Assembly: GCA_964482715.1 (NCBI GenBank)
Contig: CAYZYX010000015.1
Coordinates: 1 to 38,730 of the forward strand
Reading direction: 5' to 3'
DNA length: 38,730 bases
From: an uncultured Clostridia bacterium
GTDB taxonomy: Bacteria; Aerophobota; Aerophobia; Aerophobales; B3-G15
The position numbers and the translations under genes are program-made. Positions within the stretch are counted from its first letter, which is position 1; every line of letters begins with the position of its first letter. The notes under the pieces are model-generated. The model was not told where the DNA came from and searched no databases. It saw nothing but the letters and a program-made list of their open reading frames with translations. Of this stretch, positions 1-38,730 are shown one piece after another.

Positions 1-23
1 AGCCACTGAATCTCATATGCTTT

Positions 24-368
24 ATGAATTTGAATACTAAAAAGCTTACACCACGAGAAAGATACAGGCTAACAGACAAACTTATAGAAAAAGTAAAGCT
101 TAGAAAATGTTCCTATAGACAAGCAACTTACATTTCAATTGTAAAAAGATTTTTGAAATTTGGCAAACTCCCGAGAGAGTCTCTATTTCCTTATTCTAAT
201 AAAAGTCAACAATTAGAAGCGTTTACTTTGCCTTAAAATTCTTCCTTAAATGACAAGTTTGATGAAAAACTACCGTTAGCCAAGGAAAATTTGAAATTAC
301 CAGTTGTGCTGAGTAGTGAGGAAATAAACAAAATGATAGAAGTAACAAATTTCATAGTTGGGGTGTGA
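24..368 (+). pseudogene. Frameshifted, truncated N-terminal remnant of a tyrosine recombinase/integrase (XerA/IntI-like)
   Basis: ORF 24..236 (KLIEKVKLRKCSY..TYISIVKRFL) continues in other frames as KSTIRSVYFALKFF and LNDKFDEKLPLAKENLKLPVVLSSEEINKMIE. KLPVVLSxEE is the typical linker before the catalytic domain. The catalytic domain is absent. Confidence 0.75.
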
Positions 369-408
369 TCTTAATCTATCTGTGTATCTAAACTTGTAAA
401 AATAGAAC

Positions 409-437
409 TTGCATCTTTGTCTTGAGTTGGATATAAT
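409..437 (+). promoter_or_regulatory. sigma70-type promoter for tRNA-Leu
   Basis: TTGCAT (409-414), 17 bp spacer, TATAAT (432-437), ending 18 bp before the tRNA. Confidence 0.75.
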
Positions 438-455
438 AAGACCAGGAAGTGTCTT

Positions 456-544
456 GCCGGAGTGGCGGAACTGGTAGACGCGCTGGACTCAAAATCCAGT
501 GAGGTTTACCCCTCGTGAGGGTTCGACTCCCTCCTCCGGCACCA
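456..544 (+). tRNA. tRNA-Leu (anticodon CAA)
   Basis: GCCGGAG/CTCCGGC acceptor stem with ACCA end; anticodon arm CTGGA-CTCAAAA-TCCAG; long variable arm; GTTCGAC T-loop. Confidence 0.97.
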
Positions 545-583
545 GGTTGAATTGGTAGCCTGGGAAAGAGGAGGTGAAGAAAG

Positions 584-886
584 GTGGGATTTTTTGAAAA
601 AATAGCTGCCAAAATGAGACAGGCAGCAGAAAAAAGAAGGGAAGCTGACTTTATAACCTTTAAGGTAAAGTGTGAAAAATGTGGGGAAATAATTACCGCA
701 AAAGTTAATCGTCGAACAGATTTACAGAACCTTTACCTGGAACCTGGAGAAACAGGCGTGGCTTTTAATTTAAAAAAAGAGATTCTGGGAAAAAAATGTC
801 CTAACCTTATTCGAATAGACGTTGATTTTGATAGAAATTACAGGATCATTGCCCAAGAGATTACGGGAGGGACGTTCTTAGAGTAA
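584..886 (+). CDS. Hypothetical protein with CxxC motif (putative zinc ribbon)
   Basis: Strong RBS GAGGAGGTGA before GTG; KCEKCGE plus a distal Cys (KKCPN). Confidence 0.75.
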   Translation: MGFFEKIAAKMRQAAEKRREADFITFKVKCEKCGEIITAKVNRRTDLQNLYLEPGETGVAFNLKKEILGKKCPNLIRIDVDFDRNYRIIAQEITGGTFLE

Positions 887-920
887 AATAAGAAATAAAG
901 AGGGTCAGCTAATTTAAAAA

Positions 921-2084
921 ATGAGCAGTATTCGTCTTGAAGGCGTGGTAAAAAAATATTACCCGGAAAGACCTCTTTTCTTCAGGAAACAAAGTGAGTC
1001 TTCTGGTATATTTGCCCTTGATCATGTCTATCTGGATATAAAGGAAGGAGAGACTATGGGTGTGATCGGCCCTACAGGATGTGGAAAAACTACCTTGCTT
1101 AAAGTTATTGCTGGATTAGAAAAAATTGAAGAAGGTACTGTTTATTTTGGAGATCGAGATGTTACGAAACTTCGCCCAAGAGAAAGAGGTATAGGTATGG
1201 TGTTTCAAAATTATGCTCTTTATCCCCATATGGTAAGCAGAGAAAATCTTGCCTTCCCTTTCAGGCTTCGTAAATGGCCCGAGCACATGATTGATGAAAG
1301 AATTGAATTCACGGCAGACACTCTGGGAGTTGGATTTAGAGAACTTCTGGGGAGAATGCCTCGAACCCTATCCCAGGGTCAAAAGCAGAGAGTTGCCCTT
1401 GGAAGATGCATAATTAGGAATCCTACCGTGTTTTTAATGGATGAGCCTTTATCCAGCCTGGATGCCAAACTTAGAATAAAGACTCGCTTGGAGATAAAGA
1501 AAATCCTCAAAAAATTTTCGGTAACAACAGTTTATGTTACTCACGATCAATCAGAGGCCGTAGCCTTATCTGATCGTATAGCCATCATGAGAGAAGGCAA
1601 AATAGAGCAAGTCGGAACTTTTGATGAAATCTATGAACATCCGGTAAACCTTTTTGTGGCCGGGTTTGTAGGGGATCCATCAATGAATCTTCTGCCCCTT
1701 ACAGTAGGACAAAAGGATAATAGATTGATCATGGGAGAGGCTCTATACAATATTAAAATTAAAGTTCCTTTAGAATGGGAACAAAAACTTAGAGAGAAAA
1801 AGATGGTGGGTAAAGATGTGGTTTTTGGTATGCGTCCTGAAGACATTGAATTAGGTAAAGCATCGCGGTCAAATAATGTTTTTACTTTTAGAGCCCGAGT
1901 GGAAGATAGAGAAATAGGGATAAACAAAGCGCATCTTTTTCTAAAACTCGGTCATTTCAGTCTGGTAGCCAGCCTGGAAAATTATAAACATCTTCCTCTT
2001 CCCGGTGAAAATGCAGAATTTACTTTCCCAGTGAAAAGGGGGAAAGTTTTTAATAAAGAAAACGGTCTTGCTATTATAAGTTAG
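921..2084 (+). CDS. Carbohydrate ABC transporter ATP-binding subunit (MalK/UgpC/MsiK family)
   Basis: Walker A GPTGCGKTT, Q-loop VFQNYALYPHM, signature LSQGQ, Walker B FLMDEPLS, VYVTHDQ, C-terminal TOBE-like region. Confidence 0.93.
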   Translation: MSSIRLEGVVKKYYPERPLFFRKQSESSGIFALDHVYLDIKEGETMGVIGPTGCGKTTLLKVIAGLEKIEEGTVYFGDRDVTKLRPRERGIGMVFQNYALYPHMVSRENLAFPFRLRKWPEHMIDERIEFTADTLGVGFRELLGRMPRTLSQGQKQRVALGRCIIRNPTVFLMDEPLSSLDAKLRIKTRLEIKKILKKFSVTTVYVTHDQSEAVALSDRIAIMREGKIEQVGTFDEIYEHPVNLFVAGFVGDPSMNLLPLTVGQKDNRLIMGEALYNIKIKVPLEWEQKLREKKMVGKDVVFGMRPEDIELGKASRSNNVFTFRARVEDREIGINKAHLFLKLGHFSLVASLENYKHLPLPGENAEFTFPVKRGKVFNKENGLAIIS

Positions 2085-2467
2085 CCCTTATCTCGCTTTT
2101 CTATTTTTATTCTTTCCAGAAGGCATTCTTTTCCTGAGATAATTTCCGTGTTATTTGAGCCACAATGGGGACATTGAAGGAAAGGTAAGGAAAAGTAGGG
2201 AAAATATACATCAGCGTTTTCCAGTTTACTTTTATATCCACACTTCCTGCACAGAATAATAGTAGGGACTTTTTTTATTAAAATTTTTGCTTCTTGCGCC
2301 AGCGTATTCCGAAAAAACTCTTTCAGCCAGAAATCAAGTTGTTCGGGGTTTAGATGGGTGAAATTCCCTATTTTTATCCTTACCTCAAGCACCCGCGAGG
2401 CACCTTCTCTTTTAGCTCTTTTTATCACTTCCTGAGCAATCAATCGTGAAATATAAAGATCATGCAT
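2081..2467 (-). CDS. hypA: Nickel metallochaperone HypA
   Basis: N-terminal MH(D), two CxxC motifs (CRKCG, CPHCG), C-terminal SGKE; adjacent to hypB. Confidence 0.92.
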   Translation of the reverse strand: MHDLYISRLIAQEVIKRAKREGASRVLEVRIKIGNFTHLNPEQLDFWLKEFFRNTLAQEAKILIKKVPTIILCRKCGYKSKLENADVYFPYFSLPFLQCPHCGSNNTEIISGKECLLERIKIEKRDKG

Positions 2468-2472
2468 TTAAG

Positions 2473-3147
2473 CTAAACCTGAAAGCCGATAGCCTGAGCG
2501 ACTTCCTTTAATCCCTTTTCTTCCCTGCAGCTGGTAAGAATAGTTTTGACAGATGAATTTATACTTTTTATGTCGTCCACCAATCTGGAAGGATCAACTC
2601 CCATAATTTCTGCCAGGTCAATTTTGTTTATGACTGCTACGTTGGCACTGTGAAAAATATAAGGGTGTTTTTTTACCATCCAGGGTCCTTCTGTCACAGA
2701 AACTATCACCACTCTCTTGTGAGCACCCAGAGGAAATTCTGCTGGACAGATGAGATTTCCAACATTTTCTATAAATACAAGGTCCAGGTCTTTTAAGGGC
2801 AGGGAGCTAAGAGCCTTCTTAATCAGATTGGCGTCAAGGTGACACTCCTTTCCAGTATTCACCTGTACTACCTCTATTCCAAGTCGGGTGATTCGTTCTG
2901 CATCAATGGTTGTGGTCAAATCTCCGGCTACAACGGCGATACGATATCTCTTTTTTAAAAGAGAAGCCAGAAGACCTATAAGAGAAGTTTTACCCGAACC
3001 TATTGAACCCATCACGTCAATAGCTGTTATACCAAATTGATCCAGAGCCTTTCTATTTTCAGCTGCTAATTTTCTGTTTTTTTCAAGAAAATCCTTTTCA
3101 AGTTCAATATCAAGTATCTCCCCTTCATCAGGCTTTACTATCTTCAT
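2473..3147 (-). CDS. hypB: Nickel-incorporation GTPase HypB
   Basis: GSIGSGKT P-loop, CHLD, ENVGNLICPAEF, NKID motifs. Confidence 0.95.
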   Translation of the reverse strand: MKIVKPDEGEILDIELEKDFLEKNRKLAAENRKALDQFGITAIDVMGSIGSGKTSLIGLLASLLKKRYRIAVVAGDLTTTIDAERITRLGIEVVQVNTGKECHLDANLIKKALSSLPLKDLDLVFIENVGNLICPAEFPLGAHKRVVIVSVTEGPWMVKKHPYIFHSANVAVINKIDLAEIMGVDPSRLVDDIKSINSSVKTILTSCREEKGLKEVAQAIGFQV

Positions 3148-3159
3148 TTTTCTTCCTCT

Positions 3160-3894
3160 TTAACTTTTTATTGTAATTTTTCCCAGGAGAAATCTTCGTA
3201 AAAGATCAAGAGCTGTTTGGGATGTTTTCCACTTGATGGTTTCTCTATCTCCTGAAAAAATGTTTTTTCGAACAATGGTCCCTTCTTTAGTGCTTAAAGC
3301 AATATAGACAAGACCGACCGGTTTTTCTGAACTTCCTCCGGAAGGTCCGGCAATGCCTGTTATTCCTACTGAGAGGTCAGCACCTGTAACCTGTCTTATT
3401 CCCTCAGCCATTTTTAAGGCCACCTCTGGAGAGACAGCTCCCCTCTCTTTTATAAGTTCAGGAGGAACTTTTAAAAACATTGACTTGGATTCATTGCTGT
3501 AACTTACCACACCACAAAGATAACACTTAGATATTCCCGGAACATTGGTGATTCTGTGGGAGACAAGCCCACCCGAACAGGATTCTGCCAGACTGAGGGT
3601 TATTTTTCTTTGCATCAAAAGTTCACCTACAACCTTTTCCATAGTTTCTTCATCACAGCCAAAGATGTTATCACCCAGTTTTTCTCTTATCCTTTCTTCT
3701 GCAGTTTCTATCTTCTTTTCGACTTCATCAGGCAAAGCCAGGGACTCAATTTGAACATGAACCTCACCCCGATCACAGGTAATTTTGACTGATAAACCGG
3801 GCTCCCATGATATCTGGTTGATTTTATCTTTAACCTCTAACTCACTTAATCCCCAGACTTTGAGAAACTTTACCTTTCTTGCTTGAGGATCCAT
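3160..3894 (-). CDS. CinA-family NMN amidohydrolase (KH-like linker plus PncC domain; no N-terminal MoCF-like domain)
   Basis: AESCSGG, YSNESK, GAVS, GITGIAGPSGGS..KPVGLVY motifs of the CinA/PncC domain. Confidence 0.9.
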   Translation of the reverse strand: MDPQARKVKFLKVWGLSELEVKDKINQISWEPGLSVKITCDRGEVHVQIESLALPDEVEKKIETAEERIREKLGDNIFGCDEETMEKVVGELLMQRKITLSLAESCSGGLVSHRITNVPGISKCYLCGVVSYSNESKSMFLKVPPELIKERGAVSPEVALKMAEGIRQVTGADLSVGITGIAGPSGGSSEKPVGLVYIALSTKEGTIVRKNIFSGDRETIKWKTSQTALDLLRRFLLGKITIKS

Positions 3895-3898
3895 TTTT

Positions 3899-5101
3899 TT
3901 ATGCCTCTTTTATTCTTGCTTCTCCTGCCTTTATCAAACTCCAGCGGGTGAGATAAGGCCCTGCAATTTCTGTTATTACGGTGGTAAAAAGCAAAATGTT
4001 TATAACCAGAGTAGCAAGCATTCTTCCAGCCTCCCCGTAACTGGCAAACTCTCTTCCCACAAGTACAGCAAGAGCTAAGGCTACACCAACTTGTGGAAAA
4101 AGAGGAAAGCCTATGAATTTTTGAACCACTGAAGGAGCATTAGAAACCCGGGCGCCAAAAGAGGCTCCCATAAATTTACCCATCATTCTCGCTCCAGTAT
4201 AGGCTAACCCCAAAAGTCCAATTTGAGGTAACAATCGAATATTAAGATGGGCTCCAGCCAGACAGAAAAACGCTATATAAAAAACGGGTGTTGAAGTTCG
4301 CCACACATTAAATATTCGATGAAGAGGTCGGGGAGAAAGATTAGCAACAGTCATACCCAGACTCATATTTGCCAGGAGAGGTGAAAAATTGAAACTACTT
4401 GCTATCCCAATGTTTAAAAGAAGTACAGCAATAATTACAATAAAAAAATCAGTGGAGGATCTTATCCAGCGTGAGGAAAGACTGACCAGAATTCCGAGTC
4501 CAGCCCCCAGGAGCAAGGCTCCAAATATCTCTTCCAGAGGAGGAAGGAGAATTGAAAAAATTGAGAAATTAAATCCGGGCAAAATAAAAATGCGGGCAAG
4601 AGAAGAAGCTATGGCATAAAGAATCAGGGCTATGGCGTCATCTATAGCTACAACCGAGAGGATTGTTGTGGTCAAAATACCCCTGGCTCCCACTTCCTGA
4701 AGAACCATCATGGTGGCAGCAGGAGCCGTTGCTGAAGAGACTGCACCCAGAATAAGAGCCTGAGCCGGGTTGCGGGTAATGGTCATCACCACCAGAGTTA
4801 CCAGAAGGAAAGCACCAAAGGCTTCACCTATAACTATGCAGACAATAGATTTTCCCAGCTTTCGCAGTTGAGAAATCCTGAGTTCTTCCCCAATATTAAA
4901 GGCTATAAATCCAAGAGCAAGATCAAAGAGAATACCCACACGAGAGAGAATATCCTCGGAGAATACCCCTGTTACCGAACCACCCAGCACCACCCCCATA
5001 ATTACCCAGCCTGTAACTGCTGGAACCTTTATTCTGGCAAAGAGCTTTCCAGCCACAAAACCTAAAACAACAGCTATGCCAACGGCCAGAAGTACATTCA
5101 T
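3899..5101 (-). CDS. Cation:proton antiporter (CPA2/Kef-like)
   Basis: About 12 hydrophobic segments; ATAPAAT, VVAIDD, FFCLAGAHL, R..GK and PQVGVA motifs. Confidence 0.88.
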   Translation of the reverse strand: MNVLLAVGIAVVLGFVAGKLFARIKVPAVTGWVIMGVVLGGSVTGVFSEDILSRVGILFDLALGFIAFNIGEELRISQLRKLGKSIVCIVIGEAFGAFLLVTLVVMTITRNPAQALILGAVSSATAPAATMMVLQEVGARGILTTTILSVVAIDDAIALILYAIASSLARIFILPGFNFSIFSILLPPLEEIFGALLLGAGLGILVSLSSRWIRSSTDFFIVIIAVLLLNIGIASSFNFSPLLANMSLGMTVANLSPRPLHRIFNVWRTSTPVFYIAFFCLAGAHLNIRLLPQIGLLGLAYTGARMMGKFMGASFGARVSNAPSVVQKFIGFPLFPQVGVALALAVLVGREFASYGEAGRMLATLVINILLFTTVITEIAGPYLTRWSLIKAGEARIKEA

Positions 5102-5123
5102 TTAGCTTCCTTTCATCAGTACA

Positions 5124-5459
5124 TCAGTACATATGAGGTGCCAGCTGCCAAAGCTTAACAGGAATACTGAATATGGTAGCAATTTCTTCTTTATCAAGTT
5201 GCAGATCTTCTCTCCACAGCTTAACCATCTGCTTGATCTTATCTTCCTCCCTGACCAGGGCCAAAATAAGCTTCGGTTCCTTTCTTTTTCCTCCCATTGT
5301 TATCTGAAGTTCTTTAAAAAGAGGAAATTTAAAGGCGAGAACTTCTTTCAATTCCTGAGCTTCACTTATGAAAACTTCTTCTACCTCCTCTTGAAGCAGA
5401 ACTTCGAGAAAATCCTCTAAGAATCTACTGTCATAAAGAAAAATACCTAAAATATGCAT
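5124..5459 (-). CDS. PII-like (GlnB-fold) small protein
   Basis: 111 aa; N-terminal beta strand then acidic helix, central PLF motif, C-terminal IFSIPV; directly upstream of the antiporter. Confidence 0.6.
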   Translation of the reverse strand: MHILGIFLYDSRFLEDFLEVLLQEEVEEVFISEAQELKEVLAFKFPLFKELQITMGGKRKEPKLILALVREEDKIKQMVKLWREDLQLDKEEIATIFSIPVKLWQLAPHMY

Positions 5460-5467
5460 TTTAATCC

Positions 5468-6448
5468 TTAAATTATGCCTTTTCTTTTTAAAACCGTGGC
5501 TGCCGCTCCTATAGCTCCCGCATCATCTCCCAACTTTGCGGCAACAATTTCCACATCCTTACGTGAAGCCTTAAGACAGTTTAAAAAGGCGTATTTTCTG
5601 ACCTCATCCAGCAAAATATGGCCTGATCTCATCATTCCACCTGCCAGGATAACCTTTTGAGGATTGAAAATGTTAATAAGACTTGCTACCCCAATCCCCA
5701 GGTATCTTCCTGTCTCTCGAACAATATGCATGGCAAGCTCATCTTGCTGTTCAGCGGCTTTAAAAACCATCTCACAGGTCAGGTTTTCGGGATTATTTCC
5801 CATAAGCCGGGTCAGTATGGTAGAATGGCCCTGTTTTAAGTAGGCTCTTGTTCTTTTTATAACTCCCGTTGCTGATGCGTAAGCTTCAAGACATCCACGT
5901 GCTCCGCAGCCACATATCATCCCTCCTTCTTTTATTATCATGTGACCAAGTTCCGCACCTGCATCCCAGGCTCCATGATAAACTTCTCCCTCAATGATCA
6001 CTCCTCCTCCTACTCCAGTTCCCAGTGTTAAGAGAAAAAGGTAGTCAGTTCCTTTTCCTGCCCCTTTCCACCATTCTCCAAGAGCAGCGGCATTGGCGTC
6101 ATTTTCCAGAAAAACAGGCATCTTCAGCCTGTCTTCGAGAATGGCCACAAGCGGAAGGTCTTCCCACTCGGGAATGTTTGGAGAGTGATAGATTATTCCT
6201 TCGCTAGCACTTAATGGACCTGGACTCCCAATGCCTACCCCCAAAAGAGAGGAGGCGCCAAGATCCTCTGCTTTTTTCTGGAGAGTTTGAATGGAAGAGG
6301 TAATCTGGGAAAGAGTTTTTTCTTTGCCTTCCTGTCCTAAGGTGGGACGAAAATCTCTTGCCAGAATTTGCCCCTCTTTATTTACCAGAAGGGAATGAAT
6401 ATTGGTAGCCCCAAGATCTACTCCAATTATAACTTCAAAAGTAGGCAT
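5468..6448 (-). CDS. ROK-family sugar kinase (glucokinase-like)
   Basis: GVDLGAT, ENDANAAALGE, TLGTGVGGG, ELGH, CGCGARGCLE zinc motif; no HTH domain. Confidence 0.93.
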   Translation of the reverse strand: MPTFEVIIGVDLGATNIHSLLVNKEGQILARDFRPTLGQEGKEKTLSQITSSIQTLQKKAEDLGASSLLGVGIGSPGPLSASEGIIYHSPNIPEWEDLPLVAILEDRLKMPVFLENDANAAALGEWWKGAGKGTDYLFLLTLGTGVGGGVIIEGEVYHGAWDAGAELGHMIIKEGGMICGCGARGCLEAYASATGVIKRTRAYLKQGHSTILTRLMGNNPENLTCEMVFKAAEQQDELAMHIVRETGRYLGIGVASLINIFNPQKVILAGGMMRSGHILLDEVRKYAFLNCLKASRKDVEIVAAKLGDDAGAIGAAATVLKRKGII

Positions 6449-6459
6449 TTTAAACCTCT

Positions 6460-6742
6460 TTACATTATACTTAAGGGATATTTTTCTTTTAGAATAAAAA
6501 GTTTTTCTTTAAAATAATCTCCTTTTTGTTGTGCCTTTTCCACAAGTTTCCCCTTTTTCATAATTTCCAGAAATTTTAAAGCTACCGAACAGACAGGAGG
6601 ACCCCCTCCAAAAGTGGTACAGACTTTTCCTTCTGTATCCCAGACTCTTACTCCATGGCCTCCATCTATAGGAACGGGATACGGGAATAAGTTAATGTCC
6701 GATAGGTATTTGAATTTTCTATATTTTTTTGATTTTTATCAT
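6460..6742 (-). pseudogene. Internally deleted class-III aminotransferase (ArgD-like) remnant
   Basis: Not in the ORF track. Manual translation gives YPVPIDGGHGVRVWDTEGK joined directly to TTFGGGPPVCSVALKFLEIM..LVEKAQQKGDYFKEKL..LKEKYP. The ATG at 6742 is out of frame across an A7 run. Confidence 0.75.
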
Positions 6743-6745
6743 TTT

Positions 6746-8062
6746 TTATTTTTTACTCGAAGATTTTAGTTTTCGAAATTCTGCTTTTCCCCATTTTATC
6801 AGTTGAACTATGGGAATCTTGGAGGGACAAACGTAAGCACAAGATCCACATTCAATACAATCCATTATGTGGTATTCACCCAAGCTTTCCCACCTTTCTG
6901 CCTTTATTAATTTAACCAGAATAGTGGGTAAAAGACCGATCGGACAGTGATCCACACAGCGAGCACATCTAATGCAGGGTTCTTCCTCATCCAAGCTAAC
7001 CTCATTTTCAAGCATTACTAAAATTCCAGAGGTTCCCTTTATTACCGGACATTCCAGACTGAACTGGGCAATTCCCATCATGGGTCCCCCGGTGATTATA
7101 ACCGAGAAGTTATCCTTAACCTGACAGTAGTCCAAAATGTATCCCAGAGGTGTTCCAATGGGGACCATTAAATTGGAGGGATTGTTGACTCCTGAACCTG
7201 TAACTGCAATTACTCTTTCTATAAGAGGTTTATTGGCTTTAATAGCCTCGGTTATGGCACAGGCTGTACCCACATTTTGTACCACCACTCCAACGTCAAG
7301 AGGAAGCCCTCCTGATGGAACTTCTCTTCCCAGAATAGCTTTAATCAGCATTTTTTCCCCACCTTGGGGATATTTTGTTTTAAGGGCCACAACCTTAATG
7401 TTAGATTCGCTTTTTACCAGCTTTTTTATGAGTGAAATAGCATCTTTTTTATTATTCTCAATTCCTATATAACCTTTTTGCGCACCTGTAGCCTTCATGG
7501 CAAGCCTCAAACCAAAAATCATATCCTCCGGTTTCTCCAGCATTATACGGTGATCCGCAGTAAGGTAAGGCTCACATTCACATCCGTTTAAAATTACTGT
7601 GTCGATTTTTCTATCCGGAGGAGGGGTAAGTTTAACGTGGGTAGGAAAAGCTGCGCCTCCCATTCCGGCAATACCAGCCTCTCTTACTCTTTTTCTTATT
7701 TCCTCGGGCGAAAGAGAAGATAGATCTATTTCCTGATAAGACCAGTTTTTTCTCTCCTGGCCATCCCATTCAATTATTATAGCTTCTGCTTCTCCCAGAG
7801 TAGGATGAGGCATTTTTTCAATGGAAACTACTTGACCTGAAATCGGACTATGGACGGGACAGGAGATGAAAGCATCCTGGTCTGCGATTTTTTGACCTTC
7901 TTCTACTTTGTCTTTCTTTTTCACAAGGGGAGTGCAGGGAGCGCCTGTGTGTTGAATAAGAGGCACTATGACTCGAGGAGGGATGGGGATTCTCTGAATC
8001 TCTTTGTATTCGCTAAGTTTTTTTCTTTCCGGAGGATGAACACCACGTTTAAAAGTTTTCAT
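6746..8062 (-). CDS. rnfC: Electron transport complex subunit RnfC/RsxC
   Basis: TFKRGVHPPE, GMGGAAFPTHVK, NGCECEPYLTAD, YPQGGEK, GGPMMG, two 4Fe-4S motifs (CIRCARCVDHCP, CIECGSCAYVCP). Confidence 0.95.
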   Translation of the reverse strand: MKTFKRGVHPPERKKLSEYKEIQRIPIPPRVIVPLIQHTGAPCTPLVKKKDKVEEGQKIADQDAFISCPVHSPISGQVVSIEKMPHPTLGEAEAIIIEWDGQERKNWSYQEIDLSSLSPEEIRKRVREAGIAGMGGAAFPTHVKLTPPPDRKIDTVILNGCECEPYLTADHRIMLEKPEDMIFGLRLAMKATGAQKGYIGIENNKKDAISLIKKLVKSESNIKVVALKTKYPQGGEKMLIKAILGREVPSGGLPLDVGVVVQNVGTACAITEAIKANKPLIERVIAVTGSGVNNPSNLMVPIGTPLGYILDYCQVKDNFSVIITGGPMMGIAQFSLECPVIKGTSGILVMLENEVSLDEEEPCIRCARCVDHCPIGLLPTILVKLIKAERWESLGEYHIMDCIECGSCAYVCPSKIPIVQLIKWGKAEFRKLKSSSKK

Positions 8063-8164
8063 AACTTACCCCTTTATAAATTTTTGGTGTAAGTTTTATT
8101 ATGGTTTACTTGAGATCAAAATTATCTTGGCATTTTATCAAAATTTTCACATTAAGGCAAGTTT

Positions 8165-9283
8165 TTAACGGGCAGCCCTTGCAACTCCACCTTTTCTGGC
8201 ACGCTCTATCTCTCTTTCCACTTCAGCCAGAGTAACCATACTGGTATCACCAGGAGTTGTTCCTGCCAGTGCTCCATGTGCCGCAGCATACTCAATAGCA
8301 AGCTGAGGCTCTTTTCCGGTCAGCATAGCGTAAATAAATCCTGAGGCAAAACTATCACCCATACCCACACGGTCATATATCTCTAAGTCTTTTCGGGGAG
8401 TTGCCTGATAAAATTCACCGTTCATGTAAAGGATACCTCCCCAATCATTTATGAGCGCTGTTTTAGCATTTCGGAGGGAAGTCAAAACTGCTTTAAAATT
8501 GGGGTATCTCTTTACCGCTTCTTTGGCCATTAACTTAAAACCCTGGGTTTTTTCAATATCCATTTTTTTACTTATATCAACACCCTTTACTTCAAGTCCA
8601 AGTGCTGCCTGGAAATCTTCTTCGTTACCCATCATCACATCAACGTAGGGGGCAATTTTTTTATTTACCTCCTGCGCTTTTTCTTTTCCACCTATTGCCT
8701 TCCACAGGGATGCCCGGTAGTTAAGATCGTAAGAGATGATTGTTCCTGTCTCCTTTGCTATTTGCATGGCCTCGATAATGACATCAGGTGTTGTCCCTGA
8801 TAGCGCTGCAAAAATTCCTCCTGTATGAAACCACTGAGCTCCTTCCTCTTTAAATATCTTCTTCCAGTTAACGTCCCCTTTTTTTAATTTGGAGGCAGCA
8901 CTGTGACCTCGATCATATTCGGTTTTAGCACTTCTTATACCATAGCCTTTTTCTGTCCAGTTTAATCCTGTTCTAACCTCCCTTCCTACACCGTCAAAGG
9001 GAAACCAGACTACATGAGATAAATCGACTCCGCCCTGCATCATAAGATCCTCGCATAGATGTCCCACTTCACAATCAGGGAGAGCTGTTACAATTGCTGT
9101 ATTAAGGCCGAAGACCTTCCTCAGGGCTCTTGCTACGTTATACTCACCTCCACCTTCCGATACAGTAAAATACCTTGCCGTTCTCACTCTTCCATCACCT
9201 GGATTTAACCTTATCATTATTTCACCCAGAGCAACAAGGGCGTATTTACACTCTTCCTTTGGTTTAACCATAAGCTGATTCAT
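8165..9283 (-). CDS. kdgK: 2-keto-3-deoxygluconate kinase (PfkB family)
   Basis: GEIMIRL, GGGEYNVA, YDLNYRASLW, GNEED, DRVGMGDSF; adjacent to eda. Confidence 0.88.
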   Translation of the reverse strand: MNQLMVKPKEECKYALVALGEIMIRLNPGDGRVRTARYFTVSEGGGEYNVARALRKVFGLNTAIVTALPDCEVGHLCEDLMMQGGVDLSHVVWFPFDGVGREVRTGLNWTEKGYGIRSAKTEYDRGHSAASKLKKGDVNWKKIFKEEGAQWFHTGGIFAALSGTTPDVIIEAMQIAKETGTIISYDLNYRASLWKAIGGKEKAQEVNKKIAPYVDVMMGNEEDFQAALGLEVKGVDISKKMDIEKTQGFKLMAKEAVKRYPNFKAVLTSLRNAKTALINDWGGILYMNGEFYQATPRKDLEIYDRVGMGDSFASGFIYAMLTGKEPQLAIEYAAAHGALAGTTPGDTSMVTLAEVEREIERARKGGVARAAR

Positions 9284-9338
9284 TTTTTACCTCTCTCTGG
9301 ATTTTATTCATTATTCAGTTGAATTGATGATAAAATTG

Positions 9339-9368
9339 CAGAGAGAGCCTCGTAGTTGAGGCCCCCTG
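9339..9368 (-). terminator. Stem-loop between eda and kdgK (terminator or processing site)
   Basis: Minus strand CAGGGGGCCTC-AACTAC-GAGGCTCTCTCTG, with a weak T-rich tail. Confidence 0.4.
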
Positions 9369-9377
9369 GGAAAATTT

Positions 9378-10034
9378 TTAAACCTCTTCTCGTCCCTTCT
9401 TCACTTCTTCAAGAAGTCTTTTCGCCTTTTCAGTTATAATCTGAAAATTACCCTCTTTGATCGCTTTTTTATCTACAAGAGCTGCCCCTACAGAAATGAC
9501 CGAGGCTCCAGCCCGGATAAATTCAGCGGCATTTTCAATTTTGACTCCCCCCGTAGGGTTTAAAAGAATGTGAGGGAGAGGTGCCTTAATGGCCTTAATG
9601 TAAGAAGGCCCTCCCAGATTTCCACAGGGGAAAACCTTAACTATGTCTGCTCCAGCTTGCCAGGCGGCGAGTATTTCTGTAGGGGTCATTGCTCCAGGAA
9701 TAACTATCTTGCTGTAGCGCTTACAAAGCTTGATCAAATCAAAGTTAAGACAGGGTCCTACCACAAACTCGGCTCCGGAAAGAATGGAGAGTCTTGCAGT
9801 TTCTGCATCAAGAACTGTACCTGCCCCTAAGAGAACCTCGTTTCCGGATTTCTTAGCCACTTCTTCCATAACGTTCAAAGCTCCCGGGACAGTCATGGTT
9901 ATCTCTATAACCTTTATATTTCCTTCTCTTAAAGCATCAACTACCTTCAAAGCTTCCTCGGACGAACTTGCTCTGACCACAGGAATTACACCCTGTTCCA
10001 GTAAGAACTTCAAATTTGAAGATTTATCTCGCAT
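9378..10034 (-). CDS. eda: KDPG/KHG aldolase
   Basis: PVVR, EITMT, GAGTV, PGAMTPTE, VKVFP (Schiff-base Lys), PTGGV. Confidence 0.93.
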   Translation of the reverse strand: MRDKSSNLKFLLEQGVIPVVRASSSEEALKVVDALREGNIKVIEITMTVPGALNVMEEVAKKSGNEVLLGAGTVLDAETARLSILSGAEFVVGPCLNFDLIKLCKRYSKIVIPGAMTPTEILAAWQAGADIVKVFPCGNLGGPSYIKAIKAPLPHILLNPTGGVKIENAAEFIRAGASVISVGAALVDKKAIKEGNFQIITEKAKRLLEEVKKGREEV

Positions 10035-10049
10035 TTTTTTATCCTCCTT

Positions 10050-10826
10050 TTAGAGATTTATATTTCTAAGTTCACTTACAATTTTATTGCATGCCTGATA
10101 GTATATACCCACATCAACAGAAAAAGAGATGTACCTAACACCGGCTTTGATCCACCTGGATGCTTCCTCCACACTTTCCACAAAAGTTCCCACCACCACC
10201 TCTTTTCTCTTTGCTATTTCAACTGCTTTTTCCATTTTGTCTATCACCGTGGGATGGTTAACCTGGCCGGGAACTCCACAAGATTGAGATAGATCATAGG
10301 GACCAAGAAAAATAACATCTAAACCAGGAACTTCTAAAATTTTTTCAAGATTGTTAATTCCCTCTATTCCTTCAATATGGATAATGGTCATAACCTCCTT
10401 GTTAGACATTTCAAAGTACCGATACTGATTAAAAGAGGAGTAACCAGCAGCTCGTACGAAGCGACAAACTCCACGTTCACCTTGAGGGGAAAATCTTGCT
10501 GCCTCAACTGCTTTTTTAGCATCTTCAGGGTTTACAATATGGGGAATTTCAACTCCTTGTGCCCCTATGTCAAGTACCCTCAAGATGGTGGAGGGACTAT
10601 TTTCCCACACTCTAATTATAGGAGTGATTTCTACCAGTTCTGCGGCACGCACATGATTCTGGGTACTTTCGATAGATAAAGGTCCGTGTTCAAGGTCAAT
10701 TATCACAAAGTCAAATCCGGCATATCCAGCAATTTCCACCGCTGCAGGGTCGGTGAACTTCATAAAAGGACCAATCCCAATCTTACCTTCCTTTAATAAT
10801 CTTTTTAATCTGTTCTTTTTTATCAT
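10050..10826 (-). CDS. HpcH/HpaI-family class II aldolase
   Basis: GFDFVIIDLEHG, RVLDIGAQG, PQGERG, IFLGPYDLS. Start placed at ATG 10826 (ATGA overlap with the upstream stop) rather than 10889. Confidence 0.9.
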   Translation of the reverse strand: MIKKNRLKRLLKEGKIGIGPFMKFTDPAAVEIAGYAGFDFVIIDLEHGPLSIESTQNHVRAAELVEITPIIRVWENSPSTILRVLDIGAQGVEIPHIVNPEDAKKAVEAARFSPQGERGVCRFVRAAGYSSFNQYRYFEMSNKEVMTIIHIEGIEGINNLEKILEVPGLDVIFLGPYDLSQSCGVPGQVNHPTVIDKMEKAVEIAKRKEVVVGTFVESVEEASRWIKAGVRYISFSVDVGIYYQACNKIVSELRNINL

Positions 10827-12793
10827 ATATCCCTTCCTACTTTTGCTCCTTCCTGAATTGCATGATATAAATTTCTTGGTTCGGCGCAATCTCCTATACA
10901 GTAAATTTCCCCTCTGTATCCTCTGGTTTTAAGTTCCTCTACGAGCTCATCTCGGGGTCTAAAGCCAGTTGCCATTACCAGAAGATCAAAAGAATATACT
11001 TCCTCCTTTCCCTCTTTTATTTTCTGAAAGACGGCCTTTTTATTTTCAACCTCCACAATTTTTCTTTCTGCCAGGATCTCCACGTTTAACATTTTCAGGT
11101 TATATAAAAGATAGAATCTGTTGGTAGAATGCTCATCTGTTAAAATACTATCCAAATCAAGGACTTCAAAGACTTTTACTTTTTTCCCCAGGGAAGAAAG
11201 ATACCAGGCCACCTCACAGCCCACAAGTCCTGCACCCAGAATAATAACTTTTTCTCCCATCTCTATTTCATCGTGCTTTTTTAGAACTTCTGATGCCGTG
11301 TAAAAAACACCTTTTTTTAACCCTGGAATTTCAGGAATTATATGTCTTGCTCCTGTAGCCATAACGATAGCATCGGGATTCTCCTGCCTTAACGTGAGAA
11401 CATCTACCGGTTTTCCAGGTCTTACCTCAACTCCACTTTTTTCTATTTTTCTAAGATAGTAGGCAAGCAATCTCCTAACATCTTTTTTAAATGGAGGAAT
11501 TGACGAAATAACAAGATTACCTCCAAGCTTGTCCTCTTTCTCGTAAAGAATAACTCGATGTCCCCTTCTGTTCAAGGTTAGCGCTGCTTCCAGACCAGCC
11601 GGTCCACCTCCCACCACCACTATTTTCTTTAAACGTTTTGCACTGTTAATTTGATATTTTCTCTCTCTACCAAGGGAGGGATTTACTGTACAACGCACTT
11701 CCTGTCCCGAAAATAGCCTTTTATGACATCGGTTGCACCTGATACAGGGTAGAATCTCTTCTATTTCCCCTTTTTCCACTTTTTCGGCCCATCTGGGGTC
11801 AGCGATAAGAGCTCTTCCCAGAACTACAAGATCAACCTTCTTTTGATTTAGAATCTCTTCAGCCAATTGAGGATCGTTAATTCCCCCACCTGCCATAACC
11901 GGAATGGAAACCTCAGCCTTTATGCTTCGGGCAAGCTCAACTACCTCTCCTGGAGGTGCATAAAGAGGTGAAACATCAAGATATCTCCAGCCTCCAAGTT
12001 CATAGGTTGTTGAGGCAACATGTAGATAATCAACACCAACTTTTTGCATATAAATGGCAATTTTTTTAGCCAGGTTTATATCAATTCCATTTTCTAAATG
12101 TTCGTAAGCACTGAATTTGAAACCAGCAACAAAATTTTGTCCACACTCCTTTTTTATTCCTCTTACTATTTCAGCCGGAAACCTCATTCTGCCTTCAAAA
12201 TCACCTCCATATTTGTCCTCTCTTCTATTGGTATGAGGAGAGATAAATTGACCTATAAGATAGGTGTGAGCTCCGTGAACCTCCACTCCATCAAATCCTG
12301 CGATTTTTGCTCTTTTTGCCGCCTGGATGAATTTTTCTATTAAATCTTCTATCTCTTCTATACTTAGCTGCCTGGGAGTTTCCTTATAAAGGGGACTTGA
12401 TACAGCTGAGGGAGCTACTGGTTTTAGTCCGGTTATAGATTTTTCCGCTCTTCCTCCATGATGAGCGATCTGGAGGAAAATTCTGGTGCCGTATTCTTTC
12501 ACACTCTCAGCAAGATAATTCAAACCAAAAACCTGTCTACCTGAAAAAACCCCTGGTGAATCCATCCTCTGATCATCAACAACCGATGTAAACTGGGTAA
12601 TAATAAGACCCACCCCGCCTTTTGCTCTTTCTTCATAATAATTTACAACTCTCTCGGTTAGAGAACCATCAGGATTAATCATTCCTACATCCATGGGAGC
12701 AAGAACCACCCTGTTTTTTATGCTTAAATGTCCAATTTTTACGGGAGAAAACAATGCAGAGAAATCAGGAGATAATCTTCGACAAATTATCAT
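10823..12793 (-). CDS. NADH:flavin oxidoreductase, OYE-like FMN/4Fe-4S/FAD enzyme (2,4-dienoyl-CoA reductase/BaiCD/BaiH-like)
   Basis: KNRVVLAPM, GFDGVEVHGAHTYL, TNRREDKYGG, CIRCNRC...C cluster, GGGPAG and GAGLVG dinucleotide motifs. Confidence 0.92.
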   Translation of the reverse strand: MIICRRLSPDFSALFSPVKIGHLSIKNRVVLAPMDVGMINPDGSLTERVVNYYEERAKGGVGLIITQFTSVVDDQRMDSPGVFSGRQVFGLNYLAESVKEYGTRIFLQIAHHGGRAEKSITGLKPVAPSAVSSPLYKETPRQLSIEEIEDLIEKFIQAAKRAKIAGFDGVEVHGAHTYLIGQFISPHTNRREDKYGGDFEGRMRFPAEIVRGIKKECGQNFVAGFKFSAYEHLENGIDINLAKKIAIYMQKVGVDYLHVASTTYELGGWRYLDVSPLYAPPGEVVELARSIKAEVSIPVMAGGGINDPQLAEEILNQKKVDLVVLGRALIADPRWAEKVEKGEIEEILPCIRCNRCHKRLFSGQEVRCTVNPSLGRERKYQINSAKRLKKIVVVGGGPAGLEAALTLNRRGHRVILYEKEDKLGGNLVISSIPPFKKDVRRLLAYYLRKIEKSGVEVRPGKPVDVLTLRQENPDAIVMATGARHIIPEIPGLKKGVFYTASEVLKKHDEIEMGEKVIILGAGLVGCEVAWYLSSLGKKVKVFEVLDLDSILTDEHSTNRFYLLYNLKMLNVEILAERKIVEVENKKAVFQKIKEGKEEVYSFDLLVMATGFRPRDELVEELKTRGYRGEIYCIGDCAEPRNLYHAIQEGAKVGRDI

Positions 12794-13941
12794 ATAAGGC
12801 TCCTTATTCTATGAAAAGCCTCTTTTATGTTTTCCACAGACGTCGCAAAGGAAAATCGCAAATATCCCTCTCCTCCCGGACCAAAGGAGGACCCGGGAAC
12901 TGTTACGACCCTCGCTTTTTCAAGTAATTTAAGGGCAAAATCTTCAGACTTCTCCCCGGTTTTTTTAATGTTCACAAAGGCATAAAAAGTTCCGCGGGGT
13001 GGAAAACAGGAAAAAAGGGGAACTTTATCTATCTCTTCCAGGAGAGCGTCCCTTCTTTTCCTGTATTCTTTAACCATTTTTCTTACTTCTTGATCACCCT
13101 GTTGCAAAGCAACAAGAGCTGCCTCTTGAGAGATGGAACTGGCACAGGCTGCAATATGTTCCTGAAGTTTAACCATCTCTCTTATGACTTCTTCAGGACC
13201 CAGTATATATCCCACTCTCCATCCAGTCATAGCATAAGTCTTAGAAAAGGTATTGATGACAAAAGTCTTTGATTTCAATCCGGGGAAAGAACATATGCTT
13301 TTATATTCTCCCTCATAAATTATTTTTTCATACGCTTCATCGGAAATAATGAAAATATTCCTCTCTTTGCAAAGATTGGCAATTTTTTCCAGTTCATGTA
13401 GTTTGTAAACACTTCCGGTAGGATTATTGGGAGAATTTATAATTACAGCCCGGGTTTTAGTACTAAGATAAGGCAACATTCTTTCCATCTTCATCACCCA
13501 TCCTTCTTCTTCTACAACAGGAACAAAAACAGGTTTTCCTCCGGCAAGAATCACATGAGCCTGGTAATTCGGCCAGCATGGATCAGGAATAAGTACTTCA
13601 TCACCAGGATTAACTATGCTCAGCATGCAAAGAGCAAGAGCTTCCATAGCTCCCACTGTAATGAGTATCTCACTTTCAGGATCATAAGATACCCCTTGTT
13701 CCCTCTCGTATTTTTCAGCTACCGCTTCTCTTAAGGAAAAAAATCCGGCGTTAGGTGTATAATGTGTTCTTCCCTTTTTTGCTGCCTGAAACCCGGCTTC
13801 AACAATGAAAGAAGGAGTAGCAAAATCGGGTTCACCGATACAAAGGTGAATGGCATCTTTATATCTTAAGGCAAGATCAAACATTCTTCTTATTCCCGAA
13901 TGAGGTAACTTTAAAACTCTTTCTGCACACACCGGATTCAT
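12790..13941 (-). CDS. PLP-dependent aminotransferase class I/II
   Basis: IGEPDF, NSPNNPTG, SDEAY, FSKTYAMTGWRVG, LRFSFA. Confidence 0.95.
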   Translation of the reverse strand: MNPVCAERVLKLPHSGIRRMFDLALRYKDAIHLCIGEPDFATPSFIVEAGFQAAKKGRTHYTPNAGFFSLREAVAEKYEREQGVSYDPESEILITVGAMEALALCMLSIVNPGDEVLIPDPCWPNYQAHVILAGGKPVFVPVVEEEGWVMKMERMLPYLSTKTRAVIINSPNNPTGSVYKLHELEKIANLCKERNIFIISDEAYEKIIYEGEYKSICSFPGLKSKTFVINTFSKTYAMTGWRVGYILGPEEVIREMVKLQEHIAACASSISQEAALVALQQGDQEVRKMVKEYRKRRDALLEEIDKVPLFSCFPPRGTFYAFVNIKKTGEKSEDFALKLLEKARVVTVPGSSFGPGGEGYLRFSFATSVENIKEAFHRIRSLI

Positions 13942-13956
13942 AGCATTCCTCCAGGT

Positions 13957-14784
13957 TTATTTTACTGCACCAAAGGTTAACCCTCGCACAATGTATCGCT
14001 GAAGATAAACAACAAGCACAAAAGCGGGGATCAAAGCCAGTGTTGAAAGAGCACACATTAAGGGCCAATCAAATCTCATGGTTCCAGCCAGTGAGGCAAC
14101 CAGAACGGGAACAGTTCGAGCCTGCTCTGAAGTGAGAATAAAAGCAAATAAAAATTCATTCCACGATAAAAGAAAAACAAGCGCAGCTACAGCTACGATC
14201 ATGGGAAGAGCTACGGGGATTAAGATATAAAGTAAAATTTGCCCTCTGGTAGCACCATCTACAACAGCAGCTTCGGCCAGCTCGGAAGGAATTTCCTCAA
14301 AGTAACCCTTTAGTAGCCAGATAGCAAGGGGAAGATTGATGGTAAGATGGGCAACCATTACCGCAAGGATAGTATCTACCAGCCTGAAGCTACGTAGTAT
14401 GATATAAAGAGGAACAATTATTCCGAAAGCAGGAGCCATTCTCACGGAAAGTATCCAGAAACCTATATTCTGACTTGCTCTGGTTTTGAGGTTAGCCAGT
14501 GCATAACCTGCAGTAATTCCCAGAAGAAGAACCAGAAATACATTAGACAAAGATACTACTGCGCTGTTCAGGAAAGCCCTAAGCATACCTCCACCCAGTG
14601 CCTTCTTGTAAGCTTCAAAAGTTGGAGTCCATATGAAATCCGGGGGTATTTTTAGTGCCTGATACATGCTTTTAAAAGATGACTGAATAAGCCATAGCAG
14701 GGGAAAGAGAACAAAAACAAGATATATGGAAATAATAAGGTAGAGGGTAAACTTTTTTAATTTCTTATGGCTTTTAACCTGCAT
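13957..14784 (-). CDS. Carbohydrate ABC permease (MalG-like)
   Basis: EAAVVDGA loop, SWNEFLFA, C-terminal GLTFGAVK. Confidence 0.93.
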   Translation of the reverse strand: MQVKSHKKLKKFTLYLIISIYLVFVLFPLLWLIQSSFKSMYQALKIPPDFIWTPTFEAYKKALGGGMLRAFLNSAVVSLSNVFLVLLLGITAGYALANLKTRASQNIGFWILSVRMAPAFGIIVPLYIILRSFRLVDTILAVMVAHLTINLPLAIWLLKGYFEEIPSELAEAAVVDGATRGQILLYILIPVALPMIVAVAALVFLLSWNEFLFAFILTSEQARTVPVLVASLAGTMRFDWPLMCALSTLALIPAFVLVVYLQRYIVRGLTFGAVK

Positions 14785-15638
14785 TACATGATCCTTCTTA
14801 TAAGTAAAATACTTACTCCAATAGTCATAAACAGCATAACAATAGCAAGAGCTGCTGCCTGACCCAGATTAAAGTAAAGAAATCCAATTTTCCATCCTAA
14901 AAGAGGAAAAGTTTGAGTAGCGGTACCCGGGCCTCCACTGGTCATCACAAAGATAGTGTCAAACACATTAAAGGCATCAATAAACCTTATGATTAAAGCA
15001 ATAATAATAGCTGGTTTTATTAAAGGGAGAGTGATATAACTAAAAATCTGTGGACTTGAAGCACCATCTATTCTGGCTGCTTCATAGAGGTCTGGGGAAA
15101 CAGCCTGTAGGCCAGCAAGAAGAATAAGAAACATTAATGAAGTCTTACTCCAGATATCAGCTACAATAACCGAGCCCAGGGCTAATGAAGGGTCAGCAAG
15201 CAGGCTCTTCATAAAACCTATTTTTGGAAGCAAATAAGCTCCGATTATACCAACCTCTCTGTTGAGAACAAATTTCCAGGCAAAACCTGCTACTACGGGA
15301 GGAATTACAAGAGGCAGGGCAATAATAGTACGGATAACGTTTCTCCCCTTCAGTTCTTCATTCAATATTAAAGCTAATCCAAGGCCCAGGACAAAAGTTA
15401 ATACCGTAGATGAAAGAGTGTAAATCAAGGAGACCTTGAGTGATTGCAAAAAATCTGAGGAGGTCAAAATCAGATAGAAGTTCTCAATACCTGTAAAGGG
15501 CATACCTCTTTTAAATAGGACCCACTGGTGCAGGCTTATATAAAAGAGAAAAAAAGTTGGGAAAGCGACTATTGATAAAAGGATAACAAGAGAAGGTATT
15601 AAAAATTTATATTGCCACCTCACCCTGGTTTCCTCCAC
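14784..15638 (-). CDS. Carbohydrate ABC permease (MalF-like)
   Basis: LAGLQ, EAARIDGAS, TSGGPG motifs; GTG start. Confidence 0.93.
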   Translation of the reverse strand: MEETRVRWQYKFLIPSLVILLSIVAFPTFFLFYISLHQWVLFKRGMPFTGIENFYLILTSSDFLQSLKVSLIYTLSSTVLTFVLGLGLALILNEELKGRNVIRTIIALPLVIPPVVAGFAWKFVLNREVGIIGAYLLPKIGFMKSLLADPSLALGSVIVADIWSKTSLMFLILLAGLQAVSPDLYEAARIDGASSPQIFSYITLPLIKPAIIIALIIRFIDAFNVFDTIFVMTSGGPGTATQTFPLLGWKIGFLYFNLGQAAALAIVMLFMTIGVSILLIRRIM

Positions 15639-15643
15639 TGTTT

Positions 15644-15673
15644 CCGGGAGGAAGAGAAGTATCTTCCTCCCGG
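15644..15673 (-). other. Intercistronic stem-loop after the binding-protein gene
   Basis: Perfect 12-bp inverted repeat CCGGGAGGAAGA / TCTTCCTCCCGG with a 6-nt loop. Confidence 0.8.
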
Positions 15674-15682
15674 TTTAAATTT

Positions 15683-17062
15683 CTACTTATAGTAACCACC
15701 TCGTAGCATGGTCTCCATTGCCCAGGTCTGAAGTCCAGAGAGGACATCCTTGATAGTTTTGGTCTTAGCTATTGCCTCTGAAGCAGCAGTTCCTATTCTA
15801 TCCATGTATTCGTTAAGCTCGGGTATATAAGGGAAGTAAAACGGATCAGCTTCCAGGATGGATTCTTCATTGAGTTTTATTTCCTCTATCCCGTATTTTT
15901 TAATTAAAACGTCACTATAAAGGACAGACTTCATGGTAACGTTAGGCCACTGGGTTCTTTCAGCAAAAGCCTGCATGGATTCTTTTCCCATAAGAAAAGT
16001 GAGAACTTTCCAGGCTTCCTTCTTATACCTTGAGTCCTTATTGATACCCAGAGAGAAAGTCCAGAAACTCTGGATTTGTTTTCCTCCAGGTCCGGTAGGA
16101 ATTTTGGCAAATCGGGTGTATTTTTTCACATTCTCGTTCTCGGTAATTCCAAGAGCTGCATAACCATTAATTGCTGAGGGCATTAATATAACCGCTTTTC
16201 CCATGGCATAGATATTCATCATATCCACCCAGGTGTGAGTTGAGATTCCTGGAGGTCCAAATTTCTGACACATCTCTACAAAAGCCTGAAATCCGGGAGC
16301 AAAATCACCAGTAAAAATAGGCATGGCTTTCTTTTCTTTTATTTCCTTTGGAGTTATTGCGCCTCCTTCAAACCAGGCAGGATAACCGGCCCAGGCATAG
16401 ACAAATCCAGTCAGATCAAGAGAGGGCTCTTCTCCCGGAGCACCTCGCATAGTTAAGGGATAAACATCAGTGATTCCTTCGCCTTCCAGCCCCGATTTCA
16501 GTGCTTCGAGGACTTGATAGAGTTCGTCTGTGGTTCTGGGAGGGGTAAGTCCGTATTTATCGAATATGTCCTTTCGATAGATTATACCTGCTCCAAAAGA
16601 ATAATAGGGAAGTGCATATAAAACTCCTTCAACCCGATTGGCATCCAGAAACTGAGGATAAACATCTTCGGGATCAAAATATTCGCTTGGATAGCGTTTG
16701 AAGTAATCATCAAGGGGTTCCAGAAATCCACCATATCCGTAGGTTTGTACTCCTCCATCACTTCCTACCAGAACAAGGTCATAACGACCTGTTCCAGCGG
16801 CAAGGTCAGCAGCTACCTTTTGTCTGACTGCAGTTTCATCTCCCCATTCAATCTGAACATCTATTCCTTCTTTTTCTTCAAATTGTTTAAGTCTTTCTGT
16901 TTCTTCTACACCACTGGTACCAAAAAGCTCCGGCCAGGCAAAACCCTGAGCAAAACAGAGAACCCTTATCTTTGTTTTTGCCAGAGCACCCGGTACCATC
17001 AGTGAAACCAAAAATAACAAACCTAAAAGTATAACTCCTACCCTCACATATTTTTTTCTCAT
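15683..17062 (-). CDS. ABC transporter sugar-binding protein (SBP family 1)
   Basis: N-terminal signal peptide; LYALPY, YRKDIF, PPRT.DEL, KEAWK motifs; precedes two permeases. Confidence 0.9.
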   Translation of the reverse strand: MRKKYVRVGVILLGLLFLVSLMVPGALAKTKIRVLCFAQGFAWPELFGTSGVEETERLKQFEEKEGIDVQIEWGDETAVRQKVAADLAAGTGRYDLVLVGSDGGVQTYGYGGFLEPLDDYFKRYPSEYFDPEDVYPQFLDANRVEGVLYALPYYSFGAGIIYRKDIFDKYGLTPPRTTDELYQVLEALKSGLEGEGITDVYPLTMRGAPGEEPSLDLTGFVYAWAGYPAWFEGGAITPKEIKEKKAMPIFTGDFAPGFQAFVEMCQKFGPPGISTHTWVDMMNIYAMGKAVILMPSAINGYAALGITENENVKKYTRFAKIPTGPGGKQIQSFWTFSLGINKDSRYKKEAWKVLTFLMGKESMQAFAERTQWPNVTMKSVLYSDVLIKKYGIEEIKLNEESILEADPFYFPYIPELNEYMDRIGTAASEAIAKTKTIKDVLSGLQTWAMETMLRGGYYK

Positions 17063-17103
17063 CTTAAACCCCCTTCTTTAATTAAAAAGATTTTTCCCGT
17101 TGT

Positions 17104-18360
17104 TCACCTCCTCTTTAACCCGCAAACCCTTAATGCGGTATAAATATATACTCTGGTGGCTTGTACAAGCTCCTCAATCTCAACCCATTCTTCATTACTG
17201 TGTGCCTGAAGGATATCTCCCGGACCAAAAACCACCGAAGGCACTTTAGCCATATTAGTGAGTAGTGCAGCGTCAGTCCATCCTGGCATCCCTTTAATTT
17301 GCGGTTTTCTTCCTGTGAGTTGTCTGATTGCTTCCTTTAAGACAGTAACGATCTTGCTTTCAGGGGAAATTTCCATTGGCTCATGAGGAGGAACTTTTAT
17401 ATTTTGTCCCTCTAATTGTTTTAGTTCATCTTCACTTTCTGGTCCCACGGGAATTGCCGATACCTTAGCATCAATCTCAGCATGTCTTTTTTTCACTTCG
17501 GTAATAATCTCTTGAATTTCTTTGATAACATCCGGGGTTTTCTCTCCAGGGATTGTTCTTCGATCAAGTTGAATTGTACACAGTTCTGGAACCACACTAT
17601 TACGAATTCCTCCTCTTATTTTTCCAACATTGAACGTAGGTGATCCTAAAAGAGGATGGGATTTTTTTGAGAGTATAAAACTCAGTTTCTTTTCCAGGGT
17701 ATATATAATTTTTGCCGCACTTACAATAGCATTTACACCTCGCTCAGGAACCCCGGCATGAGCAGATTTTCCTTTTACTTTGATTTCCAGCCATTCAATT
17801 CCTCTGTGGGCAGTAACTATACTGAGGCTGGTTGGTTCGCCAACTATGGCCATCTCGGCAAGAGGTCCATCCATCACCAGTTTTTGCGTTCCTTCGCTCA
17901 CATTTTCCTCACCAACGACTGCCGCTAAAATTAGACTTCCCTGAAGTTTTATCCTTTCTCTCTTCAAAACCATCAGTGTATACATCATTCCAGCAAGTCC
18001 AGCTTTCATATCAGCAGCACCTCTTCCCCAGATTCTTCCACCCTTGACCTTGGCTCCATAAGGATCAGTCATTCCGTGAGGTCTGACCGTATCCATATGC
18101 CCATTAAAGAGTAAAGAGGAACCCGTTCCAGTTCCTTCTATTTTAGCAATTACATTGCACCTTCCGGAAGCAACTTCTTGAAACTCTGTGTCAATATTTT
18201 CCTTTTCCAGTGTCTTTTTGATAAACCAGGCAATTTCTCCTTCCTGTCCTTTTACCTCTTTGTGGCTTGGTATTTTTATGAGTTGCCGACAAAGAGCAAC
18301 AAGTTCGTCTTTATTGATTTTGCCTGCTATATCCAAAATCACCAGTCCTTTTTTTATCAT
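17104..18360 (-). CDS. M20-family metallo-amidohydrolase (ArgE/DapE-like)
   Basis: NGHMD, GRGAADMK, GEE, GEPT, QAH metal-ligand motifs. Confidence 0.93.
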   Translation of the reverse strand: MIKKGLVILDIAGKINKDELVALCRQLIKIPSHKEVKGQEGEIAWFIKKTLEKENIDTEFQEVASGRCNVIAKIEGTGTGSSLLFNGHMDTVRPHGMTDPYGAKVKGGRIWGRGAADMKAGLAGMMYTLMVLKRERIKLQGSLILAAVVGEENVSEGTQKLVMDGPLAEMAIVGEPTSLSIVTAHRGIEWLEIKVKGKSAHAGVPERGVNAIVSAAKIIYTLEKKLSFILSKKSHPLLGSPTFNVGKIRGGIRNSVVPELCTIQLDRRTIPGEKTPDVIKEIQEIITEVKKRHAEIDAKVSAIPVGPESEDELKQLEGQNIKVPPHEPMEISPESKIVTVLKEAIRQLTGRKPQIKGMPGWTDAALLTNMAKVPSVVFGPGDILQAHSNEEWVEIEELVQATRVYIYTALRVCGLKRR

Positions 18361-19091
18361 ATAAAAGTGGGAGGAACAGATAGCTTCCTGAGTGCCAAGA
18401 TGGCTTGATTGATGTGTTTTTGGCCCTCTCTTAAAGTGAAAAGCTTATGACCTGGTAAGAGAACGTCTACAGAAAGACCTGATAGTCGTCCAATGTAGCT
18501 GCGATAATCGGCAAGATTTGAACCCCAGTAATTTAAAAGTCCTATCTCTCCATTGTAAAAAACCACGTCACCGGTAAAAAGAATATTTTTCCCCTCATGT
18601 TCTAAAAAATAGCAGGTTGATCCCGGACTGTGCCCCGGAACATGAATAGCCCTTAGTAAAAATCTTCCAACCCTAATAATATCATCGTGTGATATTCTTA
18701 CATCGGCTGAGCAATGAGGAAAGACATAATCCTGAGAGTATATACCACTTTCTTTGGCTATAATTAAGCCAAGCTCTTCATCTGTTCCCTCTTCAAGAAG
18801 ATTAACCTCGTTACTGTGGACAAAGATCTTGCACCCAAATTTTTCCTTCATTTTCCTGCACCCACCAGCATGATCTGCATGAGTGTGAGTTAGGATAATC
18901 TTGGTGATTTTATCAGGACTAAATCCTTCTTTCTCTATATTTGTAAAGATTTGCTCTATCTCAAGCCCCACACCCGCATCGATTAAGGCAAGCTCCTCTT
19001 TTCCATCCAGAAGATAAACATAACAGTCATTAGGATGTGAAAGACCTAACATTCCAGCTCCTACAAGGTAGATACCGGAAAATATCTTCAT
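18357..19091 (-). CDS. Metallo-beta-lactamase-fold hydrolase
   Basis: THTHADH, PGHSPG, FTGD, LPGH. Confidence 0.92.
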   Translation of the reverse strand: MKIFSGIYLVGAGMLGLSHPNDCYVYLLDGKEELALIDAGVGLEIEQIFTNIEKEGFSPDKITKIILTHTHADHAGGCRKMKEKFGCKIFVHSNEVNLLEEGTDEELGLIIAKESGIYSQDYVFPHCSADVRISHDDIIRVGRFLLRAIHVPGHSPGSTCYFLEHEGKNILFTGDVVFYNGEIGLLNYWGSNLADYRSYIGRLSGLSVDVLLPGHKLFTLREGQKHINQAILALRKLSVPPTFI

Positions 19092-20083
19092 AATGATATC
19101 TCCACTCCTTTTTCTGCAGACTCTATGGCTGCCAGAGTTATTTTAACTGACTCTCTAACATCCTCAAGGGGAACTTTTCTCTGTGGCTGCCTTTTTAAAA
19201 CACACTGCATAAAATAATCCAGTATCCGATAAACTGTCCCCCATGCTCTGGTCTCAACCGTTGGCCAGAAAAAAATGTCAGGATGTTCACCCCTTTTCTC
19301 GGTCCAGACAGACATACCCACACAGGGAGAGTCAATAAAGGCAACCCCCCTGGATCCTATAACTTCCACTGTGGAGTTTAACTGGGTAGGAGCACCATCT
19401 GGAAGTAACCAGGATGTTTCAACTACGGCAATTCCACCACGGGAAAATGTCAGTACAGCCCAGTAAGTATCAGCAATATGCGGATTCAAAATATTTATCT
19501 TTCTGGCATAAACTTTAGTTACTTCATCTTCCATGTACCAGCGAGCAAGGTCAATTTCATGGATACCAGTTTCAAGCATAGGTGTGTGTTTTGCATGCTG
19601 TTCAAAAAGACCCCTCCATACGTTTCTTTTACTGTAAATAGAGACGATTTTTCCCAGTTCTCCTCTTTTTATTCTTTCTTTAAGCATCTCATAGCGAATA
19701 TCAAAGCGAAGGGTATGGGCCACCATAAAGATAACCTTTTTTTCTCTTACCTTCCGGATTATTTTTTCAATTTCTTCCATATTAAGTGCCAGAGGTTTTT
19801 CTGCCAGAACATCTTTTTCTGCCTCAAGGGCTGCTAAAATTGGCTCAGAATGTCGTTCCGGTTCAGTAGCCACTATTATGACCTGAATTTCTGGATCTTG
19901 GATTATTTTTTGAAAATCAAGATAGTATTTTTTTATTTTATACCTTTGAACTATTTGTTTACATCTTTCTTCACTACGGGAGCAAACAGCTACCATCTCA
20001 ACATAAGGCAAGGTAGAAAGAGCAGAAATTTCAACTTCTCCCCACCTTCCTAAGCCGATAATTCCAACTTTTACTTTATTCAT
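19088..20083 (-). CDS. Gfo/Idh/MocA-family oxidoreductase
   Basis: GIIGLGRWG, AEKPLA, ETGIHEID. Confidence 0.92.
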   Translation of the reverse strand: MNKVKVGIIGLGRWGEVEISALSTLPYVEMVAVCSRSEERCKQIVQRYKIKKYYLDFQKIIQDPEIQVIIVATEPERHSEPILAALEAEKDVLAEKPLALNMEEIEKIIRKVREKKVIFMVAHTLRFDIRYEMLKERIKRGELGKIVSIYSKRNVWRGLFEQHAKHTPMLETGIHEIDLARWYMEDEVTKVYARKINILNPHIADTYWAVLTFSRGGIAVVETSWLLPDGAPTQLNSTVEVIGSRGVAFIDSPCVGMSVWTEKRGEHPDIFFWPTVETRAWGTVYRILDYFMQCVLKRQPQRKVPLEDVRESVKITLAAIESAEKGVEISL

Positions 20084-20105
20084 TTCTTGTTTTTCATAAA
20101 ATTTT

Positions 20106-20807
20106 TTATGGAAGTAGCCTTTCTGGCCTTATTCTGCCCCAGACCTGGTATACCTGAAAGGCTTCAGCGTATTTTACTCCACACTGTCTTCCTCTAAAGG
20201 AAGCTATATTTTTCATAAATTCAACGTAATCAATATTGTCATGCTCCTTCAACCATTTATACTGGGATTGATGACAGAGAAGCATTTTTTCCTTGATTTC
20301 AATAACATCGGAAATGTCAACGTAATCGGTTGGAGAAAATCTCACTCCAGCAAGTGTATCCATAAAGATTATTGGTGGTATAGAGGGAATAAACTCATGT
20401 TGGGTTACATAGTTGGGAGTTGTGGCAGCAAAGCTTGCAGAAATTACAATACGTGAAGTCATAGAGTGGTCAACCATGTAATCGTCTGGATGATGAGTTA
20501 TAATGAGATCAGGGCGAGCAAGACGAATTAAATCAGCGACCTTCTTTCTGGTATCGGGAGTATCATATATCTCAAAATCACCGAAAAAGCCTCCTTTTAT
20601 CTTTGCTCCAATTATCTTAGCAGATTTTTTTGCCTCTTCTTCTCTAATCCTGGCAAGTTCAGGTGGTTTTATCTCATAGTGCCCCTTATCTCCATTACAA
20701 AGGTAAGCCATAAAGATCTCATCTCCCCGTTTTTTAAACTTGACAAGAGTCCCCGCACATAAAAGTTCTATATCATCAGGATGTGCACCTACAGCTAATA
20801 TGCGCAT
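20106..20807 (-). CDS. PIG-L/LmbE-family N-deacetylase
   Basis: GAHPDDIE, R.EEA, DYMVDH, HQSQ, YAEAF. Confidence 0.92.
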   Translation of the reverse strand: MRILAVGAHPDDIELLCAGTLVKFKKRGDEIFMAYLCNGDKGHYEIKPPELARIREEEAKKSAKIIGAKIKGGFFGDFEIYDTPDTRKKVADLIRLARPDLIITHHPDDYMVDHSMTSRIVISASFAATTPNYVTQHEFIPSIPPIIFMDTLAGVRFSPTDYVDISDVIEIKEKMLLCHQSQYKWLKEHDNIDYVEFMKNIASFRGRQCGVKYAEAFQVYQVWGRIRPERLLP

Positions 20808-20844
20808 TTTTTAACCTCTAAGACTTAAAGTTATTTCAGAAGTA

Positions 20845-21606
20845 TTACTCGGCTGTCAAACCACCATCTATCACCAGTATCGAACCGGTCATAAAAGCAG
20901 AATCATCTGAGGCAAGGTAAAGGGCGAGACGGGCAACATCTTCTGGTAAGCCTCTTCTTCGTAAGGGTTGCCAGTTAGTTTTGGCCTCTGCGGGGTCTTT
21001 TTCTGGGGCATAGTGAGCTACAACTGTATCTCCTTGAGCTGTATCTATCATTCCCGGACAGATACAGTTGACCCGGATATTATCGGAAGCAAAGTCAAGA
21101 GCCATATTTCGGGTCAAATTTATCACACCCCCTTTGGAAGCATTATAAGCAGCAGCCTCCCTGGCTCCTACAAGACCAGCAACTGAAGCAATATTTATAA
21201 CCGAACCTCCGCCTTTTTTCTGCATTACGGGGATGATTTCACGGGATACAAGAAAAATTCCCTTTAAATTTGTATTTAAAACCTGATCCCAGATCTCTTC
21301 ACTAAGGGTGGTTACTTTTCCCGGTCTCCAGATTCCAGCATTGTTAACCAGTATATCAATCTTTCCACAAAAAGAAATAGCTTTCTGTGCCATATTCTTT
21401 ACCTCATCAACCTGAGAGACGTTGGTCTTTACAAATAAACACTTGCCCCCTTTTTCTTGAATTTCTCTTTGTGTTTTAGTTCCTTCTTCTTCATTTACAT
21501 CGGCAATAACCACTTTACAACCCTCACTGGCAAAAAGTCGAGAGATGGCTTTTCCTATCCCCATAGCACCACCTGTTACAACAGCTGATTTTCCTTGTAA
21601 TTTCAT
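20845..21606 (-). CDS. Short-chain dehydrogenase/reductase
   Basis: TGGAMGIG, NNAG, YNASK, DGG. Confidence 0.95.
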   Translation of the reverse strand: MKLQGKSAVVTGGAMGIGKAISRLFASEGCKVVIADVNEEEGTKTQREIQEKGGKCLFVKTNVSQVDEVKNMAQKAISFCGKIDILVNNAGIWRPGKVTTLSEEIWDQVLNTNLKGIFLVSREIIPVMQKKGGGSVINIASVAGLVGAREAAAYNASKGGVINLTRNMALDFASDNIRVNCICPGMIDTAQGDTVVAHYAPEKDPAEAKTNWQPLRRRGLPEDVARLALYLASDDSAFMTGSILVIDGGLTAE

Positions 21607-21625
21607 TCACTCCCTCCCTTATTGT

Positions 21626-22447
21626 CTATTTTAAAGCCCCCATGGTTAGGCCCTTTACCAGGTGTTTTTGAGCAAGAATAGTAAATACCATCACTGGAAT
21701 TAGGGCTAGCACTCCGCCTGCTGTCATATATCCCCATCCAATACCTGTCTCTTTAATATAGCTTGTGATACCTACAGGCAAGGTTACTGCTTTACTTCCA
21801 GTGAGAATAAGGGCGAAAAGAAATTCATTCCAGGAAAAAATAAAAGTAAGGATACCTGTTGCTACAAGACCAGGAGCTACAAGAGGCATGGCTATTTTCC
21901 AGAAGGTTCCAAAAGTAGAACACCCATCAACAAGGGCACTTTCCTCGATTTCTTTAGGGACTTCTTGAAAAAAACCTTTCATCATCCACACCGCGAAAGG
22001 TAAATTGAAGGTAAGATAGGTTATAATTAAACTTAATGGATTGTCCAAGAGACGGAGATTTTTCATGATAATATAAAGAGGTATAATAGCAGCTACAGGT
22101 GGCATCATTCTTATTGAGAGGATCCAAAATGAAATGTTTTCTGCTCCTTTAAATTTAAAACGGGCTAAAGCGTAACCAGCCAGAGAACCCAGAAAAAGAA
22201 CTATTCCGGTATTTGAGGAAGCAATTATTAGACTGTTTAATAGGTAGTTCTCGATGGGGGTTTTCTGGATGGCCTCCCTATAATTTTCCAAAGTAGGTAT
22301 AAAAATCCAGACAGGAGGAAAGCTGAGTGCCTCTGATTCTGTTTTGATAGAGGTGAAAAATAAAATAAAAGGTGGAAAAAGTATTACAATGAATATCAGA
22401 ACTGTTATTATTATAAAAATTGCGGTTTTGAGTGTTCTTATATTCAC
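21626..22447 (-). CDS. Carbohydrate ABC permease (MalG-like)
   Basis: EESALVDG, SWNEFLFA, KGLTMGALK. Confidence 0.93.
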   Translation of the reverse strand: MNIRTLKTAIFIIITVLIFIVILFPPFILFFTSIKTESEALSFPPVWIFIPTLENYREAIQKTPIENYLLNSLIIASSNTGIVLFLGSLAGYALARFKFKGAENISFWILSIRMMPPVAAIIPLYIIMKNLRLLDNPLSLIITYLTFNLPFAVWMMKGFFQEVPKEIEESALVDGCSTFGTFWKIAMPLVAPGLVATGILTFIFSWNEFLFALILTGSKAVTLPVGITSYIKETGIGWGYMTAGGVLALIPVMVFTILAQKHLVKGLTMGALK

Positions 22448-22451
22448 CTCT

Positions 22452-23375
22452 TTATCCTTTAGCTATATTTTTTGTTTGCAATACTCGAATCAAACTTATT
22501 GAAATTACCGTTACTATAACTAAAACCAACCAAGATAAAGCTGAAGCGTATCCCATGTGGAAAAACTTAAATCCATATCGATAAGTATAGTAATTAAGGA
22601 CTTCTGTACTCATTCCAGGTCCACCTTGGGTGAGGACAAAAATTAGATCAAAGGTCTTAAAAGAGTCCATTATTCTGATGAGAAGTGCTACCATCATTAT
22701 TGGAGTTAAAAGTGGTAAGGTTATATAGCGAAAGATTTGCCACGAACTTGCCCCATCAACAATAGCTGCTTCGAAAGAATCCTGAGGTAAAGCTTGCAAT
22801 CCAGCTAAAAGTATTAAAGCCATAAAAGGAGTCCATTCCCAAATATCAGCCATCATTACCGAGGGAAGAGCAGTTTCTGGTTTACCTACCCAGTTAATAG
22901 GTGGAAAACCAAATAAAGTGAGAAAGTAATTAAGCATACCCAAATCTGGATTGTACATGAGTCTCCATATAATTCCTACTACTACAGGTGTCATGGTGGT
23001 GGGAACAATCAAAGTGGTTCTTAAAAATCCTATAATTTTGGTTGTAATTCTGTTTAAAATAAGTGCTACTGCAAGACCCAACGCAAACTGGAGCGGGACT
23101 GTTCCCAAGAGGTAGAGAAAGGTTACTTTAAGTGTGGAGCGGAAATAGGGATCGTATAGAAAGATAGTTTTATAATTCTCCAGACCAATCCATGTCCACT
23201 CCTTACCTCTAATTACATTCCATTCGTGGAAGCTTAAGGAAAGGGAAAAAATAAGGGGAAATATAACTATGCTTATGAGTATAATAATTACAGGAGCAAG
23301 AAAGAAAAGCCATGTATATCTACGTCTTATAACGGATAAAAAAACTATTATTTTTCTGTTTTTATTTTTAGTCAT
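22452..23375 (-). CDS. Carbohydrate ABC permease (MalF-like)
   Basis: DIWEWTPF, EAAIVDGAS, TQGGPG. Confidence 0.93.
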   Translation of the reverse strand: MTKNKNRKIIVFLSVIRRRYTWLFFLAPVIIILISIVIFPLIFSLSLSFHEWNVIRGKEWTWIGLENYKTIFLYDPYFRSTLKVTFLYLLGTVPLQFALGLAVALILNRITTKIIGFLRTTLIVPTTMTPVVVGIIWRLMYNPDLGMLNYFLTLFGFPPINWVGKPETALPSVMMADIWEWTPFMALILLAGLQALPQDSFEAAIVDGASSWQIFRYITLPLLTPIMMVALLIRIMDSFKTFDLIFVLTQGGPGMSTEVLNYYTYRYGFKFFHMGYASALSWLVLVIVTVISISLIRVLQTKNIAKG

Positions 23376-23385
23376 TTCTTCTCTG

Positions 23386-23419
23386 AATAGGGGATAAGGT
23401 TTGGTCCTTACCCCCTATT
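23386..23419 (-). other. Intercistronic stem-loop after the binding-protein gene
   Basis: 14-bp stem (minus strand AATAGGGGGTAAGG / CCTTATCCCCTATT, one G-U pair), 6-nt loop. Confidence 0.75.
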
Positions 23420-23429
23420 TTCTTCGATT

Positions 23430-24791
23430 TTACAGATATCCCCACTTCCTCAAGATAAACTCAAACTTCTTATTAGCCTCATCGAGAGCCTTTTTAGCAC
23501 TTTTAGCTCCAGTCATAGCTTCAGATAGAGCAACCTCCAGAGCATCAGCAAGTTCGGAATAAGCAGGAATCCTTGGGCGTCCTTTAGCTATGGGTAAGGA
23601 TTTTAATAGCGTGGGATACCCAACATATTTAGCCTGCAGTTCTGGATCTGCCAGGGAAGAGAAACGATCGCCAGGTTGTGCATAAGCTAATCTTGGCTCC
23701 ATTTCCGGTGAAGTAGCCCAAACTATAAATTCCCATGCCGCCTCTTTGAATTTGGAATCAACTGGGATTTCCAGGCTCCAACCACCAAAAGTAGGAGTTC
23801 GTTTTATACTTCCATCGGGTTGTAGTTTTCCAGGAATCATAGCAAAATCAAATTTGCCAACAATTTTAGATTTTGAAGGGTCTGAACAGAGAGGAGCAGC
23901 ATTGTGCCATTGTAAGTTCATAGCTGCTCTTCCATCGGCAAAGGTACGGGCACTCTCATCCCAGTCATAGGTCAACACTCCCCTGGGGGCAAAAGGAATA
24001 AGAGACTTAAAATACTCCAATGCCGCTACAGCAGCAGGACTGTTTATTGTAGGACGATAATTTTCGTCATACCACTCGCCACCGAATGACCAGATCATAT
24101 TATCATATGTGCACTGAAGCTGGACACCTCTTCTTCCCATGAAAGTTATTCCATTTACGCCGGGCTCTTTCAAATTGAGCTTTTCAGCAGTTTCCTTAAG
24201 CTCTTCCCAGGTTTGAGGGACGTTTATCCCGTATTTTTCAAATATGTCAGTACGATAATGAAGCCCAAATGCAGCATTAATAAAGGGTAATCCATGTATC
24301 CGGTCTTCCCACATACCCTGTTCTTCTAATACTGATGGAATAAAATCATCCAGAGCCAAAGTTTCACGATCCGTCCTCAAAATGAATTTTTCCAAGGGAA
24401 TAGTCCATCCTTCACCTGCATATTGTCCGACCCATACACAGTCAACGTGGACTACATCATAAGCTCCTGTCCCCTGAGTAAGAGCTACCATCTGTTTTTC
24501 CTGTAGAGTAGGATAAGCTAGAATATCAAAGACTACCTTGATTCCGGTCAACTTCTCGAATTCACCAACTAAAGCTTTTAACGCATCAGAGCGAGGTTCT
24601 GCAACCATAGCAACATGGATGGTCTTCCCAGCCCAGGGCTTTTGAGTATAGGTACCAAACTTAAATCCTGGAGGGATGTTTACCTGTACTTCCTTATAAG
24701 CTGCAAGGGCAGGCAAACTAAACCAGCTAATGATAAGTACCATCAGCATCAAGGCTACCGGTACTGCCACTTTTTGTTTTTTGCTAAACAT
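23430..24791 (-). CDS. ABC transporter sugar-binding protein (SBP family 1)
   Basis: Signal peptide ending ALA-A; FEKLTGIKV, YRTDIF, PQTWEEL, GGW, EAAWEFI. Confidence 0.92.
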   Translation of the reverse strand: MFSKKQKVAVPVALMLMVLIISWFSLPALAAYKEVQVNIPPGFKFGTYTQKPWAGKTIHVAMVAEPRSDALKALVGEFEKLTGIKVVFDILAYPTLQEKQMVALTQGTGAYDVVHVDCVWVGQYAGEGWTIPLEKFILRTDRETLALDDFIPSVLEEQGMWEDRIHGLPFINAAFGLHYRTDIFEKYGINVPQTWEELKETAEKLNLKEPGVNGITFMGRRGVQLQCTYDNMIWSFGGEWYDENYRPTINSPAAVAALEYFKSLIPFAPRGVLTYDWDESARTFADGRAAMNLQWHNAAPLCSDPSKSKIVGKFDFAMIPGKLQPDGSIKRTPTFGGWSLEIPVDSKFKEAAWEFIVWATSPEMEPRLAYAQPGDRFSSLADPELQAKYVGYPTLLKSLPIAKGRPRIPAYSELADALEVALSEAMTGAKSAKKALDEANKKFEFILRKWGYL

Positions 24792-24815
24792 TTATTTTAC
24801 CCCCTTAAATTTTTT

Positions 24816-25664
24816 TCAGTTTTTGTATGTTCTCATCACCTCCTGTTTACTGTTTTTAACCCCTTGAAGGTACCCGAGTCTACGGGAGATTTTTTTGGTA
24901 GTTTCCATCAGAAGTTCTTTTAATTTTTCACATCTGGAAGAATTCATCCTAAATGCTGGACCTGAAATACTAATGGCGGCGATCACCTTGCCCTGATAAT
25001 CTCTCAAAGGAGCAGCAACACATCGTACATCTTTCTCATGTTCACCTCTATCTTCAGCAAATCCCTGTTTTCTTATTTTATTCAGTTCTTCTTCTAAAAG
25101 GCTTTTGTCAGTTATTGTTCTCTGTGTAAAACGTTTTAATCCCTTTTTCTCTACAATTTTTCTTCTTTCTCTCTCATCCAGGTGAGCCAAAAGAACTTTC
25201 CCCAAACCCGTACAGTGAGCTGGAGCCCTCCTACCAATCTGGGAGACCATGCGTATTGTTTGAAGAGGTTCTTCTTTATCCAGATATAGAACCTCTCCAT
25301 CATCAAGAATGGCAAGATGGACCGTTTCCTGACATTTGTTCATAAGTTCTCTCAGGTAGGGAGCAGCTTCTTTTACCAGATACATTTTCTGTAATTTCGC
25401 AAGTCCAAGTTCCAGGGCTTTGTTTCCCAGCTCATATTTTCGAGTCACTGGATCCTGCTCAACATAACCTCTGTATTTAAGAGTATCCAGTATTCGATGA
25501 ACGGTACTTGCCCCAATTTTAAGTCTACTGCTTAGTTCAGCGATACCAAGGGAGGAATCTTCTCTAGCAATTGTCTCCAGAATAGTCAAAGACTTATCAA
25601 GTACCTTGATAAGATATTTAGGTTCTGGGGTGTCTTTTTTTACCATCCCGTTTTTATTCTGCAT
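24816..25664 (-). CDS. IclR-family transcriptional regulator (true start may be ATG at 25646)
   Basis: N-terminal HTH (STVHRILDTL..RGYV), ETVHL, PAHCTGLGK, CVAAP, AISISGP. Confidence 0.95.
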   Translation of the reverse strand: MQNKNGMVKKDTPEPKYLIKVLDKSLTILETIAREDSSLGIAELSSRLKIGASTVHRILDTLKYRGYVEQDPVTRKYELGNKALELGLAKLQKMYLVKEAAPYLRELMNKCQETVHLAILDDGEVLYLDKEEPLQTIRMVSQIGRRAPAHCTGLGKVLLAHLDERERRKIVEKKGLKRFTQRTITDKSLLEEELNKIRKQGFAEDRGEHEKDVRCVAAPLRDYQGKVIAAISISGPAFRMNSSRCEKLKELLMETTKKISRRLGYLQGVKNSKQEVMRTYKN

Positions 25665-25714
25665 TATAGAACCTCATTCTGAAATAAGCATAAAAAAATA
25701 ATAAAAAAGGTCAA
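25657..25714 (-). promoter_or_regulatory. Putative promoter and IclR operator of the catabolic cluster
   Basis: TTGACC-16 bp-TATGCT (25714..25687), followed by the palindrome TTCT-N7-AGAA (25657-25671). Confidence 0.5.
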
Positions 25715-25817
25715 GTTATTTTCTCACAGTTTGTTATACATATTTTCGATAAAAGCTCTGTATTAAGAAAAAATACACTTATCTTGTCAAATAAATGAGT
25801 TTTCAACGAGAATACCT

Positions 25818-26486
25818 TTAAGCTTCTTCACAGATTTTTTTGAACTCTCTTGCAGCTTCCTCGAGGTCTCTATCGGGCCTAAAAACAGATGATGTCCCTG
25901 CAATGAAAACATTTGCTCCTGCCTTTTTGGTTTTCCTTATAGTTTCTTCATAGATATTCCCATCAACTGCTATATCCACTTCTAATCCCTTTTTTTCCAC
26001 CATCTCTCTTAATTTTTCTATCTTAGGAATAACCTGAGGAATGAACCTCTGTCCGGCAAATCCAGGTTCAACTGTCATTATTATTACCAGATCAAGTTCA
26101 GAAAGAATATACTCCAGAGGCTCTACAGGTGTTGCCGGATTAATGGCAATTCCTGCCTTTTTACCTTTCTCCTTAATAAGGGATACCATACGAAAAACAT
26201 GATTGGTAGCCTCCAGATGGAAAGTTATGATCTCGCAACCTATCCGGGAAAAAACCGGTATAAAAAACTCAGGCTTGGTAATCTGTAAATGAACATCAAA
26301 GGGAAGATCTGTCTTTCCCCTTAATGACTCCACAATCAACGGCCCCAAAGTCAAATTGGGAACGAAATGGTCGTCCATGATGTCAAAATGAAGCCAGTTG
26401 ATACCGGCTCTTTCCAGTTTCCTCACGTCCTCAAGTAAATGCCTGAAATCAGCACACATTAAAGACGCTGAAGTTTTCACCTGCAA
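25818..26486 (-). CDS. Ribulose-phosphate 3-epimerase family protein (AlsE-like features)
   Basis: HFDIMD.HFVPN, DVHL, MTVEPGFAGQ, VDG; SLMC and GTS.VF segments resemble AlsE; TTG start with GGAGG RBS. Confidence 0.9.
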   Translation of the reverse strand: MQVKTSASLMCADFRHLLEDVRKLERAGINWLHFDIMDDHFVPNLTLGPLIVESLRGKTDLPFDVHLQITKPEFFIPVFSRIGCEIITFHLEATNHVFRMVSLIKEKGKKAGIAINPATPVEPLEYILSELDLVIIMTVEPGFAGQRFIPQVIPKIEKLREMVEKKGLEVDIAVDGNIYEETIRKTKKAGANVFIAGTSSVFRPDRDLEEAAREFKKICEEA

Positions 26487-26489
26487 GGT

Positions 26490-27251
26490 TTATCCTCCAC
26501 TGTTTATGTCAATTTGCGAAAGAGATTTTATAATGACATCAGCCAAACCAGAAAAAGTTTCCGGAGTGTTGACCCCATTAAGTATGCCCACTGTGAGAGC
26601 TACTCTGGCTCTTTTTCCCATAATCATATCATTAACAGTATCACCAACGATTAGGGCTTTTTCAGGCGGTATATTAAGACGGTTACATATAGTAAGAATC
26701 ATTTCAGGATGAGGTTTAGGGTTTTTTACGTCATCTTTACTTATGATAAGATCAAAAAAGTTTTTCAAACCTATTATCTCCAGGACTTCCAGTGTCCGTT
26801 TGTAACTATCGATGGTAGCTACAGCTATCTTCAGTCCAGCTCTTTTTAATTTAGGAATGACCATCTTGACACCAGGAGCCGGTCTGGTTAGCTGTTCAAC
26901 CGGATATCTATTTTCCGCCATCTGGAATACCTCTTCAGCTATCTGACGTGCCTCATCCCAGGGGTAGCCTTCTCTATAAAGAATTGAGGCAGCGATTATA
27001 GCTTCATCTTCCTGAGAAGCCTGAACCAGAGGACCTCGAGGATCAATAAAACCGGTATCCGGGTCTATACCGAAAGAGCGCGAAATCTCTCGTGTAACAA
27101 AAGAAGATACCCTCATTTTTTCCGCAAGTATCCTGATACGAGCTCTTGCTATTTTTTCCCAGGTATAACAAAAATCGACCAGCGTTCCGTCTTTATCAAA
27201 TATGACCAGTTCCCCCTCAACAAGTTTTTTTTCTATCTTAATTTTGGCCAT
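26490..27251 (-). CDS. HAD-family phosphatase
   Basis: FDKDGTL, KPHP, VGDTVND. Confidence 0.9.
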   Translation of the reverse strand: MAKIKIEKKLVEGELVIFDKDGTLVDFCYTWEKIARARIRILAEKMRVSSFVTREISRSFGIDPDTGFIDPRGPLVQASQEDEAIIAASILYREGYPWDEARQIAEEVFQMAENRYPVEQLTRPAPGVKMVIPKLKRAGLKIAVATIDSYKRTLEVLEIIGLKNFFDLIISKDDVKNPKPHPEMILTICNRLNIPPEKALIVGDTVNDMIMGKRARVALTVGILNGVNTPETFSGLADVIIKSLSQIDINSGG

Positions 27252-27280
27252 TTTTCATATCATGCCTGAAGGTTAAATTT

Positions 27281-28825
27281 TCACTCCATCTCTACCAATT
27301 TTTCGTAAATAGGCAAAAGTGCCTTATAACTTTCTTTGAAAGTCTTATATAGTTTTTCATAGTAATTTCGGTACCTGAAATCTGGCTGATTGGTGAATTC
27401 TGATTTCACCAGTTTTTTGGCCTCCTTCAGCTCTTTAAACAAGCCTACAGCAACCCCTCCCGCGATAGCTGCTCCCAGTGAAGTTGCTTCTTCCACCAGA
27501 GCAGGTTTTTTTATTCTTTTATTATAAATATCAGCAAGAATCTGACAAAAAACAGGGCTTAGAGCTAATCCTCCAATTACGGTAATTTCTTTAGCTTCTT
27601 TTTGAAGGACTTCTTTTTCCAGAATATCAAGAATTATACGAAGGTTAAAGGCAATACCTTCAAGGGTTGCCCGGATAATGTGTTCTTTTTTGTGTTTAAC
27701 AGTTAATCCTATGTACGCACCCCGAGCTTTTGGATTCCAGTGAGGACTTCTTTCTCCCATTAGATAGGGCAAAAAGATGAGACTGTTTGCCCCTGGCGAA
27801 ACAGAAACCACCTTTGTATCCAGAATCTTGTAAGGATCAATTTCCGCCATTTCTGCCGCCCGGGTCTCCAGTTTACATAGATTTTCCTTAACCCACTGAT
27901 AAGAACCTCCAGCAGCCTGCATTGTACCCGCTGGCATGTAAAGCTCTGGATGAAGGTGATGAAAGGTGAATGTGCGCATTTCAGGGTCCTTCCCGGGGCT
28001 CTTACTGGCAACTGCTATCCATGATGAGGAGCCCAGGTAGTTGTAAAAACTACCTTCCTCAACCACTCCTGCTCCAACAGAAGCACAGGGGCCGTCTCCA
28101 CCTCCTATCACTACTGGAATTCCAGGGAGAAGTCCCATCATTTTTGCAGGTGCTGAAAGAATTTCACCTGCTACCTCTAAAGAGGAATGAAGTTCTGGTA
28201 AGATTTCGATCGGGATATCCGTTGCCTCTAAAATGGGTTCTGACCATTGCTTTTTTTCAAGGTCAAAAAGATTCATACCGGAAGCGTCCGAATAATCAGT
28301 AACAAATTTCCCTGTTAATTTAAAGATTATGTAATCTTTGGCGTGAAGGGTTTTAAAAGTATCTTTAAAAACTTCCGGTTCATTTTCTTTAACCCACATT
28401 ATTTTGCAGGCTGAGTAAGTGGGACTTATTCGGTGTCCGGTTATTCTGTAAACCTCCTTTTCTTCAATTTTTTCTCGAAAAAGTTTTGCCTGAGATTCAC
28501 CTCTCTGATCCGCCCAGATTATTGCTCGTCTCAGAGGGTAGCCTTTTCTGTCAACAGGAAGACAACCCATCATCTGTCCACTAAAACTGACACAGGCAAT
28601 CTGATGAGGGGATACTTTTGATTTTTTCAGTAGTGTCTGAGTTGAAACACAAACCGCCTTCCACCAATCGTTAGCTTCCTGCTCAGCCCAGTTGATCCGG
28701 GGATAATAGGTGGGGTAGGGATAAAAAGAGGAAGCCACCATATTCCCTTGAGGATCAAAAAGTGTAGCCTTATTACCTGTTGTCCCAAGGTCATGGGCTA
28801 AAATTAATGTTTTCATAGAAATCAC
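27281..28825 (-). CDS. FGGY-family carbohydrate kinase (xylulokinase-like)
   Basis: HDLGTTGNK, SGQM, WADQR, GGGDG, FLPYLMGERSP, LEG. Confidence 0.92.
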   Translation of the reverse strand: MISMKTLILAHDLGTTGNKATLFDPQGNMVASSFYPYPTYYPRINWAEQEANDWWKAVCVSTQTLLKKSKVSPHQIACVSFSGQMMGCLPVDRKGYPLRRAIIWADQRGESQAKLFREKIEEKEVYRITGHRISPTYSACKIMWVKENEPEVFKDTFKTLHAKDYIIFKLTGKFVTDYSDASGMNLFDLEKKQWSEPILEATDIPIEILPELHSSLEVAGEILSAPAKMMGLLPGIPVVIGGGDGPCASVGAGVVEEGSFYNYLGSSSWIAVASKSPGKDPEMRTFTFHHLHPELYMPAGTMQAAGGSYQWVKENLCKLETRAAEMAEIDPYKILDTKVVSVSPGANSLIFLPYLMGERSPHWNPKARGAYIGLTVKHKKEHIIRATLEGIAFNLRIILDILEKEVLQKEAKEITVIGGLALSPVFCQILADIYNKRIKKPALVEEATSLGAAIAGGVAVGLFKELKEAKKLVKSEFTNQPDFRYRNYYEKLYKTFKESYKALLPIYEKLVEME

Positions 28826-28874
28826 CTTAAAAGTTTTAAAAACAGGAAGGTTTATCTAAAATCACTGGTAACAC

Positions 28875-29930
28875 TTACTCTATGGGCATTTCTCCAAGTT
28901 CTACTCTTACCCGCAGGTAATCACCTTTTCTAAATATAAGAAGAGTTATTTTTTCTCCTATTTTCTTTTTTTTCATTATCTCCCTAAGATCTTGAGCATC
29001 TTCTACTCTTTGGCCATTTACTTCAAGAAGAACGTCTCCATCTCTGATTCCTCCTCTGGCTGCTGGTCCTCCAGGGACTACTTTAACGATATAAATTCCA
29101 GCATCAACAGGTAGATTGAATCTCTTTTTTATCTTGGATGTTATTGGAAGATAGTAAATTCCAAGCCACGGTCTTGTTACTTTGCCGTATTTGATTAGCT
29201 CGTCAATTATCTCTTTAGCAGTGTTAATGGGTATGGCAAAACCTATACCCTGTGCATAAGGTATTATGGCGGTGTTGATTCCAATAACCTCTCCTGAAAA
29301 ATTTATCAGTGGTCCTCCACTATTTCCGGGGTTAATTGGTGCATCGGTCTGAATTAAATTTTCCAGTATTTTTCCGGGTGCCGCTCCTATATTTCTTCCA
29401 GTTGCACTTATTACTCCAAATGTTACAGTGTTTTGCAATCCAAAAGGATTTCCGATAGCAATACAGAACTCCCCGGACTTTAATCTGTCAGAATCGCCCA
29501 ATTTGGCCACTGGCAAATCAGAAGCATTTATTTTTATGACAGCAAGATCAACACGGGGATCTGAACCAACAAGTTTTCCCTGAAATTCTCTTCCATCAGG
29601 CAGGACCACATTTATCTGTCTTGCTCCGTGAATAACATGTTCATTGGTTAGAATGTAACCTTCCTTGCTAAAAATGACCCCCGAACCCTGTCCTTCCTGG
29701 GGAACGATGTTAAAGAGAAAGTCGGTAGTGAATTGAACGGTTCTTATGTTTACAACTGCTGGTGCCACTTTTTCTGACGCCTTGATCAGGCTTTCCTGGA
29801 GAGCCTGGATTATATCCGGTCCGGTAGCCTCAGGAAATGAAACCTGACTTGACCCCGCTAAAAGTAAAATACTCAGAACTAACCCAACCCATGGCCCCAC
29901 CATTTTCTTTTTACCTGTCAAAAAAGACAT
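28875..29930 (-). CDS. HtrA/DegP-family serine protease with one PDZ domain
   Basis: TNEHV, DLAVIK, QTDAPINPGNSGG, C-terminal PDZ; N-terminal hydrophobic segment. Confidence 0.95.
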   Translation of the reverse strand: MSFLTGKKKMVGPWVGLVLSILLLAGSSQVSFPEATGPDIIQALQESLIKASEKVAPAVVNIRTVQFTTDFLFNIVPQEGQGSGVIFSKEGYILTNEHVIHGARQINVVLPDGREFQGKLVGSDPRVDLAVIKINASDLPVAKLGDSDRLKSGEFCIAIGNPFGLQNTVTFGVISATGRNIGAAPGKILENLIQTDAPINPGNSGGPLINFSGEVIGINTAIIPYAQGIGFAIPINTAKEIIDELIKYGKVTRPWLGIYYLPITSKIKKRFNLPVDAGIYIVKVVPGGPAARGGIRDGDVLLEVNGQRVEDAQDLREIMKKKKIGEKITLLIFRKGDYLRVRVELGEMPIE

Positions 29931-29974
29931 TTTGCACTTCCTTGCCTTTTATTTTTCAACGATCTTCTTGGGTC

Positions 29975-30003
29975 ATTATAGGAATCTCTTTTTTGAATGT
30001 CAA
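29975..30003 (-). promoter_or_regulatory. Consensus sigma70 promoter upstream of htrA
   Basis: TTGACA-17 bp-TATAAT on the minus strand. Confidence 0.8.
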
Positions 30004-30015
30004 TATCTGGCTGTT

Positions 30016-31473
30016 TCAAATTGAGATCATCTTTATGTTTCCACTGGGTTTATCGAGTTCCTTTTTGATTCCGCTGGTTAAGACGACAAGTTCTCCTTTC
30101 TTTATTAGGTTTTTTTTGACCAGTTCTTCAAGGAATACCTCATAATGGGTCTCCACGTTGTCTACTTTTGTAACTGTTAAAACTTCAACGCCCCAGTAAA
30201 GTATAAGTTCCTTTGCCACAGGTAAATCAGGTGTAAGAGCAATAATTCTGGCTCGAGGCCTGTACTTGGACACAATTCTTGCTGTATTTCCAGAAAGAGT
30301 AAAGACAACTATTACATTAGCTTTCACAAGTTCGGCAAGCTGGCGAGTGACAAAGCCTATAGAATCGGCAATAGTTGCTGGAGGAGGGATCTCCCTTATT
30401 TTGAGAAGCTCTTCATACTTTAAAGAAGCTTCACAGGTTACAGCTATACGGTGCATCTCCTTTACCGCCTCCTCGGGATAAAGACCAATTGCTGTTTCCC
30501 CGGATAGCATTAAAAGGTCCGTGCCATCCATAATGGCATTGGCTACATCGGCTACTTCAGCTCGGGTGGGTTGATGGTTTCGAATCATTGAATCGAGCAT
30601 TTGAGTTGCAGTTATTACAGGTTTTCCCATTTGATTGCACTTTCGGATAATCATCTTCTGGATTAAAGGAACCTGAGCTCGAGGCAGGCAAACCCCCATA
30701 TCCCCTCGTGCAATCATTATCCCATTTGCAACTTGAATTATTTCCTCAATATTCTCGACCCCTTTGCTATCTTCTATCTTAGCGAGAACCTTTATTTCTT
30801 CTCTTTTCTCTTTTTTGAGGATATTTTTTATTAAGTCAATATCTTTAGCAGAGCGAACAAAGGACTGGGCAATATAATCGACTCCCAATTCTATGCCTGT
30901 TCTGATATCCTGTTTGTCCTTTTCGGTTAAACAGGGAAATTCAAGATTCACTCCCGGAACATGGATTCCTTTTCGTTCTCCCAGCGGACCTGCTGTGATT
31001 ACCCGGGTGGTAATCTTTCCTGGCGAAACTTTTTTAATTTTAAGTTCTATATTTCCATCATCAATAAAAATTCTATCTCCTGGTTTAACGAATTTGTAAA
31101 GCTGAGGATAGGAAATACTTACCTCTCTGTTATTTCCTGGTTTATTTTCAGAGACAAGGTCCAAAAAATCACCTTCCTTTAAAAAGACCTTTTTACCCTT
31201 CTCTAAAGGGCCAGTTCTGATTTTATAACCTTCGAGATCTTGAAGCACTCCCAAAGGTTTACCTATTTCTTGAGAGATTTTTCTTACAAATTGCAGGTGT
31301 CTTTTATGTTCCTGAGCGGTTCCGTGAGAAAAATTAAGGCGAGCTATGTCCATTCCAGCTAAAGCCAGTTTTTTGATCATATCTTTACTACTTGTTGCAG
31401 GTCCAAGGGTGCAAATTATCTTTGTTTTTCTCAAATTATTTTTTTCCTGAGAGGTTATTTCAGAAATCACCAT
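30016..31473 (-). CDS. pyk: Pyruvate kinase
   Basis: TKIICTLGPA, RLNFSHG, AKIE, IARGDMG, ATQMLDSM, MLSGETA. Confidence 0.97.
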   Translation of the reverse strand: MVISEITSQEKNNLRKTKIICTLGPATSSKDMIKKLALAGMDIARLNFSHGTAQEHKRHLQFVRKISQEIGKPLGVLQDLEGYKIRTGPLEKGKKVFLKEGDFLDLVSENKPGNNREVSISYPQLYKFVKPGDRIFIDDGNIELKIKKVSPGKITTRVITAGPLGERKGIHVPGVNLEFPCLTEKDKQDIRTGIELGVDYIAQSFVRSAKDIDLIKNILKKEKREEIKVLAKIEDSKGVENIEEIIQVANGIMIARGDMGVCLPRAQVPLIQKMIIRKCNQMGKPVITATQMLDSMIRNHQPTRAEVADVANAIMDGTDLLMLSGETAIGLYPEEAVKEMHRIAVTCEASLKYEELLKIREIPPPATIADSIGFVTRQLAELVKANVIVVFTLSGNTARIVSKYRPRARIIALTPDLPVAKELILYWGVEVLTVTKVDNVETHYEVFLEELVKKNLIKKGELVVLTSGIKKELDKPSGNIKMISI

Positions 31474-33200
31474 GTTCCTCCTCCTCCACCTCCAAATCCT
31501 CCTCCGCTGAATCCCCCTCCCAAACCACTACCTCCTGAAGAAGCTGAAGTTCGGGGTGGAGAGGAGGAAAAGGTATCTCCCATGACCCTTAATCCTTCTC
31601 CCAGATCAGCAACAAGAAGACCGGTATAAAAACCTCGTGCTGGCCAGGTGGAAGATTCATACCAGCTGGGTGGTTCCCGATAAAGACCCTCAAAAGCCTC
31701 AGCCCATTCATCGGCAACTCCAAGAACCATAGCATAGGGCAGAGTTCTTTCAAACAAAGTAGGGTCTTTTTTGGATAGTTTTTCTATACGGTCCTTTTCA
31801 ACTCTCTGGATGAACTCTTTTAATCCCATAAGATGATAAAAGATGTTTACCCCTTTGGCTGTAAGCCTTGGCATGACAAAGGAAAAGGCTATAATAATGG
31901 CTCCCGAAGCAGGTAGACAGATTAACAGGTCCAGTCTTCCCCAGAATTGAGCCAGAAAAACACCACCGATTAACAGAATTAAACCCCAGGTGAGGTAATT
32001 TTTCCTGATTTTCTGCGGATGAGCGGCAAAATATCCCTTATTGGTAAGCTCCCGGTAGATGGAATCTCTAATGGAGGGAAGATACACGTAAAATCTGTTT
32101 TTAAGAGAAGAAAGACGAACCTCTTTTTTGCCACCTTCAAAGATTCCCATAAGAAAAGATTTTTCATGTGACTTTAACTTATTATCATGAGGATAGTCTT
32201 CTTTCAAAAGGATGAAAATGTAGTCTTTCTTAGATAGAAAGAGAAGTTTAGGTGTTGTTATCTGTTTAATCTTCATGTAACCTCTCACAGCAAGGTCAAC
32301 AACCATGGCGGTAATATCGGTAAGATCCACTCTTTCATCCATAATTGTACCTGCTTCTGAAGGAGTAATTTGAGCTGGAGGATGGTATCTCACCATAATA
32401 GAGCGGGAGACTTTTGGATTTCTCCCTTTTGTTAACCAGAGCCAAAACATAAAGAAGAAGATAGCTACAGGAAGGACAAAGATTCCGTTATCCTGGATAA
32501 ACCAGAAAGTTTTTAGTAAAAATGAGGGCTTTTTTAAATAGCCCTTAGGGAAAGAAACAACAATTGTAAGTCCTTCTCTTGGTCCAAGCTCATCTGAGAA
32601 AAAGACAAGACTACCATCTTCCTGATAAACCTTTGCTTTTGAGGTAGTTGTTCCTCGAGGTCCGGTAAAACTTTTCCAGTTTAATTCATCAAAAGGAATA
32701 TCCTCCGGCAACTTAATAGCAGCCTTTGCGCTTCTTATCGGAACATCCCATTCATCACCGGTGACGTTCCAGTAAAATTCATCGTGATCGCCAAAGTAGT
32801 TTATAGCCCGGTTTACCTGGTAGAGGATATAGTAGGTCTTAATTCCTTTAACGTAGTGGTTGGGATCACCAATTCTTATTCTTAAGTATCTTCCCTCCTT
32901 TGTAACCTTATAAGGATATGTTTTTCCTTTCTCGTCTTCCACCGAGATCACTCCTAACCGAAGATTAAAATTTGTAAAACCACGTTTGTATTTTACCGGT
33001 ATTTCCCTGTAAATTCCGTGGTGAAGTTCTGACTCAAAATTTACTGTAATTCTTTCCATTACAATGAGGCTGCTATCTTTGTTAATGGTGATTTCAGAGG
33101 TAAAATCATTTATTTCCCAGCACAGAGCTTCGGAAACATAGAAAAAACTCCACAAGAAGAAAATAAACGATAAAAAAACAACTGGTTTTTTATTGTTCAT
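31467..33200 (-). CDS. DUF2207-family membrane protein
   Basis: Signal peptide, YWNVTG..W, DLAVRGY, LPYAMVLGV, Gly/Ser-rich tail ending GGGGGTW; follows lemA. Confidence 0.9.
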   Translation of the reverse strand: MNNKKPVVFLSFIFFLWSFFYVSEALCWEINDFTSEITINKDSSLIVMERITVNFESELHHGIYREIPVKYKRGFTNFNLRLGVISVEDEKGKTYPYKVTKEGRYLRIRIGDPNHYVKGIKTYYILYQVNRAINYFGDHDEFYWNVTGDEWDVPIRSAKAAIKLPEDIPFDELNWKSFTGPRGTTTSKAKVYQEDGSLVFFSDELGPREGLTIVVSFPKGYLKKPSFLLKTFWFIQDNGIFVLPVAIFFFMFWLWLTKGRNPKVSRSIMVRYHPPAQITPSEAGTIMDERVDLTDITAMVVDLAVRGYMKIKQITTPKLLFLSKKDYIFILLKEDYPHDNKLKSHEKSFLMGIFEGGKKEVRLSSLKNRFYVYLPSIRDSIYRELTNKGYFAAHPQKIRKNYLTWGLILLIGGVFLAQFWGRLDLLICLPASGAIIIAFSFVMPRLTAKGVNIFYHLMGLKEFIQRVEKDRIEKLSKKDPTLFERTLPYAMVLGVADEWAEAFEGLYREPPSWYESSTWPARGFYTGLLVADLGEGLRVMGDTFSSSPPRTSASSGGSGLGGGFSGGGFGGGGGGTW

Positions 33201-33209
33201 TTTTTGCTC

Positions 33210-33767
33210 TTAAAACTTAACTTTAACGACCTCTCTTTCAGACTCCGAAGGAAGGAGAAAGTATTCTGCTTTTTTAAATCCAAACCATCGGGCAATTAAA
33301 TTACTGGGGAAAGCCTCTGTCATCACGTTCATATCGCGAACTACAGCGTTGTAATAGCGACGAGCAAGCTGTATATCTTCTTCCAGTTTTGATAGAGTTG
33401 ATTGTAGTTCTACGAAGTTTTTATTTGCCTTTAAGTCAGGATAATTTTCAGCAAGAGCAAAAAGACTTTTTAAAGTTGAAGAAAGAAAATTCTCGGCTTC
33501 TCCTTTTTTTCTACCAGGTTCAGTAACCTGCATAGCCTGACTTCTTGCCTTTACCACCTCCTGAAGAGTTTTTCTTTCATGAGAAGCATAACCTTTGACT
33601 GTCTCCACAAGATTGGGAATTAAGTCATAACGTCTTTTAAGTTGTACATCCACATCTGACCAGGCTTGTTTAACTCGATATTTTAACCTGACCATTTTGT
33701 TGTAAGTTGCTACTATCCAGATCAAAATACCTACAATTACTACAACCAAAATCATAACTGCTATCAT
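33210..33767 (-). CDS. lemA: LemA-family protein
   Basis: N-terminal TM, LKRRYDLIPNLVETVKGYA, ENYPDLKAN, RRYYN, FPSN. Confidence 0.96.
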   Translation of the reverse strand: MIAVMILVVVIVGILIWIVATYNKMVRLKYRVKQAWSDVDVQLKRRYDLIPNLVETVKGYASHERKTLQEVVKARSQAMQVTEPGRKKGEAENFLSSTLKSLFALAENYPDLKANKNFVELQSTLSKLEEDIQLARRYYNAVVRDMNVMTEAFPSNLIARWFGFKKAEYFLLPSESEREVVKVKF

Positions 33768-33805
33768 CTCTTCCTCTCTTTTCTTTAATCTTTTTGGATG
33801 CCTTC

Positions 33806-33833
33806 ATCATATCTTTACTTTTAAAGCAGTCAA
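33806..33833 (-). promoter_or_regulatory. Putative sigma70 promoter of lemA-DUF2207-pyk
   Basis: TTGACT-16 bp-TATGAT on the minus strand. Confidence 0.6.
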
Positions 33834-33924
33834 GTATTCACATTTAACAAATTTTTTAATTATGCTATTATAAATTTCAAATTAGAAAACAAAAGATTAC
33901 AAAACAAAAGGAGGGAGGGAGTAA

Positions 33925-34197
33925 ATGAACAAACAAGAGCTCATAACTGAGGTGTCAGGTAAAGTAGGGATAACCAAAAAGGATGTGGCTAACGTGATAG
34001 ACGCGATTACTCAAACTATCACTGATGCTCTTTCTAAAGGGGAAAGAGTTACTCTGGTTGGTTTTGGCACTTTTGAAGTAATGGAGAGAAAGGCACGAAG
34101 AGGTGTGAATCCTCGAACTAAAGCATCCATACAGATTCCGGCTAAAAAAGTTCCTAAATTTAGACCGGGAAAAGATTTGAGAGAAAAAGTAAGTTAA
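33925..34197 (+). CDS. hup: DNA-binding protein HU
   Basis: MNKQELI, LVGFGTF, GVNPRT, VPKFRPGK; strong RBS. Confidence 0.96.
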   Translation: MNKQELITEVSGKVGITKKDVANVIDAITQTITDALSKGERVTLVGFGTFEVMERKARRGVNPRTKASIQIPAKKVPKFRPGKDLREKVS

Positions 34198-34343
34198 TTT
34201 TTTAGAGGATAGTTAGTTCCAATACATTTTCTTTTTCCTAAGACAAAAAGAGGGAAGGTTATAATTTTTTGATTTTATCCTGAGCTGATAAAATAGTATT
34301 TCCAAGAAAAAGGTACTTGTAAAGAAAAACAAAAAGTGAAAGG

Positions 34344-34820
34344 TTATTCTTTCAGGAAGAGAAGTTGGCAGTAAGAAGATCCCCTGCACAGAGCGGAGTC
34401 AATTTTCACCCTTAAAGGAAGGGAAAATTCATTAACCCAGGTTTGAAAATCAATTTTACAGATAACATCAATTGAAAGATGTTCTCTTTTTGATTTTTTG
34501 ACTATCTCGTACCAGGGGCAGCTCTGAATTACAAGGATAGGAGGGTCGTTTTCGATTTTTTGATGGAAGTTGTATCCTTCTGCTTCTAATTTCAATTTGA
34601 GAGCTTTAAAGAGATTGGTAGTAGTGTTACGGTTTATTCCGAGTAACTTTTTCGCCTCTCTGGCTTGAATTTTTGGAAGTATCTCCCAGACTTCTTTATC
34701 TACCGCGAATGCCTTTTCTGGAGAAAGGTATTTTTCCATCATTAAAAACCACAAACCATCGGTGGCAAAATATGAACGTCTCAGGTACTGTATTTTATTG
34801 TTCTTATCCTTTTTATCCAT
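34344..34820 (-). CDS. Hypothetical protein, DUF6125-like (V4R-type Cys pattern)
   Basis: DGLWF, D.EVW, CPW, C..DF, and C-terminal CRG...C. Confidence 0.65.
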   Translation of the reverse strand: MDKKDKNNKIQYLRRSYFATDGLWFLMMEKYLSPEKAFAVDKEVWEILPKIQAREAKKLLGINRNTTTNLFKALKLKLEAEGYNFHQKIENDPPILVIQSCPWYEIVKKSKREHLSIDVICKIDFQTWVNEFSLPLRVKIDSALCRGSSYCQLLFLKE

Positions 34821-34894
34821 TTGCGTTGCTTTTTAACTTATTTTAACATAAAATCCCAAAGGTGAAAAGAAAGAATATTTTATGATAAAGAAAG

Positions 34895-36874
34895 ATGAAT
34901 AAAACAGTAGGATTTTTTCTTTTTTTCTTGTTTTTTTGCTGGGGATTTATTCCTTTGTATGCTGATCTTCAAAAGGAGATAAATCTGCTCGAGAAAATGC
35001 AGCTGCAGATTGATATGATGGAAAGAGAACTGTTCGAGAAAATTTCACTGGCAAGAGAAAAAAATATTTCTGTGGTGGAAGATCCGGATAGAATAAGAGA
35101 GAAGATTGATGTTTTAAGAAAAAAACTCAACCTGAAACTGGACGAGCTGGAGCCTTTAAGAAAAAGAATGAGAAGAAAGACACTTCAGGATAAGCTGAAT
35201 CTACTGGAATATGAAATAGGAAGAGAGAGGTTAAAGAATATAGATAAGGAAATTTCTACTCTTCAAAAAAGATACATTGAAGCTCTGGATATGACCGATA
35301 TCTCCTATGGAGATGTGGAATTTGCCCTTTACATTAGTGAAAAAGGAAAAGATAATTTTTCTGAGGCGGACATCATTCCCTATTTTGAAAAGAAGCTACT
35401 TAGAGAGTTTGTCAAAAATAATGTAGGTACAGTATTTTTTCTTACTATAGATAATTCATTTGATTACTACAACTTACCTCTGGAAGATTTTGTTCCCTGG
35501 GCTAAAAATATTCCTCCTTTTGTAAGTTCGGCTTACAAACAGGCTTTTTTGTATGAAAGAATAGCCACTACTTTAAAAGAAAAAAGTTTGAAGCTTAAAG
35601 AAAAAGGATACCTTACTCCAGTAGCTATAATACTTCACTTTAATGCAGATGGAGGGACTTTATTTACACTTCCTCGCCAGGTCAATGATCCCAGGGCTGG
35701 AAAGCTTTATCCTGATCTTGATAACCTTAAGTTCTTCTATCCTCCTCCGGATAAATTTATATCCAGAATCAGAAAAGATATGAAGTTTCGCTTGAGCCAA
35801 TCTCTATATGAACTTGACCAGTTAAAGGAAGAATCCGATCCTAATTATCTGGCTGGTAAAATTGAGGTTTTGATTGACAGAGTGAAAAAGGAGCTTGACT
35901 CCTTGAAAAAGAGATTTTCCAGTGGCTACTACAAGCTTCAAGCCTCTCCTTATGGAAATTACAACATAAAAGAGAAATTAGGCCAGACATATAGAGAAAT
36001 CTGGGAAGGATTAGGAGAAGGGCTTAATCCTAAAAGGGTTAACATGCTGGATACTTCTGTTGCCGCACGATATGGGATTCAGGCTTATCTTCTGGAGGTT
36101 GATAATCTCCAGAATACATCTCCTGCCAGAATGGAAAAAATTGCCAGAAGATTGGTAAAAAATTACAGAAAAGTTATAGCGAAAATAGCTCAGAAAGAAG
36201 GTAAATCAGAGGAAACCGTAAAAAATACAAGTTGTCTTCTGTTTATCCCGGGTGAGATACTTACCGATCCCAATCAGGCCTTTGCCCGGTTTACTCATTA
36301 CAGAAAACTGGCCAAACAGATAGAAGATAGAGAAAAGAAAAATCCTTATCTGGAGCAACTGTCACAAGAAATCAGAAAGTATGAAGAAGTTCGGCAAGTA
36401 AAGGTGGAGCTTGAAAAGCTAAATCTGGAAAGAGAATCTTTGATTTACGTGAAGAATGACAATCTCAATATAAAAAGAGAGATTGACAGGTTAGTTTATG
36501 CTCTGAAAGTGAATGAGGAAATTTTGGGACTGAGGAAGAAAATAGATACCGCTAAAGAGAATTTGAGACTAAAAAAGATTTTTGTTTATCATCGTTATAA
36601 CATTGACTCACCTTATCTTCCCCTGGGTATCGTCTCTTACCAAGCTGGAAAACCACTTACAGGAATTTTCTTTACTTTAACGGAAGGGTATCTTTTATAT
36701 TCAGGAGTAAAGGAGCAGGATGGAACCAAGATTGGGTTAGGTTTTATTATTGCTCTGTTAGAGATTATGCACAACCGTGATATAGCTTCTGAATTTAACC
36801 AGAATCTATATCAAAAATTAAAATTAACACCAGAAGAGGACAGAATGTCTATCTTTCTGAGCTTGAAATTTTAA
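34895..36874 (+). CDS. Exported coiled-coil protein with a possible divergent Amidase_3 domain
   Basis: 659-aa ORF with signal peptide, K/E-rich heptad regions, and AIILHFNA and AYLLEVDNLQN motifs. Confidence 0.7.
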   Translation: MNKTVGFFLFFLFFCWGFIPLYADLQKEINLLEKMQLQIDMMERELFEKISLAREKNISVVEDPDRIREKIDVLRKKLNLKLDELEPLRKRMRRKTLQDKLNLLEYEIGRERLKNIDKEISTLQKRYIEALDMTDISYGDVEFALYISEKGKDNFSEADIIPYFEKKLLREFVKNNVGTVFFLTIDNSFDYYNLPLEDFVPWAKNIPPFVSSAYKQAFLYERIATTLKEKSLKLKEKGYLTPVAIILHFNADGGTLFTLPRQVNDPRAGKLYPDLDNLKFFYPPPDKFISRIRKDMKFRLSQSLYELDQLKEESDPNYLAGKIEVLIDRVKKELDSLKKRFSSGYYKLQASPYGNYNIKEKLGQTYREIWEGLGEGLNPKRVNMLDTSVAARYGIQAYLLEVDNLQNTSPARMEKIARRLVKNYRKVIAKIAQKEGKSEETVKNTSCLLFIPGEILTDPNQAFARFTHYRKLAKQIEDREKKNPYLEQLSQEIRKYEEVRQVKVELEKLNLERESLIYVKNDNLNIKREIDRLVYALKVNEEILGLRKKIDTAKENLRLKKIFVYHRYNIDSPYLPLGIVSYQAGKPLTGIFFTLTEGYLLYSGVKEQDGTKIGLGFIIALLEIMHNRDIASEFNQNLYQKLKLTPEEDRMSIFLSLKF

Positions 36875-36889
36875 AGTTTAAAACATGAA

Positions 36890-37249
36890 TTGAAGAGGTC
36901 AAAAATGCCCCGGAGGTCTTTAGAAGAGATAGTAAAAAAACGTCTCAAACAGTACAAAACAGAAAGAGTTGTTCTCGTGATTCTCATCGCATTAGGAGTA
37001 ATCCTGACGTTCGCCGGGATAGGGGTGTACTTTTATGTTGGTGAGCTAACTGTTGTGCAAAAGGTGTTTGCAACACCTCCAAAAAATTTTATCATCTCTC
37101 AGCTTAGACTTTTGTGCAACTTTGCAAGGGTTTTAGGAATTGTTTTCTTACTTGTGGGTGTACTTGCTATAATTTTTGCCCTGGATAGATTGACCTTTTC
37201 AAGGGAGTCCTACAGAATGGCTCTGTATATCAATCGTCAGAAAAAATAA
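36890..37249 (+). CDS. Small hypothetical membrane protein (2 TM)
   Basis: Two hydrophobic segments; 15 bp after the upstream stop; start could be ATG at 36905. Confidence 0.7.
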   Translation: MKRSKMPRRSLEEIVKKRLKQYKTERVVLVILIALGVILTFAGIGVYFYVGELTVVQKVFATPPKNFIISQLRLLCNFARVLGIVFLLVGVLAIIFALDRLTFSRESYRMALYINRQKK

Positions 37250-37617
37250 TATCTTACCAGGTACAAAATGCAGAGTTTTATCCTTTCTTTATTTTATCAG
37301 GCACTTCCTCAACTTCGTGTGGAAATATGCAAATTACGACTCCCGTAGAGGCAGCTCAGGATATGACTAATCTTCTGGTAAAAGGAGGGGCGAAGGATGT
37401 TTTAACTTCGCTCCAATACGAATAATGGTTTCAGCCAAGGTAAAGATGAAAAATGTAGATGTGAGTATGGAACTTGAGACACTTTGTTATTTCTTATCAA
37501 GATTGTATCGCAGTTAATCAGGAAAGGAAGTTTCGCGTTTATCCTCTTTTTGCTTTTATTGCCCCTCAATCCTTTAAAAAGAAAAAGGATTTTTCAGCCA
37601 CCCTGTATTTTCAAATT

Positions 37618-38196
37618 TTAATACACAACCTTTTGAAAGTCAGTGGTGGTTATCTTAACCTCTTGAAAGGAAACCCTGTAATCTCGCTTCCAGAGCTGAC
37701 GCTCTATTTGGTCAAAAGGAGATTTGCCTTCAAAGAGTTTCGGTTGTAGACCGAGGAATATGACAAAACTATCATCTTTGCTTAAGCTGCCCACCGTGAA
37801 TTTTGCAGTATTTTCCTCTTTCTCCTCTAATTTTACTTTGCCCCAATATTTTCTTGAGTGAGCGGTGTAAATTTTATGAATTTCTGAGTTTAGATCAACC
37901 GCAGTGGTTATGTCCTCCACCTCAGACAACCCTTTATTCTTTACCAGAACCGTAATCCAGACATATTTATCTCTCATTTCTTCGGCATTCTCGTCTTTCC
38001 CGATTGCGGCCTTAAATAAATCCTCAAGTTCTGCAGGACCTCCAGCTATGACATGAATGTCTAAACGAGGACTAATCATATCTCTGTTGCTTTGAGCCAG
38101 ATTCTGGGCTCTATTAGCTATCACGTAAATGGTAATCAGAACCGCAGCTAACCCAATTACTCCCAACGTACTTAGAGTTTTACCCTTTGTACTCAT
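37618..38196 (-). CDS. Hypothetical membrane-anchored protein with a beta-rich (Ig-like?) domain
   Basis: RBS AAGGGGG, N-terminal TM helix, VLVKNKG and VGSL..DD pattern. Confidence 0.75.
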   Translation of the reverse strand: MSTKGKTLSTLGVIGLAAVLITIYVIANRAQNLAQSNRDMISPRLDIHVIAGGPAELEDLFKAAIGKDENAEEMRDKYVWITVLVKNKGLSEVEDITTAVDLNSEIHKIYTAHSRKYWGKVKLEEKEENTAKFTVGSLSKDDSFVIFLGLQPKLFEGKSPFDQIERQLWKRDYRVSFQEVKITTTDFQKVVY

Positions 38197-38401
38197 TTCT
38201 TGCCCCCTTCTTTTTTTATTTTTCTTTTAAAAATTTTTGGACAGGAGTATAAATTAGACTTTTTCTTTTTTTCAGGTTTTCGGCATCTTTTCTGAGGTTG
38301 GTCAGATAAAGAAAACAAGGAAAGATTTTTATGCAATCCTTTTTCGGGAGACTTTACAAAAAAATCCTTCGTGTATAAAAACCAAAAACCTATTTGATTC
38401 A

Positions 38402-38429
38402 ATTATACTACTTTATTAACACTTGTCAA
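38402..38429 (-). promoter_or_regulatory. Consensus sigma70 promoter
   Basis: TTGACA-16 bp-TATAAT on the minus strand, about 205 bp upstream of the ATG at 38196. Confidence 0.75.
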
Positions 38430-38430
38430 A

Positions 38431-38650
38431 CAAGTTGGGCTCTGAAATTATTTGAGTGTACGATGTCTTATTACAAAGAAAGTCTGGACGATGGTTTTGA
38501 TCTTGTCCTTTGATAATAGGAGAATTGGAATAATTTTCGATATCGGCTTTGGATATTAGTGTAGCCTTGATTCTTAAAATGATTGACGGTCATTAAAACG
38601 AGGTCATTATGGTCTTTTTGCGAACACCGTCACGGACGTCATTACGTCAA
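38431..38650 (-). pseudogene. Decayed small gene, possibly PD-(D/E)xK nuclease-like
   Basis: After RBS AAGGGAGGTG: in-frame stops, then DHNDLVLMTVNHFKNQGYTNI, a frameshift, then KADIENYSNSPIIKGQDQNHRPDFLCNK. Confidence 0.45.
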
Positions 38651-38730
38651 ATCCTCACCTCCCTTCATCTCACCTGAGTTCTCTCGGAAATTATTTGCCC
38701 ATCCCTGGTTAGCATCTCGCCAATCAGGGA

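Follow-up and report, generated by a model that had tools for sequence, protein, structure and literature searches.

The window, the whole stretch of 38,730 nucleotides analysed here, carried a row of 17 tightly packed minus-strand genes at 8165..25714. The host is an uncultured bacterium of vents and sediments. The span agreed with that given in the earlier note; its count of 16 genes has to be raised to 17, which is also the sum of its own gene list, and each family name it used was backed by a Pfam match. The families were IclR, two SBP_bac_1 each with two BPD_transp_1, SDR, PIG-L, Gfo/Idh/MocA, metallo-beta-lactamase (MBL), M20, class I/II aminotransferase, Oxidored_FMN with Pyr_redox_2 (the OYE enzyme), HpcH/HpaI, KDPG/KHG aldolase (Eda) and PfkB (Table 1). 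Intergenic gaps within the row were between -4 and 94 bp, the widest, of 153 bp, preceded iclR, and the four reported ATGA start/stop overlaps (19088-91, 18357-60, 12790-93 and 10823-26) were all found on the minus strand. Through a shared ATGA the aminotransferase gene was translationally coupled to the OYE gene, and because of the overlap at 10823-26 the start of HpcH was placed at 10826, not at the TTG (10889) of the ORF list. Close spacing continued upstream of the row into the RPE, HAD and FGGY genes (gaps of 3 and 29 bp), and no clear boundary can therefore be set at 25714. The genes are indeed co-oriented, but this is no special mark of the row, since all gene-sized ORFs from 2081 to 34820 were on the minus strand. 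For ABC-1 and ABC-2, neither of which has an ATPase gene of its own, the MalK-type gene was the sole ATPase candidate in the window and would serve both. An assembly chimera was ruled out by metagenome contigs of three record prefixes which carried the array with 99-100% protein identity, two of them (L025 and L076) spanning iclR to the aminotransferase and another (L026) spanning SBP2 to PfkB.

Table 1. Features of the row and its surroundings, with the matches that name them (cut-offs in brackets)
Feature	Position	Strand	Evidence and remarks
FGGY kinase, xylulokinase type	27281..28825	-	Pfam FGGY_N/C; NCBIfam XylB 396.3 bits (380.25)
HAD-family phosphatase-like gene	26490..27251	-	Pfam HAD_2/Hydrolase; between kinase and RPE
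Ribulose-phosphate 3-epimerase (RPE)	25818..26486	-	NCBIfam rpe 255 bits (212.6); 153 bp 5' of iclR
IclR-family regulator	24816..25664	-	Pfam IclR_C 2.1e-58 and HTH_IclR
ABC-1	21626..24791	-	Pfam; SBP1 23430-24791; permeases 22452-23375, 21626-22447
SDR dehydrogenase	20845..21606	-	Pfam adh_short; NCBIfam subfamily 'glucose 1-dehydrogenase' PRK07231 262.8 (215)
PIG-L (CE14-type) de-N-acetylase	20106..20807	-	Pfam PIG-L 98 bits (28.2); AHPDD motif
Gfo/Idh/MocA NAD(P) dehydrogenase	19088..20083	-	Pfam; proposed C1 oxidation of sugar to lactone
Metallo-beta-lactamase-fold hydrolase (MBL)	18357..19091	-	Pfam Lactamase_B 2.1e-28; HTHADH metal motif at residue 69; proposed lactonase
M20 ArgE/DapE-type deacylase	17104..18360	-	NCBIfam TIGR01910 'ArgE/DapE family deacylase' 298.8 (217.6)
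ABC-2	13957..17062	-	Pfam; SBP2 15683-17062; permeases 14784-15638, 13957-14784; anchor of conserved module
Palindromic hairpin, 12-bp stem	15644..15673	.	44-bp gap between SBP2 and first permease; top terminator-like match
Class I (AspC-like) aminotransferase	12790..13941	-	Pfam Aminotran_1_2 9.6e-80; SKTY PLP-lysine motif
OYE/FadH-type FMN, 4Fe-4S, FAD flavoenzyme	10823..12793	-	Pfam Oxidored_FMN and Pyr_redox_2; proposed ene-reductase
HpcH/HpaI class II pyruvate aldolase	10050..10826	-	Pfam 7.3e-36
KDPG/KHG aldolase (Eda)	9378..10034	-	NCBIfam TIGR01182 eda 187.1 (156.05)
PfkB kinase, KDG-kinase-like	8165..9283	-	Pfam PfkB 88.8 (25.8)
MalK-type ABC ATPase	921..2084	+	Pfam ABC_tran and OB_MalK

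To judge from sequence, module 1 (iclR, ABC-1 and SDR plus the xylulokinase, HAD and RPE genes upstream) is a unit that takes up and oxidises a polyol or pentitol. This is an ordinary layout for such a unit, as the nearest solved relative of SBP1 (5IAI, 6e-58) is a structure containing ribitol, the SDR gene is adjacent, and the XylB and rpe models were passed upstream; the statement that the cluster resembles no recognisable known pathway was therefore too strong for this first block. The FGGY kinase, which lies beyond the originally reported span, is probably part of the module, while no NCBIfam model was above its cut-off for the HAD gene. None of the NCBIfam equivalogs was passed by the IclR regulator (BhcR 236.9 against 350, KdgR 215.3 against 275).

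The PIG-L gene (module 2) was the only member of its family in the genome. The BshB1 model rejected it as a bacillithiol enzyme (score 117 against 182.5). Orthologues (67-70%) were located elsewhere in 6 relatives and in 0/7 genomes of the window's own family; in relatives PIG-L is part of a separate ABC operon, as in the genome where it comes after a SIS-domain gene, an unrelated CUT1 ABC system and an unknown 456-aa gene (G019).

Module 3 comprises Gfo, MBL, M20, ABC-2, the aminotransferase and the OYE enzyme, and is followed by HpcH, Eda and PfkB. Of the NCBIfam equivalogs only the generic Eda and ArgE/DapE models were passed here, and none was passed by Gfo (IolG 163.7 against 355), the aminotransferase, the OYE enzyme (BaiCD 475.5 against 825, bilirubin reductase 456.3 against 750) or HpcH (HpaI 179.5 against 368.8, GarL 163.9 against 406.75). 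The best solved relative of Gfo was 3EZY (3.4e-33). For SBP2 the closest solved structure was the sorbitol binding protein 4RYA at only 6.6e-26; the ligands of its nearest solved relatives are polyols or disaccharides, and its homologues carry JGI labels of sorbitol/mannitol or glycerol-3-phosphate binding proteins. A CxxCxxCx11C cluster motif was present in the OYE enzyme, in which H-G-A-H-T-Y aligned with H-A-A-H-G-Y of YqjM (the HxxHxY ene-reductase motif), whereas the corresponding residues are G-S-E-G-Y in FadH and A-I-V-G-Y in NCR. The best NCBIfam match of PfkB was the kinase half of a 'KHG/KDPG aldolase/sugar kinase fusion' (1.3e-87; score 294.7, below 700). The hairpin 3' of SBP2 is presumably an mRNA-stabilising or attenuating element which boosts binding-protein output.

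In relatives of the same candidate phylum, ABC-1 with SDR, PIG-L and the ABC-2 module were found on different contigs with different partners. In genome G011, contig C24 carried SBP1-perm-perm-SDR with DeoC, FGGY, IclR (68%) and HpcH (63%), the last two being adjacent; PIG-L was on C69; and C52 carried Eda-Gfo-MBL-SBP2-perm-perm-AT-OYE-M20 with 57-87% identity, including a syntenic Gfo 77% identical to that of the window. Orthologues of SDR (74-76%) were directly 3' of the ABC-1 permeases both on C24 and in a second genome (G028, contig C17), and SBP1 orthologues (79-86%) were found in eight further genomes of the phylum, on contigs lacking SBP2. Gfo, MBL, M20, ABC-2, the aminotransferase and OYE moved together, with Eda, and SBP2 orthologues were present in 4/15 genomes of one family (f5) and 0/7 of the window's own. 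The proposal of one dedicated 16-gene pathway is contradicted by this separation. The tight spacing and single IclR would also agree with the 17 genes being regulated together for one compound; we nevertheless consider it likely that the row is composite, with modules side by side sharing a KDG/KDPG exit, and that module 3 is conserved.

Conservation of module 3 was followed through SBP2, for which 220 homologues at E<=1e-30 were obtained among 8000 scored candidates, the best 120 of the 220 being 56-100% identical. Non-identical metagenome contigs had SBP2 proteins 54-87% identical, and named homologues came from bacterial and archaeal phyla. The alignment recovered 79 metagenome loci, which fell into 55 groups (at least 95% SBP2 identity), 34 of them with at least 6 kb of flank; family labels of the neighbouring protein clusters were based on one or two Pfam-scanned representatives per cluster. 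At least four of six scored roles were present in 25/34 of these dereplicated, informative loci. Dehydrogenases (SDR/Gfo) were counted in 28 groups, although SDRs are common and some may be chance neighbours, lactonases (MBL/PTE) in 24, amidohydrolases (M20/creatininase) in 28 and nitrogen-removal or flavin enzymes (AT/RidA/OYE/PNPOx) in 22; kinases (FGGY/PfkB) and pyruvate aldolases (Eda/HpcH/DHDPS) were seen in 16/34 and 13/34, many contigs being short. MBL homologues (39-50%) adjoined SBP2 orthologues in 13/34 loci. Among the dereplicated groups OYE was accompanied by M20 in 8 and by creatininase in 0, and FGGY by creatininase in 13 and by M20 in 2. Loci whose SBP2 homologues are NCBI-labelled Nitrososphaerota or Thermoproteota had a PNPOx/PPOX-class flavoprotein instead of OYE; among the seven loci with PNPOx, M20 was present in 6/7 and OYE in 0/7. 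The same role is thus filled by unrelated families in different lineages (non-orthologous replacement). A lack of conserved co-occurrence had been named in the earlier note as one thing that would refute its proposal; co-occurrence was found for Gfo, MBL, M20, ABC-2, the aminotransferase and OYE, with a pyruvate aldolase and a kinase, in many unrelated lineages. Together with HpcH, Eda and PfkB, module 3 is part of a catabolic gene set that is widespread yet uncharacterised and is organised around a single, highly conserved binding protein. A literature search turned up no account of this cluster, and the set is well suited to experiments aimed at discovering its pathway.

The core pathway probably channels a sugar that contains nitrogen into ordinary central metabolism. 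Domain annotation of the window confirmed that uxaC, uxuA, kduI, edd and nagA/nagB are missing there. Across the whole genome (94.7% complete) no UxuA, UxaC or KduI was found and nothing was above the cut-off for NagA; the genome had one member each of the ILVD_EDD family (on another contig) and the Glucosamine_iso family, and its single Eda was the one located in this row. The earlier idea of a route from an N-acylated sugar or sugar acid to KDG/KDPG fits the recurring dehydrogenase, lactonase, amidohydrolase, transaminase or RidA, and 2-keto-3-deoxy-acid aldolase, and stands together with the conserved core. Its order of steps (oxidise, open the lactone, deacylate, transaminate, cleave) does not, because it leaves the Fe-S flavoenzyme without a role and yields no 3-deoxy acid cleavable by Eda or HpcH. 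In favour of a 3-deoxy product, three unrelated pyruvate-aldolase families occur in the same context and all need a 4-hydroxy-2-oxo (3-deoxy) acid.

We infer the substrate and every step of module 3 as follows. ABC-2 would import an N-acyl-2-amino-2-deoxy sugar, for example an N-acetylhexosamine, and Gfo would oxidise C1 to give the aldonolactone. The 3-OH would then be lost from the lactone by beta-elimination, a step given to no enzyme of the row; N-acetylglucosaminolactone eliminates readily to the 2-enonolactone. MBL would open the lactone to a 2-acylamino-2,3-dideoxy-2-enoate, whose activated C2=C3 bond could be reduced by the OYE enzyme with re-oxidation of the NAD(P)H from C1 oxidation, which would suit a fermenter. 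M20 would take the acyl group off the resulting N-acyl amino acid, the class I aminotransferase would convert the 2-amino-3-deoxy acid into 2-keto-3-deoxygluconate or an isomer, and PfkB and Eda would produce pyruvate and glyceraldehyde-3-phosphate, or HpcH would cleave without phosphorylation. A second set of loci, with a creatininase-family amidase, PTE-family phospho-lactonase, FGGY kinase and RidA-aldolase fusion, could follow the same logic, enamide hydrolysis freeing an enamine which RidA would convert into the 2-keto acid.

This scheme is backed by the M20 above its ArgE/DapE cut-off, the HxxHxY motif of OYE, and a locus (L096) with RidA fused to a KDPGal-type aldolase (260.8, cut-off 207). 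It is also backed by aminotransferases of both types, which look like genuine transaminases (best matches of the class V type: BhcA, PhnW and pyridoxamine-pyruvate transaminase), by the position of the single genomic Eda and by the missing UxuA, UxaC and KduI. At the level of compound classes, the tentative reading that the locus is composite and that its core makes a 2-keto-3-deoxy acid from an N-acyl amino sugar has slightly less than an even chance of being right, and the specific order with ene-reduction is unlikely. As a counterpoint to the role of M20, the sugar could be deacetylated beforehand by the PIG-L of the window, and no obvious N-acetyl substrate would then remain for M20. Also counting against the scheme are the polyol- or disaccharide-binding relatives of SBP2 and the fact that only generic equivalog models were passed in module 3.

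Two known analogues of the scheme can be named. The GlcNAc1A-to-KDG route employs KdgK, a deacetylase and a PLP deaminase, and RidA is essential to it (PMC9537276). The other is a predicted haloarchaeal route from CE14 through glucosaminate to KDPG, in which IclR and a protein of the RutC/RidA family also appear (PMC12343721).

A URO-D-like gene, which has no part in the proposed scheme, was located 3' of OYE in 4/34 groups.

Seventeen co-oriented ORFs, from iclR to the gene of a PfkB kinase, formed the row under study. The families assigned to them in the earlier note were all borne out by Pfam, while its count of 16 genes had to be raised by one. The four ATGA overlaps it had reported were indeed present on the minus strand, and because of one of them the start of the HpcH gene could be placed. 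Both ABC systems, ABC-1 and ABC-2 (with binding proteins SBP1 and SBP2), were of the CUT1 importer type, each with an SBP_bac_1 protein and two BPD_transp_1 permeases. Since neither had its own ATPase in the row, a lone MalK-type ATPase about 6 kb past the cluster may be common to the two and energise both.

Features of the window and of related loci (L numbers, compared loci, mostly metagenome contigs)
Sequence	Position	Strand	Feature
Window	921-2084	plus	MalK-type ABC ATPase with OB_MalK domain
Window	2081-3147, 6746-8062		Genes flanking the sugar genes: hypA, hypB (hydrogenase maturation) and a lone RnfC-like gene
Window	2081-34820	minus	Extent over which all gene-sized ORFs share one strand
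Window	8165-25664	minus	Row of 17 ORFs (Pfam): IclR; ABC-1 (SBP_bac_1, 2 BPD_transp_1 permeases); SDR; PIG-L; Gfo/Idh/MocA; metallo-beta-lactamase (MBL); M20; ABC-2 (second SBP_bac_1, 2 permeases); class I aminotransferase; Oxidored_FMN+Pyr_redox_2; HpcH/HpaI; KDPG/KHG aldolase; PfkB
Window	10826	minus	Start of the HpcH gene, at an ATGA overlap
Window	15644-15673		Perfect GC-rich palindrome with 12-bp stem, in the 44-bp gap between the SBP2 and first permease genes
Window	33000-38200		GC down to 0.35-0.37
Window	34895-36874		ORF (659 aa)
Window	36890-37249		ORF
Window	37618-38196		ORF
L039	17296-18474		URO-D-like gene directly after OYE
L075	16652-17815		URO-D-like gene directly after OYE
L074	13577-14740		URO-D-like gene directly after OYE
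L096 (high GC)	17006-17998		RidA (Ribonuc_L-PSP) domain N-terminal to a KDPGal-type aldolase (260.8 against a cut-off of 207)
L124 (genome G011, contig C24)	1969-3135		Mannosylglycerate synthase gene, a few kb upstream of the ABC-1 module
L030 (family f5)	3-2856		D-2-hydroxyacid dehydrogenase gene immediately before Eda, preceding the SBP2 module; two additional Gfo paralogues present
L128 (family f5)	12491-13465		D-2-hydroxyacid dehydrogenase gene immediately before Eda, ahead of the ABC-1 module

The row is very probably composite, and its last block, called module 3 here (Gfo, MBL, M20, ABC-2, aminotransferase, the OYE/FadH-type Fe-S flavoenzyme (OYE), HpcH, Eda and PfkB), conserved. In the related genome G011 the genes Eda-Gfo-MBL-SBP2-permease-permease-aminotransferase-OYE-M20 stood in this order on contig C52, with identities to the window of 71, 77, 78, 87, 83, 87, 71, 70 and 57%. 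Contig C24 of this genome carried SBP1, two permeases and SDR (87, 78, 80 and 74%), followed by a DeoC aldolase, an FGGY kinase, IclR (68%), HpcH (63%), two Zn-ADHs and a creatininase-family gene, and PIG-L (68%) was on a third contig, C69. The modules were separated in the same way in genome G028. SBP2 orthologues (84-85%) were found in four of the 15 genomes of family f5 and in none of the seven of the window's own family; PIG-L orthologues (67-70%) occurred in six relatives, again in none of those seven, and SBP1 orthologues (79-86%) in eight other genomes of the phylum, which is represented in the genome collection searched by no more than 31 species, all of one order. With the blocks on separate contigs in relatives, the single novel 16-gene pathway put forward earlier was replaced by a polyol module, a stray PIG-L gene and the conserved module 3. 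What could be kept of the pathway reading was a conserved, uncharacterised amino-sugar-type module with an Entner-Doudoroff exit; its first block was given up to an ordinary polyol unit. In genome G019 the PIG-L gene came after a gene with a SIS domain, another CUT1 ABC system and a 456-aa gene without known function.

Module 1 (iclR, ABC-1 and SDR), taken with the kinase and epimerase genes upstream, looks from its gene families like a polyol or pentitol unit. The best solved relative of SBP1 was 5IAI (6e-58), a structure that contains ribitol (PMC8468352). The upstream kinase passed the XylB model (396.3 against 380.25) and the epimerase the rpe model (255 against 212.6) at NCBIfam cut-offs, both lying past the largest gap, 153 bp, ahead of iclR, and the SDR passed only a generic 'glucose 1-dehydrogenase' subfamily model and was not assignable to a polyol dehydrogenase. 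The arrangement of the IclR, ABC-1 and SDR genes behind those for xylulokinase and ribulose-phosphate epimerase is the ordinary one of polyol or pentitol ABC-plus-dehydrogenase operons, e.g. the ribitol, xylitol, sorbitol and mannitol systems. Standard operons of this kind differ from the ABC-1 module of relatives, in which the DeoC aldolase gene and that of another FGGY kinase (33% identity) were present. A mannosylglycerate synthase gene was also observed near this module in G011, and mannosylglycerate may be a compatible solute produced by the lineage. Eda was preceded in family f5 relatives by the gene of a D-2-hydroxyacid dehydrogenase, an enzyme that may act as reductase on the aldehyde or keto acid which the aldolase releases.

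Of 8000 candidates scored against SBP2, 220 were homologues at E<=1e-30, and identity to it was 56-100% in the best 120 of these. Named homologues among the matches listed belonged to Spirochaetota, Chloroflexi, Armatimonadota, Deinococcales and Alphaproteobacteria, and among archaea to Nitrososphaerota, Thermoproteota and Methanomethylicaceae; a partial homologue came from a related lineage labelled Candidatus Aerophobetes at NCBI. There was no match in 72,556 plasmids (tblastn, E<=1e-60), and the ESM Atlas gave only generic 'solute-binding protein' clusters. No close solved structure existed for SBP2, the best being the sorbitol binding protein 4RYA (6.6e-26), and its homologues are publicly annotated as sorbitol/mannitol or glycerol-3-phosphate binding proteins, a label against which the gene neighbourhood argues. 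A locus of Acetoanaerobium pronyense, the one returned by a genome-collection scan with the M20 protein alone, was rejected as the same cluster, with only M20 well matched (44%) and the IclR- and OYE-like genes at 26%.

When metagenomes were scanned with 30 aligned SBP2 homologues, 79 loci were obtained. Their ORFs of at least 100 aa were clustered by all-against-all blastp, antisense shadow ORFs were removed, and the clusters were named by Pfam scans of representatives. Merging at 95% or higher SBP2 identity left 55 groups, 34 of them with at least 6 kb of flank.

Enzyme roles beside SBP2 homologues in the 34 groups
Role	Families	Groups
Dehydrogenase	SDR or Gfo	28/34
Lactonase-type hydrolase	MBL or PTE	24/34
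Amidohydrolase	M20 or creatininase family	28/34
Kinase	FGGY or PfkB	16/34
Pyruvate aldolase	Eda, HpcH or DHDPS	13/34
N-removal or flavin enzyme	class I/V aminotransferase, RidA, OYE or PNPOx	22/34

Four or more of the six roles were present in 25 groups, and at most one in four groups (L042, L091, L095 and L098). The families replaced one another in a coordinated way: OYE occurred with M20 in eight groups and with creatininase in none, meanwhile creatininase accompanied FGGY in 13 groups and M20 did so in two. The loci therefore fall into three forms. In form A, the PTE was best matched by 'phospho-furanose lactonase', below cut-off, and the FGGY kinase was XylB-like. Six of the seven loci with PNPOx had M20, and none had OYE.

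Forms of the SBP2 gene set
Form	Loci	Families
A	high GC	SDR, creatininase family, PTE, FGGY, RidA/Eda
B	low GC, includes the window	MBL, OYE, M20, SDR or Gfo, aminotransferase, Eda or HpcH, PfkB, IclR
C	SBP2 homologues labelled Nitrososphaerota or Thermoproteota	Gfo, M20, MBL, PNPOx/PPOX-class flavoprotein

RidA was found in five of the 34 groups, and its predicted fusion to an aldolase in L096 links imine hydrolysis directly to aldol cleavage. In addition, a URO-D-like gene (uroporphyrinogen decarboxylase/methyltransferase family), which no NCBIfam model matched, followed OYE directly in five of the 79 loci (four of the 34 groups), usually with a class V aminotransferase next. On L082, a 561-kb metagenome contig, MBL, nitroreductase, OYE and an SBP2 homologue adjoined a branched-chain-type ABC system; this homologue was 84% identical across residues 203-459 only, and its gene may be truncated or rearranged.

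Catalytic motifs were intact in MBL (HTHADH), in PIG-L (the zinc motif AHPDD) and in the aminotransferase (SKTY, with the PLP lysine). PIG-L belonged to the PIG-L/CE14 family (Pfam score 98 against 28.2), and BshB1 and BshB2 were rejected for it, both below NCBIfam cut-offs. M20 passed the ArgE/DapE deacylase model TIGR01910 (298.8 against 217.6), with the specific DapE, ArgE and YgeY equivalogs of NCBIfam all below cut-off, and Eda passed TIGR01182 (187.1 against 156.05); beyond these two generic models, no NCBIfam equivalog was passed by the row enzymes. For the PfkB kinase the best models were KDG-kinase-like, all below cut-off (294.7 against 700, 160.6 against 440). In the window M20 and PIG-L look redundant. 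Both types of aminotransferase, class I and class V, resembled true transaminases.

The OYE of the row combined an Oxidored_FMN barrel with an FAD/NAD(P) domain and a 4Fe-4S cluster motif (CxxCxxCx11C). Its H-G-A-H-T-Y aligned with H-A-A-H-G-Y of the ene-reductase YqjM, at a position where FadH has G-S-E-G-Y and NCR has A-I-V-G-Y, and no Cys was found at the 'PMC' position of YqjM. With its HxxHxY, which we take to be a substrate and proton-donor motif typical of ene-reductases and not of amine dehydrogenases, it is a putative Fe-S ene-reductase; no functional equivalog (BaiCD, BilR, mycofactocin OYE) passed the NCBIfam cut-off.

Eda-, HpcH- and DHDPS-type pyruvate aldolases all require a 4-hydroxy-2-oxo acid, and the presence of three unrelated aldolase families in one context therefore points to a 2-keto-3-deoxy acid as the pathway intermediate. 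The 2-oxo group would derive from a 2-amino group, because the aminotransferases are transaminase-like and RidA, which hydrolyses 2-imino acids, is part of the set; with a transaminase as catalyst, the amino acid must already be 3-deoxy. The alpha-amino group would be freed from its N-acyl group by the ArgE/DapE-type M20 or by the creatininase-family amidase. The substrate class that we tentatively prefer, at a little under an even chance, is an N-acyl amino sugar, to be converted into a 2-keto-3-deoxy acid.

For module 3 we infer each step of the following route. The dehydrogenase would turn an N-acyl-2-amino-2-deoxy aldose into the N-acylamino-aldonolactone, with the lactonase placed alongside it, upstream of the flavin step. 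The 3-OH would be lost from this lactone by beta-elimination to give the 2,3-ene, a candidate step with no enzyme assigned; beta-elimination is easy in N-acetylglucosaminolactone. Flavin-dependent ene-reduction of the enamide would then give the saturated N-acyl-3-deoxy amino acid, and PPOX-class flavoproteins also reduce activated alkenes, unsaturated lactones included. Deacylation by M20 would yield the free 2-amino-2,3-dideoxy-aldonic acid, whose transamination would produce KDG or an isomer, to be cleaved through PfkB and Eda or by HpcH alone. In form A, hydrolysis of the enamide would release an enamine, which would become the keto acid through RidA. That this specific ene-reduction route is correct is doubtful. 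Equally speculative is the wider proposal that module 3 could be an undescribed, redox-neutral anaerobic route for N-acetylhexosamines or a different N-acyl-2-amino sugar, reaching KDG without a dehydratase or PLP lyase. It would exist in at least three enzyme forms, with an Fe-S OYE (low GC), a PPOX-class flavoprotein (archaeal-labelled) or creatininase/PTE/FGGY/RidA (high GC), united by one conserved binding protein that would have spread between bacteria and archaea.

The skeleton of dehydrogenase, lactonase, 2-keto-3-deoxy acid, PfkB kinase and Eda is shared with the semi-phosphorylative Entner-Doudoroff/De Ley-Doudoroff pathway, in which an aldose is converted through the lactone and aldonate into the 2-keto-3-deoxy acid for kinase and aldolase. 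The aldonate dehydratase of that pathway is missing from the row, with an amidohydrolase, transaminase/RidA and flavoenzyme in its place, so the 3-deoxy-2-keto function would be made from a 2-acylamino group.

Of the characterised systems, the one nearest in its logic is the oxidative chitin (ong) pathway of Pseudoalteromonas, which leads from GlcNAc1A through GlcN1A to KDG and KDPG: an amino-sugar acid loses its N-acetyl group and is then deaminated, and KdgK and KDPG aldolase act on the resulting KDG; RidA, seen again in one of the forms of the SBP2 gene set, is essential there (PMC9537276, available excerpt). The same excerpt gives as its own enzymes the D-aminoacylase-type deacetylase OngB, the fold-type III PLP deaminase OngC and the RidA OngD, with an SSS transporter and a MurR/RpiR regulator, and includes no dehydrogenase, lactonase or flavoenzyme (PMC9537276). 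The row is not an ong cluster: its counterparts are M20 (with PIG-L), a fold-type I aminotransferase, CUT1 ABC transporters, IclR, Gfo, MBL and the Fe-S ene-reductase, and no RidA was found in the window. In the excerpts available, the D-glucosaminate (dga) route of Salmonella uses glucosaminate ammonia-lyase chemistry to reach the KDG/KDPG level (PMC9529869), and a haloarchaeal route is predicted from a CE14 deacetylase (PIG-L family) through GlcN and glucosaminate to KDPG, with a dehydrogenase, IclR and a RutC/RidA-family protein (PMC12343721). As far as these excerpts go, both pass from amino sugar through amino-aldonate to KDPG and an Eda-type aldolase, as the row may, and are distinguished by a SelA-like glucosaminate-6-phosphate ammonia-lyase, flavoenzyme and M20 being uninvolved. 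Neither PTS nor SelA-family domains were detected among the 36 window proteins scanned, which sets the row apart from dga. The Salmonella route relies on a PTS of the mannose type. The outcome, N-acyl amino sugar to KDG, is nevertheless probably shared by the row. In the open-access literature searched, no account was found of a cluster combining these families, nor of routes for N-acetylhexosaminate, galactosaminate or mannosaminate; the related work that came up was limited to ong, dga and the haloarchaeal prediction.

For the same substrate class, the 'aminotransferase' might instead be an ammonia-lyase of the ong/dga kind, giving KDG directly by PLP beta-elimination of the amino-aldonate, and the Fe-S flavoenzyme merely a redox-balancing NAD(P)H oxidoreductase. 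This is unlikely, even with fewer steps to assume and with RidA, a handler of enamine/imine products, recurring and once fused to an aldolase. Ammonia-lyases of the glucosaminate type that yield KDG or KDPG are established in the excerpted accounts (PMC9537276; PMC9529869), but the class I and class V enzymes here are transaminase-like, unlike the fold-type III OngC or the SelA-like DgaE. A pathway-specific flavin step is argued by the tie of OYE to M20, never to the creatininase form, and by its replacement with an unrelated flavoprotein in archaeal-labelled loci; OYE also carries the substrate-binding His/His/Tyr motif.

A single pathway for a single substrate, that is a 17-gene IclR-controlled operon for a complex N-substituted glycoside, in which ABC-1 and ABC-2 import related forms and PIG-L and M20 remove two different amide-linked groups, would agree with the gaps of -4 to 94 bp throughout the row and the single regulator at its head. 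Promoter-like matches were no commoner than in shuffles (43 against 40.3 +/- 6.9), a result in line with one operon from a scan that was itself uninformative. The array also recurred at 99-100% protein identity in contigs with three different metagenome record prefixes (L025, L076 and L026), so it is not an assembly chimera. However, these three, all of the window's own lineage, were the only ones among the 79 loci with the fused form, and the three blocks have their own regulators and partners in relatives. No glycoside hydrolase was found in the row by Pfam. Spacing is equally tight upstream into the RPE, HAD and FGGY genes and thus does not delimit a unit, and co-orientation is not specific to the cluster, since it extends from 2081 to 34820. 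A single pathway is accordingly quite improbable.

We give a similarly low probability to a sugar-amino acid conjugate (an Amadori/Heyns product, an opine-like compound or an N-aldonoyl amino acid), from which M20 would free the amino acid for the aminotransferase and ene-reductase while the sugar half went through Gfo and MBL to KDG. M20 enzymes passing the ArgE/DapE model typically release L-amino acids, the aminotransferase is AspC-like, and fructosamines are among the substrates of some CUT1 importers. Hot sediments should favour the formation of adducts of this sort, and the runs in which near-identical DNA was found were mainly labelled as hydrothermal-vent or sediment metagenomes. On this reading there is no route from aldonate to 3-deoxy acid and the RidA-aldolase fusion is left unexplained; neither a SIS-type deglycase nor a fructosamine kinase occurs in the window cluster, and the OYE motif is of the ene-reductase and not the amine-dehydrogenase type.

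A nitrogen-free polyol, inositol or aldose, oxidised by Gfo/SDR and opened by MBL on the way to KDG, with M20, aminotransferase and OYE as unrelated neighbours, has poor prospects as well. The sorbitol binding protein as best solved relative of SBP2 and the JGI label of its homologues ('sorbitol/mannitol binding protein') suit it, the best family and structure matches of Gfo were inositol dehydrogenases, and Thermotoga degrades inositol to KDG. But an amidohydrolase adjoined the SBP2 orthologues in most groups, from two unrelated families tracking the other replacements, and no dehydratase (UxuA/UxaA-type, IolE) or IolD/IolB was seen in the window or the Pfam-scanned loci. Set aside as possible but ill-fitting candidates were rhizopine or inosamine, MurNAc (lactate being the leaving group) and enediol lactones resembling ascorbate. 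Vitamin B6 degradation, similar in its SDR, MBL lactonase, transaminase and PNPOx, was rejected for the CUT1 importer, kinase and Eda, which are unsuited to a vitamin, and N-acyl-homoserine-lactone degradation, to which MBL and PTE both belong as AHL-lactonase families, for the FGGY/PfkB kinases, the sugar-type ABC system and the phospho-furanose-lactonase-like PTE.

The genome of the window comprised 1.57 Mb in 54 contigs and was 94.7% complete. Eda of the row was its sole PF01081 match, UxuA, UxaC and KduI were not found and NagA gave nothing above cut-off, absences that a genome of this completeness does not prove; this context agrees with the reading from amino sugar to KDG. The hypA, hypB and RnfC-like genes beside the sugar genes, with no further rnf gene in the window, fit an anaerobic, hydrogen-evolving fermenter.

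If the amino-sugar route is true, amino sugars from the breakdown of chitin, peptidoglycan and glycoproteins would be fermented past NagA/NagB and the known glucosaminate lyases, by a route present in uncultured microbes of sediments, vents and hot springs, and with an enoate-reductase-type Fe-S flavoenzyme, which is unusual in sugar metabolism. The gene set is a compact and testable case of non-orthologous replacement, with five roles filled by two or three unrelated families each around one binding protein, and SBP2 is a well-defined anchor for pathway discovery even if the substrate guess is wrong.

At the far end of the window, the three ORFs in its low-GC stretch had no Pfam match. No RNA run was among the listed sequencing runs with near-identical DNA. 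Within ABC-2, the palindrome after the SBP2 gene was the top-ranking terminator-like match of the region, and its probable role is in differential expression or mRNA stability, as with similar elements downstream of binding-protein genes.
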